A DNA stretch of 64,000 nucleotides from an uncultured Candidatus Rokubacteria bacterium (GCA_963747235.1 CAVVEU010000013.1:224001-288000); one strand, 5' to 3'; numbered from the stretch's first letter, positions 1 through 64,000 are shown. The notes: a model not told the origin generated them from the letters alone. Numbers and translations: made by a program.

Positions 1-484
1 CGAGCGCGCGCTGCTCGGCGTAGGAGAGGAGCCCCGCGGGCACGTCCCGCCGCGACTCCAGGCCGACGTCGGCGAGCAGGCGGGCGGCGGCCTCGTTCAG
101 GGCGCGCTCGCCGCCCAGCAGGTGCCAGAACGAGTAGCGGTAGCCCCGCGACCACAGGAGCCCGCACCGGATGTTCTCGAACACGGTCATGCGCGCGAAG
201 ATCGAGGTGACCTGGAAGCTGCGCGAGAGGCCGCGCCGGTTGATCTCGTGCGGCGCCAGGCCGTCGAGGCGCTGGCCGCCGAGCTCGATGCGGCCCGAGG
301 AGACCGGGAAGCGCCCGCTGATCAGGTTGAACAGCGTGGTCTTGCCCGCGCCGTTGGGGCCGATGATGGCGTGGCGCGAGCCGCGGGCCACGTCGAGGCT
401 CACGCCCATGATGACCGCGGTCGGCCCGAAGCTCTTGTGCACGTCGGTCAGGCGGAGGCCGGGCGCGGCTTCGGTGGCGCTCAC
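1..484 (-). CDS. livG: Branched-chain amino acid ABC transporter ATP-binding protein, LivG-like (runs off window edge)
   Basis: Read manually on the minus strand: GTG at 484 overlaps the upstream stop; LRLTDVHKSFG...IIGPNGAGKTTLFNLISG (Walker A). Confidence 0.9.
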   Translation of the reverse strand, partial: MSATEAAPGLRLTDVHKSFGPTAVIMGVSLDVARGSRHAIIGPNGAGKTTLFNLISGRFPVSSGRIELGGQRLDGLAPHEINRRGLSRSFQVTSIFARMTVFENIRCGLLWSRGYRYSFWHLLGGERALNEAAARLLADVGLESRRDVPAGLLSYAEQRAL

Positions 485-1812
485 CCCCGCCTCCCCATCG
501 CCTTGATCTCCTCGGTGACCGCGCCCCAGGCCGCGCCGATGTGGCGCATCTCCATGCGCAGCCAGAGGCCGCCGGCGGCCAGGAGCAGCGCCGCCGCGAT
601 CCAGGGCGTGCCGCCGCGAGGGTTCACGGTGACTCCGGCGAGGGTCAGGCTCTTGCCCTGGGCGGCCCCGATGGTGAGGAAGGAGCAGAGCTCGATCGTC
701 AGGACGAAGCCGACCACCACCAGGAGCGAGGGGACGACCAGGCGGGCGTAGGGACCGGCCAGGCGGCCGAGGCGGCCCGCGCGCCAGATCGGCTGGTGCA
801 TCATCACGAGGCCCGCGATCCCGCCGGGGGCGAAGGTCACCATCATGATGAACAGCACGCCCGCGTAGACCAGCCACGAGTTGGAGAGCAGGCTCACCCA
901 GCTCTGGAGCAGCACGATGAGGATCGCGCCGATCACCGGCCCCGCGAAGGCCCCGACGCCGCCGATGTAGGTCATGAGCAGCGCGTTGGCGGACATGGCC
1001 CCGCCCACCGTGTCGTAGGTGACGATCTCGTAGGTGAGGGTGTAGAGCGCGCCCGCGATGCCCGCGAAGAAGCCGGAGAGAGAGAACTGGACGAAGCGCA
1101 CCATGCGCGGGTCGTAGCCCACGAACTGGGCGCGCTCGAAGTTGTCCCGGCACGCGTTCGCCATGCGCCCGAGCGGGGTGCGGGTCAGCAGCAGCATCAG
1201 GGCCACCGCGATCGCGGTCCAGGCCACGATCAGGTAGTAGACCTGCAGCGGCTGCGCGTAGCCCACCCCGAAGAAGCTACGTCCGATCATCCGGTTGGTG
1301 CTCACGCCGCCCTCGCCCCCGAAGAAGGTCTGGAACATGAGGGCGCACGAGGTGACGAGCTCGCCGATGCCGAGGGTGATCATGGCGAAGGCGGTGGCGC
1401 GCTGCTTGGTCGCGAAGTAGCCGAAGAGGATCGCGAAGACGAGGCCGCCGAGGCCGCCCGCGAGCGGCGTCAGCTCGAGCGGCAGCCAGAGCGCGCCCGC
1501 CTTGACCGCGTTCAGGGTGTGCGCGGTGACGTACCCGCCCAGTCCCAGGAAGACGGCGTGGCCGAAGGAGAGCAGCCCGGTCTGGCCCATCTGCATGTTG
1601 TAGCTGAGCGCGAAGATGATCATGATGCCCATCTGGCTCAGCATGGACACCATGAAGCCGGAGTGCCGCCCGGTGCTCCAGTCGTAGGAGAGCCACGGCA
1701 CGAGCAGCGCCACCGCGAGCGCGACGAGCCACGGCCAGTGTCGGCCGAGGAAGCCGACGGTCGGCGAAGCGCCGAGCGTGCGGGTGGCGGGCTGCGCGAT
1801 CTGCTCGCTCAT
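481..1812 (-). CDS. livM: Branched-chain amino acid ABC transporter permease, LivM-like
   Basis: C-terminal part of ORF 481..3810 from MSEQIAQ; motifs GQTGLLSFGHAVF and FAMITLG, multiple TM segments. Confidence 0.9.
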   Translation of the reverse strand: MSEQIAQPATRTLGASPTVGFLGRHWPWLVALAVALLVPWLSYDWSTGRHSGFMVSMLSQMGIMIIFALSYNMQMGQTGLLSFGHAVFLGLGGYVTAHTLNAVKAGALWLPLELTPLAGGLGGLVFAILFGYFATKQRATAFAMITLGIGELVTSCALMFQTFFGGEGGVSTNRMIGRSFFGVGYAQPLQVYYLIVAWTAIAVALMLLLTRTPLGRMANACRDNFERAQFVGYDPRMVRFVQFSLSGFFAGIAGALYTLTYEIVTYDTVGGAMSANALLMTYIGGVGAFAGPVIGAILIVLLQSWVSLLSNSWLVYAGVLFIMMVTFAPGGIAGLVMMHQPIWRAGRLGRLAGPYARLVVPSLLVVVGFVLTIELCSFLTIGAAQGKSLTLAGVTVNPRGGTPWIAAALLLAAGGLWLRMEMRHIGAAWGAVTEEIKAMGRRG

Positions 1813-2756
1813 GTGTCGCGGGTGCCCATGAGCCCGCGCGGCTTCACCAGCAGCACGAGGATCAGCATGAGGTAGGGCAGGAGCGCGCCCACGCGGGGCA
1901 GCGGAATCGTCAGGAACTCGGCCAGGGGCGTGGCGGAGGTCACGGGGAGGCCGAGGCGCGCGAGGAGATCCGCGAACGACACGTCGAGCACCACCGCGAA
2001 GGTCTGCACGAGGCCCATGATCAGCGAGGCGATGAAGCAGCCCGCGAGCGAGCCGAGGCCGCCGAACACCACCACCACGAACACGATCGGGCCCATGGTG
2101 ATGGCCATGGACGGCTCGGTCACGAGGTAGTTGCCGCCGATCACCCCGGCCAGCCCGGCCAGGGCGGAGCCGCCCGCGAACACGATCGTGAACACGCGGG
2201 GCACGTTGTGGCCGAGGGCGCCGACCATCTCGGGGTGCGTGAGGGCGGCCTGGATGACGAGGCCGATGCGGGTGCGGGTGAGCAGGAGCCAGATGGCCAC
2301 GAACATCAGCGCCGAGATCAGCAGCATGAAGCCGCGATAGGCGTGGAAGTTCGAGCCGTAGATCTGGAAGAGCGGATGGTCCAGGACCGCGGGCACGCGG
2401 TAGGGCACCGGAAGGAGCCCCCAGGCCATCTGCACGCCCTTCTCGATGATGAAGGCCAGGCCGAAGGTGAAGAGCAGCTCGGCGATGTGGCCGTTCTTGT
2501 GGACCCGGCGGAGCGCGTACATCTCGATGAGCGCGCCCACGAGGCCGCAGATGGCGGGGGCCAGGACCAGGGCGGGCCAGAAGCCGATGAGCCGGCTCAC
2601 CGAGAAGGCGAAGTAGGCGCCCAGCATGTACATGCTGGCGTGGGCGAAGTTGAGCACGCCCATCATCGAGAAGATGAGGGTGAGGCCGCTCGCCAGCATG
2701 AAGAGCAGCATGCCGTAGACGAGGCCGTTGAGCAGCGAGACGAGCAGGACTTCCAT
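1809..2756 (-). CDS. livH: Branched-chain amino acid ABC transporter permease, LivH-like
   Basis: GLTLIFSMMGVLNFAH, FVVVVFGGLGS, KPRGLMG motifs. Confidence 0.92.
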   Translation of the reverse strand: MEVLLVSLLNGLVYGMLLFMLASGLTLIFSMMGVLNFAHASMYMLGAYFAFSVSRLIGFWPALVLAPAICGLVGALIEMYALRRVHKNGHIAELLFTFGLAFIIEKGVQMAWGLLPVPYRVPAVLDHPLFQIYGSNFHAYRGFMLLISALMFVAIWLLLTRTRIGLVIQAALTHPEMVGALGHNVPRVFTIVFAGGSALAGLAGVIGGNYLVTEPSMAITMGPIVFVVVVFGGLGSLAGCFIASLIMGLVQTFAVVLDVSFADLLARLGLPVTSATPLAEFLTIPLPRVGALLPYLMLILVLLVKPRGLMGTRDT

Positions 2757-2787
2757 GTGAGAGAGCCGTCTCACACCTGCTCCCTCG

Positions 2788-2855
2788 CCCCCTCACCCTG
2801 CCCTCTCCCCGGAGGGGAGAGGGTCGGGTGAGAGGGGAGAGGGTGGGGTGAGGGG
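2788..2855. repeat. REP-like intergenic palindrome with duplicated right arm
   Basis: CCCCTCACCCTGCCCTCTCCCC-GGA-GGGGAGAGGGTCGGGTGAGAGG followed by a second GGAGAGGGTGGGGTGAGGGG arm. Confidence 0.75.
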
Positions 2856-2867
2856 CTGCCTTTCCGT

Positions 2868-4115
2868 CTACGACGTCGGGCGCTTCATGTTGCAGGTATT
2901 GGGCTGGTCCAGGTCCTTGGGCAGGACGGTGGTCTCCGTCTTCCAGCCGAGCCCGGTCTTCTCCGAGTCGTACTTCACGCCCTTGGTGAAGACCCCCACG
3001 AAGTACTCGCTCAGGATCTGGTGGTCGGCCTTTCGCATCGTCACCTGGTGGCCGAGCATGTCGGTGATGGTGAGGCCCTCGAGGGCCGCCGAGAACTTGA
3101 TCGGATCGGCGGAGCCCGCCTTGTTCATGGCGGCCTGGAGGAACTCGAAGATGGTCCGGAAGCCGGCCGCGTAGAAATCGTAGTCGTGCGTGGACCGGAA
3201 CTGCTTGGTCCAGCCCTCGGTGTCGGTCTTGCCGGTCTCGACCGCGATGTTCTCGTGGAACGCCATGACCGAGCGCACCTTGCCGTTGCCGGCGGGGCCG
3301 ATGGCGGTGGCGCCGCCGCCCAGGTGCGCGTACATCGTGTAGTAGCGGATGTCGAGGCCCGAGTCCATGCCGCCCTTGATCAGGAGCGTCATGTCGGGTC
3401 CCCAGTTGCCCGTGATCAGGGCCTGCGCGCCCGAGGCCTTGATCTTGGTGATGTAGGGCGAGAAGTCCTTGACCTTGCCGAGCGGGATCAGCTCGTCGCC
3501 CACCACCTTCACGTCGGGCCGGACCTTGCCCAGGAAGGTCTTGATGTCGCGCTGCACCGACTGCCCGAAGAGGTAGTCCTGGTTGAGCAGGTAGACCTTG
3601 GTCACGTCCTTGGGCAGGGCGCGGACCATGGTCTCGGCCTTCATGCCCACGTGCGCGTCCATGCGGAAGTGCCAGTAGCTGCACTTCTCGTTGGTCAGCT
3701 CGGTGGCCACCGCCCCGCAGTTGATGTAGACGATCCGGTTGGTCGGGTTCCGCTCGTTGTGCTTGTCCACGCCCTCGATGAGGGCGGCCGCGATGTTGGA
3801 CCCCGAGCACTGCATGATCACCGGGATGTTCTGGTCGGTGGCCGACTTCAGCGCGAGCAGCGCCTCGGAGGGCTGCGACTTGTTGTCGAAGGAGACCAGC
3901 TCGAACTTCTTCCCCAGGGCCCCGCCGCGGCCGTTGATGTAGTCGATGATGTACTTGAACTGCTGCAGGTTCTGGTCGCCCACCTGCGCGAAGGGCCCCG
4001 ACAGGGGATCGGTGTACATGACCTTGATCGTGTTCTGGGCCTGGGCCGTCCCGGTGGTGAGAACGAAGCCGATGGCCAGTAGGGTTGATGTGATCCGCTT
4101 GAGCCAGTCGCGCAT
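2868..4115 (-). CDS. Branched-chain amino acid ABC transporter substrate-binding protein
   Basis: Signal peptide ending AQA, DPLSGPFA, INGRGGALG motifs; AGAGGAG RBS upstream of ATG 4115. Confidence 0.9.
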   Translation of the reverse strand: MRDWLKRITSTLLAIGFVLTTGTAQAQNTIKVMYTDPLSGPFAQVGDQNLQQFKYIIDYINGRGGALGKKFELVSFDNKSQPSEALLALKSATDQNIPVIMQCSGSNIAAALIEGVDKHNERNPTNRIVYINCGAVATELTNEKCSYWHFRMDAHVGMKAETMVRALPKDVTKVYLLNQDYLFGQSVQRDIKTFLGKVRPDVKVVGDELIPLGKVKDFSPYITKIKASGAQALITGNWGPDMTLLIKGGMDSGLDIRYYTMYAHLGGGATAIGPAGNGKVRSVMAFHENIAVETGKTDTEGWTKQFRSTHDYDFYAAGFRTIFEFLQAAMNKAGSADPIKFSAALEGLTITDMLGHQVTMRKADHQILSEYFVGVFTKGVKYDSEKTGLGWKTETTVLPKDLDQPNTCNMKRPTS

Positions 4116-4223
4116 GGGGCCTCCTCTTTGAGTGGCGCGGGTTGCGCCGCCGTCCATGATTCGAGCAGGGCGAGGGTATCCCTCTCCGTGGCGCAAGTCA
4201 AAGAAGATAGTAGGATAGCGGCC

Positions 4224-5226
4224 ATGCTCAATGTCCTCGTGACCATGCGCTTCGATCAGAGACCAGCTCGACCGCCTGCGGGCGGTCTCCCCCGAGATCC
4301 GGGTGTCGCAGGCGGATCCGGAAACCGCGGATTATGGCAAGACCGACGTGCTCTACGCGGGCGCGCCGCCGCGCGAGCTCGGCCGGGCGCCCGCGCTGCG
4401 CTGGGTGCAGCTCCACATGGCGGGCGTGAACGCCCTCGCGGACCATCCGCTCTACACGAAGACCGCGATCCCGCTCACGACCTCGAGCGGCGTGCACGCC
4501 GCCACCATCGCGGAGTACGCGGTGACGATGCTGCTGGCCCTGGCCCACCGGGTCCCGCGCATGGTGGAGTGGCAGGGGCGCGGCGGCTGGCCGCCGGACG
4601 AGCAGCGCTGGCCGCTCTTCGTGCCCGCCGAGGTGCGGGGCGCGACGCTCGGCATCATCGGCTACGGGAGCATCGGCCGCGAGCTGGCGCGCATCGCCAA
4701 GTCCGCCTTCGCGATGACGGTGCTGGCGTGCAAGCGCGATCCCGCGCGCCGCGCCGACGACGGCTACACGCTGCCCGGCACCGGCGATCCGGACGGGATG
4801 CTGCCCGACGAGTGGCTCGGGCACGCGCAGCTCGACTCCCTGCTGGCGCGGTCGGACGTGGTGGTGCTCTGCGCGCCGCTCACGGCCGAGACGCGCGGCC
4901 TGATCGGCGCGAAGGCCCTCGCCCGCATGAAGCCGTCCGCGTTCTTCATCAACGTGGGGCGGGGCGCCAGCGTGGACGAGGCGGCGCTGGCCCGCGCGCT
5001 CCGCGAGCGGCAGATCGCGGGCGCGGCGGTGGACGTCTTCGACCGGGAGCCGCCGCCGGCCGGCCACCCGCTCTACACGGTGGACAACGTCATCGTCTCC
5101 CCGCACGTCTCCGGGTTCCTGCCGAGCTACGACGAGAAGTGCTCGGTGCTCTTCGCGGAGAACCTGCGGCGCTTCCTGGCCGGCGCGCCGCTGCTGAACC
5201 TGGTGGATCGGGCGCGCGGCTACTAG
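4224..5226 (+). CDS. D-2-hydroxyacid dehydrogenase (indel near 4258)
   Basis: GIIGYGSIG Rossmann motif, INVGRG, SPHVSG; N-terminus MLNVLVTMRFD is in a different frame. Confidence 0.88.
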
Positions 5227-7248
5227 CCGAGCGTGCCGGAGTGGACGGCGCGCAGCTCCACGAGCCCGCCGCCGTCCAGGCCGAGCATGGCGAGCGCGCC
5301 GGGCGCGATCTCGCCGCGCGGCCCGTCGCCGGGCATGAGCGAGTCCACCCACGCCCGCAGCGGGGCGCCGCGCGGGTTCACCAGCTCCACGATGGCGCCC
5401 GTTCCAATGCCCAGGCGCGCGGCGGTGTGGCTGTCGAGGCGCACGAGGCGGCCCCGGTCCGCGTCCAGATCCGCCACCGGGGTGAAGCGCACGCGGAGCC
5501 GGCCGGCCAGGAGCGTCGCGCGCGTCGCCGCGGTCGCGGCGGCGTCCACCGCGCCGGCGCGCCAGATCACGCCGTAGTCGCGCGCCGCCGCCGGCGGCGT
5601 GACATAGCCCTCGGCGATGTCCGCGGCCACCGCGGCCGGATCGCGGGCGAGCGGGTCGCCGAAGCCGCCGCCGCCCGAGCTCTCCATCAGGAGCACGTCG
5701 TCGGGCAGGAGCGGGAAGCCGCCGACCTTGCCCGGCAGCGGGGAGGGCTGGATCGGCTGCTCGCCGCGGCGCACCCAGAAGCGGTTGGTCGCGCCGGACC
5801 CGCCGCCGCAGACGCCGAAGGGCGGGAGCACCGCCTTCTCCGCCAGCACCGAGAGCCGGCTCGACGGGCACCAGGATGCGGACTTCCCGCGTGAGCCCGA
5901 GGCCGCCGCGCCACTGGCCCGCCCCGCCCGAGTCTTCACGCAGCGACGTCCGCTCGATGCGCACCGGATAGAGCTGCTCCACCGCCTCGATGGGCTGGAG
6001 CGTGGTCATGTCGCTCTCGGTCCACGTGCGGACGGTGTTGCTGCCGTCGCCGCCGTGGAAGCCGCCGGTGCCGCCGGCCGGGTACTCGTAGAAGATGAAG
6101 GTCTCGCCGGTCCGCGGATCGGGCCCGCCGACGTAGCAGTGGTTGCCGCCCCCCTTGAGGTCGCCGGCCACCCGACCGTCGAGGGCCTGGGCCAGCGCGC
6201 CCATCACCGCGGTCTCCACGCAGTACTTCACCTCGACCATGCCGCCGCACGGCGCGGGAGGATTCGCGTTGACGACGGTCCCGGGCGGGGTAATCACGGT
6301 GAGCGGCCGGAACGCGCCGGAGTTCACGTCGGTGCCGGGATCGAGGAAGGACTTGATGATGGTGAAGGCGCCGGTGGGGGCCATGGCCGGGCCGACGTTG
6401 GTGGGCGCCGCGGTCTGGGGCGAGGTCCCGGTGAGATCCACCGTGATCGTCTCGCCCGCGACGACGACGCGCGCGCGGATGCTCAACGGCTCCAGGCGCA
6501 CGCGCCCGCTCTCGAGATGCGCCTCGTAGGAGTACTGACCATCCGGCAGCGCGCCGATCGCCCGCCGCATGCGCAGCTCGGCGCGGTCCATCAGCTCCAC
6601 CACCGCGGCCCGGACCACGGAGGCGCCATAGCGCGCGGCCAGGGCCTCGACGCGCTCGGCCGCCTTGCGGCAGGTGCCGATCATGGCGTCGAAGTCGCCC
6701 TTGCGCTCCCGGGGCCCGCGCATGTTGTGGAAGATGAGATCGAGCGCGGCCTGGTTGGGCGTGCCGCGGTCCACGATGCGGATGGGCGGGATGCGGACGC
6801 CTTCCTGGAAGATCTCGGTGGCGTCGCCGGAGAGGCTGCCCGGGCTCATGCCGCCCACGTCGCCCCAGTGCGCGCGCACCACCGGGAAGACGAAGAGCCG
6901 CCCGTCCGCGAAGATCGGGTAGATCATGGCCACGTCGTTCAGGTGGGTGCCGCCGGTGTAGGGGTCGTTGTGCAGGAAGATGTCGCCCGGGTGGATGTCG
7001 TCCCCGAACTTCTCCTTCACCGACTTCATGGACCAGCTGATCGGCACGATGTGGAGCGGATGGTCCTGCCCCTTGGACATCGCGACGAGCTGGGCGTCGC
7101 CGTCCATGAGCACGCAGGAGAAGTCCTCGCCCTCGTAGAGGATCGAGGAGTACGCGGTGCGCACCAGGGTGACCCGCATCTCGCGCACGATCGACGAGAA
7201 GGTCTCGCGCAGGACTTCCAGCGTGATGGGATCGACGGCGGCGCTCAC
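5223..7248 (-). CDS. Hydantoinase B/oxoprolinase family protein with C-terminal extension (indel near 5865)
   Basis: NDPYTGGTHLND, HWGDVGG, EDSGGAGQWRGG; continues in ORF 5223..5939 with SGGGGFGDPLARDP. Confidence 0.9.
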
Positions 7249-9284
7249 GCGCGGGCCTCCCGCTCGAAGCGGAGATTGCCGTGGGGATCCATCGCGCCGC
7301 GCCAGCCGGGCGGCACCACGGTGGTGGCCCCGAACTCCTCCACGATGGCGGGCCCGTGGAGCTCGGCTCCCTCCGGCAGGCGGTCGCGGTCCCAGACCGG
7401 GCAGTCGTGCGCCCGGCCCTCGAACCAGACCGGCCGGCGCTCGTCGAGCGCGCTCGCGAGCTCCGCGCCCGGCGCGATGTGCCGCGCCGCGACCGGCTTG
7501 GGCACGAGGCCGTAGGCGGTGAGGCGCGCGTTGACCAGCTCGATGGCGGCCTGCGGATTGGCATGACCGTAGGTGTCGCGATGCTGGCGGTGGAAGTCGC
7601 TCTCGATCCGGTCGAGCTGGAGGTCGGTGTCGGCGGCCGGGATGTTGAGCTCGAAGGCCTGGCCGCGGTAGCGGAGATCCAGCGAGCGCAGGAGCTTCTG
7701 CTGCTCGGGCGCGAAGCCTTCCCGCTCGAGCTGCTGGCGCGCGGCGGCCTCCATCTCCGCGAAGGCCTGGCGCAGGGCAGGGAGGCGGTCGCGGAGCGGG
7801 CCCACGCGCGTGCGGACGTCATCGTGCTTGATGTCGGCGGCCAGCAGGCCCAGCGCCGAGAAGTTGCCCGGATGCCGCGGGACGAGGACGCGCGGGATGC
7901 CGATCTCGTCGGCCATCGCGAGGGCGTGCATCGGTCCCGCGCCGCCGAAGGCGATCAGGGTGAAGTCGCGCGGATCGTGGCCGCGCTGGATGGAGATCTC
8001 GCGGATCGCGGAGGTCATGCGGGCGACCGCGATGGTGACGATGCCCTCGGCGAGCGCCTCGACGCCCAGCGGCCGGTCCATCCGGCGCGCGAGCTCCTCC
8101 ACCGCGCGACGGGCGCGCGCGGGATCGATGCCGATGCTCCCGCCCAGGCGCCGCCGCGCGCCGATGCGCCCGAGGACGACATTGGCGTCGGTGACCGCGG
8201 GCTCGGTGCCGCCGAGGCCGTAGGCGGCCGGGCCCGGCGCGGCGCCCGCGCTGCGCGGGCCGACCTGGAGGCTGCCGTCCACGTCGAGCCAGGCGATGGA
8301 GCCGCCGCCCGCGCCCACCGTGTGCATGTCGATCTGCGAGACCTTCACCGGGAACGCGCCCACCATGGAGTCGGCGGTCATGAGGGGCTGCAGATCGCGC
8401 ACGAGGCAGACGTCGGTGGAGGTGCCGCCCATGTCGTAGGTGATGAAGTCGCGGATGCCCGCCGCCGCGCCCACGAAGCAGGCCTGGCTCACGCCGCCCG
8501 CCGGCCCCGAGAAGATGGTCTTGATGGGCAGGCGGCGCGCGGTGTCGGTGGTCATCATGCCGCCGCTCGAGGCGACCGTGAGCACGCCGTACGCGTAGCC
8601 GGTGGCGAGGAGGCGCTCCTCCAGGGAGGTGAGATAGCCCTCCATCAGCGGCTGGAGGTAGGCGTTGAGCACGGTGGTCGAGAAGCGCTCGAACTCGCGG
8701 TACTCGGCCACCACGTCGGCCGAGCAGGAGACGGGCAGGCCGGGGGCGCGGCCCTTGGCCGCGTCGGCCACGAGGCGCTCGTGCGCGGGGTTGAGGTAGG
8801 CGTGGAGAAAGCACACCGCCACCGCCTCCGCATCGGCGGCGAGGGCGCCGTCGAGCGCGCGCTCGATGGAGGCCGGGTCGAGCGGGATCAGCACCGCGCC
8901 GTCGGGGCCGAGCCGCTCGGTCACCTCGAAGCGATGCTTACGCTCCACCACCGGCTTCGGCCGCACGAAGGTCGGGATGAACAGCGCCGGGATATTGCGC
9001 TTGGTGCGGCCGATCTCGATGAGGTCGCGGAAGCCGGCGGTGGTCAGCAGCGCGACCCGGGCCCCGCGCCGCTCGAGCACCGCGTTGGTGCCCACGGTGG
9101 TGCCGTGCACCAGGCGGCGCACGTCCGCGCTGGCGATGCCGAGCGCCTGGAGCCCGGCCAGCACCGCTTCCGCCTCGTGGCGGGGGCGCGACGGCACCTT
9201 GGTGACGACCACACGCCCGGTCTCCGCATCCACCGCGGTGAGATCCGTGAAGGTCCCGCCGACGTCGATCCCGACGATGTACAT
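7245..9284 (-). CDS. Hydantoinase A/oxoprolinase family protein
   Basis: GIDVGGTFTD, HGTTVGTN, DMGGTSTD, GAGGGSIA, FGGAGPMH motifs. Confidence 0.93.
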   Translation of the reverse strand: MYIVGIDVGGTFTDLTAVDAETGRVVVTKVPSRPRHEAEAVLAGLQALGIASADVRRLVHGTTVGTNAVLERRGARVALLTTAGFRDLIEIGRTKRNIPALFIPTFVRPKPVVERKHRFEVTERLGPDGAVLIPLDPASIERALDGALAADAEAVAVCFLHAYLNPAHERLVADAAKGRAPGLPVSCSADVVAEYREFERFSTTVLNAYLQPLMEGYLTSLEERLLATGYAYGVLTVASSGGMMTTDTARRLPIKTIFSGPAGGVSQACFVGAAAGIRDFITYDMGGTSTDVCLVRDLQPLMTADSMVGAFPVKVSQIDMHTVGAGGGSIAWLDVDGSLQVGPRSAGAAPGPAAYGLGGTEPAVTDANVVLGRIGARRRLGGSIGIDPARARRAVEELARRMDRPLGVEALAEGIVTIAVARMTSAIREISIQRGHDPRDFTLIAFGGAGPMHALAMADEIGIPRVLVPRHPGNFSALGLLAADIKHDDVRTRVGPLRDRLPALRQAFAEMEAAARQQLEREGFAPEQQKLLRSLDLRYRGQAFELNIPAADTDLQLDRIESDFHRQHRDTYGHANPQAAIELVNARLTAYGLVPKPVAARHIAPGAELASALDERRPVWFEGRAHDCPVWDRDRLPEGAELHGPAIVEEFGATTVVPPGWRGAMDPHGNLRFEREARA

Positions 9285-9287
9285 GGC

Positions 9288-10388
9288 TCAGAGCCCCGCG
9301 GTGTCGAGCACCACGTTCGCGGCGCGCACGAGGCACGGGGCCCGGTCGGCGATGTGGGCCATGCGGATGTCGGTGGACTCGCCACGCGCCCAGCGGCGGT
9401 GGAGCTGGACGACCACGACCACCGTCTTCCAGAGCGCAAACGCCTCCCACCAGCTCACCGCGCCGGGATCGGCGCCGGTCCGCGCGATGTAGCGCGCGGT
9501 GATCTCCGCGCGCGTGGGCAGGCCCATGCGGGCCAGGCCCGGCCGCGTCCCGCGCTGGGTCGCCTCGGTGTCCATGGGGTCGGGCCAGTAGTTGAGCAGG
9601 GTGCCGAGGTCCACCAGCGGGTCGCCGAGGGTTGTCATGTCCCAGTCGAAGATGGAGGTCACGCGGTCGGGGTTCTCCGGGGCGAACTGGCAGTTGTCGA
9701 GCTTGAGATCGTTGTGGACGATGGATGCGCGGCGGGGCGTCGGACGGCGGGCGGCCAGGCGCGCGTGGATCCGCTCCATGTCGTTCCTCGCGTCGTCCGG
9801 GCGGGCGAGGGCCCAGCGCTTCGCCCAGCCGTCGAGCTGGCGGTCTACGAAGCCGTCGGGCCGGCCGAGGTCGCCGAGCCCGCACGCCGCGGGCGCGAGC
9901 GCGTGGAGATCGGCCATCGCCTCGACCAGGGCGAAGGCGAGCCGGCGGCCCGCGTCGGGATGCGCGCGCAGGGCGGGCGGCATCGTGTCGCGTACGACCT
10001 CGCCGCGGCGGCGCTCCATCACGAAGAAGTCGGCGCCGAGGACGGCGGGGTCGTCGCAAAAGAGGTAGCCGCGCGGCGCCCGGTCGAAATGCGACCAGAG
10101 CCGCGAGAGCACCTTGAACTCGCGCTTCATGTCGTGGGCGCCCGGGGCGATCTCGCCGAACGGCGGCCGGCGCAGGACCAGCTCGTGCGGGCCGACGCGG
10201 AGCAGGTAGGTGAGGTTGGCCGAGCCGTTCGGGAACTGGAGGACCTCGAGGGGGCCGCGCGCGGCCGGTAGCGCGTCGGCGAGGCGCGGGGCCAGCCACG
10301 CCTCGAGCGAGGCCCAGTCGAGCTGCTCGCCGGGACGGACCGGCGCGACCTCCGCCGGCGGCTCGGCCGCGGACGGGAGCGCCGTCAG
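9288..10388 (-). CDS. APH/choline-kinase-like phosphotransferase (ACAD10-type), probable CTG start
   Basis: HNDLKLDN and DWDM kinase motifs; the frame is open upstream of 10130 and encodes QFPNGSANLTY...LVLRRPP...AHDM; the start is inferred. Confidence 0.85.
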   Translation of the reverse strand: MTALPSAAEPPAEVAPVRPGEQLDWASLEAWLAPRLADALPAARGPLEVLQFPNGSANLTYLLRVGPHELVLRRPPFGEIAPGAHDMKREFKVLSRLWSHFDRAPRGYLFCDDPAVLGADFFVMERRRGEVVRDTMPPALRAHPDAGRRLAFALVEAMADLHALAPAACGLGDLGRPDGFVDRQLDGWAKRWALARPDDARNDMERIHARLAARRPTPRRASIVHNDLKLDNCQFAPENPDRVTSIFDWDMTTLGDPLVDLGTLLNYWPDPMDTEATQRGTRPGLARMGLPTRAEITARYIARTGADPGAVSWWEAFALWKTVVVVVQLHRRWARGESTDIRMAHIADRAPCLVRAANVVLDTAGL

Positions 10389-11146
10389 GCGACTCCTCCG
10401 TGAATGCCGAGCACCGCGCCGGTGGTGAAGCTGGAGGCGCTCGAGGCGAAGTAGAGCGCGGCGCCGACGACCTCCTCCGGCTCGCCCCCACGGCCGAGCG
10501 CCATCGTGGTCTTGGCGCGCTCGCGGAAGGCCTCGAGGTCCCAGGCCTTGGAGATGTCGGTGAGGAAGGGTCCCGGCATGATGCAGTTCACCCGCACGGT
10601 GGGGCCGAAGGCGCGCGCGAAGCCCTCGGTCATCGCGTTCACCGCGGCCTTGGCCGCCGCGTAGGGGATCACGTTGGCGGTGGGCCGGATCGCGGAGGTG
10701 CTCGACACCATGATGATGGAGCCGCCCGCGCCCGCCGCCATCCGCGCGCCGACCATCGCGGTGAGCCGGAACGGGCCCTTCAGGTTCACGTCGAGCACCT
10801 TGTCCCAGAGATCCTCGGTCACGTTCTCGATGCGGTCGTAGAGCGGCGACATGCCCGCGTTGTTGACCAGCACGTCCACGCGGCCGAACTCCTTGTAGGC
10901 GGTCTCCGCGAGTGCCTCCACCTGGCCCCAGTGGCCGACGTGGCAGGCGACGGGGAGCGCGCGACGCCCGGTGGCCTGGCGCACCTCCGCCGCGGTGGCC
11001 TCGCAGGACGCGAGCTTGCGGCTCGCGATGATCACGTCGGCGCCGGCGTGGGCGAAGGCCAGCACCATGGCGCGCCCGAGCCCGCGGCTGCCGCCGGTGA
11101 CGAGCGCGACCTTGCCGGTCAGATCGAAGAGGCCGGCGGCGGCCAT
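10385..11146 (-). CDS. Short-chain dehydrogenase/reductase
   Basis: TGGSRGLG, NNAG, YAAAK motifs. Confidence 0.93.
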   Translation of the reverse strand: MAAAGLFDLTGKVALVTGGSRGLGRAMVLAFAHAGADVIIASRKLASCEATAAEVRQATGRRALPVACHVGHWGQVEALAETAYKEFGRVDVLVNNAGMSPLYDRIENVTEDLWDKVLDVNLKGPFRLTAMVGARMAAGAGGSIIMVSSTSAIRPTANVIPYAAAKAAVNAMTEGFARAFGPTVRVNCIMPGPFLTDISKAWDLEAFRERAKTTMALGRGGEPEEVVGAALYFASSASSFTTGAVLGIHGGVA

Positions 11147-11150
11147 GCGA

Positions 11151-11867
11151 TCAGCAGCCGAGCTTCTCGGCGAGCTCCACGAAGTCGCCCGCCACCACGT
11201 CGAACGGCTGGCCCGGCTCGGGCTGGGATCCCGGGCGGCCGGGGCCGAACTCGAGCGGGCGCGGCACGAAGGCGGTGCGCAGGCCGCAGCGCGCCGCCGC
11301 GGCCAGATCGGCCGGGTGCGCGGCCACCATCAGGCACTGCTCGGGCCGGAGGCCGAGGGCCTCCGCGCTGCGCAGGTAGGCCTCGGGGGTGGGCTTGTAG
11401 GCGCGCGCGACCTCGGCGCCGAGAATCGCGTCCCACGGCAGGCCCGCGCGCTTGGCCATGTCCACCATGAGCCCGATGTTGCCGTTCGAGAGCGTGGCCA
11501 GCGTGAAGCGCCGCTTGAGGCGGGTGAGGCCGGGGACCGCGTCGGGCCACGGATCCAGCCGGTGCCACGCGTAGTTCAGGTGATCGATCTCGGCCGGGGA
11601 GACACCGGTGATGCCGAAGTCGCCGAGCAGCCGCACGAGGCTCTCGCGGTGGAGATCGTCCAGCTTCGTCCACGCGCGGCGCCCGCTCCGGACCTCTTCC
11701 ATCGCGGGCTGGTAGAGCCCGCGCCAGGAATCGGCGAACTTGGCCCAGTCCACCGAGAGCTTGCGGGGCTTGCCGAACGCTTCGCCTTCACGGGTGACGC
11801 TGGTGCGCCAGTCCACGACGGTGCCGAAGACGTCGAACGTGAGCGCGCTGATCGAGGATTCGTCCAT
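11151..11867 (-). CDS. Haloacid dehalogenase type II
   Basis: FDVFGTVVDW, LSNGN, YKP, MVAAHPAD motifs. Confidence 0.9.
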   Translation of the reverse strand: MDESSISALTFDVFGTVVDWRTSVTREGEAFGKPRKLSVDWAKFADSWRGLYQPAMEEVRSGRRAWTKLDDLHRESLVRLLGDFGITGVSPAEIDHLNYAWHRLDPWPDAVPGLTRLKRRFTLATLSNGNIGLMVDMAKRAGLPWDAILGAEVARAYKPTPEAYLRSAEALGLRPEQCLMVAAHPADLAAAARCGLRTAFVPRPLEFGPGRPGSQPEPGQPFDVVAGDFVELAEKLGC

Positions 11868-11995
11868 GGTGGGTGTCTCCCGTGAGGTCTCGTCGGGGAT
11901 GCTACGACGGCCGGATGGTCAAGGCAAGCCGCCCGGCCGGCCGGCGCCCGTGATAATGTCGGCGGCGACTCACCAACTCGAACAGGGAGGCGACC

Positions 11996-12313
11996 ATGCT
12001 CGCGATCTGGGTGAAGGTGAAGATCAAGGCGGCGATGCGCGACAAGTTCCTGAAGGCCATCGAGGCCGACGCGCTCGGCTCGGAAAAGGACGAGCCGGGC
12101 TGCCTGCGCTTCAACGTGCTGCAGGACGAGAAGGACGAGAACGTGTACTACTTCTTCGAGGTCTACAAGGACCAAGCCGCGCTGGAGGCGCACCGCAACA
12201 CGCCGCACTACGCGATCTGGCGCGGGGTGGCCGACGTCCTCGAGGGCCCGACCGAGCCCACCCGCTGCAAGCCCGTGTTCCCGGCCGCCCGCGCCTACTG
12301 GGGCAAGGTGTAG
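11996..12313 (+). CDS. Antibiotic biosynthesis monooxygenase (ABM/LsrG-like) protein
   Basis: EPGCLRFNVLQD...FEVY...EAHRNTPHY; GGGAGG RBS. Confidence 0.88.
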   Translation: MLAIWVKVKIKAAMRDKFLKAIEADALGSEKDEPGCLRFNVLQDEKDENVYYFFEVYKDQAALEAHRNTPHYAIWRGVADVLEGPTEPTRCKPVFPAARAYWGKV

Positions 12314-12316
12314 CGG

Positions 12317-12871
12317 CTACCGCTGACCCTTCGCGCGGTTGGCGACCTCCACGGTCTGCTTCTCGACGTCGAAGCGGTGGGTCTCCTTGGTCTCCACGTC
12401 GCCGCCGGTGACGCGGATGAAGAAGGTGTCGTCGCCGAACTCGATGGAGTGGATGTCGCCCACCGCGAAGGCGGCGGCGTGGCCGGGCTCGTTCATGAAC
12501 TCGCGCTGGAGCGTGAGCTCGGCGTGGCCCGGCCGGCTGCCGTCGTCGAGGCGGCGCCAGCGGCGCATGCGGGTGGCGTTCTGGTAGTTGCCGTAGACCA
12601 CCCAGCACGGCCCGTGGTCGTGCACCGAGGACTTGCTGGCCTTCGGCCGCGCGTGGACGAGCACGTGCACGTCGGTCTCGGGATCGTGGCCGATGGTGGC
12701 GCGCTCGACGTACGGCACCGGATCGCCCAGGTGCTTCGTGAGCAGCTCCGGATTGTGCAGGAGCTTCTCCAGGTGATCGCGGATCTCGGCCAGTCCGGCC
12801 GGGATGCCCTTCGTCTGGATGGTGGTGCGCGTGTCGGCGAGGAACTGGTCGAGGGAGTAGGTCGTGTCCAT
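12317..12871 (-). CDS. Cupin/cysteine-dioxygenase-like protein
   Basis: VHDHGPCW and DIHS metal-binding pattern; AAGGAGG RBS. Confidence 0.7.
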   Translation of the reverse strand: MDTTYSLDQFLADTRTTIQTKGIPAGLAEIRDHLEKLLHNPELLTKHLGDPVPYVERATIGHDPETDVHVLVHARPKASKSSVHDHGPCWVVYGNYQNATRMRRWRRLDDGSRPGHAELTLQREFMNEPGHAAAFAVGDIHSIEFGDDTFFIRVTGGDVETKETHRFDVEKQTVEVANRAKGQR

Positions 12872-12930
12872 GGCCGCCCTCCTTGGGTGACGGCCGGATC
12901 ATAGCAGAACGTCGTGTACAATAGGAGCCC

Positions 12931-14163
12931 GTGCCCGCTCCCACCGATCGTCCCGGTTTTCGTAATGATGTTCGCGTCATCGGCGATATCCGTATCATCA
13001 GCCTCGTGGCCTCCGCCCATTTCTTCAGCCATTTCTTCCAGCTCACGCTGCCCCCGCTCTTCCCGCTGCTGAAGGAGATCTGGGGGGTGCCGTACGTGGC
13101 GCTGGGCCTGGCCATGAGCGTGTTCTACGGGGCGTCGGGCATCGGCCAGCCCGTCTCCGGCTTCCTGGTGGACCGGGTCGGGGCGCACCGCGTGCTCCTG
13201 GGCGGGATGGCGCTCTTCTCCGCGTCGATCGCGCTGGCCGGCCTCGTGCCGACCTACTGGCTGTTGCTGCCGGTGGCGCTGCTGGCCGGGCTCGGCAATA
13301 GCGTCTTTCATCCCGCCGACTATTCGATCCTGAACGCGTCGGTGAATCCGCGGCGGATCGGACGCGGCTACAGCGTGCACGCGATCTCCGGCAATCTCGG
13401 CTGGGCGGTGGCGCCCAGCGTGGTGGTGGGTCTCACCGCGCACTTCGGCTGGCGCGTGGCGCTGGTGACGGTGGGCGCGGCCGGGCTGGCCGTCGTCTCC
13501 GTGCTGGCGACGCAGCTTCGCGCCTTCGTGGGCGGCCGGGCGGTCGAGCGGCCGAAGACTACGGCCGGGCGCGAAGTGCGCCTGCTGCTGACCGCGCCGA
13601 TCCTGTCCGCGTTCGCTTACTTCGCGCTGATCGCCACCGCGCTGATCGGCCTGCAGACCTTCGGCGTCACCACGCTGATGCGCGTGTACGACACGCCGCT
13701 GTCGCTGGCCACCGGCGCGCTGACCGCGTTCCTGGTGGGCGGGGCCATCGGGATCCTGACGGGCGGTCTCCTGGCCGATCGCACGCACCGGCACGACGTC
13801 GTGGCGGTCGCGGGGCTGGTCACGGCCGCGGGGTTCATGATGCTGCTGGCCACCGGCGCGCTGGCGGCGACCCTGTTGCCGATCGTGCTCGGCGTCACCG
13901 GTTTCTGTCACGGGGCGACCGGCCCCTCACGCGACATGCTGGTGCGCGCGGCCACGCCGCCCGGCGCATCCGGCAAGGTGTTCGGCTTCGTCTACTCGGG
14001 GCTCGACCTGGGCTCCTGCCTCACCCCGCTCGCCTTCGGCTGGCTCCTCGACCACGGCGACCCGCGCATGCTCTTCGTCGCGGTCGGCATCCTCATGCTC
14101 TGCACCATCGCCACGGTGGTCCAGGTTCGCCGCAGCGCTGGCGTCGTCCCCGCCAGCGCCTAG
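12931..14163 (+). CDS. MFS transporter (Fsr-like)
   Basis: GFLVDRVG motif A, GLGNSVFHP, about 12 TM segments. Confidence 0.9.
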   Translation: MPAPTDRPGFRNDVRVIGDIRIISLVASAHFFSHFFQLTLPPLFPLLKEIWGVPYVALGLAMSVFYGASGIGQPVSGFLVDRVGAHRVLLGGMALFSASIALAGLVPTYWLLLPVALLAGLGNSVFHPADYSILNASVNPRRIGRGYSVHAISGNLGWAVAPSVVVGLTAHFGWRVALVTVGAAGLAVVSVLATQLRAFVGGRAVERPKTTAGREVRLLLTAPILSAFAYFALIATALIGLQTFGVTTLMRVYDTPLSLATGALTAFLVGGAIGILTGGLLADRTHRHDVVAVAGLVTAAGFMMLLATGALAATLLPIVLGVTGFCHGATGPSRDMLVRAATPPGASGKVFGFVYSGLDLGSCLTPLAFGWLLDHGDPRMLFVAVGILMLCTIATVVQVRRSAGVVPASA

Positions 14164-14182
14164 CCTGGGCGCCTGACCCCGC

Positions 14183-15148
14183 CTAGAACCACCTCGACTT
14201 GTCCACCACGTTGCGTAGCGGCTGGCCGGCGAGGAAGCGGCGGCAGTTGTCGAGGAGGATCTCGCAGCGGCGATCGTCCAGATAGGGGCCGTAGCCCGCG
14301 GTGTGCGGGGTGATCAGCACGTTGGGCGTCGTCCAGAGCGGGTGATCGGCGGGCAGGGGCTCCTGCTCGAAGACGTCGAGGGCGGCGCCCGCGATCTCCC
14401 CGGCCCGGAGCGCGGCCACCAGGTCGTCGAGCCGCGTGGTCAGGCCCCGCCCGATGTTGATGAAGAACGCGCTCCGCTTCATGCGCTGAAAGCGCGCGCG
14501 ATGCATGAAGCCCTGGGTCTCGGGCGTGTGCGGGACCGTGAGGATGACGAAGTCGGCCTCCGGGAGGAGCGTGTCGAGCGCGTCCGGCCCGTCGAGCTTG
14601 GAGACACCGGGCGGCGCCTCCCGCCGCCGCGCGTCGATCCCGATCACCCGCATGCCGAAGGCCTCCGCGAGCCGCGCCGCCTCGCTGCCGATGCCGCCCA
14701 CGCCCACGATCAGCGCGGTGGCCTCGGGCAGGTGTACCACGCCGGTGTCGGACGGCGCCGGCCGCCACTCGCGCCGGAGCTGGAGCGGCAGGTAGTGGTG
14801 GAGGCCGCGCGCGAACGCCAGCACGAAGGCCATGATGTGCGCGCCGATGTGGTCGTTGTAGATCTCGCGGAAGTTGGTGACCACCACCGGATGCGCGATC
14901 AGCGCGTCGTGATAGTAGCCGGCGGGGGGCGCGGCCTGCGGGGCCTGCAGCCAGCGAAGCCGGCCGGCCTGGCCCAGTAGCGCGGGCGACGGTGTACCGA
15001 AGGCGGCCTCGGCGCGGCCGATCTCGCGCGCGGCCTGCGCCTCGTCCTCCGCGACGACCACCGTCAGCTCGGGCACGGCGGCGGCCACGCGCGCGGCCCA
15101 CGCGCGGGTGGTGGGGGTCTGGGGCGGTAGGATCAGGAGGGTGGTCAT
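14183..15148 (-). CDS. D-2-hydroxyacid dehydrogenase
   Basis: VGVGGIG, INIGRG, DVFEQEPLP, TPHTAG motifs. Confidence 0.9.
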   Translation of the reverse strand: MTTLLILPPQTPTTRAWAARVAAAVPELTVVVAEDEAQAAREIGRAEAAFGTPSPALLGQAGRLRWLQAPQAAPPAGYYHDALIAHPVVVTNFREIYNDHIGAHIMAFVLAFARGLHHYLPLQLRREWRPAPSDTGVVHLPEATALIVGVGGIGSEAARLAEAFGMRVIGIDARRREAPPGVSKLDGPDALDTLLPEADFVILTVPHTPETQGFMHRARFQRMKRSAFFINIGRGLTTRLDDLVAALRAGEIAGAALDVFEQEPLPADHPLWTTPNVLITPHTAGYGPYLDDRRCEILLDNCRRFLAGQPLRNVVDKSRWF

Positions 15149-15216
15149 GGCCCCACACCATACCACCGGCGGCGGATTTGGAGACGGGGTGCCCGGGGGG
15201 CTACGATCGAAGCACG

Positions 15217-16304
15217 ATGGCGAGCCGGATCGGCGTCCTCGGCTGGGTCACCGGCGTGCTCTCGGCGGTCCTGGGCACGCTCGCCTTCGGCGCCGTGCTC
15301 TGCCTCTGGTTCCCCGCCGTGCTGACCACGCCGGCGCTGCGCGACGTCTATCCGATGGAGATCGTCCGGACCACGATCAAGGTCACGCTGGGGGTGGCCT
15401 TTGTCCTCGGCGCTGCTCAGCGTCTTCCTCAAGCGCCGGAAGGCGCTCGGCCTCACCGGGGCCGGGCTCGCGCTGCTGGCCACGCTCATGGGCGGCTCCG
15501 AGGTGGCGGTGGCCACGCCGGTGGCGCGCGGGAGCCACGTGGGCCTCGACTGGTTCCTGCTCGACCTCTTCCTGCTCTCCGCGATCTTCGTGCCGATCGA
15601 GCTGCTCTTCGGCCGGCTCCGTCAGCAGCCGATCTTCCGGCCCGAATGGCGCACGGACCTCTGGCACTTCGGGGTGAGCCATCTCCTCGTGCAGCTCACC
15701 GTGTTCCTGACCATGGCCCCCGCGGCGATCTTCTTCCGCTGGGCAGTGGCGCCGGAGCTCCAGGCCGCGGTGGCCGCGCAGCCGCTGGTCCTCCAGTTCG
15801 TCGAGGTCCTCGTGGTCGCCGATCTCACCCAGTACACCGTGCACCGCCTCTTCCACCAGGTGCCCTGGCTCTGGCCCTTCCACGCGATCCATCACTCGAG
15901 CCGGCAGATGGACTGGCTGGCCGGCTCGCGCCTGCACCTGGTGGACATCGTGGTGACGCGCGGGCTCTCCTTCGTGCCGCTGTACGTGCTGGGCTTCGCG
16001 GCAGGGCGCGGTCTTCGCATACGTGCTGTTCGTGTCGTTCCAGGCCGTGCTGATCCACGCCAACGTGAGCTGGCGCTTCGGCCCGGTCCGCCACCTCCTG
16101 GCCACGCCGCAGTACCATCACTGGCACCACGCGGTGGAGCCGGTGGACGTGAACTTCGCGGTGCACCTGCCGGTGATCGATCGCGTCTTCGGCACGCAGT
16201 ACCTGCCGCGCGATCGCTGGCCCGAGGCGTATGGCCTCGCGGGCCCGCCGGTGCCGCCCGACTACTGGAGCCAGCTCGCGTACCCGTTCCGTCGCGGGCG
16301 CTGA
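15217..16304 (+). CDS. Sterol desaturase/fatty acid hydroxylase family protein (indels near 15410 and 16005)
   Basis: His boxes HRLFH, HAIHH, HAN and HHWHH spread across three frames. Confidence 0.85.
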
Positions 16305-16317
16305 CGGCTCCGCGCGG

Positions 16318-17517
16318 CTAGAAGCGGCCCGCGCGATACGTCTCGGGCGCGAAGCGGCCGAAGAGCAGCGCCATCGCGACCAGCAGGACCGCGGTGCCGG
16401 CCAGCGTCGCGTCGATGCCCGCCAGATCGGCGCCAAGGCCGAGCGCGATCGGACCCACCACGTAGCCCAGGTCCGCCAGCATCCGATAGCTGCTGACCGC
16501 CGCTGCGTTCATGCCGGGCGGCGCGGTGTCGGCCGCGTAGGCGGCGGGGGCCGCACCGCTGATGCCCATCGCGATGCTCCACGCCGCGCAGGCGGCGAGG
16601 AACCAGGCGTAGGTCGGCGCGAGCAGGAAGAGGACGAGCGAGAGGCCGGACAGGATCGTCGCGGGGACGATGATGATCTTGCGGCCGTAGCGGTCCACGA
16701 GGACGCCGGTCGGATAGGCCACGATGAGGCCCACGATGCTCGCCAGCGCCAGGCCGAAGCCGATGCGGTCCGGGTGGAGCGCGAGCCGGTCGCGGGCCAG
16801 GATCGGGACGATGTTGAACAGCGCGCCGGTGCGGGCCACCGCGTTCACGAAGGCGAGGCAGCTCACGAGCATGAAGCCGCGATGCGCGGTGAGCAGGCGG
16901 AGCTGGGCGCGGTAGGGCACGTGGGCGGGCTCGGGCTCGTCGACGGGGCGGACCGCGCGCGTCTCGGGGATCGCGAGCCAGGCCACCGCGGAGGCCACGA
17001 GCGAGGTCGCCGCGTAGGCGAGGAACGGGGCGGCGAGGCCCCAGTGGGTGGCGAGCAGCCCGCCCGGCAGCGGGCCGATGCCGACCGCGAAGATGAACGC
17101 GCCCTGATAGGCCGACATCATGCGCCCGCGGTTGGACGGCGTCGAGATGTCCGCGATGACGATCAGGCCGGTGGTGAGCACGAGGGCCGCGCCCGCGCCC
17201 GCCACGAAGCGCGCGCCGACGAAGGCGGGGTAGCTCGGCGCGAGCGCGCAGAGCACGTTGCCGAAGGCGGAGAGGACGCCGCCGATCGCCAGCGTGTTGC
17301 GGCGGCCGAGGCGGTCCGCGAGCTGGCCCGCCGGCACCGCGACCAGGAAGCGGGCGAGCCCGTAGATCGCGATGGCGAGGCCGATGGCGGACTGGGTGAC
17401 GTCGAAGGAGCGCGCGTAGAGGGCCAGCGCGGGGATGATGCTGCCGAAGCCGAGCTGGTTGACGGCGATGAGCACGCACATCCAGACGAGGATGCGGATG
17501 CCCGCGGGCTCTCGCAT
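16318..17517 (-). CDS. MFS transporter
   Basis: GQLADRLGRR and GVLVDRYGRK motifs, about 12 TM segments. Confidence 0.9.
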   Translation of the reverse strand: MREPAGIRILVWMCVLIAVNQLGFGSIIPALALYARSFDVTQSAIGLAIAIYGLARFLVAVPAGQLADRLGRRNTLAIGGVLSAFGNVLCALAPSYPAFVGARFVAGAGAALVLTTGLIVIADISTPSNRGRMMSAYQGAFIFAVGIGPLPGGLLATHWGLAAPFLAYAATSLVASAVAWLAIPETRAVRPVDEPEPAHVPYRAQLRLLTAHRGFMLVSCLAFVNAVARTGALFNIVPILARDRLALHPDRIGFGLALASIVGLIVAYPTGVLVDRYGRKIIIVPATILSGLSLVLFLLAPTYAWFLAACAAWSIAMGISGAAPAAYAADTAPPGMNAAAVSSYRMLADLGYVVGPIALGLGADLAGIDATLAGTAVLLVAMALLFGRFAPETYRAGRF

Positions 17518-17603
17518 GACCGTCTGGGTGTATCCCGTTATGCCGTGGAGCGCAAGCCCGCCGAGGCGTATGATCGGGCGCACACCACGCACAGGAGGCG
17601 GTC

Positions 17604-18386
17604 ATGGCGACCAGCACGGCAAAGGGATTCGCGGTATTCGCGGGCGTGTCACCGGAGATCATCCGCGCCTCGGCGCGCGAGGCCGAAGCGCTCGGCTACC
17701 GCTCGTTCTGGGTGAATCATCCGGGCCCGGTGGACGGTCTCGGATCGCTCGCGCACGCGGCGGGGGAGACCCGTCGGATGGACCTGGGCGTGGGGGTCAT
17801 CCCGCTGCACACGCGCGGGCCGGAGGCCATCGCGGACGGGGTGCGCGGGCACGGGCTCGCGCCGGAGCGCCTGCTGCTGGGCGTGGGCAGCCCGAATCCC
17901 GAGGCACTCAAGCGCGTGCGCGACGGCGTGGCCACGCTGCGGGCCAAGCTGACCACGCGGATCATCGTGGCCGCGCTCGGGCCGAAGATGTGCCAGCTGG
18001 CCGGCGAGGTCGCCGACGGCGTGCTGTTCAACTGGCTCACGCCGGAGTACGCGCGCCGCTCCGCCGAGCTGGTCCGCGCGGGCGCGGACGCCGCGAAGCG
18101 CCCGATGCCGCGGCTCTACGCCTACGTGCGGGTGGCGCTGGGGCCCGCCGCGGCCGAGCGGCTGGCCGACGAGGGCGGGCGCTACGACGCCATCGCCGCG
18201 TACCACGCCCACTTCGTCCGCATGGGCGTGAAGCCGGTGGACACCGCCATCGCGGCCACCTCCGCCGACGGCATCAAGCGCGCGCTCGCGGCCTGGGACG
18301 GCGCGGTGGACGAGGTCGTCCTCCGCGCCATCACCGCCAAGGACACCGTCGAGGACCACCTCACCCTGGTGCGCGCCGCCGGCTAG
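17604..18386 (+). CDS. LLM-class flavin-dependent oxidoreductase
   Basis: AREAEALGYRSFW, AALGPKMCQLAGEVADG; AGGAGG RBS. Confidence 0.87.
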   Translation: MATSTAKGFAVFAGVSPEIIRASAREAEALGYRSFWVNHPGPVDGLGSLAHAAGETRRMDLGVGVIPLHTRGPEAIADGVRGHGLAPERLLLGVGSPNPEALKRVRDGVATLRAKLTTRIIVAALGPKMCQLAGEVADGVLFNWLTPEYARRSAELVRAGADAAKRPMPRLYAYVRVALGPAAAERLADEGGRYDAIAAYHAHFVRMGVKPVDTAIAATSADGIKRALAAWDGAVDEVVLRAITAKDTVEDHLTLVRAAG

Positions 18387-19405
18387 AGCTCGCGGCGGAC
18401 CAGGCGGGCGCCCTCGACGAGGGCGGCCATCTTGAGGCGGGTGGCCCAGCGGGGGGTTTCCCAGAAGCCGCAGTCGGGGTTGAGCCAGAGCTTGTCGGGG
18501 GCGACATAGCGGAGGAGGGCGCGGATGCGCTCGGCGACCTCCTCGGCGGTCTCGGCCTTGAAGGCCTTCACGTCGATCACGCCGGCGCCCAGCTCCTTGT
18601 CCGTCGGGAACTCCTTCCAGAGGGCGAGGTCGTCCATGCCGCGGTTCGCGTACTCGAGGACGACCTGGGACGCGGTCAGCTCGTGGATCGCGGGGTACAC
18701 GTTGCGATAGCTGCGCACCGGCTGGAATGGGCGGCCGTACAGGTTGCCGAAGCAGACGTGGACCGCGATCTTGGCCCGCACGCCCTCCACCGCGCGGTTG
18801 ACGCCGTGGGCGAAGTTGGGCGCGGCGCCCGCGTACATGCCGCTGTGCGGCTCGTCGATCTGGATGAAGTCGGCGCCCGCCGCCACGAGCGCGCGGCACT
18901 CCGCGTTGACGATGCCCACCAGGTCGGCCAGCAGCGTGTCGCGATCGCGGTAGCCGCCGCCGAGCCGCAGCGGGAACATCAGCGTGTACGGCCCGGGCAC
19001 GGTGGCCTTGAGCGGCCTGCCGGTCAGCGATCGCGCCAGCTTGAACTCCTCCACGATGCCGAGACCGGCCGGCGCGGTGATGCGCTCCACGACCTCGAAC
19101 GGGGTGTTGGTGTCCCAGTGCGGCTGGCCCAGCTTGCGCGGCTCCTCCATGGTGCGGATGCCCTGGAGATGATCGTAGAAGCCGATGATGAAGCGGACGC
19201 GGCCCATCTCGCCGGTGGTCAGCACGTCGATGCCGGCCCGCTCCTGGTCGAGCAGCGCGACCTGGGTGGCGTCCTCCATCAGCTCGCGGACGTCGGTGGC
19301 GCCCAGGCGCCCGGCCACGAGCGCCTCGCGGGCGAGCCAGACCCAGCCGGGCAGCCCGTGGCTGCCGATGACCGAGGTGGGCAGGAGCGTGGCGGGACTG
19401 GTCAT
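18383..19405 (-). CDS. Cobalamin-independent methionine synthase II family (catalytic barrel only)
   Basis: TSVIGS, IQIDEP, VHVCFGN and NPDCGF zinc-ligand motifs. Confidence 0.88.
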   Translation of the reverse strand: MTSPATLLPTSVIGSHGLPGWVWLAREALVAGRLGATDVRELMEDATQVALLDQERAGIDVLTTGEMGRVRFIIGFYDHLQGIRTMEEPRKLGQPHWDTNTPFEVVERITAPAGLGIVEEFKLARSLTGRPLKATVPGPYTLMFPLRLGGGYRDRDTLLADLVGIVNAECRALVAAGADFIQIDEPHSGMYAGAAPNFAHGVNRAVEGVRAKIAVHVCFGNLYGRPFQPVRSYRNVYPAIHELTASQVVLEYANRGMDDLALWKEFPTDKELGAGVIDVKAFKAETAEEVAERIRALLRYVAPDKLWLNPDCGFWETPRWATRLKMAALVEGARLVRREL

Positions 19406-20163
19406 CGCGCGGGTCCTTTCCGTCGCTGGCGGATCTCGTCCATGGCGGCGCGGTGCTCGGCGGAGTCGAGGCAGAGGCGGAAGCCCGCTTCCATCTCGCG
19501 GCGGAAGGCGTCGAACGGGAGATCGAAGGCGCGCGCCAGGAGGACCTTGCTCACGCCCACGGCGGTCGCGGGGAGCGCGAGGAACCGCCCGATGCACTTG
19601 TCGAGCGCCTGGGGGAACTCGGATGCCGGGACGACCTGATTGACGAGCCCGTAGTCCGCGGCCCGCTCCGCCGAGATCGGCTCGCCGGTGAGGATCATCT
19701 CGCGCGCCCGTGCCGCCCCGATCAGCCGCGGCAGCCGGTAGAGCGCCATGGACGGGATCAGGCACTCCTTCACCGCGGGCAGGCCGATGACCGCGTCGGC
19801 CGCGGCCAGCCGGTAGTCGCAGACCAGCGCGAGCTGGAGCCCGCCGCCCAGGCAGTGGCCGTTGATGGCCGCGATGAACGGGATCGGCATGCGCTCGATC
19901 GCGGTCATCGCGTCCTCCCAGGCCACGAAGTGCGGCAGGGTCATCTCGCTCGCGGCGAGGGATCGGAGATCCACGCCGGTCGAGAAGGCGCGGCCGGCTC
20001 CGGTGATCACCGCGACGCGGAGCTCGCGGAGGGAGCCCACGCGCGCCACGACCTCGACCAGCTCGGCCACCCAGCCGGGATCGCCCGCGTTCAGCACCTC
20101 GGGCCGGTTCAGGGTGATGCGGGCGACGGGCCCGTCGAGCTCGAGTTGGACGGAGGGCGTCAC
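19402..20163 (-). CDS. Enoyl-CoA hydratase/isomerase family protein
   Basis: ITLNRPEVLNA, FSTGVDL, AAINGHCLGGG motifs. Confidence 0.9.
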   Translation of the reverse strand: MTPSVQLELDGPVARITLNRPEVLNAGDPGWVAELVEVVARVGSLRELRVAVITGAGRAFSTGVDLRSLAASEMTLPHFVAWEDAMTAIERMPIPFIAAINGHCLGGGLQLALVCDYRLAAADAVIGLPAVKECLIPSMALYRLPRLIGAARAREMILTGEPISAERAADYGLVNQVVPASEFPQALDKCIGRFLALPATAVGVSKVLLARAFDLPFDAFRREMEAGFRLCLDSAEHRAAMDEIRQRRKGPAR

Positions 20164-20268
20164 GGTCGGTCATCCTCCGGGAGGCCGCCCGCGTTGTCAA
20201 CTTGGCGACCCGGTGGCTGGCGACCCACCCGGGGCGCGTGCTAACCTTCCGCGCAGGAGGGCTTTGCG

Positions 20269-21594
20269 ATGCTGAGCCGCGAGGACAACGAGCTCCTGAC
20301 CAGGACCGGGCCGGGCACCGCGATGGGCGACCTGATCCGCCGGTACTGGATCCCGGTGGTGGAATCGAAGGAGCTCGAGCCGGGCGGGCGGGTGAAGCGC
20401 GTGATGCTGCTCGGCGAGCGGCTCATCGTCTTCCGCGGCCGGAGCGGCCGGACCGGCCTCATCGGGGAGTTCTGCCCGCATCGCGGGGCCTCGTTCTACT
20501 ACGGGCGCGTCGAGGAGAACGGGATGCGCTGCGCCTATCACGGCTGGAAGTTCGGCCTCGACGGCCAGTGCCAGGAGATGCCGAGCGAGCCGCCCGAGTC
20601 GAGCTTCGCGGGCAAGGTGAAGCACGCCGCGTACCCGTGCCAGGAGAAGGGCGGGGTGGTCTGGGCCTACATGGGGCCGGCCAGCCCGGCCCCGCCGCTG
20701 CCCGAGCTCGAGTTCACGCTGCTGCCCGCGGGCCACACGTTCATCTCGCGCCGCGTGCAGGACTGCAACTGGTTCCAGGCCATGGAGGGCGGCATCGACT
20801 CGAGCCACATCTCGTTCCTCCACGCGCCGATCGACCACCGCAACAGCGAGGTCACTCAGGACATGGACCGGGTGAGCTTCGGGGTGGGCGCGGCGGTCTC
20901 GACGGGCGACCGCGCGCCGCGCTTCGAGGTGGCCGACACGGATTATGGTGTCGTCATCGGCGCGCGCCGGGCGAATCCGGACGGCCGCTGGTACTGGCGC
21001 ATCACCCAGTTCCTGCTGCCGTTCTACACGATGCCGCCCACCGACCTCGACGAGCGCATCGTGCAGTCGCACATCTGGGTGCCGATGGACGACACGCACT
21101 CGGTCAACTGGATGGTGACGTGGCATCCCGACCGCAAGCTGACCGGCGAGGAGATCCGGCTCAACATCGAGGGCAAGGGCGCGCACGTCTGCGACTACGC
21201 GCCGGCCACCTCGGAGCCCTACGGCGACGTGCGCACCGCGGCCAACCGGGACAACGACTACTTCATGGACTGGGAGATCCACCGCACGCGGATGTACTGC
21301 GGCATCCCGGGCTTCGGCGTCCAGGACCAGGCCGTGCAGGAGAGCCAGGGCGACATCGTGGACCGCAGCCAGGAGCGCCTGGGCTCGAGCGATACCGCGA
21401 TCATCCAGGTGCGCCGGCGCATGATGACGGCGGCCCGCGCGCTGCGCGATCACGGCACCCCCGCGCCCGGCGCCAACCCGGGCTCCTTCCTCGTCCGGTC
21501 CACCTCCGTCGTGCTGGCTCCGGGCGAGAGCTGGATCGAGGGCGCCATGGCGAAGATGGTGGTGAGGGCGGGCGACCAGCTCACGCTCGCCTGA
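20269..21594 (+). CDS. Rieske non-heme iron oxygenase alpha subunit (phthalate dioxygenase/LigX-like)
   Basis: CPHRGA...CAYHGW Rieske motif; [13 protein letters not shown] iron motif; QD...QESQG. Confidence 0.92.
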
Positions 21595-22373
21595 TGCCGG
21601 GCCGGATGGCCGGCCGCGTGGCCCTCGTCACCGGCGGCGGCGGAGGTATCGGAGAGGCGACCGGCCGGCTGTTCGCGGAGGAAGGCGCCGCGGTCGCATT
21701 GCTCGACACGGACGCGGCCGCGGTGGAGGCGGCCGGCCGCGGGGATCCAGGCCGCGGTACCGGGCGCGCGGGTCGATGGCCCTCACCGGTGACGTCACCC
21801 GGGAGAGCGGAGGCCCGGCGGATCGTCGACGAGACGGTGGCCCGCTGGGGCGCGCTCCACACCCTGGTCAACGTCGCGGGCGTGCGCGTCTACGCGCCGC
21901 TGGCCGACGCGGACGCGACGGACTGGGAGCGCATCATCGGGGTCAACGTGCTCGGCACCGCCCACTGCTGCAAGGCCGCGCTGCCGCGGCTGCGCGCGTC
22001 GGGGCGCGGCACCATCGTCAACGTCTCGTCGGTCTACGGGGTCATGGGCCGGATCGGCATGGGCCAGTACGACACCACCAAGGCGGCGGTGCTCGGCTTC
22101 ACGCGCGCTCTGGCGGTGGAGGAAGCCCCGCACCGCATCCGGGTCAACGCGGTGTGCCCGGGCGGCACCATCACGCCCTATCACATCCGCCGCGCGGCGG
22201 CGCGCGGAGTCTCCGAGGCGGAGATGCGCACCCAGCGCGCGGGCGACAACCTGCTCGGCCGCTGGGCGGAGCCGCGCGAGGTGGCGTACCCGATCCTGTT
22301 CCTCGCCGGGGACGAATCGTCCTTCGTCACGGGCGCCACCCTGATGGTGGACGCCGGCCGCTCCATCTTGTGA
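21594..22373 (+). CDS. Short-chain dehydrogenase/reductase (apparent compensating insertions at about 21740-21810)
   Basis: [17 protein letters not shown] motifs; TGATG coupling to the upstream gene. Confidence 0.88.
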
Positions 22374-23519
22374 CGTCGCCCGGCGCGGCGGCGCGCCTGC
22401 TCTCGGTGGACGCGCTGCGCGGGCTCACGGTGGCCGCGATGGTGCTGGTGAACAATCCGGGCACGTGGAGCGCGGTGTACGCGCCGCTGCAGCACGCGGC
22501 CTGGCACGGGTGGACGCCGACCGACATGGTCTTCCCGTTCTTCCTCTTCGTGGTCGGCGTCTCCATCCCGCTGGCCCTGGGCCCGCCGCTCGAGCGCGGG
22601 GCGGGGGGCTGTCCGTGCGCGTCGTCCGGCGTGCCGCGGTGATCTTCGCGCTGGGCCTGCTGCTCCACGCGCTGCCCTTCTTTCCGCTCGCCGAGCTCCG
22701 CATCCCGGGGGTGCTCCAGCGCATCGCGGTCTGCTACCTGCTGGCCGCGCTGCTCGTCCTGGCCACCGGCGGCGCGCGGGGCTGGCGGGCCCAGGGGATC
22801 GTCGCGGGCGCGCTGCTGGTGGGCTACTGGCTCGTGATGACGCGGGTCGCCGCGCCCGGCCACGTGGCCGGCGATCTGAGCCCCGAGGGCAATCTCTCCG
22901 GCTACGTGGATCGGCTCGTCCTCGGGACGCGGCACATCTGGCAGGCCACGCGGGTCTACGATCCCGAGGGGATGCTCAGCACGCTGCCCGCCACCGCGAC
23001 CACGCTCCTGGGCGTGCTGGCCGGCCACTGGCTGCGCGCCGGGCAATCGGGCGACCCGGCCTGGCGCGCGGCCCAGCATATCGATCGTCGGCGGGCTCGC
23101 CGTGGCGCGGGCTCGCCGCGACGGCGCTCGGCTGGCTCTGGGGCCTCTCGTTCCCGGTGAACAAGCCCCTGTGGACCAGCTCGTACGCGCTGCTGATGGC
23201 GGGGCTGGCCGCGCTCGCGCTGGCCGCCTGCCACTGGACGATCGAGGTGCGCGGGCGGCGCGGCTGGGCCGGGCCCTTCGCGGTGCTGGGCGTGCACGCG
23301 CTCACGCTGTTCTTCCTGTCGAGCCTGATGGCGAAGCTCCTGTTCATCGTCCGGGTGGGCGCCGGCGGCCCGCGACTCCAGACGTGGCTCTTCGAGCACG
23401 TCTTCGCGCCCTGGGCCGCGCCCGTCAACGCGTCGCTGGCCTACGCGCTGGTGTACGTGCTGCTGTGGTGGGCGCTCATGTGGGCGCTCGACCGGAGCGG
23501 GCTGCGCCTGCGGGTCTGA
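22370..23519 (+). CDS. HGSNAT/NagX-like membrane acetyltransferase (indels near 22600 and 23050-23130)
   Basis: [10 protein letters not shown]...VNNPG, HAAWHG...[28 protein letters not shown] motifs. Confidence 0.85.
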
Positions 23520-24123
23520 CGAGCGGCGGCCGGGCGCGGCTCACGAACGGGTTGCCGCGCAGCCAGAAGCGCCACGGCCGCGCGACCCAGTCCTCCGCGT
23601 AGTCGATGCCGACGCGCGGGCCGGCCGCGATCGCGGCCGGCGAGACGCGGCGGCCCGCCTCGAGCCAGATCCGGTCGCCCAGCAGGTCGGCGCGGTCGAG
23701 GCGGCGGTCGATGCCGAGCGCGATGCAGAGCTTGCCCGGGCCGCTGGTGAGCTCGCCGGGCGCCACGCCGCCGCGCCGGCGGCGCATCAGGTCCACGCCC
23801 TCGACCGGCTCCAGCGCGCGCACCAGCACCGCGTGGGGCACGTCCGCGACATTGGTCACCACGTTGAACTGGTGGTACATGCCGTACACGAAGTAGACGT
23901 ACGCGGTTCCGCCGCGCGCGTACATCGTCTCGGTGCGGCGGGTGCGCCGGCCGCCGTAGGCGTGGGAGGCGCGGTCCTCCGGGCCCCGGTAGGCCTCGGT
24001 CTCCACGATGATCCCGGACACGCGCCGCCCGCCGCGCGTGCGGGCCACCAGGAGCGTGCCCAGAAGTCGCCGGGCGACCGCCACCACGTCGGCGCGCGTG
24101 TAGAACGCGCGCGCCAGCTTCAC
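23476..24123 (-). CDS. mpg: DNA-3-methyladenine glycosylase (MPG/AAG family)
   Basis: IVETEAY, DRASH, YVYFVYGM, AVLVRALEP, GPGKLC, RVGI motifs; GTG start overlaps the upstream stop. Confidence 0.92.
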   Translation of the reverse strand: MKLARAFYTRADVVAVARRLLGTLLVARTRGGRRVSGIIVETEAYRGPEDRASHAYGGRRTRRTETMYARGGTAYVYFVYGMYHQFNVVTNVADVPHAVLVRALEPVEGVDLMRRRRGGVAPGELTSGPGKLCIALGIDRRLDRADLLGDRIWLEAGRRVSPAAIAAGPRVGIDYAEDWVARPWRFWLRGNPFVSRARPPLVRPAGAARSGRAPT

Positions 24124-26132
24124 GGCTTCCGCGCGGAGCGGGCCGCGCCCGCCGCGATCGGGAAGAGACGGTTCTCGCGCATGAGGCGGTCGGTGGTCTC
24201 GTAGAGCGCGAGGAACTCGCGGGTGAGCCGGCTCGCGACCTCCGGGTGCTCGCGGGAGAGATCGGCGGGCGGCATCGCGTCGCCGTCCACCGCGAGCAGC
24301 TCGCCCTGGCCCGCGTTCAGCCGGTAGCGCAGCGCGAAGCCGTCCTTGAAGTAGAACGTCTCCTTCGTGTCGCCGCTGATGATCCCGGCGGTGACCGGGG
24401 GCTCGAAGAGGCTCCGCCCCATGCCCGCGTAGGCGCGGTCGCCCTCGAGCAGCGAGGCGATCGTGGGCAGCACGTCCACCTCGCTCGCGGTCCGGTCCGG
24501 GAGCGCGGGCCAGCGGGCGCGCGCCCGCGCGATCGGGGGCCCCGCCAGGATCAGCGGGAGGCGGAGCCGCTCGAGCCGCTGGGTGCCGAACGTGGGCCCG
24601 GTGTGATCGCCGATGACGACCAGCAGGGTCTGATCGAAGTCGGGCCGCGTCGCCCGCAGCCGGTCCACGAACGCGCGAATGCTGTCGTCGGTGTAGCGGA
24701 AGGTGCCGAGCGGGCCATCGCCGAGCGGCATGGGCGCCTCGGGGGGCACGTGCCACGGCGAATGGCTCGTCCCGGTCATCACGTAGAGGCTGAAGGGCCC
24801 CGGGCTCGCGGTCACCACCCGCGCCGCCTCCAGGAGCAGCGGGCCGTCGTTGATGCCCAGCGGCCCCATCGCGGCCGGTCCGAGCGGCGCCTCGAGCGCG
24901 TCGAAGCCGGCGGCGCGGAAGCCCAGGTTGCGCAGGAAGCTCGTGATCTCGGCGGTGCGGTGGCGGAAGCCGGAGAAGGCGTAGTGCCGGGTTCCGGGCG
25001 CGTTCAGCAGGCGCGGCAGGGAGGCGAAGTAGGTGCCCATGACCGACTGGGAGAGCCGCACGCCGCTGCCGCCCAGGGCGTGGGTCCAGTGCAGGCTGGT
25101 GAGCGTCGCGAAGACCGCGCCGTCCGTGGACGGGAAGCTCTGGTACACCCGCGGGAAGTAGAGGCCCTCGGCCGCGAGCGAGCGGAGGAACGGCAGGACC
25201 GGCCCCTGCGGCTCGTCGTGCTCGAGGAGCGTGGCGCCGAGTCCCTCGACCTGGATCACCACCACGTTCCGGATCCCGAGGCCGCCGGTCCCGCGCAGCG
25301 TGCGCAGGAGCGGATACGGCCGATCGCCCTCGGGGATGCCGAGCAGCCGCTGGGCGAGCGGGAGGGCGTCCGCGGTCTCGAGCCGGTACGGCGGGCGCCC
25401 GCCCGCCATCGCCACCGGCAGGTACTCGCGGATCAGGTCCCAGAGCGGGTTGACCACGGCCTGGTTGAGCACGTAGTCGTCCAGCGCCATCTGGTGGCGG
25501 CTCGCGATCCACGCCATCTCGGTCTTGGCCCGGCCGCCCACCTGCTTGACCGTGATCGGCTGCGCCATCGCGAGCGCGCACAGCGTGAGGGCGCCCAGCG
25601 CGAGGGCGGGGACGTACCAGGGGCGCCAGAGATCGTAGCGGTGAGCGCCGAGCCGCCGGACGTGGCGGGCCGCGAGCGTGACGAAGCTCGCCAGGACGAG
25701 GATCACCAGGGCGACCAGCAGGGGATGCTCCCGGAGGAAGGGACGCAGCGCGATCCAGATGTCGCGGGGCTCGGCCAGGTACGCGAAGAGCATCTCCCAG
25801 AGGTGCTGGTTGCGCTCGCGGACGAAGAGGAGATTGACCGCCGCCACGGTCGCGTTGATCGTGGTGATCACCCAGAGGCCCCCGACCACGGCGCGGCCGC
25901 GCGCGTGCCGCGTGAGCAGCGTGAGGCCGCCGAGGACGAGCAGCTCGAGGCCCAGGAGCGCCAGGTCCAGGCGGAGCCCATGGAGCAGCACGGTGGGCAC
26001 CTCGCCCCACGCGGCGCGCCGGGCGAACCAGGCCACGAACAGGAGGCGGTAGGCGGCCAGGAGGACGAGGTTGAGCGCGACCAGGCCGAGGGCGTGGGCG
26101 GCCAGCCGGCCGGCGCGGGACCCGTCGCTCAT
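24120..26132 (-). CDS. LTA-synthase-like membrane sulfatase/phosphotransferase
   Basis: About 5 N-terminal TM helices (GLRLD), then VVVIQVEG, PSTDG (candidate catalytic Thr), TSHSPW, YTD and GDH. Confidence 0.8.
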   Translation of the reverse strand: MSDGSRAGRLAAHALGLVALNLVLLAAYRLLFVAWFARRAAWGEVPTVLLHGLRLDLALLGLELLVLGGLTLLTRHARGRAVVGGLWVITTINATVAAVNLLFVRERNQHLWEMLFAYLAEPRDIWIALRPFLREHPLLVALVILVLASFVTLAARHVRRLGAHRYDLWRPWYVPALALGALTLCALAMAQPITVKQVGGRAKTEMAWIASRHQMALDDYVLNQAVVNPLWDLIREYLPVAMAGGRPPYRLETADALPLAQRLLGIPEGDRPYPLLRTLRGTGGLGIRNVVVIQVEGLGATLLEHDEPQGPVLPFLRSLAAEGLYFPRVYQSFPSTDGAVFATLTSLHWTHALGGSGVRLSQSVMGTYFASLPRLLNAPGTRHYAFSGFRHRTAEITSFLRNLGFRAAGFDALEAPLGPAAMGPLGINDGPLLLEAARVVTASPGPFSLYVMTGTSHSPWHVPPEAPMPLGDGPLGTFRYTDDSIRAFVDRLRATRPDFDQTLLVVIGDHTGPTFGTQRLERLRLPLILAGPPIARARARWPALPDRTASEVDVLPTIASLLEGDRAYAGMGRSLFEPPVTAGIISGDTKETFYFKDGFALRYRLNAGQGELLAVDGDAMPPADLSREHPEVASRLTREFLALYETTDRLMRENRLFPIAAGAARSARKP

Positions 26133-27520
26133 CGAACGCCGAAGAGGGACAGGAAGAACTCCACCCGCTGCCCGAAGGTGGCGGCACTCGCGTCCGCCCA
26201 GATGCTGATCAAGGCGAAGAAGGTCCACACGCCGGCGATCTGCCGGGTCCGCGTCGGCATCGAGACGGGCGTGGCCGCTGCCGCGGCGCCCCGCCGCTGC
26301 TGCTCGCGCCGCATCGAGACGTAGATGCCCAGGCTCAGCAGCAGGCAGTAGAACGAGCGGGCCTCCAGCCAGGGGCGGAGCCCGGCCAGGTCGAGGGTCA
26401 GCAGGAAGGTGTCGTTGAACACGATGTGGTAGTAGAGGTTGCCGAGCCCGGCGGCGGCGAGGGTCGCGGCCAGCATGCGCAGGGCAGGCCGTCCGCGGAA
26501 GCAACGCACGTACGTCGGGAAGAAGAAGAAGTCCACCAGCATCTCCTTGAAATAGTAGTAGTAGCGATTCCAGAACTCGACCAGCGACGGCGCCAGGAGC
26601 GGCTTGTAGGTGTTCCGGAAGACGTTGAAGCCGAAGAGCCGGAGGACGCCCACGACCTCGTGGCCCCGCGCGGCCAGCTTCAGCACGTCCCACACGAGCC
26701 CGGCGTAGAGCGCGCTCCACGCCGCGGCCCACGGGGCCCGCGCGCCCGCGGGCAGGAGCGCTTCGACGCGCGGCACTCCGAGCCCGTACACGCTCCAGGC
26801 CCCCCGCGGCTCCGCGTAGACCAGCCCGGCCATCAGCGCGAGGAGACCGTGGTAGATCGCGGCCAGGGCCAGGAGCTTGAGGCCGGCGAGCTGCGAGCGA
26901 GCGAGGGCCTCCTCGCTCGTGGCCTCGTGCCGCGCCAGATGATCGAGCCCCTTGCCGTAGGGCACGCCGGTGCCGCCGTAGGCGGGATAGAGGTAGAGCA
27001 GATGATCGGAGAAACGGGTGCCCGCCATGCGCCCACGCTGGCCGGAGAGAAGGAGATAGCCCATCCGCCAGAGCAGGAAGGCCAGCGCCAGCACCAGGCC
27101 CGAGAGCGTGAGGGCGACCACGCCTGCACCGTCGGGGACGAGCCAACCCAGGACCACGATCGCCCAGAAGCCGCCGTGCAGCCAGAGCTGGGGCCGGCCG
27201 CGCACGATCGCGGGTAGCGAGGCGAAGCGGCGCGCGGCCAGGTAGACGGCCGCGACCACGACGAGGCAGAGCAGCACGACCAGGGCGCCGGCGAGCGGGC
27301 CGGCCGGGGCCCGCACATCCACCGCGGGAGCCATCTCCTTGAGGGGGCGCCGCACCACCACGTAGAGGGCGCCCAGGGCGAGCAGAGCACGGCGCCGCGG
27401 GGGCGTCAGGCGGGAGAGCAGCGGCCCGGTCCAGGCCTGCCAGCGCGCGACGACGGCGGGGTCCTCGTGGAGTTGCCTCAGTCGTCGCGCCGTTCCCGAG
27501 AAGCCCGCCGCGAGACTCAC
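26129..27520 (-). CDS. MBOAT-like membrane acyltransferase (divergent DltB/AlgI type)
   Basis: Polytopic membrane protein with LFGF...N...KPLLAPSLVEFWNRY...FFFP and GNLYYH. Confidence 0.7.
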   Translation of the reverse strand: MSLAAGFSGTARRLRQLHEDPAVVARWQAWTGPLLSRLTPPRRRALLALGALYVVVRRPLKEMAPAVDVRAPAGPLAGALVVLLCLVVVAAVYLAARRFASLPAIVRGRPQLWLHGGFWAIVVLGWLVPDGAGVVALTLSGLVLALAFLLWRMGYLLLSGQRGRMAGTRFSDHLLYLYPAYGGTGVPYGKGLDHLARHEATSEEALARSQLAGLKLLALAAIYHGLLALMAGLVYAEPRGAWSVYGLGVPRVEALLPAGARAPWAAAWSALYAGLVWDVLKLAARGHEVVGVLRLFGFNVFRNTYKPLLAPSLVEFWNRYYYYFKEMLVDFFFFPTYVRCFRGRPALRMLAATLAAAGLGNLYYHIVFNDTFLLTLDLAGLRPWLEARSFYCLLLSLGIYVSMRREQQRRGAAAAATPVSMPTRTRQIAGVWTFFALISIWADASAATFGQRVEFFLSLFGVR

Positions 27521-27768
27521 CCGGCCTCCCGCTCGATCAGGTCGAGGATGCCGCTCACCGAGGTGAGCTGCTCCGGCTCGAGCCCGATGGCCGCGAAGTC
27601 GATCCGGTACTGCTCCTCGAGAAAGGCCACGATCTCGAGCAGGGCCAGGGAATCGATCAGCCCGCTCTCCACGAGGCTGTCGGTCTCCGCGACCGTGTCG
27701 AGCGGCCGGTCGGGCTTCTGGATGGTGCGCAGGAACTCGAGCACGCGCTCCCGGTGGCGCTGGCGCAC
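27517..27768 (-). CDS. Acyl/peptidyl carrier protein
   Basis: 83 aa, LVESGLIDSLALLEIV phosphopantetheine-Ser motif. Confidence 0.9.
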   Translation of the reverse strand: MRQRHRERVLEFLRTIQKPDRPLDTVAETDSLVESGLIDSLALLEIVAFLEEQYRIDFAAIGLEPEQLTSVSGILDLIEREAG

Positions 27769-29289
27769 TCAGCGCCCCTGCAGGATGCGGGTGAGATCGA
27801 GCGGCGGGCGGCCCGCGCAGGCCTCCCGCACCGCCTCGCGGCTCACCTTGCCGCGCTCGGAGCGCGGGATCGCGTCCACCAGCCACCACCGCGCGGGCAG
27901 CTTGCCCTCGGCGAGCCGCTCGCGGATCCAGCCGTAGACCTCGCGCACCGCCGCGTCGTCGGGCTCCGTGAGCGCCACCGCGAGGCCCACGTTCTGGCCG
28001 TAGAGCGGATCGTCCACCGCGAAGGCGCAGACGTCGGCGACGCGTCGGCAGCCCTCGGCGGCCGCGTCCACCTCGGCGGGGGAGATCTTGAGGCCGCCCT
28101 TGTTGATCTCGTCGCGCTCGCGGCCGCGCAGATGGAGCCAGCCGCGCTCGTCGAGCAGGCCCAGGTCCCCGGTGGCGAAGCGGCCGTGCTGGATCGCCCG
28201 CCGCGTCAGCTCGTCCTGCCCGAGGTAGCCGCGCATGAGCGCCGGGCTCTCGATCCACACCTGGCCGACCTCGCCCGCCGCGCACGGCGTCGCGTCGGCG
28301 CGCCGCACGTGCAGGATCGCGCCCCACGGCGGGCCGATGAGCCCGTCCGCCGGCGTGAACGGGCCGTCCGAGGTGCCGGCCACCCAGCTCCCGGTCTCGG
28401 TGAGCCCGTAGGTGTTGAAGACCTCCGGCGTGCCCGCCCAGCCGCGGACGCTCTCCCACAGGGTGGCGGGCAGGGGCGCCGAGCCGCAGTGGACGCGCCG
28501 GAGCGTGCCGCCGCGCGGCGGGCGGGCCACCCGGAGCGCGAGCCGCCACATCGCGGGGACCGAGGAGAGGAAGGTGATCCGGTGCTCGTCGATGATCGCG
28601 CCCAGGCGGAGCAGCAGATCGGGCCGGAAGGGCGGCGTGATGAAGAGATCCTGGCCGGCGAGCCAGGGGAAGAGGCTGTTGCAGATGAGCCCGTGGCCGA
28701 AGTGGGTCGGCAGCAGGCACAGCGTGCGGGCGTAGGCCGCGAGGCCGAGCTCGCGCCGCAGCGCGCTCCACCGGGCGGCCAGCGAGGCGTGGGTGTGCAC
28801 GACGCCCTTGGGCACGCCGCTCGAGCCGGAGGTGAAGAGCACGAGGGCGTCGGACGCAGGGCGCGCCGCGTCCTCCGGCAGATCGGCATGCCGATCGGCG
28901 GGCGGGAGCGGCTCGGTCGCGTCGAGCACCGTCGCCCCGGGCGGGAGCGCCCGGGCGATCGCGCCGGCGGTGGCGTCGTCCACCACCGAGAAGCGGGGCG
29001 CGACGGTCTCCACGAGGCGCTCGAGCTCGACGCGGGTCAGCGTCCCGTCCACCGGCACCGCGACGGCGCCCGATCGCCAGAGGGCCAGGAGCTCGGCGAA
29101 GAACTCGAGCCGGTTGCCGAAGTGCAGCAGCACCCGGTCACCGGGGCGGAGCCCGCGACGCCGGTAGCGGGCGGCCCGGGCCGAGACCTCGCGCGTCACG
29201 GCCGGCGCATCCCAGTGCCGACCGGTCAACGGCTCGGTGAGCTGGCCGACGGTCAGCAGGACGCGTGCCTCTTCATGACCGTTTCGCAT
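27769..29289 (-). CDS. Class I adenylate-forming enzyme (acyl-AMP/ACP ligase)
   Basis: FTSGSSGVPKG, YGLTE, TGDLG, PRSERGK motifs; exact start uncertain. Confidence 0.9.
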   Translation of the reverse strand: MRNGHEEARVLLTVGQLTEPLTGRHWDAPAVTREVSARAARYRRRGLRPGDRVLLHFGNRLEFFAELLALWRSGAVAVPVDGTLTRVELERLVETVAPRFSVVDDATAGAIARALPPGATVLDATEPLPPADRHADLPEDAARPASDALVLFTSGSSGVPKGVVHTHASLAARWSALRRELGLAAYARTLCLLPTHFGHGLICNSLFPWLAGQDLFITPPFRPDLLLRLGAIIDEHRITFLSSVPAMWRLALRVARPPRGGTLRRVHCGSAPLPATLWESVRGWAGTPEVFNTYGLTETGSWVAGTSDGPFTPADGLIGPPWGAILHVRRADATPCAAGEVGQVWIESPALMRGYLGQDELTRRAIQHGRFATGDLGLLDERGWLHLRGRERDEINKGGLKISPAEVDAAAEGCRRVADVCAFAVDDPLYGQNVGLAVALTEPDDAAVREVYGWIRERLAEGKLPARWWLVDAIPRSERGKVSREAVREACAGRPPLDLTRILQGR

Positions 29290-29405
29290 GATACCGCGAG
29301 GGGCGCGCTGGGGGAAAACACCACGGGCGCGGCCGAGAAGGGGCCGCGCCCGTGATCGACGCCGGCAGAGCTACCCGGCGCCGGCTGCCGCGTCAGGCCG
29401 CCGCG

Positions 29406-29627
29406 CTAGCGTCGCGCTCCCACCACGAGCAGGACCACCCCGCCGGCCAGCGCCAGCCCGCCCAGGATCGGCGGAAGCGGGATCGTGTGCTTCTTGTCGG
29501 CGGTCGCCTTGATGGGGCCGAGATCGATGATCTTCTCCCGCGTGGTGTAGGTGATCCCCTGGTAGGCCAGGGACACCACCCCGATGGCGATCAGCACGAT
29601 GGCGATGATGAGCACTCCGCTCTTCAT
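29406..29627 (-). CDS. Small two-TM membrane protein (DUF3185-like)
   Basis: GITYTTREKIIDLGPIKAT...TIPLPPILGG; AGAGG RBS. Confidence 0.8.
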   Translation of the reverse strand: MKSGVLIIAIVLIAIGVVSLAYQGITYTTREKIIDLGPIKATADKKHTIPLPPILGGLALAGGVVLLVVGARR

Positions 29628-29640
29628 ACGATGTCCTCTC

Positions 29641-30243
29641 TCAGAAGCGGGCGGTGAAGCGCCCGGCTTTGCTGTCCTTGTGGCGCTGCTCGACGACTTC
29701 CCAGTTCACGTTCTCGAGGAAGGCCTCGATGTAGTCCTCCCGGCCTCCCGCCCCGTGGTCCACCATGAAGGCGTGCTCGAAGACGTCGAGCACGACGACC
29801 GGATTGAAGCCGGCCGGGTGGCCCTGCTCGTGGCTCGACACCCACCAGTTGAAGAGGCCGCCGGTGGCGGGATCGCGGTAGAGGATCGCCCAGCCGACGC
29901 CGCGCATGCCGCCGGTCTTGGCGAAGTCCTCGCGCCAGGCGCCCACCGAGCCCCAGGCGGCGCCCAGGTCCACCGAGAGATCGCTGCCCGGAGAGAGCTT
30001 GGAGCCCCCGGCGAGGTTGCCGAAGTAGTACTCGTGCAGCACCATGCCGTCGACCTCGAAGCCGAGCCGCCGCTTCAGCTCGGCCCACACCGGGGTGCCG
30101 GGCTCGGCCTTCGCGGCGCCGTCGAGGAGGCCGTTCGCGTTCTTGACGTAGCCCTCGTAGAGCTTCCAGTGCTGGTCGATCTGATCGTCGGAGATGCCCG
30201 TGAGCGCCCTCGGCTTGAGATGATCCTGGACTTTATAGTTCAT
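29641..30243 (-). CDS. Fe/Mn superoxide dismutase family protein (divergent subfamily)
   Basis: HWKLYEGYV, LHEYYF, LDVFEHAF, YIEAFLENVNW motifs. Confidence 0.88.
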   Translation of the reverse strand: MNYKVQDHLKPRALTGISDDQIDQHWKLYEGYVKNANGLLDGAAKAEPGTPVWAELKRRLGFEVDGMVLHEYYFGNLAGGSKLSPGSDLSVDLGAAWGSVGAWREDFAKTGGMRGVGWAILYRDPATGGLFNWWVSSHEQGHPAGFNPVVVLDVFEHAFMVDHGAGGREDYIEAFLENVNWEVVEQRHKDSKAGRFTARF

Positions 30244-30258
30244 GGCGGCGCTCCGTCG

Positions 30259-30408
30259 CTAGATCGGCCGTCGACCCTGGATGACCCGGATCAGGACCAC
30301 CGCGATGGCGATCAGCAGCAAGAGGTGGATGAAGCCGCCGAGCGTGTAAGAAGTGACCAGGCCCACCGCCCAGAGCACCAGCAGGATCACGAAGATCGTC
30401 CACAGCAT
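30259..30408 (-). CDS. lmo0937-family small membrane protein (49 aa, absent from ORF track)
   Basis: MLWTIFVILLVLWAVGLVTSYTLGGFIHLLLLIAIAVVLIRVIQGRRPI; GGGAGG RBS. Confidence 0.9.
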   Translation of the reverse strand: MLWTIFVILLVLWAVGLVTSYTLGGFIHLLLLIAIAVVLIRVIQGRRPI

Positions 30409-30471
30409 GTGAGTCGCCCTCCCATGTACCGCGAGTAGGAATTCTCGAGTTCAGTTCGTGCGCGTCTCATA

Positions 30472-30487
30472 CGCACGCCACGTGCCA
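30472..30487 (-). promoter_or_regulatory. Sigma-54 -24/-12 promoter for lmo0937-like/SOD/DUF3185 genes
   Basis: TGGCACGTGGCGTGCG (GG-N10-GC). Confidence 0.7.
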
Positions 30488-30575
30488 CCGGGGTCGGCGT
30501 GGCCGAAGTGCGCGATTCCGCGATGGAGAAGTCGCGCTGATGCGGCGCGCGTGGGGACGCGGCGACGCGGGGGCG

Positions 30576-30588
30576 GGTCAAGATTACC
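30576..30588. promoter_or_regulatory. Candidate enhancer (UAS) site
   Basis: GGTCA-AGA-TTACC, one mismatch to GGTAA-N3-TTACC, about 90 bp upstream of the promoter at 30487. Confidence 0.45.
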
Positions 30589-30626
30589 GAGTAGAACGGT
30601 TCCGATCGCGGGCGATCGCGCGCACG

Positions 30627-30642
30627 TGGCATGTCACTTGCG
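30627..30642 (+). promoter_or_regulatory. Sigma-54 -24/-12 promoter (divergent)
   Basis: TGGCATGTCACTTGCG. Confidence 0.75.
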
Positions 30643-30735
30643 ACATTTCAGGCGTCATGAGAACTCCACGCCCGTTGCAGATGGAGAATCTGATCCCGAT
30701 GGCGGCGCGAGCGACGATAGGATTCGACCCGCGCG

Positions 30736-30876
30736 ATGACGACGGCGCTGGGCGCCCTGGTCCTCGTGACGAGCCTGGTGCCGGTGTTCGCGGTGTGCAT
30801 GGCCGCGCTCGGCGCGCGGCAGCCCGACCGCGGGCGACTCAGGCGCTCGTCGGCGTCCGCCCGAGAATCCGCCTGA
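30736..30876 (+). CDS. Putative 46-aa single-TM peptide
   Basis: [46 protein letters not shown] downstream of a sigma-54 promoter; the true start may be ATG 30657 with an indel. Confidence 0.4.
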   Translation: MTTALGALVLVTSLVPVFAVCMAALGARQPDRGRLRRSSASARESA

Positions 30877-32281
30877 TCCCGGCCAGCGGGATCGCGACCC
30901 AGTCGGGGCGGTTGTCGAGCTCGTAGCGGAGCTCGTAGGCCGCCTTCTGCAGCTCGAACGGGGCGCACCGCCGAGAGCAGCGCGCCGGCGGTCGCCGGGA
31001 CGAGCGGCGTCGGGCTCCGGGTCACCTCGCGCGAGATACCCGGCCAGGAAGGCGTCGCGGGCCTGCGCCTCCCAGGCGGTGAGGGCCACGAGGGCCGCCG
31101 CCCGCTCGGGTTCCGGCCGGCGGAAGGCGACCGCGTGCGCCGCGTAGTCCAGGGAGCGCAGCATGCCCGCCACGTCGCGCAGGGCCGGCTGCTTCCGGCG
31201 GCGCTCGGCCAGCGGCCGGGCCGGCTCGCCCTCGAAGTCGATGATCACGAAGCCGTCGGCGGTCTTGAGCACCTGGCCGAGATGGTAGTCGCCGTGGACG
31301 CGGATCTTCGCGGTCGCCCCCGCGAGCCGGTCGAGCATCGCGAGCGCCCGGGCCACCGCGTCCGTCATGTGCGCGGCGTCGCCCGTGAGCTGCGCGCCGA
31401 GCACGGGGGCCGCCAGCTCGCGCGCGATCTCGCCGGCCCACCCCGCGACGTCGTCGCGGCCGACGGGCTCGGGGCGGAAGTCGGCGTCGCGGTCGTCGGA
31501 GGCCAGCGCGGCGTGCAGGCCCCCGGTGATCGCGCCCAGGCGGCGCACGTCTTCCACGAGCGGATCCGGCACGAGCGGATCGGGCCGGCGCGCGATGTCC
31601 GCGCCGCGTCCCGCGAGCGTCGAGACCACGTGGGTCCATCCGTCCCCGGTATTCGGCACGAACTCCTGGAGCACCGCGAGCGTCGCGGGCTCGCCCGCCC
31701 CGGCGTACTCCACCCAGCCCGCGAGCCGCGGCACGTGGCGGAAGGCGGTGCGGGTGGTGAGGAAGCGCGTGATCTCGAGATCGGGGTTCAGGCCGGGCTG
31801 GGGCCGGCGCAGCGACTTCAGCACGAGATCGCCGACCACGACGGAGGTATTGCTCTGCTCGCCGGTGAGGCGCCGCGCGGCCAGCGCGTCCGGATCGGCC
31901 GGAAACGCCCAGCCCGTGGTGGGCCGGAAGGCGAAGCGGCCGTGGCGGCCGTCGGCCGAGCGGCCGGCGGCGATGGCGGCGAGCACGCGGCGGCCGAAGC
32001 GCGGGTCGTGGTGGGCGTCCACCACCGCCTCCGCGCCGGCGCGGGCGAGCACGGCCTCCGGTGCGCCCTCGGCCGACACGGTGACCGGGACGTAGTAGGG
32101 GTCGCCGTCCACCGCGAGGAGCAGGAGCACGAGCGGCCCGTCGGGATCGAGGACGGCCCAGTCGAGCACCTCCACCGCCGCGATGCCGCGGGTCTTGGCC
32201 GCGAACCAGCGCTGGCGGATCAGGAAGCGCGCGAGATCGGAGCGGCCGGGGCCCGAGAGCAGCGCGACGAGCGCGGCGGGA

Positions 32282-32307
<26 letters not shown>
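30839..32307 (-). CDS. mak: Maltokinase Mak/Pep2 (indels near 31030 and 30960)
   Basis: [42 protein letters not shown]; C-terminal [16 protein letters not shown] is in another frame. Confidence 0.88.
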
Positions 32308-33962
<1,655 letters not shown>

Positions 33963-34073
33963 GGCCGGCTCACGGGTTGGGCGGGCGATCGGTTGTCCGC
34001 CCACAGACGAGTGTCCGGGGCAGTAGCCTGGCGAGGTGAAGCCGAAGGCGAGCCGAGCGGATAAATAATGCCG

Positions 34074-34115
34074 TTAAGGCTTTCAAGGGTGTTCAAGGCG
34101 TCGGTGTTCAAGGCG
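34074..34115. repeat. Short direct repeats in glgE-treS spacer
   Basis: GGTGTTCAAGGCG at 34088-34100 and 34103-34115; partial TTCAAGG at 34082 and TTAAGGC at 34074. Confidence 0.7.
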
Positions 34116-34123
34116 CAAGCTGT

Positions 34124-36107
34124 TCACGCGTAATAGTCAAAATCGCGCTCGCGCCGTCGCCAGCGGCCCACGCGATAGACATGCGCGGGCGCGATGCGCG
34201 GGTCGAGCGTGACCGCGTGGGTGGCGCCGCGCACGAGGCGGCGGTCGCCGCCCAGGAGCTCGTGGAGCTCGTAGGTCTCGTCGGGGGCGATGCCGATCTC
34301 GGCGAGCGGGATCTGCAGCGTGGCCTCGTGGGTGGCGAACGGGTCCAGGTTGATCGCGACCAGGATCACGTTGTCGCGTGCGGGCGTGAGCTTGCCGTAG
34401 AAGAGCACGTGCGGGCTGTCGGCCGCGTAGAAGCGCAGGCCGGCCATGGTGTGGAGCGCCGGGTTCTCGCTCCGGATCGCGTTGAGCCGCGCGATGTAGT
34501 CCGAGATGTTGCCGGGCGCGCTCCAGTCGCGCACCCGGATCTCGTACTTCTCCGAGGCCTGGTACTCCTCGCTGCCGGGCAGGGGTGTCGACTCGCAGAG
34601 CTCGTAGCCGCTGTAGATGCCCCAGACGGACGAGAGCGTGGCGGCCAGGGCGGCCCGCATGCGGAAGGCGGGTGGCCCGCCGCGCTGCAGCACCTCGGGG
34701 AGGATGTCGGGCGTGTTGACGAAGAAGTTGCCGCGGAAGTACTCGGCCATCTCCGAGCGCGTCAGCTCCTCGAGATACTCGGTCAGCTCCTCCTTGAAGT
34801 TGCGCCAGGTGAAGTAGGTGTAGGACTGGGTGAAGCCGGCCTTGCCGAGCGCGCGCATCACCTTGGGACGCGTGAAGGCCTCGGAGAGGAACACCACGTC
34901 GGGATCGCGGTCCTGGACCTCCCGGATCAGCCAGATCCAGAAGTCGAGCGGCTTGGTGTGCGGGTTGTCCACCCGGAACGTTCGCACGCCCTGGTCGATC
35001 CAGAATCGCACGACGCCCAGCAGGGCGTCCCAGAGCGATTCCCAGGCCGGGGTCGCGAAGTTGATCGGGTAGATGTCCTGGTACTTCTTGGGCGGGTTCT
35101 CCGCGTACTTGATGGTGCCGTCGGGCCGCTGGTAGAACCACTCCGGGTGCTCCCGCACCCACGGGTGATCCGGCGAGCACTGGATCGCGAAGTCGAGCGC
35201 GATCTCCATCCCCAGGCCCTGGGTGGTCTTCACGAGGCGGCGGAAGTCCTCGAGCGTGCCGAGCTCCGGATGCACCGCGGTGTGGCCGCCCTCGGGGCCG
35301 CCGATGGCCCACGGGCTGCCCGGATCGGCGGGGCCCGCGACCAGCGCGTTGTCCGGGCCCTTGCGCGCGGTGCGGCCGATGGGATGGATGGGCGGGAGAT
35401 AGACGACGTCGAAGCCCATGCGGCGGATCTCGGGGAGTCGGTCCACGCAGTCGTCGAAGGTCCCGTGGCGGCCGGGGACGAGGCCCTGCGAGCGCGGGAA
35501 CAGCTCGTACCAGGCCGCGAAGGCGGCCGCCGGCCGGTCCACCACCACCTCGAGCTCCCGGTCGTGGCGCGTGAGATCGGGACGCGGCTGGACGCGCGCC
35601 ATCACCTGGCGCGAGGTCGGGGTCGAGCAGCACGTCGAGGCGGCGGTCGCGCGAGGTCGCGGCCTCGAGCCGCTCCAGCGCGCGGGCCAGGGCGGCCGCG
35701 TCGGCGTCCGGCGCCCCTTCGCGCGCGCGCCGGAGCATCGCGCCGCCTTCCAGCAGCTCGCTCGTGAGATCGGCCTGCCCGCCGGCCAGGCGCCGCCGCA
35801 TCTCCTCGACCCAGGAGCCGAAGGCGTCGGTCCAGGCCTCCACGGTATAGCGATAGCGGGTGTTGGCCTCGAGCGGGAACGAGCCGGCCCAGCCGTCATT
35901 GTCCACCGGGAGGAGCGGCGCCGCGCGCCAGTCGGTCTCCCCGGCGGCGCGGAAGCGGATGGACGCGGCGAGCAGATCGTGGCCTTCCTTGAAGATGTCG
36001 GCGGTGACGGTCACGCGATCTCCGACGACGCGCTTGACCGGATAGCGGCCGTCGTCCACCGCGGGGCGTACGTGCTCGATCACGATCGGCCGGCGGGTCC
36101 GGCTCAT
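34124..36107 (-). CDS. glgE: Alpha-1,4-glucan:maltose-1-phosphate maltosyltransferase (indel near 35610)
   Basis: WYELFPRS, YLPPIHPIG, YAENPPKKYQDIYP, FRVDNPHTKP, LSEAFTRP motifs. Confidence 0.95.
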
Positions 36108-37339
36108 CGCCACCGATCCACCAGGTAGGACTTGTCCTCCTCGAACATGCCGCCCAGGCGCGTCGCGCTCTGGACCAGGGCGGCGGGCGGCCGCGCGCTG
36201 GTCTCGATGACGACGGACGCGGCGCGACCCAGGTAGAGCGGGGCCAGCGACTGGACGGCGTGGCTCCGGTAGACGACGCGGGCGCGATAGGCGAGCAGGA
36301 AGTCGTACACCACGCGCGTCCACAGCCGGTCGGAGAAGCGGAAGCGCTCGAGCGGCCGATCGCTGAGCTCGAGCACCTCGCCCAGATTCTCGGGGGCCAG
36401 GATGCGCTCCCACACCGGGAGGAGATCGCGCACGCCCTGGACGAAGCCGACCTGCATCAGCGAAGGATCCACCGTGGGCCCGCCCGGCAGCGGCTCGGGC
36501 GGGGCGCCGAAGGTCACCACCGGCTCCGACCCGCGGATGTCCAGCCAGTAGTGCTCCGACTGTTCGGCCAGGGCGAAGAGGGCGCCGGCCACCCGGCCCA
36601 CCGTGCGCCCGAGCGGGGCGGGCGGCTGGGTGGCCGCCACCGTCCGTGGGCCCAGCACGGCCTGCGCCACCGTGAAGCCCCGCTCGATCGCGGCCGCGGG
36701 GATCCAGAACTCGAGGCCGTGATGGCCGAGGTCCGTCTCCCAGACCGGATCCGCGAGGAAGGCGTCGGCGACCGCCCCCGAGCAGGCGAACTCCTCGGCC
36801 AGCGGATGGATGAGCTGCCGCCCGAAGAGGCTACGCATCAGCGGCACGACGAGGGCCTGGGTGAGGGTGCCGTCGTAGCGGTAGCGATGGTAGATCGGCA
36901 GCACGAGCCCGACGTCGTCCTTGAGCACGGGCGTGGCCAGGGCGCGGACCCAGTCCACGGTGGTGCTGCCGAGATCGGCGTTGAGCATCACGAGCGCCCG
37001 CGCCTCGAGCCTCCGGCCGACGGTGAGCATCGTGCGCACCGCCTGCGCCCAGTCGAGCGCGCCGTCCGCGGTGTGCCCGGCCCCGGCGGCCCGGATCACG
37101 CGCACGGGGCCCAGGGCGGCGGCCAGGGCGGCCGGCGTCTCCTCGGACGGGGCCTGGTCCACGTGCACGACCACCGCGGCCTGGCCCGCGAAGTGCGCGT
37201 CCAGGCCCGCGCGCACCGCGGCGGCCACCGCGGCGACGGTGGCGCTCGGCCCGGCGGTGGCCAGGCCCACCACGAGGTCGGCGGTGCCGATCCGCTCGAC
37301 GGTGGTCCGGACCTCGTCGGCGAGCTCGAGCGTCTCCAT
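36104..37339 (-). CDS. Glucosylglycerate-synthase-like GT-A protein, degenerate
   Basis: PIYHRYRYDGTLT...PLMRSLFG and PLYLGRAAS family motifs; the DxD position reads NAD. Confidence 0.7.
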   Translation of the reverse strand: METLELADEVRTTVERIGTADLVVGLATAGPSATVAAVAAAVRAGLDAHFAGQAAVVVHVDQAPSEETPAALAAALGPVRVIRAAGAGHTADGALDWAQAVRTMLTVGRRLEARALVMLNADLGSTTVDWVRALATPVLKDDVGLVLPIYHRYRYDGTLTQALVVPLMRSLFGRQLIHPLAEEFACSGAVADAFLADPVWETDLGHHGLEFWIPAAAIERGFTVAQAVLGPRTVAATQPPAPLGRTVGRVAGALFALAEQSEHYWLDIRGSEPVVTFGAPPEPLPGGPTVDPSLMQVGFVQGVRDLLPVWERILAPENLGEVLELSDRPLERFRFSDRLWTRVVYDFLLAYRARVVYRSHAVQSLAPLYLGRAASVVIETSARPPAALVQSATRLGGMFEEDKSYLVDRWR

Positions 37340-38541
37340 CACCGGGTGAGATGGGCGAGCAGCGCGAGATAGTCGCTGAGCTGGCGGGTCACGAGGAAAT
37401 TGCGGCGCACGTGCTCGCGCCCGGCCGCGCCCATGCGGCCGATGAGCTCGGGGTTGCTCAGGAGCTGCCGGATGCGGAACGCGGCCCCTTCCACGGTTTC
37501 CACGGTATACCCGGTGACGTTCACGACCATCTGAAATGGGATGCCCCCCGCGATGGTCCCGATCACCGGCTTGCCCTTCCACATCGCGGTGGCCACCTCG
37601 ATGGTGAAGTCGGCCTTGAGCGGCTTCTGGATCGCGATCGTCGCCGCGCGCTCGAGCGCGTTCAGCTCGGTCTGGGGATCGGGGGGCAGGACGATCACCG
37701 CGATGTCGGGATCCTGCCCGGCCGCTTCCTGGACGTCGGCGAGGACGTCGCCGCCGGGCGCGGGAGGCGGACCGGCCAGCACGAGCCGGACGTCGTGGTG
37801 CTTCTTCACGAGCCGGAAGGCGTTGATGACGCCGAGCGGGTCGTGCTGGCGCTCGAACGGCCCCACCTGGAGCAGGATCGGCTTGTCGCGCGGGACCTGG
37901 AGGCGATCCATCTGGGCGGCCTGCTCGGCGCGGGTCATCTCGCGGTTGCGCTCGGAGAGCGGATCGATGGACGGGTAGACGACGAACCGCGGGATGGAGA
38001 GCGGCGTGGCGAAGCGGGCGAGGGAGAAGACGGCCGCGTCGTAACGCTGGGCGATCGGGCGGAGCGCGCTCCAGATCTGCGGCTGGGCCGAGGAGAGATC
38101 CTGGTGGCAGCGCCACACCCAGCGCCCGGCGCCGCCGCGCTGCTCGACCAGGCCCAGCGGCGGCGCGTCGTGCACCATCACGAGATCGGCGTCGAGCCGG
38201 AGCCGGCGCGCGTTCTCGGCCGCGGTCTCGCGCAGGCGGGCCAGCATGGCCTCGGTGATGACCTGCTCGGTGCCCGCGAGGGCCCGGCTCACCGCGCGGC
38301 CGACCTGGTCGAAGTCCGCGGTGCCGATCGTGATCTCCCAGGTGGTGTCCACGCCCAGGTCGTTCATGATCGGGACGAGCCGGTTCAGCACCTCCACCCC
38401 CGCGCCCCCGTAGCGCGAGGCGCTCACGTGCACGAAGCGCTTCCCGCGCAGGCGCTCGCCGATGCGCATGAGGATGTCCACCGCGCCGCGGGGGGCGACC
38501 TGCCGGTAGTCGTCGAGCTTGAGCAGCGAGCTCTGGGCCAT
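37339..38541 (-). CDS. TreT-like GT4 glycosyltransferase, degenerate
   Basis: VMVHD, WVWRCHQD, PSIDPLSERN, AMWKGKPV, GREHVRRNFL motifs. Confidence 0.8.
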   Translation of the reverse strand: MAQSSLLKLDDYRQVAPRGAVDILMRIGERLRGKRFVHVSASRYGGAGVEVLNRLVPIMNDLGVDTTWEITIGTADFDQVGRAVSRALAGTEQVITEAMLARLRETAAENARRLRLDADLVMVHDAPPLGLVEQRGGAGRWVWRCHQDLSSAQPQIWSALRPIAQRYDAAVFSLARFATPLSIPRFVVYPSIDPLSERNREMTRAEQAAQMDRLQVPRDKPILLQVGPFERQHDPLGVINAFRLVKKHHDVRLVLAGPPPAPGGDVLADVQEAAGQDPDIAVIVLPPDPQTELNALERAATIAIQKPLKADFTIEVATAMWKGKPVIGTIAGGIPFQMVVNVTGYTVETVEGAAFRIRQLLSNPELIGRMGAAGREHVRRNFLVTRQLSDYLALLAHLTR

Positions 38542-39203
38542 CAGGCGGCTCCGTCCGCGATGGCGTCGGACAGGATGTTGAGATGGCGGTCGCGAATGCG
38601 CTCGAGGCTGCCCGCGTACGGGTCGATGTGGGCGAGCCGGTCGGCGACGTCGGGGAGGCCGAGCGCCCCCGCGACCCATTCGGCGAAGTCGCCGCGCCCG
38701 CGGCCGGCGCGGTAGCGCGCCTCGATCGTGTGGTAGAAGAGCGCGCTCACGTCCACCTCGACCAGCGCGTCGCGCAGCTCCGGGAGCGTGCGGGCCTGGT
38801 GGCCGGTGGGCACCGGGATGAGGTGCATCTGGAAGAAGCGGAATCGCTTGCCCTGCGTGCGGGCGGGTGCTCCGCCGAGATGCTGGAGGTGATCCGAGAT
38901 GGTGGCGACCAGCTCCTCGCGCACCCGCTCCATCGAGCCCGCGTGGAAGGCGTCCACCCCGGCCAGGCGCTCCGCGAGGCGCACGTCGCGCACCTCGGTG
39001 CCGACCCAGAGCGCGAAGTCGTTGGGATAGGCCTCGGCCAGCACCGGCCGGTGCAGCAGCGAGGCCGAGGTGTGGCAGAAGACGGACTCCACCGGCACGC
39101 GCTCGAGCTGCTCGAGCAGCTCGCGGGCGTCGTGGGCCTCGTGGGGCAGCAGCTCGTTCAGCTCGAGGCAGCCGAGGAAGACGAAGGGCTCGGTCGGGCT
39201 CAT
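38541..39203 (-). CDS. DUF5752-like protein (TreT-associated)
   Basis: Internal repeat PFVF...SVFCHT...NDFALWV / FRFF...ALFYHT...GDFAEWV; IDPY motif. Confidence 0.8.
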   Translation of the reverse strand: MSPTEPFVFLGCLELNELLPHEAHDARELLEQLERVPVESVFCHTSASLLHRPVLAEAYPNDFALWVGTEVRDVRLAERLAGVDAFHAGSMERVREELVATISDHLQHLGGAPARTQGKRFRFFQMHLIPVPTGHQARTLPELRDALVEVDVSALFYHTIEARYRAGRGRGDFAEWVAGALGLPDVADRLAHIDPYAGSLERIRDRHLNILSDAIADGAA

Positions 39204-39232
39204 GCGGTAAGCTCTCCCGGGGGACGACACCT

Positions 39233-40396
39233 GTGAGAATCCTGCTCCTGAGCCGAGAGTATCCGCCGCACGTCTATGGCGGCGCCGGTGTGGTGGTGGA
39301 TCACCTGAGCCGCGCGCTCGCCCGCCGCGCGTCGGTCGAGGTGCGCTGCTTCGGCGAGCAGAAGCAGACGCAGCCCCTGACCGTGCAGGGCTATGCGCCG
39401 TGGCCGCGCCTGGCCGGCGGGCCGGAGGCGCCCTACGCGCCCGCGCTCGAGGCCCTCTCGGTGGGGCTCGCGATGGCGCGCGATCCGGTGGCCGCCGACG
39501 TGGTGCACACGCATACCTGGTACGTGGGGCTGGGCGGGATGCTGGTGCAGTCCATCCACGACGTCCCGCTCGTGGTCACGCTCCACAGCATGGAGCCGCT
39601 CCGGCCGTGGAAGGCCGATCAGCTCGGCACCGGCTACGCGGTGTCGAGCTGGGCCGAGCGGCTGGCCGTCGAGCGCGCGGACCGCGTCATCGCGGTGTCG
39701 GCCCAGATGCGCGGCGACATCTTGACGCACTTCCAGGTCGATCCGGACCGGGTGGTGGTGATCCACAACGGGGTGGACGCGGACGCCTTCGCGCGCACCG
39801 AGCGGCGCGACGCGCTCGCGCGTCACGGGGTGCGCGCGCCCTACGCGCTGTTCGTCGGCCGGATCAGCGAGCAGAAGGGGATCTTCCAGCTCCTGGAGGC
39901 GGCGCGGGCCCTGCCCGCGGGCGTCCAGCTCGTGCTCTGCGCGAGCAGCCCGGACACGCCGGAGCTGCTCGCCCGGCTCGAGGCGGCGGTCGCGGGGCGC
40001 CCGGAGATCCACTGGATCAACGCGATGCTGCCGGTGCCCGAGGTGGTCCAGCTCTACAGCCACGCCGCCGTCTTCGTCTGCCCGTCCATCTACGAGCCGT
40101 TCGGCCTGATCAACCTCGAGGCGATGGCCTGCGGCACCCCGGTGGTGGCGAGCCGGGTCGGCGGCATCCCCGAGGTGGTGGTGGACGGCGAGACCGGCCG
40201 GCTGGTGGAGCCCGGCGACGTCGCCGCGCTCGGGCAGGCGCTGCGGGAGACGCTGGCCGATCCCGAGCGAGCCCGCCGCATGGGCGAGGCCGGGCGGCGC
40301 CGGGTGGAAGCGCACTTCTCGTGGGACCGCATCGCGGACCGGACGCTCGCCGTCTATCAGGACGCGATCGAGCATCACGGGCGCGCACTCAGGTAG
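39233..40396 (+). CDS. glgM: GlgM/GlgA-like GT4 (alpha-maltose-1-phosphate synthase type)
   Basis: REYPPHVYGGAG, HTHTWY, HSMEPLRPWKADQLG, GRISEQKG, CPSIYEPFGLINLEAMAC motifs. Confidence 0.88.
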   Translation: MRILLLSREYPPHVYGGAGVVVDHLSRALARRASVEVRCFGEQKQTQPLTVQGYAPWPRLAGGPEAPYAPALEALSVGLAMARDPVAADVVHTHTWYVGLGGMLVQSIHDVPLVVTLHSMEPLRPWKADQLGTGYAVSSWAERLAVERADRVIAVSAQMRGDILTHFQVDPDRVVVIHNGVDADAFARTERRDALARHGVRAPYALFVGRISEQKGIFQLLEAARALPAGVQLVLCASSPDTPELLARLEAAVAGRPEIHWINAMLPVPEVVQLYSHAAVFVCPSIYEPFGLINLEAMACGTPVVASRVGGIPEVVVDGETGRLVEPGDVAALGQALRETLADPERARRMGEAGRRRVEAHFSWDRIADRTLAVYQDAIEHHGRALR

Positions 40397-42225
40397 AAGG
40401 CCACGCTCCACGCCGGCAGCGTGGACCAGGAGGGTGACGGCAGGGCGAGCGCGTAGAGGCGTCGTCCCCAGTCCGCACCTGGCCCGTCGTGCGGCACGGG
40501 CACCGCGCCCAGGTTGGCGACGAGCCGCAGCGTGCCGGTCGGGAAGATCCACGCGACCTCGAGCGCGGTGTCGCCGAGCTGCTTCCACGAGCCGCCCGGC
40601 ACCGGCTCGTCCGCGAGCAGCGGCGCGACCACGCGGGCCCGCAGCTCGAGCAGGGCCTGATGGAACGCGAGCCAGTCCTTGTGGACGGCGGCGCCCGCGT
40701 GACTCCAGTCGAGCGTCGAGCGCCTGAAGGCCGACTCGGCCTGGGGATCGGGGATGCGCGCGCGCGTCGCGGGATCGGCGAACTCGGGAAAGCGCGCGAA
40801 TTCGCGCCGCCGGCCCTCGGACACGAGCGGGCCCAGCTCCGGGCCCAGATCGCTGAAGAACAGGAACGGCTCGGGCGCGGCCCATTCCTCGCCCATGAAC
40901 AGCAGGGGCAGCGCGGGGGAGAGCAGGAGCACCGTGGTGGCCGCGCGCACCGCGTCGGGCGAGGCGAGCGCGGCGATGCGCTCGCCGAGGGCGCGATTGC
41001 CGATCTGATCGTGATTCTGGATGAAGCCCACGAAGGCGGTGGGCGGCAGGTCCGCGCACGGCTCGCCGCGCGCGCCGTCCCGGTACGCGGACCGCTCGCC
41101 CTGGAACGCGAAGCCCTCGGTGAGGCAGCGGCCGAGGTGAGGCAGCGGCGGCTGGTAGTCGCCGTAGTAGCCGCCGCGCTCGCCGGTCAGGAGCACGTGC
41201 AGCGCGTGGTGCGCGTCGTCGTTCCACTGGGCCTGGTAGAGCGGGCGCCGGCCGGCGTCCCAGCTGTCCACCCGCCGGAGGTAGCGCGCCTCGTTGGCGC
41301 CGTTCTCCAGCACCAGGTGCACGCGGCGCTCGCGGCCGGGCCCGTCGGCCACCGCGCGGGCCAGCTCCACCAGGAGGTGGCGGGGCGACCCGTCCGCGAT
41401 CGCGTTGACCGCGTCGAGGCGCAGGCCGTCGAGGTGGTACTCCTCGATCCAGTAGAGCGCGTTGTGGATCATGAACGCGCGCACCACCTCGGAGCCGGGC
41501 CCGTCGTAGTTGACCCCGTCGCCCCACGGCGTCTGGTGGCGCGGGTTGAAGAAGCCGGGCGCGTAGCGGTGCAGATAGTTGCCCTCGGGCCCGAAGTGGT
41601 TGTAGACGACGTCGAGGAAGACGGCGAGGCCGCGCGCGTGCGCGGCGTCCACCAGGGCCTTGAGCTCCTCGGGCCGGCCATAGCTCGCCTCGGGCGCGTA
41701 GAGGAGCACGCCGTCGTAGCCCCAGCCCCGGCGGCCGGGAAAGTCGGCCAGCGGCATCAGCTCCACCGCGGTGACGCCGAGCGAGACCAGGTGATCGAGC
41801 CGCTCGGCCACGGCCGCGTAGGTGCCCGCCGGCGTGAAGGCGCCCACGTGCAGCTCGTAGAACACGAGGCGCTCCGGGGGCAGCCCGACCCAGGCGGTGT
41901 CGGTCCAGGCGTGGGCGAGGGGGTCCACCACCTCGCTCGCCCCGTGCACGTCGCCGGGCTGGAAGCGCGCGGCCGGATCGGGCACGAGCAGCTCGCCGTC
42001 GATGCGGTAGCGATAGCGCGTGCCCGGGGGCGCCTCCCGCGTCACGTACTCCGCCCACCCGCCCGCGTCGCGCGGCATGGCCACCGCGCGGCCCGGCTCC
42101 TCGAGCCACAGCTCGACCTGGCGCGCGCCGGGGGCCCAGAGGCGGAAGCGCGTGGTGCCGTCCTCGCGCACCTCCGCGCCGAACGGCATCCGATGCGCGC
42201 GCCGCGCCGCCGGGCCCGGGCTCAC
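40375..42225 (-). CDS. treZ: Malto-oligosyltrehalose trehalohydrolase
   Basis: FRLWAP, YELHVGAFT, WGYDG, DVVYNHFGPEGNYL, GLRLDAV, QNHDQIGNR motifs. Confidence 0.93.
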   Translation of the reverse strand: MSPGPAARRAHRMPFGAEVREDGTTRFRLWAPGARQVELWLEEPGRAVAMPRDAGGWAEYVTREAPPGTRYRYRIDGELLVPDPAARFQPGDVHGASEVVDPLAHAWTDTAWVGLPPERLVFYELHVGAFTPAGTYAAVAERLDHLVSLGVTAVELMPLADFPGRRGWGYDGVLLYAPEASYGRPEELKALVDAAHARGLAVFLDVVYNHFGPEGNYLHRYAPGFFNPRHQTPWGDGVNYDGPGSEVVRAFMIHNALYWIEEYHLDGLRLDAVNAIADGSPRHLLVELARAVADGPGRERRVHLVLENGANEARYLRRVDSWDAGRRPLYQAQWNDDAHHALHVLLTGERGGYYGDYQPPLPHLGRCLTEGFAFQGERSAYRDGARGEPCADLPPTAFVGFIQNHDQIGNRALGERIAALASPDAVRAATTVLLLSPALPLLFMGEEWAAPEPFLFFSDLGPELGPLVSEGRRREFARFPEFADPATRARIPDPQAESAFRRSTLDWSHAGAAVHKDWLAFHQALLELRARVVAPLLADEPVPGGSWKQLGDTALEVAWIFPTGTLRLVANLGAVPVPHDGPGADWGRRLYALALPSPSWSTLPAWSVAFYLSARP

Positions 42226-45200
42226 GGCTCGCCGCCTTCGCGCTCGAGGAGCGCCACCGGGAAGTGGGCGAACAGGGCGGGCAGCGGCAGCACCGCGGCG
42301 CCGTCGTGCCACTCGCTGGCCACCGTGAGGCCGGTGAAGCGGTCGCGGTAGACACCGGCCAGCCGGTCGTCGCCGAGCGCCACCCACGTGTGCTCCCACG
42401 CGGCGTCGCCCAGCGCGAAGCGTCCGGTGAGACCGGCGAGGCGCGCGGTCAGGCGCGGCACCGCCGCGATCACCGCGTCGGGCCCGTCCACCCGCGCCAG
42501 CGCCACCACGTGCTCGGCGTGGCGGCCGCCCGGAGCGAGCCCGCGGTATTCCCCGGCGGCGAAGAGGCGGGCGCGCTGCCGCCGCAGGGTGAGCGCGCGG
42601 TGGGTGAGGTAGAGCTTCACGCGTCCGTCGCGCCAGTGCTCGAGGAGCTCGGCGCAGAGGGCGCTCAGGTCCGGTGGGCCCGCGTCCTCGTCGGGGATGC
42701 GGGCGCGCAGCGCGTCGAGCAGCGCCTGCCGGCGGGCGAAGTCCACGGGCCGGCGGTTGTCGGGATCCACGAGCGAGAGCTCCCAGAGCTCGGTGCCCTG
42801 GTAGAAGTCGGGAATCCCCGGGGCGACGATCTTGAGCAGGGTCTGCGCGAGCGAGTTGACCGCGCCGTGGGCCGCGACCAGGCGCTGGAACGGCCGGAAG
42901 GCGGAGAGAAAGGCACCGCCGGGCGCGAGCAGGCCGGTCACGAACCCGCGCGTCGCCGCGTCGTAGCCGGCGCTCGGGTTCACCCAGCTCGTGTGGCGCT
43001 TGGCCTCCTTGGTGGCCTTCTCCATGTAGGCGGCCAGGCGCTCGGTCAGCGTCGTCGATCGGCTCGTCGGCGTCCAGGGTGGGCCAGGCGCCCACCAGGG
43101 TCTGGTAGAAGCAGGTACTCGTCGTTGGCGTCGGGCGCCGCCCGGCCGTCCACGTCCACCTTGAAGCGGCGGGCGAGGGCCCGCCAGCGCCGGACCTCGG
43201 CGGCCCACGCGGCGGGCACCTCGGAGAGCACGTTGATGCGCGCGCGCACGTCCTCGCCGCGCTTGGTGTCGTGGGTCGCGGTGGCGACGAGGGACTCGGG
43301 CCACCGGGCCAGGCGCGCCGCGTTCTTGTCGTGGAAGACGGCGGGCGACTCGCCGTAGCGCGCGGGATCGCCGCCGACCTCGTTGAGCGAGACGAGGCGG
43401 TTGTAGACGTAGAACGCGGTGTCCTCGACGCCCTTGGCGGTGACCGGCCCGGTCGTCTGCTGGAAGCGCATCGCGAAGTGCCGGCGGGCGGCCAGCTCGG
43501 CGGGATCGGGGCGGGCCGGGTTCCGCACCAGGAGCACGTCGCGGACGAAGTCGAAGATGGAGACGTTCACGGTGGGATTGCGGCGCTTGGCCTCGGCCAC
43601 CGCCTCCTCGATGTAGCGCACGATCGCGGACGCTCGGATCGCGCCCGTCGTCGCCCACGTAGGTGCGGTAGACGGAGAACGCGGCCACCAGCTCGCGGAT
43701 CACGCGGACGAGGCTGTAGAGGGTGAAGTCGCGCGAGAGGCGATTGCGCTCCGACATGGAATCGAGGTGATGGCCGAGCTGGTTGATCTCGCTCGCCATC
43801 GAGACCTGCATGATGAGGCGCTTGGCGGTGTAGGTGTGATCGGCCAGGAGGCCGCCCGCCCCGGCCAGCCGCGCGTACAACGTGGTCATCTGTCTGGAAG
43901 TCCCGCGGTCCACGAAGAGCCCGTTGACCGAGGCCAGGAAGTCGTAGCCGGTGGTGCCCGCCACCGCCCACCAGTCGGGCAGGGGCTCGCCCGGGCTCAG
44001 GATCTTCTCGGCCGCGATCCAGAGCGGTCGGGCGTCCGCCGCGGCCGGCTGCTCGAGGGCGCGGGCGCGGTAGAGGGCGCCGAGCGCTTCCGCCTCCGCG
44101 GGCCCCAGCTCGGGCACCAGGCGCCGCGCGGTGGCCACCAGCGCGCCTTCCTGGAGCCGGCGGAAGTACTCCCCGGCGCGTAGAGCCCGTCGGGATGGTC
44201 CACGCGCAGCGCGGTGACCTTGCCCTCGCCGACGAGCCGGAAGACGAGCTCGTGGGCGGCGTCGAACACGAAGCGCTCCTCCATGCGGATCGCGGCCAGG
44301 TGGCTCACGTCGAAGAAGCGGCGGTAGTTCACCTCGTCGCCCGCCACGCGCCAGTCGGCCAGGCGGTAGGTCTGGGCCGAGAGCAGGCGATCGAGGGCGT
44401 CGAAGCTCGCCGGTTCCCCCGGGGTGCCGTTCACGACGCGCACCGTCTCCTCGACGTGCTCGCGAATGTCCACCGACTCCTTGGTGAGCACGGCGAGGCG
44501 TCGCTTGACGACCTCCTTCTCGCGCAGCCGCTCCTCGAGGCGCGCGGGATCGGTCTCGGTGCGCCCGGGGAGGTGCTCGAGCGACGTCAGGATGCTGCGC
44601 AGCTCCTGGAGCCCCGCGTCCTCCGGCCCGAGGCGGCCCGCGAGCACGTCGAGGCGGTCGGTCAGGATCTGCGCGTAGGTGTCGGGGGCGATGGGCAGGC
44701 GCGCCCCCGCGTAGCGCAGGTGGAAGGCGCCGTCCGCGAACTCGAGCTGGAGCTGCTGCGACTCGAGCGCGCGGCCGTACTGATCCGGCAGGACGGGCAG
44801 GAGCACGCGATCGCGCAGCTCGGGCTTGATCGGCGTCCAGTCGATGTCGAAGAAGCCGGCGCGGGGGGAGGCCTGGCCGTTCTCCAGCACGTCCAGCCAC
44901 CACGGATTGGCGTCGCCCGCGATGCCCATGTGATTGGGCACCACGTCGAGGATCAGGCCGAGGCCGCGCGCGGCGAGCGAGGCGGCCAGGCGGTCGAAGG
45001 CGGCCGCCCCGCCGATCTCGGGGTTGAACGCGTTGTGATCGGTGACGTCGTAGCCGTGCGAGCTGCCGGGCCCGCAGCGGAAGCAGGGGGAGAGGTAGGC
45101 GTCGCTCACCCCGAGCGCGTCGAGGTAGGGGCCGAGCGCGGCCACCGCGTCGAAGCCGAGCGTGCTCCCGAGCTGCAGGCGATACGTGGCGTGACGCGCT

Positions 45201-45250
45201 CGGCGCAACGCGGCCGCCGCCTGCTGGAAGAGGACGCCGACATCGATCAT
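42222..45250 (-). CDS. treY: Malto-oligosyltrehalose synthase (indels near 44175, 43620, 43110, 43050)
   Basis: ATYRLQ, GSSHGYDV, DVVPNHM, NYRRFFD, LRVDHPDGL, AKGVEDT, THDTKRGED, LVDPDNRRPVD across frames. Confidence 0.92.
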
Positions 45251-45253
45251 GCG

Positions 45254-45958
45254 CTAGAGGTGGGTCAGGGTCTCCCGCGGATGGGGCTCGCGGTTGCGCA
45301 GGTGCCGCTCGAGGATCTGGCGCGCCAGCGCGCGACCCCCGAGGCCGAAGGCCAGCGCCAGGGCGAAGATCAGGCCGCCGAAGGTGATGCCGAAGGCGAC
45401 CAGCACCATCTCCTTGCCGATGCCCAGGTGGGTGATCGCGGTGGCGCTCGCGAACAGCAGCACGCCCCAGCGGATCGCGCGGGCGAGCAGGCGCGCCTCC
45501 GGGAGGCGCGCATTCACCGCCGCGATCAGCGCGCCCTCGCCCAGGAAGTTGGCCACGAGCCAGCCGACGAGAAGGATCAGGGCCGCGCCCATCACCCGCG
45601 GCACCCACGAGAACATGAACTCGGTGAGGCGCCCGGTGCCGGGAATCGCGAGGGCATCGATGGCCATGGACAGGAAGAGGACGAGGATGCTCCAGAAGAC
45701 GACGAGCCCCAGCACCTGCGACGGGGGTCGTCGGACGCCCGCACGGCTGAGCTGCGAGACGATGCCCCAGCTCTCCGCGCGCCGGTCGAAGGCGACCGCC
45801 TGCGCCACGCGCCGGGTCAGCCGCGCGGCGATCCACGCCCCGGCCAGGCCGACGACGGCCAGGGTCAGCATCGCGAGGATGCCGGGCATCACGAGGACCA
45901 GCCTGGTCTTCAGATCCGCGAGTGCGGCCCACACGAGATCACCCCACATGTCCGTCAT
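45254..45958 (-). CDS. MscS-type TM-helix repeat membrane protein without cytoplasmic channel domain
   Basis: WVPRVMGAALILLVGWLVA repeat and ALALAFGLGGR; AAGGAGG RBS. Confidence 0.75.
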   Translation of the reverse strand: MTDMWGDLVWAALADLKTRLVLVMPGILAMLTLAVVGLAGAWIAARLTRRVAQAVAFDRRAESWGIVSQLSRAGVRRPPSQVLGLVVFWSILVLFLSMAIDALAIPGTGRLTEFMFSWVPRVMGAALILLVGWLVANFLGEGALIAAVNARLPEARLLARAIRWGVLLFASATAITHLGIGKEMVLVAFGITFGGLIFALALAFGLGGRALARQILERHLRNREPHPRETLTHL

Positions 45959-46021
45959 GTTCCGCGCCTCCTTCCGTCCGTTGCGGTGCGGGAATGTCTC
46001 ACGGTATCACGCGTGGAAGGC

Positions 46022-46037
46022 CGCAGAAAGGCTGCCG
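46022..46037 (-). promoter_or_regulatory. Possible sigma-54 promoter for mscS-like/treY/treZ
   Basis: CGGCAGCCTTTCTGCG (GG-N10-GC, weaker consensus). Confidence 0.45.
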
Positions 46038-46076
46038 GGCGTGGACGGCGCGCCGCCACGTCGGGGTTACCGGCCT

Positions 46077-46091
46077 CGGTAACGTTTACCG
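46077..46091. promoter_or_regulatory. Candidate enhancer (UAS) palindrome
   Basis: Perfect CGGTAA-CGT-TTACCG about 100 bp upstream of the promoter at 46188; second half-site TTACC at 46067-46071. Confidence 0.55.
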
Positions 46092-46187
46092 ATCCCTCGC
46101 GTGTCCGCTGGAGCCCGCGGCGCGAGGCCGCGCAATCGGGCCCGCGGTTTTTCGAGTGCTTAGCCCCGGCGGCTCGCGAACGGCTCG

Positions 46188-46203
46188 TGGCACAAGGCTT
46201 GCC
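46188..46203 (+). promoter_or_regulatory. Sigma-54 promoter for psiE-like/DUF296 genes
   Basis: TGGCACAAGGCTTGCC. Confidence 0.8.
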
Positions 46204-46262
46204 GATGCCACGGAGCGCCATGTGGCTCGTCGGTGTGCCGACGGGGCGATGGTGAGGCGCCG

Positions 46263-46753
46263 ATGAGTCCCACGGGTCGGGCGCGGCCGGCCGTGCGCGA
46301 GCGCATCGCGCCAGGGGTTCACCCAGGTCGAGGACGTGCTCTACGTGGGGATCGGGGTGATGCTGGCGGCGGGCGCGGTGGGGCTACTCGCTCAACGCGG
46401 GGGTGACGTTCGCGCGCAGCATCGGGGCCGGGGCGATCGGGGGCAGCATCGTGGGGCTGCTGGACCAGCTCCTGCTGATCCTCATGATGATCGAGATCCT
46501 GTACACGGTGCAGGTCTCGTTCCGGGAGCACGTGCTGGTGCCGGAGCCCTTCGTGCTGGTGGCCATGATCGCGGCGGTGCGGCGGATCCTGGTGCTCACC
46601 GCGGAGTTCGGCAAGCTCATGGAGCAGGGCGACCCGGTCTTCCGCTACGCGATGATCGAGCTCGGGCTGCTCACCGTGATGACCGGGGTCATGGTGGCCT
46701 GTCTGGTGGGGCTGCGAAAGCGCGACAAGGCGGTGGTGGCCGAGCGGGCCTGA
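46263..46753 (+). CDS. PsiE-family membrane protein (indels near 46310 and 46395)
   Basis: LLLILMMIEILYTV...EPFVLVAMIAAVRRILV motif. Confidence 0.8.
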
Positions 46754-46777
46754 GATGACTCACGAGAGGAGCGGGAC

Positions 46778-47240
46778 ATGAAGATCCAGCAGCTCGACGA
46801 GGTCGAGGGGCGGCGGACGTTCGTGATGGTGTGCGACCGGGGCGACGATCCGGTGGAGGCCCTGACCGCGGCCGCCAAGCGCTTCGATCTCTCCGGTGCC
46901 TCGCTGACCGGGATCGGAGCCTTCTCGGGGGTGACGCTCGGATTCTTCGACCGGGCCCGGCGCGACTATGCTCGCCGGGTCATCCGGGAGCAGGTCGAGG
47001 TGGTCTCGCTGCTCGGCAACGTCGCGCTCGACGGCGGCGAGCCGCGGGTGCACGTCCACGTGGTGGTCGCCCGGTACGACGGGAGCGCCCTCGGGGGCCA
47101 CCTCCTGGGCGGCACCGTGGACCCCACGCTGGAGGTCATGCATCGTCGAGTCGCCCAAGACCCTTCGCCGAAAGACCGACCCGGCCACCGGGTTGGCTCT
47201 TCTCGACGTCGGACTGGAGTCGGTCGTAGTTACACGGTAA
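46778..47240 (+). CDS. PPC/DUF296 domain protein (indel near 47140)
   Basis: TGIGA, EVVSLLGN, HVHVVV, GGHL, PTLEV motifs; GAGGAG RBS. Confidence 0.88.
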
Positions 47241-47371
47241 TATCTTCCCGACGCTGGGTCTCGGCCCGGCAACTCTAGGCTCTAGTGGATGTTGAGCTGT
47301 ACGCCGTAACCATCAGTGGGATTTACCGTTGTATCAGTTTTGCCGATCGGGGTCCTCCCGGTGGTCTTCGA

Positions 47372-47387
47372 GGGCATATCGCTTGCA
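47372..47387 (+). promoter_or_regulatory. Sigma-54 promoter upstream of the bEBP gene
   Basis: GGGCATATCGCTTGCA. Confidence 0.7.
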
Positions 47388-47459
47388 GCCTAGGCCGCGA
47401 CGACCAAGCCGCTACCGTGAACCTTGAACCCTCGCGCGCTTCCCGAAAAGGGGATGACC

Positions 47460-48831
<1,372 letters not shown>

Positions 48832-48841
48832 GGCAGGACCA

Positions 48842-48875
48842 GGGCGGCGGCGGTCGAATCGTCGCCGCCCTTTTC
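48842..48875 (+). terminator. Intrinsic terminator after the bEBP gene
   Basis: GGGCGGCGGCGGT-CGA-ATCGTCGCCGCCC stem followed by TTTT. Confidence 0.7.
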
Positions 48876-48924
48876 ATGCGTACGTGACGGCGGCGGTGGG
48901 CCCTTCGGGCGGAGCAGGGAGAGA

Positions 48925-49734
48925 CTAGCGGCGGCGCTCGCCGGCGCGCGGCTGGGCGCCGATCCACACCACCCAGGGGCGGCTGGAGGAGGACTCCTGT
49001 CGGATCTCGACGGGATATCCCTGCTGCTGGATGCTGCTGGCCAGGCGACTGGCCGCTTCACGGTCCGCGAAGGCGGCCGCGGGGGTCCACTCGCGCCCGG
49101 GTTTCCGCTCGGGCGTGGTGTTCAGGACGGCGGCCTGGGGCTGTCGGGGCGACTCAACCGGGCGCCCCGCACGGAGCTCGGGCGCCGGGATGATGGCCGT
49201 TCGCGGTTGCGCCGGCGGCAGGGTCGGGCCCGTCGGCTCGATGGCGGGCGTCGGCAGGTCCGCCACGCTCGGCGCCCGAAACGGCTCACGTGGATCGGTC
49301 GGCCGGACCACGTCCCGGGGATCACCCGGTTTGGCGGACGGCGGGTCGAATACGCGCGGCGCGACGAACGGATCGCGAAGCGACTCGGAGATCGGCGGCG
49401 GCATTCCCTGTGTCCCGTCCGACATGAGCGCGGCGGCGGGCAGCGCCGGCGCGGCGGTCTGGAGCACGCCCCCTACCACGTAGCTCAGGCTGAAGAAGAT
49501 GGCCAGAAACGTGGGGACGAAGGTGGCGGCGGCGATCAGGGGCCCGGGCACCGCGGCCAGGAGCCTCAGGCCAGGGTGCTCGTCCTGCCTGTTGTCGCCC
49601 TGGTCGGCCTCCTCGTCGACCTCGACTCCGTCCTCGGGGAAGACATCCTCGGTGGAGTTGAGGTCCGACGGCTCGGGCCGGGGCTCGTCCTGGATCTCGT
49701 CGTCGGCTTCGTGCTTCTTCAATCGGAGTAGCAT
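48925..49734 (-). CDS. Bitopic SPOR-domain protein
   Basis: Acidic N-terminus, TM segment, Pro-rich linker, C-terminal AAFADREAASRLASSIQQQGY...WVVWIG. Confidence 0.7.
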   Translation of the reverse strand: MLLRLKKHEADDEIQDEPRPEPSDLNSTEDVFPEDGVEVDEEADQGDNRQDEHPGLRLLAAVPGPLIAAATFVPTFLAIFFSLSYVVGGVLQTAAPALPAAALMSDGTQGMPPPISESLRDPFVAPRVFDPPSAKPGDPRDVVRPTDPREPFRAPSVADLPTPAIEPTGPTLPPAQPRTAIIPAPELRAGRPVESPRQPQAAVLNTTPERKPGREWTPAAAFADREAASRLASSIQQQGYPVEIRQESSSSRPWVVWIGAQPRAGERRR

Positions 49735-49747
49735 GCTCTGACTGGCG

Positions 49748-49763
49748 AGCAAGTGACGTGCCA
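49748..49763 (-). promoter_or_regulatory. Sigma-54 promoter for the SPOR gene
   Basis: TGGCACGTCACTTGCT. Confidence 0.8.
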
Positions 49764-49886
49764 CCGCGGTCGTCGTGCGAGTCGGTCGTTCGTCGTGCGA
49801 ATAGCCGGCGGAGCACGACGTGCCCGGGGAAGGAATTTCCGACACGCGGTCGGGGAGATGTTTCCCGAGCGAGCAACCGATCGCCC

Positions 49887-49902
49887 TGGCACGCGGGTTG
49901 CG
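49887..49902 (+). promoter_or_regulatory. Sigma-54 promoter for the ANTAR gene
   Basis: TGGCACGCGGGTTGCG. Confidence 0.8.
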
Positions 49903-49927
49903 GCGAGGGCGGCTCAGGGAGGTGCTC

Positions 49928-50662
49928 ATGCGATCGATCCGCAGGATGTTCCAGAATGGCCCGCCGCGCTGGCGCGTGGCAATTCTCGAGTCGGATGCCT
50001 CGTCCCGCGCGATGCTGCGCGCGGCGGTGGAGGACGCGGGCGGCGTGGTGGCGGTCGAGGCTCCGCTGCGGCTCGACGCCGTCGTGGTGATGAGGGAAAC
50101 GCGCCCCGACGTCGTGATCATGGCGCCGAGCTTGTCCGGGACGCGCGAGCCGGCGCTGATGCCGCGTATCACCGCCGAGGTGGACTGTCCGGCGGTGCTG
50201 TTCACGCGGGACACCGATCAAACCGTGGTCAAGCAAGCCAATCGCGCCGGTGTGATGGGCTTCATGCTCAAGCCGCTCCGCGCGGCGGAGGTCGGGCCGA
50301 CGCTCGACCTGGCGCTCGCCCGGTTCCGCGAGATCCGGCGGCTGCAGCAGGCGCGCGCCGAGCGCCCGATCGTGGATCAGGCCAAGGGCAAGCTGATGAG
50401 CGACCGGCAGCTCAGCGAGGCGGAGGCGTTCCGCTGGCTGCGGCGCCAGGCGATGGATTCGCGCCAGCGGCTGGGCGACGTCGCGCGGGAGGTGCTGGCG
50501 GGCGAGCCGGGCGCTGCACGCGCTCCCGGAAGGGGCTCGATGACGCGCCGCGCCTGGAAGGCTTTACACGATCGGCCGGGAAATTCCTACTCGGTGGGGA
50601 CAGTTCGCCTTGCGGCCGACAGTGCGGTCATATGGCGGAGCAACTTGAGAGCGACGGCATGA
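49928..50662 (+). CDS. Receiver-like + ANTAR domain antiterminator (true end possibly near 50543)
   Basis: ERPIVDQAKGKLM...LSEAEAFRWLRRQAMD ANTAR motif; GGGAGGTG RBS. Confidence 0.88.
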   Translation: MRSIRRMFQNGPPRWRVAILESDASSRAMLRAAVEDAGGVVAVEAPLRLDAVVVMRETRPDVVIMAPSLSGTREPALMPRITAEVDCPAVLFTRDTDQTVVKQANRAGVMGFMLKPLRAAEVGPTLDLALARFREIRRLQQARAERPIVDQAKGKLMSDRQLSEAEAFRWLRRQAMDSRQRLGDVAREVLAGEPGAARAPGRGSMTRRAWKALHDRPGNSYSVGTVRLAADSAVIWRSNLRATA

Positions 50663-50671
50663 CGATCTGGC

Positions 50672-50687
50672 TGGCATGGGCGATGCA
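50672..50687 (+). promoter_or_regulatory. Sigma-54 promoter for the operon ending in the PBP gene
   Basis: TGGCATGGGCGATGCA. Confidence 0.7.
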
Positions 50688-50714
50688 GTTTCATGCCGCA
50701 TGGAGGTGACAGCT

Positions 50715-51054
50715 ATGGAAATGATCGTGGTGGCGACGATGCTGCTCGTGGTCGTGCTCCTGGGAGTCGCTGTCAAGCTCTACGACCTCAAGCGGAAGCG
50801 TGAGGATGAGGCGATCGCGGCCCAGGCCAGGATCTCCGATGCGTTGCTGATGGACGCGACCCTGGCCGGCCTTGCCGCTGACGCCGACCGCGCATCTGCC
50901 GCTCTGGAAGGGCTCGCCGCTCGTCGTCGAGCTCACCGGCGCCGTGCCCAGGGCCGAGCTGCGAGAGGCCGCCGTGGACGTGGCCAGGCGGGAGATGGGT
51001 CGTAGCCGGTCCGACTTTCGGATCGAGGACCGGATCGCGGTCCGCGCGGCCTAG
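50715..51054 (+). CDS. Small membrane-anchored protein with BON-like domain (indel near 50872)
   Basis: N-terminal TM, ARISDALL.D, VELTGAVP...LREAA, IEDRIAV; GGAGGTG RBS. Confidence 0.55.
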
Positions 51055-51057
51055 CGC

Positions 51058-51690
51058 ATGCGCGTCTCGTATCTGATTCCGCCCTGTCTGATCTCAGTGG
51101 TCCTGGTGGGGCTCGCGGTCCTGGCCCCGGCGCCCGCGCGCGCCGGGGCCCCGACCGACCAGCTCAAGGCCTCGGTCGACCAGATCGTCAAGGTCCTGGA
51201 GGATCCGTCTCTCAAGCCGGAGGCCCGGGGCCGGGAGCGTCGGGCCGCCATCCGCAAGGAGGCCGAGGGCGTCTTCGACTTCACCGAGACGGCCAAGCGC
51301 GCCCTGGGCCGGCACTGGCAGGGACTGGCCGAGAAGGATCGGCAGGAGTTCACCGCGCTCTTCACCGATCTCATCGAGCGGGCCTACATCTCGAAGATCG
51401 AGCGGTACAGCGGGGAGCGCATCGCGTACGCGGGCGAGGCGGTGGACGGCGGCCTCGCGACGGTGCGAACGCGGTTCGTGACCAAGCAGGGCACCGAGGT
51501 CCCGGTGGACTATCGTATGCAGCAGCGGGGCGAGCGGTGGCTCGTGTACGATGTGGCTGTCGAGGGCGTGAGCTTGATCAACAACTACCGGACCCAGTTC
51601 GACAAGATCATCCAGACCTCCTCGTATGCCGAGCTGGTCCGGAAGATGAAGGCGGCCGAGTTCGCCCAGCCGGCCTCCCCGCGGTCGTGA
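51058..51690 (+). CDS. MlaC/Ttg2D phospholipid-binding periplasmic protein
   Basis: FDF...KRALGRHW, VDYRM, WLVYDVAVEGVSLINNYRTQF motifs. Confidence 0.9.
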   Translation: MRVSYLIPPCLISVVLVGLAVLAPAPARAGAPTDQLKASVDQIVKVLEDPSLKPEARGRERRAAIRKEAEGVFDFTETAKRALGRHWQGLAEKDRQEFTALFTDLIERAYISKIERYSGERIAYAGEAVDGGLATVRTRFVTKQGTEVPVDYRMQQRGERWLVYDVAVEGVSLINNYRTQFDKIIQTSSYAELVRKMKAAEFAQPASPRS

Positions 51691-52083
51691 GCGCGCGCGT
51701 GTCGCGAGCCGGGCTCGGCCGGCTGCTGGCCGGGGTCGCCGTCGCTGCTGGCCCTCGCGCTGGTGGGAATGGGCGTGGCCCCGGCGGGGGAGCGTCGCGC
51801 CGGCTCGGTCCTCGCGGTGGATCCCCAGGCGCGCACCCTGACCCTCGACGAGTTCGGCGCCAATGCCGAGCGGCGCGCCCTGCGGGTGCAGGTCCCGCGC
51901 GAGGCGGTGGTGCTGCTGTCGCAGCGCAACCAGGCCGGCCGCGACGTGAAGGACAGCTTCCGGGACAGCACGATCACCCTCGCCGACGTGCGCGTGGGCG
52001 ACTTCGTGGTGCTCGAGATGTCGGACGACCCGGAGGTGGCCCGGCTGGTGATGATCACCCTGCGGAGGGGTGCCGGGTCCTAG
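51687..52083 (+). CDS. Hypothetical exported small beta-rich (OB-fold-like) protein (indel near 51745)
   Basis: GSVLAVDPQARTLTL...ITLADVRVGDFVVL; signal-like N-terminus in another frame. Confidence 0.55.
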
Positions 52084-52102
52084 TGCGAGGGGAGGCCGCC
52101 TG

Positions 52103-54409
52103 ATGGCCGACGGGTGGGGAGGCTGGTTCCACGGCCTTCGTCGGTGGACTCTTCTCGCGGGCGTGCTGCTGGCCATCGTGGTGCTGGTCGGCGGCGGGCT
52201 CGCCATCTACGCGGCGCGCGCGCTCTCGCGGTTCGAGCGGGTGGAGGCGCGTCGCTCCACCGTGCTGTACGCCGCCCCACCCGTGCTCCGGCCGGGTGTG
52301 AACGTGAGCGCGCTCGATCTGGCCGGGATCCTGGGCCGTCAGGGCTATCGCGAGACCCGCAACGCGGGCGCACCCGGCCAGTTCTCCCGCTCGGAGAGCG
52401 CGTGGGAGATCAACGTGGCCGGCGCGGCCCGCGTCACCCTGGCCGTGTCGGGCGGGCGCATCACCCAGCTCCGCCAGGGCGACACCGCGGTCCAGAGCGT
52501 CGCGCTGCCCCCCGAGCTGCTGGCGAGCGCCGGCGCGGACATGGGCGAGAACATCCGCCCGGTGCGCCTGCCCGATGTTCCCCAGCTCCTGCGCGACGCG
52601 GTCCTGGTCACCGAGGACGTGCGCTTCTACGAGCACGGTGGCGTGGACCCTCGCGGCATCGTGCGCGCGCTGTGGACCAATGTCCGGAAGGGCCGGGTCG
52701 CCGAGGGGGGCAGCACCATCACCCAGCAGCTCGTCAAGAGCCGGCTGCTCAACCCGGAGCGCACGCTCGCCCGCAAGATCAACGAGGCGCTGCTGTCGAC
52801 CGCGCTCGAGTGGCGCTACAGCAAGGACCAGATCCTCGAGGCCTACCTCAACGAGATCTATCTGGGGCAATCGGGCGGCTCGGCGGTGCGCGGCGTCGGC
52901 GCCGCCTCGCGGGCCTACTTCGGCAAGGAGGTCCATCAGCTCTCGCTGACGGAGTCCGCACTGCTCGCCGGGATGATCCGCGGCCCCAACAACTACTCGC
53001 CGGTCGCCAATCCCGAGCGGGCGCGCGAGCGGCGCGACGTGGTGCTGACTCGCATGCGCGGCCTCGGCAAGATCTCGGAGGCCGACTACCAGCGCGCGCG
53101 CAAGGAGCCGGTGCGGGCGCGCACGACGCCGGCGAACGGGCTGATGGCGCCGTACTTCGTGGACTACGTGCGCGCCGAGCTCGAGCGGAATGCCGACATC
53201 GACCTGGCCGACCTGCACGGGGTGCGGGTCTACACCACGCTCGATCCGGTGCTGCAGCGCGTGGCCGAGGCCGCGGTGGTGAAGGGCATGGACCGTCTCG
53301 AGACGCTGCGCCCGCGGCTGCGCCGCAAGAATCCGGAGGAGCGCCTGCAGGTGGCGATGATCGTGCTCGACCCGGCCACCGGACAGGTGCGCGCGCTCGT
53401 CGGGGGCCGCGACTACCGGGCGAGCCAGTTCAACCGGGCCGTCCTCGCCCGCCGCCAGCCGGGTAGCGCGTTCAAGCCGTTCGTGTTCCTGGCCGCGCTC
53501 ACGCCGCGGAAGGACGCGAGCCTCTTCACCCCCGCCTCGCTGATCGAGGACGCGCCCATCACGGTGATGGTGGACGGCAAGCCGTGGACGCCCAAGAACT
53601 ACGACGACCGCTACGAAGGGCCGGTCACGGTGCGCCGGGCGCTGGAGGGCTCGCTGAACACCGCGACCGTGCGGGTCGCCCAGGCGGTGGGCCTGCCCGT
53701 GGTCATCGAGACGGCGCGGACGATGGGCATGGAGGTGGATCTCAAGCCGGTGCCCGCGCTCACTCTGGGTGTCTTCGAGATCACGCCGCTGGCGCTCGCG
53801 CGCGCGTACCTGCCGCTGGCCAACGGGGGCCTGGCGCCGTCCGGCGGCGGGGTGGTGGAGACGGTCGCCGACGAGGGCGGGCGCGCGCTCTGGAGCGCGA
53901 GCCGCGAGACGCGCCCGGTGATCGGCGCGCCCGAGGCCTTCCTGGTCACCTCGCTGCTGGAGGGCGTGGTCAACGTGGGGACCGCGGCTTCCGCGCGCGC
54001 GGCGGGGGTGCCCGGCGCGGTGGCCGGCAAGACGGGGACGACCAACGAGGGCCGGGACGCCTGGTTCGTCGGCTACTCGCCCAACCTGCTCGCGCTCGTC
54101 TGGGTGGGCTTCGACGACGGCACGCCGGCCGGGCTATCCGGGTCGGAGGGCGCGCTGCCGATCTGGTCCGAGTTCATGCGACAGGCGCTCGACATCTACC
54201 CGGGTGGCGCGTTCCCGGAGCCGGCCGGCATCACCCACGCGAAGGTGGACGTGACCACCGGCCGCCGGGCCACCGCGTTCTGCCCACTCGTCGCGACCGA
54301 GGTGTTCCTGGCCGGCAGCGAGCCGCCGCCGTGCGAGGAGCATGGCGGGAGCGTCACGGAGCAGGTCGAACGCTGGTGGGATAAGGTCCGGGGCTGGTTC
54401 GGAAAGTAG
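52103..54409 (+). CDS. Bifunctional class A penicillin-binding protein (PBP1B-like)
   Basis: EDVRFYEHGG, GGSTITQQLVK, RKINE transglycosylase motifs; SAFK, SLN, KTG transpeptidase motifs. Confidence 0.93.
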   Translation: MADGWGGWFHGLRRWTLLAGVLLAIVVLVGGGLAIYAARALSRFERVEARRSTVLYAAPPVLRPGVNVSALDLAGILGRQGYRETRNAGAPGQFSRSESAWEINVAGAARVTLAVSGGRITQLRQGDTAVQSVALPPELLASAGADMGENIRPVRLPDVPQLLRDAVLVTEDVRFYEHGGVDPRGIVRALWTNVRKGRVAEGGSTITQQLVKSRLLNPERTLARKINEALLSTALEWRYSKDQILEAYLNEIYLGQSGGSAVRGVGAASRAYFGKEVHQLSLTESALLAGMIRGPNNYSPVANPERARERRDVVLTRMRGLGKISEADYQRARKEPVRARTTPANGLMAPYFVDYVRAELERNADIDLADLHGVRVYTTLDPVLQRVAEAAVVKGMDRLETLRPRLRRKNPEERLQVAMIVLDPATGQVRALVGGRDYRASQFNRAVLARRQPGSAFKPFVFLAALTPRKDASLFTPASLIEDAPITVMVDGKPWTPKNYDDRYEGPVTVRRALEGSLNTATVRVAQAVGLPVVIETARTMGMEVDLKPVPALTLGVFEITPLALARAYLPLANGGLAPSGGGVVETVADEGGRALWSASRETRPVIGAPEAFLVTSLLEGVVNVGTAASARAAGVPGAVAGKTGTTNEGRDAWFVGYSPNLLALVWVGFDDGTPAGLSGSEGALPIWSEFMRQALDIYPGGAFPEPAGITHAKVDVTTGRRATAFCPLVATEVFLAGSEPPPCEEHGGSVTEQVERWWDKVRGWFGK

Positions 54410-54425
54410 CGGGCCGGGTCGGGGG

Positions 54426-54740
54426 CTAGACCGCGAGGACGCGGCCGAAGCGGCGCAGGCGATCCTGGATGTCCCCCATGAAGAGGAAGGCCAGGCCGTC
54501 GGAGTCCTGCCGCCACACCAGCGCCGGCACGTTGAACGGCGACCCGTCGGGCGGCCGGAACCGGAGCTGAGCCGGCGTCCCGATGTCGATCCGCTCCTTG
54601 GGCCTCACCTTGGCCCCGCGGGCCGAGATGTCCACCGTCTGGAGGAGGAAGCGGCGCTTGCCGGCCTCCACGACGACGAGCCAGGAGACGTCGGTGCGCG
54701 GGTGGCGACGGCGGTCGGCGGCGTGCTTGGTGTTGATCAT
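54426..54740 (-). CDS. Stand-alone PilZ domain protein
   Basis: DRRRHPR (RxxxR) and DISARG (DxSxxG) c-di-GMP motifs. Confidence 0.88.
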   Translation of the reverse strand: MINTKHAADRRRHPRTDVSWLVVVEAGKRRFLLQTVDISARGAKVRPKERIDIGTPAQLRFRPPDGSPFNVPALVWRQDSDGLAFLFMGDIQDRLRRFGRVLAV

Positions 54741-54751
54741 GCCGGGGTACG

Positions 54752-54767
54752 AGCAATCTGCGTGCCT
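54752..54767 (-). promoter_or_regulatory. Sigma-54 promoter for the PilZ gene
   Basis: AGGCACGCAGATTGCT. Confidence 0.75.
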
Positions 54768-54887
54768 CGGCGAGATGCGCGCCAGATCAGGGACTTGAAT
54801 CCATGTTAGCCCCACGGCGGACCGTCAAGTCGGTGTCGTGACGCTGACAGTGTTCGCCGGCTGCCAAAGCGTGTACAGTCGGGGGCC

Positions 54888-56264
54888 ATGAGCGCGGCGA
54901 CGGCCGAGGTCGTGATCTGCGGGGCGGGCATGGCCGGGATCGCCGCCGCGTATCACCTGGCGGTCCGCCGCGGCATCGGGGGGGTCGTGCTGGTGGACGA
55001 GCGCCCCGCGCTCTCGCTCACCAGCGACAAGTCCGCCGAGTCCTACCGCAACTGGTGGCCGGGGCCGGGCGATTCGATGGTCGCCCTGATGAACCGCAGC
55101 ATCGACCTCATGGAAGAGCTCGCGGCCGAGAGCGGCAACGTGTTCCTTATGAACCGGCGCGGCTATCTCTTCGCCACCGCGCAGCCCGAGCAGGTCGACC
55201 GCTACGTGCGAGCCGCGGAGGAAGCGGCCGGGTTCGGCGCCGGGCCCGTTCGCATGCACGGCTCGTCCGCGGACACCTATCAGCCGGCCCCCGCGATGGG
55301 ATACGAGAAGCAGCCCATCGGCACCGACGTCATCACCGACTCAAGCCTGATCCGCCGCCACTTCCCGTACCTGGCCGCGGACACGGTGGCGCTGCTGCAC
55401 GCGCGCCGCTGCGGCTGGTTCAGCGGCCAGCAGCTCGGGATGTACATGCTCGAGCGCGCGCGGGACAAGGGCGTCCGCCTGATCGACGGGCGCGTGGAGG
55501 GCGTGGAGACGGCGGGCGGGCGGGTGACCGGTGTGGTGGTGAGCGGGCGCGACGGCACCCGCACGATCGGGACTCCGCGCTTCGTGAACGCGGCGGGACC
55601 CTTCCTCAAGGACGTGGGCCGGCTGCTCGGCATCGAGCTGCCCGTGTTCTGCGAGCGCCACGCCAAGGTCGCGTTCCACGACACGCTGGGCGTGGTGCCG
55701 CGTCACGCGCCGATGATGATCTGGACGGATCCGGTGCGGCTACCGTGGTCGGACGACGAGCGCGTGGAGCTCGGCGAGGCCGAGGCGCTTCGGCATCTGC
55801 TGGACGAGATGCCCGCCGGCGTGCACGGGCGGCCCGAGGGTGGGGGAGACAGCCCGATCATGCTCGGGGTGTGGACCTACCACGCCGAGCCGATGGAGGC
55901 GCGCTTCCCGATCGAGTTCGATCCGGCTCACGCGGAGATCGTGATCCGCGGCCTGACGCGCCCGCTGCCCGGCCTCGCCGCCTACCTGCCACGCTTGCCG
56001 AAGTGCTTCGTGGACGGGGGCTACTACACCAAGACGCAGGAGAACCGCTTCCTGTCGTGCCCGCTGCCGCTCGAGGGCGCCTACGTCCTGGGCGGCCTCT
56101 CCGGCTACGGGATGATGTCCTCCAACGGCGCCGCCGATCTGCTCGCCGACTACATCGCGGAGCGACCGCTGCCCCACTACGCCCCCGCGTTCCACCTCGA
56201 CCGCTACAAGGACCCCACGTACCAGAAGCTCCTGGACAACTGGGGCGACTCCGGCCAGCTCTAG
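54888..56264 (+). CDS. FAD-dependent oxidoreductase (DAO/sarcosine oxidase family)
   Basis: VVICGAGMAG, VNAAG, GLSGYGMM motifs. Confidence 0.88.
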   Translation: MSAATAEVVICGAGMAGIAAAYHLAVRRGIGGVVLVDERPALSLTSDKSAESYRNWWPGPGDSMVALMNRSIDLMEELAAESGNVFLMNRRGYLFATAQPEQVDRYVRAAEEAAGFGAGPVRMHGSSADTYQPAPAMGYEKQPIGTDVITDSSLIRRHFPYLAADTVALLHARRCGWFSGQQLGMYMLERARDKGVRLIDGRVEGVETAGGRVTGVVVSGRDGTRTIGTPRFVNAAGPFLKDVGRLLGIELPVFCERHAKVAFHDTLGVVPRHAPMMIWTDPVRLPWSDDERVELGEAEALRHLLDEMPAGVHGRPEGGGDSPIMLGVWTYHAEPMEARFPIEFDPAHAEIVIRGLTRPLPGLAAYLPRLPKCFVDGGYYTKTQENRFLSCPLPLEGAYVLGGLSGYGMMSSNGAADLLADYIAERPLPHYAPAFHLDRYKDPTYQKLLDNWGDSGQL

Positions 56265-56295
56265 GTTCCCCCGGGGGCCTTTATCGACCTCCGGG

Positions 56296-57586
56296 CTACC
56301 AGTACTGCATCGCGTCGCGGAGGATCAGGTCGAGCTCCGGCGGCGCCCACCTGACGGGGCGCGCCCGAGAGGAGGCGCGGCTGGCGCAGCGTGCCCTCGA
56401 TCAGCGCGGGGAGATCGCGCTCGGTGTAGCCGATCGCGGTGAGCCCGTTGGGGATGCCGATGTCCCGCATGATCGAGAGGAGCGCCTGCGGTAGCGCCTC
56501 GCGCCGCTCGGCCTCGTTGAGATCGGCCACCGGCCAGCCCAGCAGCTCGGCGGCGCGCAGGTGCCGCTCGGGCGCGGTGGTGTAGGTGAAGCGGAAGGCG
56601 GCGGGCGCGGTGAGGATGACCGACATGCCGTGCGGGACGAGCGGGTGGCGGGTGCGGTAGCCGCTCGGGATGTAGTCGCGCACGAGGCCCGCGATCGGGT
56701 AGGCCACCGCGTGGGGGATGTGCACGCCGGCGTTGCCGAAGCCGACGCCCGCGTAGTTGGCGGCCAGCGCCAGGTGCAGGCGCGCCTCGAGGTCGAGGCC
56801 GTTGAGCACGGCGCGCCGCAGGTAGCGGGCCGCGTACTCCATCGCCTTCTCGCACCAGATGTCGCTGGCGGGATTGGCGCCGATGTAGGCCGGCCGATCG
56901 GGCGGGTGATGCTTGGCGCGCGCGTTGTAGGGGCGCGTGGTGTAGGACTCGATGGCGTGGGTGAGGATGTCGGCCCCGGCCGCCGCGGTCACCTCGGGCG
57001 GGACGGTGAGCGTGTTGAGCGGGTCCACCACGCCCAGCGTGGGCCGCAGCAGGCGGTGCGAGACGCCCGCCTTCACGTTCTGATCCACGATGTGCGTGAC
57101 CGCCACCGCGGTGGTCTCGCTGCCGGTGCCGGCGGTGGTGGGCACCGCGATCAGCGGGCGCACCGGGCCGGGCACGGGCACGCCGCGCCCGACCGGCTTG
57201 TTGATGTAGTCGAGGAGCGGCGCCGGGTAGCAGGTGAGGAGATTGGCGGCCTTGCACGTGTCGATGGTGCTGCCGCCACCCACCGCGATCAGTCCGTCGA
57301 AGTCCTTGCTGCGCGCGTACTCGCCCGCCTCCTCCATCGACCGATCGGTGGGCTCCACTTCCACGCCGTCCCAGACGTCGGCCTTCACGCCCTGTTCCTC
57401 GAGGAGCGCGCGCACGCGCTCGGGGAGGCCGAGCTCTGAGATGTGGCGGTCCGTGAAGATCAGCGCCTTGCGGATGCCCAGGCGGCTGGCGTCGAAGCCG
57501 ATCTCGTCCATGGCGCCCAGCCCGAACTTGATCGGCGAGTTCTCCATCACGAACACGGTCTCGGTCGGCAGGGTCACGCCCTTCAT
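56296..57586 (-). CDS. Hydroxyacid-oxoacid transhydrogenase (Fe-ADH family; indel near 56340)
   Basis: EPTDRS, GGGSTIDTCKAANL, PTTAGTGSETT, FGNAGVHIPH, PHGMSV motifs. Confidence 0.88.
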
Positions 57587-57725
57587 GCGGGCCTCCAGTG
57601 GGTGGCGGTCGTGGGCCAGTGGGTGTGGATCTCCGGCTCGTCCGAGATTATAGAATCGCGCGGCCGACTGCGATACCCTCGGGCATCCTGATTCCCGGGT
57701 TGCCCCTGACAGAGGAGGAAGACCG

Positions 57726-59252
57726 ATGCCGCTCTTCGCCTGGATCGTGGCCCTGTCGCTGACGATTGGCGCCTCGCTCGCGCACGCCCAGCCGGCGCAG
57801 ATCACGATCGTGCAGCCCGCGGAGGCCACCACCATGGATCCGGGGCGGAGCACCCAGGTCCTGACCGTCAATTACTTCTACAATCTCTATGACTCGCTCC
57901 TCCGATGGGACACCGCGCTGCAGCTTCAGCCCGGCCTGGCCACCGCCTGGCGGGCGGTGAACGAGACCACCTGGGAGTTCACGTTGCGCTCGGGCGTCAA
58001 GTTCCACGACGGCGCTCCGCTCACCGCGGACGACGTGCGGGCCACGCTCGAGCGGAACCTCGTCCCGGGCAAGACGGTCGTGACCGCCGGCTTCACCACC
58101 ATCGAGTCGGTCCAGGCGGTCACGCCGACCCTCGTGCGCGTGATCACCAAGAAGGCGGATCCGCTCCTGCCGGTGCGCATGGCCCAGATGGGCTCGCAGA
58201 TCCTGCCCGCCCGCCTCACCACCGACGACGGGGTGAAGGAGCTGGCCCGCCGGCCGATCGGCAGCGGCGCCTACCGGTTCGTGGAGTGGGTGAAGGACGA
58301 GCGGCTCGTGATGGAAGCCAACCGTGACTGGTGGGGATGGGAGGGCCGCGCCCCCGCGATCGACCGCGTAGTCTGGAAAGCGATCCCGGACGACTTCCCC
58401 CGGCTGGTGGCCCTCGAGAAGGGGGACGTCGACATCGTCACCAGCCTGCCGCCCGACCGCATCAAGTCCATCGCGGAGGGCCGGAACACGCGGGTGGTGA
58501 GCGTGCCGTCCTCACGCACCGTGGAGTTCAACATCAACACCACCCAGCCGCCGCTGGCCGACAAGCGCGTGCGCCAGGCCATGCATCACGCGCTCGACGT
58601 GCCCGCGATCATCCGCAGCCTCTTCGCGGGGCTCGGCAAGCCCATGGCCGGCGCGCTCGCCGACACCGACTTCGGCTACAACCCGGCCATCAAGCCCTAT
58701 CCCTACGACCCTGGGCGGGCCCGGGCCCTGCTCGGAGCGGCGGGGTTCGCCGGCGGGATCGACGTGACGCTGCACGCGGGCATGGGCACGATGGTCAACG
58801 ACAAGCAGCTCCTCGAGGTGGTGGCGGACATGTGGTCGAAGGTCGGGATCCGGGCGAAGGTCGCCATGATGGAGATGGGCGCGCGCCAGCGCATGGTCAA
58901 CGAGCGGGCCTTGCCCCCGGGGGGCCTGCTGCTGATCAACGTGCAGTCCACCCTGCTGGATGCCGACGGCAGCCTGTGGCGCATCATGCACCCGACCGGG
59001 CTGGGCGGGAAATACTGGGTCGGCAGCCAGCCCGGCCACCGGTTCCACGAGGTGATGGAGCAGGCCCGTTACACGCTCGACCCGAGGCAGCGCAAGGCGC
59101 TCTACGGCGAGGCCACCCAGATCATCGACGACGAGAAGCCCTGGCTCGAGCTCTTCCAGGAAGTCATCGTGTACGGGACGTCCAAGCGCGTCACCTTCCG
59201 CCCGCGGCCGGACTTCCGTCTCATCGTGTCGGAGATGTCGCTCAGCCGCTGA
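57726..59252 (+). CDS. ABC transporter substrate-binding protein, family 5 (peptide/nickel)
   Basis: Signal peptide, PGLATAW...WEFTLRSGVKFHDG, PIGSGAY, DKRVRQA motifs. Confidence 0.92.
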   Translation: MPLFAWIVALSLTIGASLAHAQPAQITIVQPAEATTMDPGRSTQVLTVNYFYNLYDSLLRWDTALQLQPGLATAWRAVNETTWEFTLRSGVKFHDGAPLTADDVRATLERNLVPGKTVVTAGFTTIESVQAVTPTLVRVITKKADPLLPVRMAQMGSQILPARLTTDDGVKELARRPIGSGAYRFVEWVKDERLVMEANRDWWGWEGRAPAIDRVVWKAIPDDFPRLVALEKGDVDIVTSLPPDRIKSIAEGRNTRVVSVPSSRTVEFNINTTQPPLADKRVRQAMHHALDVPAIIRSLFAGLGKPMAGALADTDFGYNPAIKPYPYDPGRARALLGAAGFAGGIDVTLHAGMGTMVNDKQLLEVVADMWSKVGIRAKVAMMEMGARQRMVNERALPPGGLLLINVQSTLLDADGSLWRIMHPTGLGGKYWVGSQPGHRFHEVMEQARYTLDPRQRKALYGEATQIIDDEKPWLELFQEVIVYGTSKRVTFRPRPDFRLIVSEMSLSR

Positions 59253-59271
59253 CGCGGCGCTGGAGGCCGAG

Positions 59272-60297
59272 CTAGGAAGGAAGCGCGACGCGCGCGAGCA
59301 GCTTCACGTCGTCCAGCAGCGCCCCGGCCCCGCGCACCACGCAGGTCAACGGGTCGTCGCTCACGCGGATCGGCAGGCCGGTCTGCTCGTGCAGCAGCAG
59401 GTCGAGCCCGCGCAGGAGCGCGCCGCCGCCGGACACCACGATGCCCTTGTCCACGATGTCGGCGGCCAGCTCGGGCGGGATCTGCTCGAGGCACGTGTGC
59501 ACCGCGCTCACGATGGCCATGATCGGCTCGCGCAGCGCCTCGCGGATCTCCTCGCCGGTCACCAGGATGGTCTTGGGAATGCCGACGATCAGGTCGCGGC
59601 CCTTGACCTCCATGGTGAGGTGCTCGCCCGCCACCGGGTAGGCGGAGCCCAGCCGCAGCTTGATGTCCTCGGCGTGGCGCTCGCCCACGAGCAGGCTGTA
59701 GTTCTTGCGGATGTGCTGGATCACCGCGGTGTTCATCTCGTCGCCCGCGATGCGGGCGGACTTGCAGTAGACGATCCCGGACAGGGACATCACCGCGACC
59801 TCGGTGGTGCCGCCGCCGATGTCCACGATCATGTTCGCGCCCGGCTCGGCCACCGGGAGGCCCGCACCGAGGGCCGCCGCAATGGGCTCCTCGATCAGAT
59901 AGGCCTCGCGAGCCCCCGCCTGCTTGGCCGACTGGCGCACCGCCCGCTTCTCCACCTGGGTGATCCCCGAGGGCACCGTGACCACCACGCGCGGGTGCAC
60001 GATGCTCCGCCGCTGGTGGGTCTTGCGGATGAAGTAGTGGAGCATCTTCTCGGTGGAGTCGAAGTCGGCGATGACGCCGTGGCGGAGGGGCCGGATGACC
60101 GAGATGCTCCCGGGAGCGCGGCCGAGCATGGCCTTGGCCTCGTGGCCGGCGGCCAGCACCACGCCGTCCTTCATGGCCACGATGGAGGGCTCGTTGAGGA
60201 CGATGCCCTGTCCTCTCACGTACACGAGAGTATTGGCGGTTCCCAGATCCACCGCCAGGTCGTCGGCCAGGAAGCTCATGAGGGATCTCAGACGCAT
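59272..60297 (-). CDS. mreB: Rod shape-determining protein MreB (solitary copy)
   Basis: DLGTANT, EPSIVA, IEEPIAAALG, DIGGGTTE, SGGGALL motifs. Confidence 0.95.
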   Translation of the reverse strand: MRLRSLMSFLADDLAVDLGTANTLVYVRGQGIVLNEPSIVAMKDGVVLAAGHEAKAMLGRAPGSISVIRPLRHGVIADFDSTEKMLHYFIRKTHQRRSIVHPRVVVTVPSGITQVEKRAVRQSAKQAGAREAYLIEEPIAAALGAGLPVAEPGANMIVDIGGGTTEVAVMSLSGIVYCKSARIAGDEMNTAVIQHIRKNYSLLVGERHAEDIKLRLGSAYPVAGEHLTMEVKGRDLIVGIPKTILVTGEEIREALREPIMAIVSAVHTCLEQIPPELAADIVDKGIVVSGGGALLRGLDLLLHEQTGLPIRVSDDPLTCVVRGAGALLDDVKLLARVALPS

Positions 60298-60325
60298 ATC
60301 CGGTCCTTTCGGGACAGGGAAGCAA

Positions 60326-60341
60326 CGCAACGGATGTGCCA
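60326..60341 (-). promoter_or_regulatory. Sigma-54 promoter for mreB
   Basis: TGGCACATCCGTTGCG. Confidence 0.8.
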
Positions 60342-60466
60342 GGGGGGTGGGCCGGTTCGACGACGTGGAGTGGTTGCCGGAGGGCCGTCTCCTACTATAG
60401 GCGGGGGTGGACAGGCGCCCCTCTTCGGCGAAAGTGTCAGCATAGGTATGTTTTACATTACACCAA

Positions 60467-60479
60467 GGTAAGATTTACC
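60467..60479. promoter_or_regulatory. Candidate enhancer (UAS) palindrome
   Basis: Perfect GGTAA-GAT-TTACC about 130 bp upstream of the mreB promoter; weaker GGTAT-GTT-TTACA at 60445-60457. Confidence 0.55.
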
Positions 60480-60503
60480 CCGCCTTCCGACCCGGAAAGG
60501 GCC

Positions 60504-60532
60504 TTGTCCTCCCCGGGGCCCCGTCGTAATCT
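60504..60532 (+). promoter_or_regulatory. Possible sigma-70 promoter
   Basis: TTGTCC-N17-TAATCT, 8 nt before ATG 60541. Confidence 0.45.
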
Positions 60533-60540
60533 TGGGCGCC

Positions 60541-61323
60541 ATGAAGGCCCCCCGGAAGCCCCTCGCCAAGATCGAAGGCCGCAAGCGCATGCGGCAGAGC
60601 GGCCTCACCGTCGCCTGGCATGGCACCCGGAGCCGGAAGGACTGGGCGGCCTATGTCGAGAACGGGAGCGAGCAGGGGCGCCTCGTACTGGCCGAGCAGG
60701 TGTCGGAGCGGGCGGTGAAGAGCCTGCTCGCGCGCATCCAGAGCCTCTCGAGGGATGCGCTCGAGGCCATGGCGCGCCCGGTCGAGGCGGTCGCCGCGCA
60801 GGGTGGGGGACCGCCGGTCCGCCGGCCACGTGGAGGTGGCGAGACCAGCTCGAGCTCCGAGATCATCGTGCAGGCGCTCCCGGGCCGCCAGCTCGCGCTG
60901 AGCGGCGACACGGGGGCGGAGGCGCCGGCCACCACGAGCTCACGCCGCCGCCGGCTGCCGGCCAAGGTCGAGCGCAATCCACCCGCCGAGCGCCGCCCCG
61001 CGCGGGTCTCTGCCCGGGATCTGGCGGGGACGGTGCGGCAGCTTCGCTCGCGGCTGGAGAGCCTTGAAGAGGAGCAGGAGGAGCTACGGGCCGAGCTGGC
61101 CGTGCTGCGCGGGGACGCCGAAGCCTACGAGGGGACGACGCCCAGCATCTTCGTCACGGGCTGGTTCCGGGCGACCCTGGTCCTGATCGTGCTGGCGATC
61201 GTGGTGGTGATCAGCGTGCCGTGGCTGATGGAGATCTTCGAAGGAGGCGCGCGCGAGTCACGCCCACCGGCTCGCAACGAGGCGCCGGCGCCCTCGCCGA
61301 ATCCGACCCCGAGCGCTCGCTGA
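60541..61323 (+). CDS. Hypothetical membrane protein (N-terminal domain, linker, coiled coil, C-terminal TM)
   Basis: Coiled coil VRQLRSRLESLEEEQEELRAELAVL followed by hydrophobic LVLIVLAIVVVISVPWL. Confidence 0.7.
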   Translation: MKAPRKPLAKIEGRKRMRQSGLTVAWHGTRSRKDWAAYVENGSEQGRLVLAEQVSERAVKSLLARIQSLSRDALEAMARPVEAVAAQGGGPPVRRPRGGGETSSSSEIIVQALPGRQLALSGDTGAEAPATTSSRRRRLPAKVERNPPAERRPARVSARDLAGTVRQLRSRLESLEEEQEELRAELAVLRGDAEAYEGTTPSIFVTGWFRATLVLIVLAIVVVISVPWLMEIFEGGARESRPPARNEAPAPSPNPTPSAR

Positions 61324-61325
61324 GC

Positions 61326-61652
61326 CTACTGCTCCGCGCAGCGTAACGCGACGCGGGCGTACTCGATGCCGCTGGGGAAGTAGTGGATGGTTCCCGTGTC
61401 GCCCTCGCGCTCGGAGGCGTGTCCCGACCAGCTATCGTTGATCGCCTTGACCGTGATCAGATGCCGGTCCAGCGCCGCCTTGCACTCACCGCCGGTGGCG
61501 TAGCGGCCCGCGATGATGCGGTCGGTCTGCAACCGCGGGACGCGAGCCAGCCAGCGCAGGACGATGGTGTCGAGCGGGTTGTCCTTGACGATCACGGACA
61601 AGTCGGACCAGAGAAGCCAGACGAGACTCAGGGCGCCCACCCACTTTCGCAT
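61326..61652 (-). CDS. Hypothetical small exported protein
   Basis: Hydrophobic N-terminus, two Cys; TTGACA-N18-TAGAGT directly upstream. Confidence 0.55.
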   Translation of the reverse strand: MRKWVGALSLVWLLWSDLSVIVKDNPLDTIVLRWLARVPRLQTDRIIAGRYATGGECKAALDRHLITVKAINDSWSGHASEREGDTGTIHYFPSGIEYARVALRCAEQ

Positions 61653-61796
61653 GGGCAGACTCTAGGTCCGGACCCGCGAACTGTCAAGGTTTGGGCCCAC
61701 GGGAACCCGCGCGGGGCCTAGTACGTTTATGCACAAGCGCGAGTTCATGACGCGAGCGCGAAAAACTCGGGCGACGGAGGTAGAATAGGGCGGCAG

Positions 61797-62186
61797 ATGG
61801 AGACGATCCTGGTGGTGGACGACGAAGCGCAGGTGCGGACCCTCGCGCGTGACATCCTGTTGGGAGCCGGCTATCGGGTGCTCGAGGCCGAGGGCGGCGA
61901 GCAGGCGCTCCGGGTTGCGGAAGATCACCAGGGCGCCATTCACATCCTGCTCACCGACATCATGATGCCGGGCATCAACGGCAAGGAGCTGGCGGACCGG
62001 TTCCTCATCGCGCGCCCCGACGCCAAGGCGATCTTCATGTCGGGCCGGGCCGCCGAGGTCATCAGCGACGCCGGCGTGCTCATCCCGGTGGACGCCTTCC
62101 TCGCCAAGCCCTTCACGGTGGAGCGGCTGCTGAACAAGGTCCGCGAGCGGCTCGAGTATCGCTCGCCCTTCTCCCGCCCGCGCTAG
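61797..62186 (+). CDS. Single-domain response regulator
   Basis: ILVVDDE, LLTDIMMP, FMSG, KPF motifs intact. Confidence 0.92.
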   Translation: METILVVDDEAQVRTLARDILLGAGYRVLEAEGGEQALRVAEDHQGAIHILLTDIMMPGINGKELADRFLIARPDAKAIFMSGRAAEVISDAGVLIPVDAFLAKPFTVERLLNKVRERLEYRSPFSRPR

Positions 62187-62190
62187 TCGT

Positions 62191-63237
62191 CTGGCCAGCG
62201 GCGACGACCCGATCGAGCGCCTCTTCGCCCGGGGTGTGACCGACGGGCTCCCCGCGGTGCCGCCCACCGCGGCGCGCGTCGCGGCGATGGTGGCCGCGTC
62301 GGGTCGATCCCGCGATGAGCTCGTGGCGGAGATGCCGCCGAATCTCGGGCGCGCCACCGTCGAGCGGATCGCGGTCAACGCGGTGATGGCGGGCTGCCGA
62401 CCCGAGTACTTCCCGGTGGTGCTGGCCGCGGTCGAGGCCGTCTGCGACGACCGCTTCTGCCTGCTCGGCGTCTCCGGGACCACCGACGCGGTGGCCCCGC
62501 TCGTGATCGTGAACGGGCCGATCCGGCACGCGCTCGACATCAACTCCGGCGCGGGCGTCTTCGGTCCCGGCTGGCGCGCCAACGCGACGATCGGCCGGGC
62601 GGTGCGGCTCTGCTGGGTCAACATCGGCGGCGCGCGGCCGGGCGTGATCAGCATGTCCACCTTCGGAGGCCCCGGGCGCTACACCTACTGCATCGGCGAG
62701 AACGAGGAAGCGAGCCCGTGGGAGCCGCTGCACGTCGAGCACGGCTTCGAGCCCGGGGAGAGCACGGTGGCGGTGCTCGCGGCGGAGGCCCCGCAGATCG
62801 TGGCCGATACCCGGAGCCGGAACGCGGTGGACCTGCTCACCACGATCGTCCGGAGCGTCGAGGTGATCGCGCATCACAAGGCCACGGGGCTCGGCGACAC
62901 CGCGCTCGTCTTCTCGCCCGAGCACGTCACCACGCTGGCCGCGGACGGCTGGTCCAAGGCCCGCGTCCGCGACTTCCTCTGGGAGCGCCTCCGCAAGCCG
63001 GTGCGTGACCTCCTGCCGGGTCGGGACGGCGGGGAAGGGCTCTCCGACGAGGCGCTGGCCGCGTTCCCCGAGGGGACGCGCGACGAGGCGCTCGTGCCGA
63101 AGTTTCAGGCGCCGGAGAGCCTCAAGCTCCTGGTGGCGGGCGGTCCCGCGGGCCGCTTCACCGCGATCGTGCCGGGCTGGCCGTTCCGCAACGCGCCCTC
63201 GCGAATGGTCTTCCGGAAGATCGCGTCGAGCGGCTAG
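62191..63237 (+). CDS. Conserved hypothetical protein (DGLPxVPPT family); start uncertain (CTG 62191 or GTG 62236)
   Basis: GVTDGLPAVPPT, IAVNAVMAGCRPEY, NATIGRA, ENEEASPW motifs. Confidence 0.75.
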   Translation: MASGDDPIERLFARGVTDGLPAVPPTAARVAAMVAASGRSRDELVAEMPPNLGRATVERIAVNAVMAGCRPEYFPVVLAAVEAVCDDRFCLLGVSGTTDAVAPLVIVNGPIRHALDINSGAGVFGPGWRANATIGRAVRLCWVNIGGARPGVISMSTFGGPGRYTYCIGENEEASPWEPLHVEHGFEPGESTVAVLAAEAPQIVADTRSRNAVDLLTTIVRSVEVIAHHKATGLGDTALVFSPEHVTTLAADGWSKARVRDFLWERLRKPVRDLLPGRDGGEGLSDEALAAFPEGTRDEALVPKFQAPESLKLLVAGGPAGRFTAIVPGWPFRNAPSRMVFRKIASSG

Positions 63238-63758
63238 CCGCTGTCCATCTGCGCCGGGCGCTTCACCCGGTCGCCGGGTCGCAGGTTCAGGATGGCCTCC
63301 GGGAACACCCGTGCCAGCCATCCCACCACGTCGTTCACGGTCACGACGCCGATCGGATGGTGATTGGCGTCCACCAGCGGCACCGTGCGATAGCCGGCGC
63401 TGTGCATGCGGTTGATGGCGAAGCAGATACGGTCGTCGGGGGTGAGCGCCTCGGGGTTGGCGGTCATGACCTCCGCCAGCCGCGTCCGGGCGAGGTCGCG
63501 CCCCTGGCGGACCACCCGCGTGAGCAGGTCACGCTCGGTGAAGATGCCGATCAGCCGGCCGGCCGGGTCCACGATCACCACGCCCGCGCGATGGCTGTCC
63601 ACCATCCGCGTGACCGCCTCCGCGACGGAGGCATCCGGGAGCAAACGGATCGGCTCGCTGGGGGCGAGCAGCCGCACCTCGTCGCTGAGCAGGGCGTCTT
63701 CGAGCTTGCGGAACTCCGCGTCGAGGGACTCGGAGTACTCGTCATGGAACTCGCTCAT
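63234..63758 (-). CDS. CBS domain pair protein
   Basis: GRLIGIFTERD, VMTANP, VPLVD...GVVT motifs; GAGGTG RBS. Confidence 0.9.
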   Translation of the reverse strand: MSEFHDEYSESLDAEFRKLEDALLSDEVRLLAPSEPIRLLPDASVAEAVTRMVDSHRAGVVIVDPAGRLIGIFTERDLLTRVVRQGRDLARTRLAEVMTANPEALTPDDRICFAINRMHSAGYRTVPLVDANHHPIGVVTVNDVVGWLARVFPEAILNLRPGDRVKRPAQMDSG

Positions 63759-63782
63759 GGCCGCCACCTCGAGGGGTGGAGC

Positions 63783-63812
63783 ATGCTAGGCGCGCGGCCA
63801 TCGTCGTGTCAA
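63783..63812 (-). promoter_or_regulatory. Sigma-70 promoter for the CBS gene
   Basis: TTGACA-N18-TAGCAT. Confidence 0.55.
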
Positions 63813-64000
63813 GACTGGGAAGGCGCGTGCCTACTCAGGGAGCGGAAGCGCCCAAGCTTGGTGCAGGCCTTCCCATCGCGCTGCGCGCGGCGCTGCGGGC
63901 GGACGACACGCTGGCGTGAGGCCGGCGGCGCTACTTGAAGCCAGCTGTCGGGCGATCGCGGTTAAGTAGCTGATGTGGCTCACGTCGCCGCGTGCAAGTC

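Follow-up and report, generated by a model that had tools for sequence, protein, structure and literature searches.

Conserved putative sigma-54 promoters ahead of stress and envelope genes in an uncultured bacterium, probably of the Rokubacteriales

Sigma-54 RNA polymerase binds a -24/-12 element as a closed complex, which starts transcription only after remodelling by an upstream-bound bEBP ATPase. In E. coli, the stress promoters of this type include pspA, with PspF, and ibpB. Myxococcus xanthus has a sigma-54/bEBP developmental network: it includes many bEBPs, with bEBP genes themselves under sigma-54, and a programme for stress or starvation that involves shape change. General stress regulons are run by RpoS in E. 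coli, SigB in Bacillus and EcfG in Alphaproteobacteria, and the DosR dormancy regulon of Mycobacterium tuberculosis has a NarL-type activator with sigma-70-type promoters. Sigma-54 regulons have been described in the main texts of two studies as controlling the bacterial exterior, with envelope-rich predicted cargo (Francke et al. 2011, PMC3162934; Carrera-Reyna et al. 2025, PMC12316311). The targets predicted in the main text of the latter include LpxC (COG0774) and ANTAR-type regulators (COG3707), as well as Usp (COG0589) in Planctomycetia (Carrera-Reyna et al. 2025). The main texts of both papers, supplements aside, contain no mention of Acidobacteria.

We analysed a window of 64,000 nucleotides, meaning the whole stretch of DNA under study, from a MAG (88% complete, 4.9% contamination) of an uncultured soil bacterium, probably of the Rokubacteriales (Methylomirabilota). 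Like the exterior-control regulons in those main texts, the locus has bEBP-requiring -24/-12 promoters and envelope genes, but here HSP20, HPF, CsbD, BON, SOD, an MreB paralogue and bactofilin join the cargo, which is concentrated in two islands. Usp, CsbD, BON/OsmY-like proteins, a small heat-shock protein, SOD and a hibernation factor are shared with the RpoS, SigB and EcfG regulons, and osmoprotection genes lie nearby. This likeness is one of cargo only, as the promoters here are -24/-12 elements with no dedicated sigma-70-family driver. A sigma factor from the sigma-54 family would require an ATP-driven activator at each promoter, and several signals could be wired separately. As in E. coli, sigma-54 promoters precede a small heat-shock gene and membrane-stress genes, but here there are tens of promoters, and the hsp20 site lies ~175 nt upstream and is kept across genera. 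Many bEBPs and a bEBP gene under sigma-54 recall M. xanthus, although the number here is far smaller (~20). A second island, on contig C39, resembles the DosR regulon in its several Usp, alpha-crystallin HSP20, CBS-domain proteins and S30AE/HPF protein; its -24/-12 promoters make this a resemblance in cargo, not membership. Wiring through sigma-54 promoters is itself known, and this conserved island is a further example.

All ten motif strings listed by the first-pass annotation were found again, at the same coordinates and on the same strands. The features discussed below are as follows (each promoter is a predicted sigma-54 promoter, given with its predicted target).

29406..30408, minus: DUF5670-SOD-DUF202 operon (Pfam, synteny)
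29406-29615, minus: DUF202-like small membrane protein (Pfam)
29641-30243, minus: Fe/Mn superoxide dismutase, SOD (Pfam)
30259-30408, minus: DUF5670 membrane protein, 49 aa (Pfam)
30473..30487, minus: promoter TGGCACGTGGCGTGC, -12 box GTGC, for DUF5670-SOD-DUF202
30627..30641, plus: promoter TGGCATGTCACTTGC, divergent from the SOD promoter
30736..30876, plus: predicted membrane peptide, 46 aa, target of the 30627 promoter (translation, GC3 0.9)
30839..45934, minus: trehalose/MscS cluster, without a sigma-54 site (Pfam, NCBIfam, Atlas)
39290-40396, plus: GT4 gene inside the trehalose cluster, on the opposite strand to the rest
46023..46037, minus: weak site CGGCAGCCTTTCTGC before the MscS-like gene, 3 mismatches
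46066..46092, no strand: conserved box GTTACCG...CGGTAACGTTTACCG, which holds GTAA-N3-TTAC; candidate bEBP binding site (UAS)
46188..46202, plus: promoter, perfect match, for the PsiE-like and PCC-domain genes
46403-46753, plus: PsiE-like protein (Pfam)
46778-47278, plus: PCC-domain protein (Pfam)
47230..47240, no strand: conserved box TTACACGGTAA, ~140 bp upstream of the bEBP promoter
47372..47386, plus: promoter GGGCATATCGCTTGC, 2 mismatches, the bEBP gene's own
47460..48831, plus: NtrC-type bEBP (receiver, AAA+ with GAFTGA, HTH_8)
48925-49734, minus: 269-aa protein with SPOR-like C-terminus (Pfam sub-threshold, Atlas clusters)
49749..49763, minus: promoter, perfect match, for the SPOR-like 269-aa protein
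49887..49901, plus: promoter, perfect match, for the ANTAR response regulator
49928-50662, plus: ANTAR response regulator (Pfam)
50672..50686, plus: promoter variant TGGCATGGGCGATGC, -12 box GATGC, for TM112, MlaC, unk106 and PBP1A
50715..54409, plus: TM112-MlaC-unk106-PBP1A operon (Pfam, translation)
51058-51690, plus: MlaC (Pfam)
51763-52083, plus: unknown 106-aa protein (unk106), operon member
52163-54409, plus: class A PBP, PBP1A (Pfam)
54426-54740, minus: PilZ-domain protein (Pfam)
54753..54767, minus: promoter AGGCACGCAGATTGC for the PilZ-domain protein
59272-60297, minus: MreB paralogue, one of four MreB-like genes
60327..60341, minus: promoter, perfect match, for the MreB paralogue

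The window was scanned for TGGCAC-N5-TTGC with at most one mismatch, and 8 matches were found, 7 of which are among the ten listed elements. In 100 dinucleotide shuffles of the window, the mean was 3.06 matches (sd 1.68, maximum 7) and 8 was never reached, so the proposed motif excess survives comparison with shuffled sequence. There was no match at this stringency in positions 1-30472, in agreement with the earlier remark that the intergenic gaps of the first 29 kb showed no comparable match. Nine sites are supported, with no mismatch to the consensus in four, one in three and two in two; the tenth, weak site has 3 mismatches and falls outside the accepted set. All nine lie in gaps, each with a start codon 12-200 nt ahead of it in the same direction, as first described, and in each the GG and GC doublets are exactly 10 bp apart. 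A near-match at 63302..63316 on the minus strand (TGGCACGGGTGTTCC) was rejected as a promoter, being within the coding sequence of a CBS gene and without the -12 GC (TTCC). Across the genome, a density of 7 sites per 30 kb is reached at two places only, the window region and contig C39.

We consider it highly probable that the nine elements are true sigma-54 (RpoN) promoters. They lie between genes, point at a start codon, and have -24 and -12 boxes that stay constant over a changing spacer. This conservation was seen in 6-8 same-genus genomes, and position and orientation are conserved for the nine elements and for three more just outside the window. They include three divergent pairs. Small shares of the stretch were represented in contigs from RNA runs. 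In other genera, sites are conserved at the bEBP, TM112, DUF5670 and hsp20 promoters. The machinery is also encoded: rpoN was found (Sigma54_DBD match, 210 bits, C8:726117), with its N-terminal part in a different reading frame in this assembly, probably through an assembly indel, and of 71 genomes drawn from the class, 70 have rpoN. The bEBP loci comprise 27 matched pieces, or ~20 genes, of which 3 are split in this assembly and only about 3 have a sigma-54 site of their own. One bEBP, on contig C25, has a PspF-like architecture without an N-terminal domain; none of the genome's bEBPs reaches the NCBIfam cut-off for PspF. Conserved boxes together with rpoN and bEBPs bear out the original reading of these nine sites as RpoN-type.

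The leftmost promoter lies 64 nt ahead of the DUF5670 ATG, with a ribosome-binding site GGGAGGG. It is kept in all 6 same-genus stretches that cover the locus, with GTGC in every one, and DUF5670 in genus g4 (G023) likewise has a site 62 nt upstream. Its divergent partner at 30627 is kept in 6/6 stretches and has a conserved block, GGTCAGGATTACCGGGTAGAAGGGTTCCGAT, ~45-75 bp upstream. The 46-aa peptide behind it had tblastn matches in three of eight stretches (80-83% identity), and a Pfam search assigned it to no family.

Trehalose synthesis and MscS had also been counted as cargo. On the minus strand, the cluster contains Mak, TreS, GlgE, GT2 (GpgS-like), TreT, DUF5752, TreZ, TreY and an MscS-like channel, so the trehalose genes are indeed present. 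No sigma-54 site was found in the internal gaps of the cluster at up to 2 mismatches, and trehalose synthesis drops out of the predicted cargo. Ahead of the MscS-like gene, the weak site lacks support as a promoter, its -12 GC being shared by just one of seven aligned relatives; with no conserved -24/-12 element, this gene drops out as well. Genus g25, too, has the MscS-trehalose cluster linked to the bEBP.

Of the 8 stretches, 7 keep the PsiE promoter; the remaining one (G019) has neither PsiE nor the site. The box at 46066..46092 lies 109 bp upstream of this promoter, and its core is invariant in 8/8 aligned sequences. There are 12 copies of GTAA-N3-TTAC in the genome, and 8 of them stand 100-145 bp upstream of a sigma-54 site. 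The promoter of the bEBP gene itself is kept in all eight stretches. Upstream of it, GTTACACGGTAA.A..TTCC is kept in 9/9 aligned sequences; genus g25 has a related block, TTGCACGGTAAGAATTTCC, and a promoter, GGGCACATCGTTTGC, at the same distance from the gene as in the window. The protein has Response_reg, Sigma54_activat, AAA_lid_14 and HTH_8 domains over two frames, with GAFTGA at residue 218. Its gene is interrupted by a one-base frame shift near 48300 here, against one frame in 8/8 relatives; this is likely an assembly error, since 3 of ~20 bEBP genes are split in the assembly. Against the NCBIfam equivalogs (NtrC, AtoC, ZraR and the like), no model reached its cut-off; the best was AtoC, at 310 bits versus a cut-off of 714 and in the N-terminal part alone.

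Immediately downstream, the divergent SPOR and ANTAR promoters are each kept in 15 of 15 loci (for SPOR, the relatives' loci having upstream sequence) and in 8/8 stretches, with a conserved box, GGAATTTCC (49832), between them. The SPOR promoter has its ATG 14 nt past TTGC. The SPOR match itself (Pfam E=0.0045) is short of the cut-off, and Atlas clusters also give SPOR. The variant promoter at 50672 is kept in 8/8 stretches with GATGC in every one, and in genus g25 TGGCACGGCCGATGC stands right behind the bEBP and ahead of a TM112 homologue. TM112 is a 112-aa single-pass membrane protein with a frame change near 50870 here and one frame in relatives; a Pfam search gave no match, BON included. 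In fact, no Pfam BON domain was found within the window, so BON must be struck from its cargo. The PilZ promoter has its ATG 12 nt past TTGC, and both site and distance are kept in 8/8 stretches. The 15-mer of the MreB promoter is identical in all eight stretches and has GTAA-N3-TTAC 141 bp upstream; the MreB paralogue behind it is genus-specific. Just outside the window, bactofilin-M23-MscS genes lie behind a site at C13:291967.

We surveyed the cargo of sigma-54 sites genome-wide by running Pfam on 116 genes behind 73 sites. Among them were Usp, HSP20+PCMT, HPF, CsbD, BON, CBS and DksA, and the envelope cargo comprised LpxC, LptC-LptA, MlaA/MlaC and PBP1A. The stress cargo is mostly outside the window; inside are SOD, PsiE and small membrane proteins, and the C39 island has HPF, HSP20+PCMT, Usp, CBS, BON and HU. 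A same-strand site lies at most 3 kb upstream of 9-10 of 19 Usp genes, 3 of 7 BON genes and the single HSP20 gene (1/1). The hsp20 site is common to at least 12 genera of the family: 13 of 30 family hsp20 loci have a site with at most one mismatch within 450 nt upstream, and it stands at -170 to -191 in 8 of the 12 closest orthologues. On C39 and C31, the promoters of Usp, CBS and BON genes carry a CGCCTCA element; a Usp operon of this kind lies directly behind another bEBP. The genome also has an RpoS-like group-2 sigma factor (C20:1418), for which RpoS is the best NCBIfam model, although the score is 315 bits and the cut-off 378.7. This gene had no sigma-54 site upstream.

Could these sites be chance GC-rich matches, or sites bound by a different factor? 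Simulation lends this some substance, as 43-60 one-mismatch matches are expected in non-coding DNA, where 127 were observed, so that ~40% of genome-wide one-mismatch sites could be chance; also, the strict scan missed the two sites with 2 mismatches. However, perfect matches number 36-37 in non-coding DNA (24% of the genome, as left by a crude GC3-based gene caller) versus 1 in coding DNA, and five first-order Markov simulations of non-coding DNA gave 0-1. Sites are biased to point at genes, with a start within 300 nt ahead of 102 of 165 non-coding sites compared to 49 after flipping each site. With the GG and GC boxes invariant over a variable spacer, and rpoN and bEBPs present, we regard chance or another factor as very improbable. 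The original proposal of a single 30 kb general-stress/dormancy regulon, including trehalose, with the central bEBP as switch and sigma-54 replacing RpoS, SigB or EcfG, fares better but is still unlikely. The bEBP does sit amid the sites with its own sigma-54 promoter, TTAC/GTAA-type boxes recur ahead of several island promoters, and the bEBP, SOD or DUF5670, TM112-MlaC and the MscS-trehalose cluster are linked in genera g25 and g4. Against this, the trehalose and MscS-like genes lack a conserved element, the upstream boxes vary by promoter (GTAA-N3-TTAC, GGAAWTTCC, TTACACGGTAA), there are ~20 bEBPs, and CGCCTCA is absent from the window promoters. The RpoS-like sigma factor, even below its cut-off, means that sigma-54 need not replace RpoS.

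Somewhat less likely again would be a Myxococcus-like sigma-54/bEBP cascade for resting-cell differentiation, in which this island would supply shape and wall functions and C39 the dormancy proteins. A genus-specific MreB paralogue behind a perfectly conserved promoter, the bactofilin-M23-MscS genes, PBP1A and the SPOR-like protein within the island, a bEBP that is sigma-54 driven, as few of the ~20 are, and the C39 cargo would all suit such a programme. The same genes could also perform ordinary envelope stress repair, though, and the MreB paralogue is found in one genus only while the hsp20 promoter is family-wide.

We think it likely, judging from sequence, that genuine sigma-54 promoters form two dense islands in this genome, of which the window is one, and that they are served by several activators, beside an RpoS-like sigma factor. 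At a minimum, the central bEBP most probably activates its own gene, in what would be positive feedback, and the adjoining TM112-MlaC-PBP1A operon; we link it to these two only because their adjacency is kept in genus g25. Its proposed role as driver of the whole region is retained in part, given the differing boxes and the other bEBPs, to some of which the remaining island promoters probably answer. No k-mer shared by the island promoters sets them apart from other sigma-54 promoters, exact palindromes were not significant once multiple testing was considered, and no candidate activator motif cleared a genome-wide threshold corrected in that way; the pairing of bEBPs with promoters is therefore something that we infer.

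The window cargo falls into oxidative stress and small membrane proteins (SOD, DUF5670, the 46-aa peptide, PsiE), signalling (PilZ, the ANTAR regulator, the bEBP), and envelope and cell shape (PBP1A, MlaC, the SPOR-like protein, the MreB paralogue, with bactofilin-M23-MscS just outside). The notion of general-stress cargo in the window accordingly suits SOD and the small membrane proteins, but much of the rest concerns the envelope and cell shape. General stress wired through sigma-54 loses trehalose, the MscS-like gene and BON in the window, but it gains from the Usp, HSP20, HPF, CsbD, BON and CBS cargo genome-wide. As this promoter type stands ahead of stress and envelope genes throughout the genome, this lineage would appear to use sigma-54 as a major sigma factor for stress and the envelope.

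All ten sigma-54 motif strings that the first-pass annotation had picked out by eye are present where it placed them. The window holds eight matches with at most one mismatch, compared with a mean of 3.06 in dinucleotide shuffles; none of 100 shuffles reached eight. The first 30 kb contains no match at this threshold, in agreement with the annotation. Nine of the sites are intergenic, and each points at a start codon.

Sigma-54 sites in the window (position, strand, target and distance to the ATG)
30487, minus strand, DUF5670-SOD-DUF202, 64 nt
30627, plus strand, 46-aa membrane peptide, 94 nt
46188, plus strand, PsiE-PCC, about 200 nt
47372, plus strand, NtrC-type sigma-54 enhancer-binding protein (bEBP), 73 nt
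49763, minus strand, 269-aa SPOR-like protein, 14 nt
49887, plus strand, ANTAR response regulator, 26 nt
50672, plus strand, 112-aa single-pass membrane protein (TM112), MlaC, unknown 106-aa protein and PBP1A, 28 nt
54767, minus strand, PilZ, 12 nt
60341, minus strand, MreB-like protein, 29 nt

All nine are retained in relatives of the same genus, as determined from eight syntenic stretches. The sites before the bEBP, SPOR-like, ANTAR and PilZ genes were kept in 8 of 8 stretches each, and the counts for those before SOD, the 46-aa peptide and PsiE were 6/6, 6/6 and 7/8. The MreB site is the same 15-mer in all eight. ANTAR orthologues from 17 same-genus genomes are 68-89% identical, and at the divergent SPOR-like/ANTAR pair both sites (at most one mismatch) were found in all 15 relatives' loci with upstream sequence, with a variable 5-base spacer. 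Past the window, three further conserved sites (C13:288069, 289105 and 291967, in locus G000:C13:288001-302000 of the genome under study, G000) precede, respectively, an unknown protein, a response regulator with PEPCK, and bactofilin-M23 peptidase-MscS-DUF6506. Judging from these alignments, the predicted window promoters are real and conserved. The tenth, weaker string (46023-46037, minus strand), which lies before an MscS-like gene, was rejected, with its -12 GC kept in just 1 of 7 aligned relatives. The island combines genes for stress and signalling with others for the envelope or cell shape.

The PilZ (54740-54767) and SPOR-like (49734-49763) starts lie 12 and 14 nt past the -12 TTGC, with no visible ribosome-binding site and with a TTGC-ATG spacing that is constant across the genus, which suggests that their mRNAs are leaderless or nearly so. 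A sub-class of sites, TGGCAC-N4-GATGC, carries GATGC in place of the TTGC-type -12 box (window 50672-50686; G000:C39:14402, C39:27552, C29:235595, C2:117050, C13:289105 and C14:238968) and stands before TM112, BON, HSP20, MlaC and single-domain response-regulator genes. At TM112 the GATGC variant is retained in all eight relatives and in g25, another genus. The reading frame of the ANTAR regulator (49928-50662) extends about 30 residues beyond the stop of most relatives; most orthologues have one TGA within the match.

The motif was also counted genome-wide in the MAG in which the window spans C13:224001-288000 (5.57 Mb, 42 contigs, about 71% G+C, 88% complete, 4.9% contaminated). Genes were called by a GC3-based script and named from Pfam and NCBIfam, and the 24% of the genome outside these calls was taken as non-coding. 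There are 38 perfect TGGCAC-N5-TTGC matches, 37 of them in non-coding DNA; a count by whole segments gives 36 non-coding vs 1 coding. When the non-coding DNA was simulated five times under a Markov-1 model, 0-1 perfect matches arose. Non-coding one-mismatch sites numbered 127, compared with 43-60 simulated, so that about 40% of them could be chance. A start within 300 nt is faced by 102 of 165 non-coding sites, and by 49 when the sites are flipped. By these counts the motif is genuine across the genome, which also encodes rpoN and about 20 bEBPs. A density of seven sites per 30 kb is reached only by the window region and by contig C39.

Many genes are called in two or more frames: mak (window 30839-32373), glgE (34124-36413), treY (42222-45250, at least three pieces), the bEBP (47460-48831), TM112 (50715-51054) and rpoN (G000:C8, about 725.1-726.6 kb). 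Since such breaks are common in this assembly (splits affect 3 of the roughly 20 bEBP genes) and the bEBP and TM112 each form a single frame in relatives, assembly indels are the likely cause. Rfam gave no matches in the window, at the hsp20 locus or in the 14 kb past the window. DNA close in sequence to that of the window was found in soil metagenomes from many studies, and six metatranscriptome runs, searched as contigs, contain 5-11% of the stretch's sampled words.

The local bEBP combines a receiver domain, an AAA+ domain with GAFTGA and an HTH_8 domain; its gene carries a one-base frame change in this assembly. The protein is 95-98% identical within the genus, 75% in g25 and 73% in g4, a further genus. 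The best named bEBP homologues are 47-62% identical and non-syntenic, the top one (62%) being from a Rokubacteria MAG. The bEBP promoter site is retained in g25 at an unchanged distance. Immediately after the bEBP gene come TGGCACGGCCGATGC and a TM112 homologue, then MlaC and the 106-aa protein, with SOD and the MscS-trehalose cluster no more than 40 kb away. In g4 a site precedes DUF5670 by 62 nt, and the bEBP is 2 kb away. The cross-genus bEBP comparison, the MreB comparison and the rpoN survey of the class also took in genomes flagged as unpublished (G070, G078 and G104); none of the conclusions depends on these genomes alone. A sigma-54 site is found upstream of about 3 of the 20 bEBP genes, the window bEBP among them.

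The first-pass annotation had wired the general stress response through sigma-54 and this one bEBP. Upstream boxes are strongly conserved in relatives, but the alignments show that they differ from promoter to promoter.

Conserved upstream boxes
GTTACC...GGTAACGTTTACC, PsiE promoter
TTACACGGTAA, bEBP promoter
TTTACACG...GGAAATTCC, TM112 promoter
GGAATTTCC, between the SPOR-like and ANTAR promoters

Common boxes were sought, and neither the k-mer scan nor the palindrome scan yielded one that survived correction for multiple testing. The palindrome GTAA-N3-TTAC (the same as GGTA-N5-TACC) occurs 12 times in the genome, and 8 of these copies precede a sigma-54 site by 100-145 bp, among them those at PsiE and MreB; at p=3e-5 it was the best exact palindrome upstream of the full set of sites and was not significant over about 70,000 patterns. 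Island-specific k-mers of 5-7 bases, compared with other sigma-54 promoters, were unconvincing (best AACAT, 7/11 vs 12/93). Of the 51 genomic copies of TTACACG, 4 fall within the window and 2 of these precede sigma-54 promoters, too small a number to call. A different box, CGCCTCA, lies at -59 to -96 from the -24 box of Usp/CBS/BON promoters on C39 and C31. It occurs upstream of sigma-54 sites, for the most part those of Usp/CBS/BON genes, 12 times in forward and once in reverse orientation, and the overall 13 vs 7.2 expected is a modest enrichment.

The local bEBP is linked to particular promoters solely through adjacency that is kept in other genera. We read the arrangement as several putative sub-regulons, not one, because the boxes differ, CGCCTCA is absent from the window, a CGCCTCA promoter of a Usp operon (C31:144746) lies directly behind another bEBP gene, and C39 has no bEBP gene. 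A single master bEBP for the region is not supported. Elsewhere in the genome, a 490-aa bEBP (G000:C25:49700-51500) lacks an N-terminal sensory domain, with AAA+ from residue 7 and a PspF-like architecture; it is divergent from a Ros/MucR-like gene that is preceded by a sigma-54 site and, 119 bp upstream, by a GGTAATCCTTACC box.

Pfam was run on the 116 first and second genes downstream of 73 sites outside the window island. Stress and dormancy cargo includes several Usp genes, five small CBS proteins, HPF with a baeRF protein, HSP20 with PCMT, CsbD, BON proteins, HU, OmpA with glutamate dehydrogenase (GDH), and DksA. Envelope cargo comprises MlaA, MlaC, LptC-LptA, LpxC and a YhdP-like protein. 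Classical nitrogen cargo was also found (Amt, a urea-type ABC transporter together with an ANTAR regulator, and allophanate hydrolase), as were numerous single-domain response regulators and a pair of GGDEF-EAL proteins. A same-strand upstream site within 3 kb precedes 9-10 of 19 Usp genes (6 within 600 nt), 3 of 7 BON genes and the single HSP20 gene. Much of the stress cargo lies in the second island (G000:C39:4700-62400, seven sites per 30 kb), with targets HPF+baeRF, a triple-BON protein with three Usp, CBS with an M50 protease, HU+CBS, CBS+Usp, HSP20+PCMT, OmpA+GDH, a 579-aa HAD hydrolase, and Usp+CBS. This cargo resembles a dormancy regulon, and its likeness to DosR concerns the set of Usp, HSP20, HPF, CBS and BON genes only. 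A site with at most one mismatch lies within 450 nt upstream of hsp20 in 13 of 30 family loci from 30 genera, which include one from G070 without a site. Of the 12 nearest orthologues (identity of 58% or more), eight have the site at -170 to -191, one has a two-mismatch site at -170 and another a perfect one at -311; the other two lack a site. On this distribution, the predicted hsp20 site is old. A one-mismatch site at G000:C8:723065 precedes lptC-lptA, which lie just upstream of rpoN, so rpoN may be autoregulated.

The stress cargo found across the genome supports in part the idea that general stress responses are wired through sigma-54. Three parts of that proposal are not supported: the single master bEBP, trehalose control and the replacement of RpoS. 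Trehalose synthesis had been listed as cargo. Between the sites, a 15-kb cluster on the minus strand carries the genes for TreY, TreZ, TreT, TreS, maltokinase, GlgE, DUF5752 and a GT2 resembling glucosyl-3-phosphoglycerate synthases, and its internal gaps contain no site with two or fewer mismatches. BON had been listed too, and no BON domain was found within the window; TM112 has no Pfam family, even in the intact form of relatives. As for RpoS, the genome has 16 Sigma70_r2 matches, three of group-1/2 type. One scores above the RpoD cut-off, one is RpoD-like and below it, and the third has RpoS as its best model (315 bits, below the cut-off of 378.7). No sigma-54 site was found upstream of this RpoS-like gene, and a Borrelia-like cascade from sigma-54 to RpoS was rejected on that ground.

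Within the cluster, a 412-aa protein (36104-37342) between glgE and treT matches no Pfam or NCBIfam family. Its Atlas neighbours are GT2 and glucosyl-3-phosphoglycerate synthase-like clusters, a placement that hints at a second compatible solute. Atlas neighbours of the cluster GT2 are mostly Acidobacteriota, and those of the SPOR-like protein mostly Methylomirabilota. The genome has four MreB-like genes (window 59272-60297; G000:C14:136190, C24:810897 and C6:26543). Matches at 95% to the window MreB are confined to its own genus, and other genera reach at best 72-74%, as does the C14 copy. By these identities the window mreB is a genus-specific paralogue, and the C14 gene looks like the family-wide orthologue.

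A more ambitious reading, which we consider rather unlikely, is that in this soil lineage, which probably belongs to the Rokubacteriales, sigma-54 with a few bEBPs would be the main sigma system for general stress and dormancy. The Usp, HSP20, HPF, CBS and BON genes would form its DosR-like set; the extra MreB, bactofilin-M23, PBP1A and SPOR-like proteins would be a cell-shape module turning growing cells into resting forms; and the local bEBP, by activating itself, would act as a commitment switch. A precedent for a sigma-54 stress promoter is reportedly ibpB; Psp and Myxococcus offer further comparisons.

Literature searches on sigma-54 with Acidobacteria, Acidobacteriota and Rokubacteria found no such regulon. 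A 2025 study predicted sigma-54 regulons in 33 classes, with no mention of Acidobacteria in its text; it reports Usp (COG0589) as enriched in Planctomycetia, and LpxC and ANTAR-type regulators among the targets (PMC12316311). Francke et al. 2011 (PMC3162934) put forward the view that sigma-54 controls the cell exterior. For other phyla, the general idea that sigma-54 governs the exterior of the cell and certain stress genes has been published. Our result extends known biology and does not overturn it.

Soil bacteria resembling Rokubacteria are abundant and have not been cultured, and their gene regulation is little charted. A sigma-54 regulon of roughly 100 promoters, conserved and computationally clean, with Usp, HSP20, HPF, SOD, the extra MreB and PBP1A as cargo, is a first map of their stress, envelope and nitrogen wiring. 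Because the promoters are short and each needs its cognate activator, direct reporter tests in heterologous hosts and readings from metatranscriptomes are possible.
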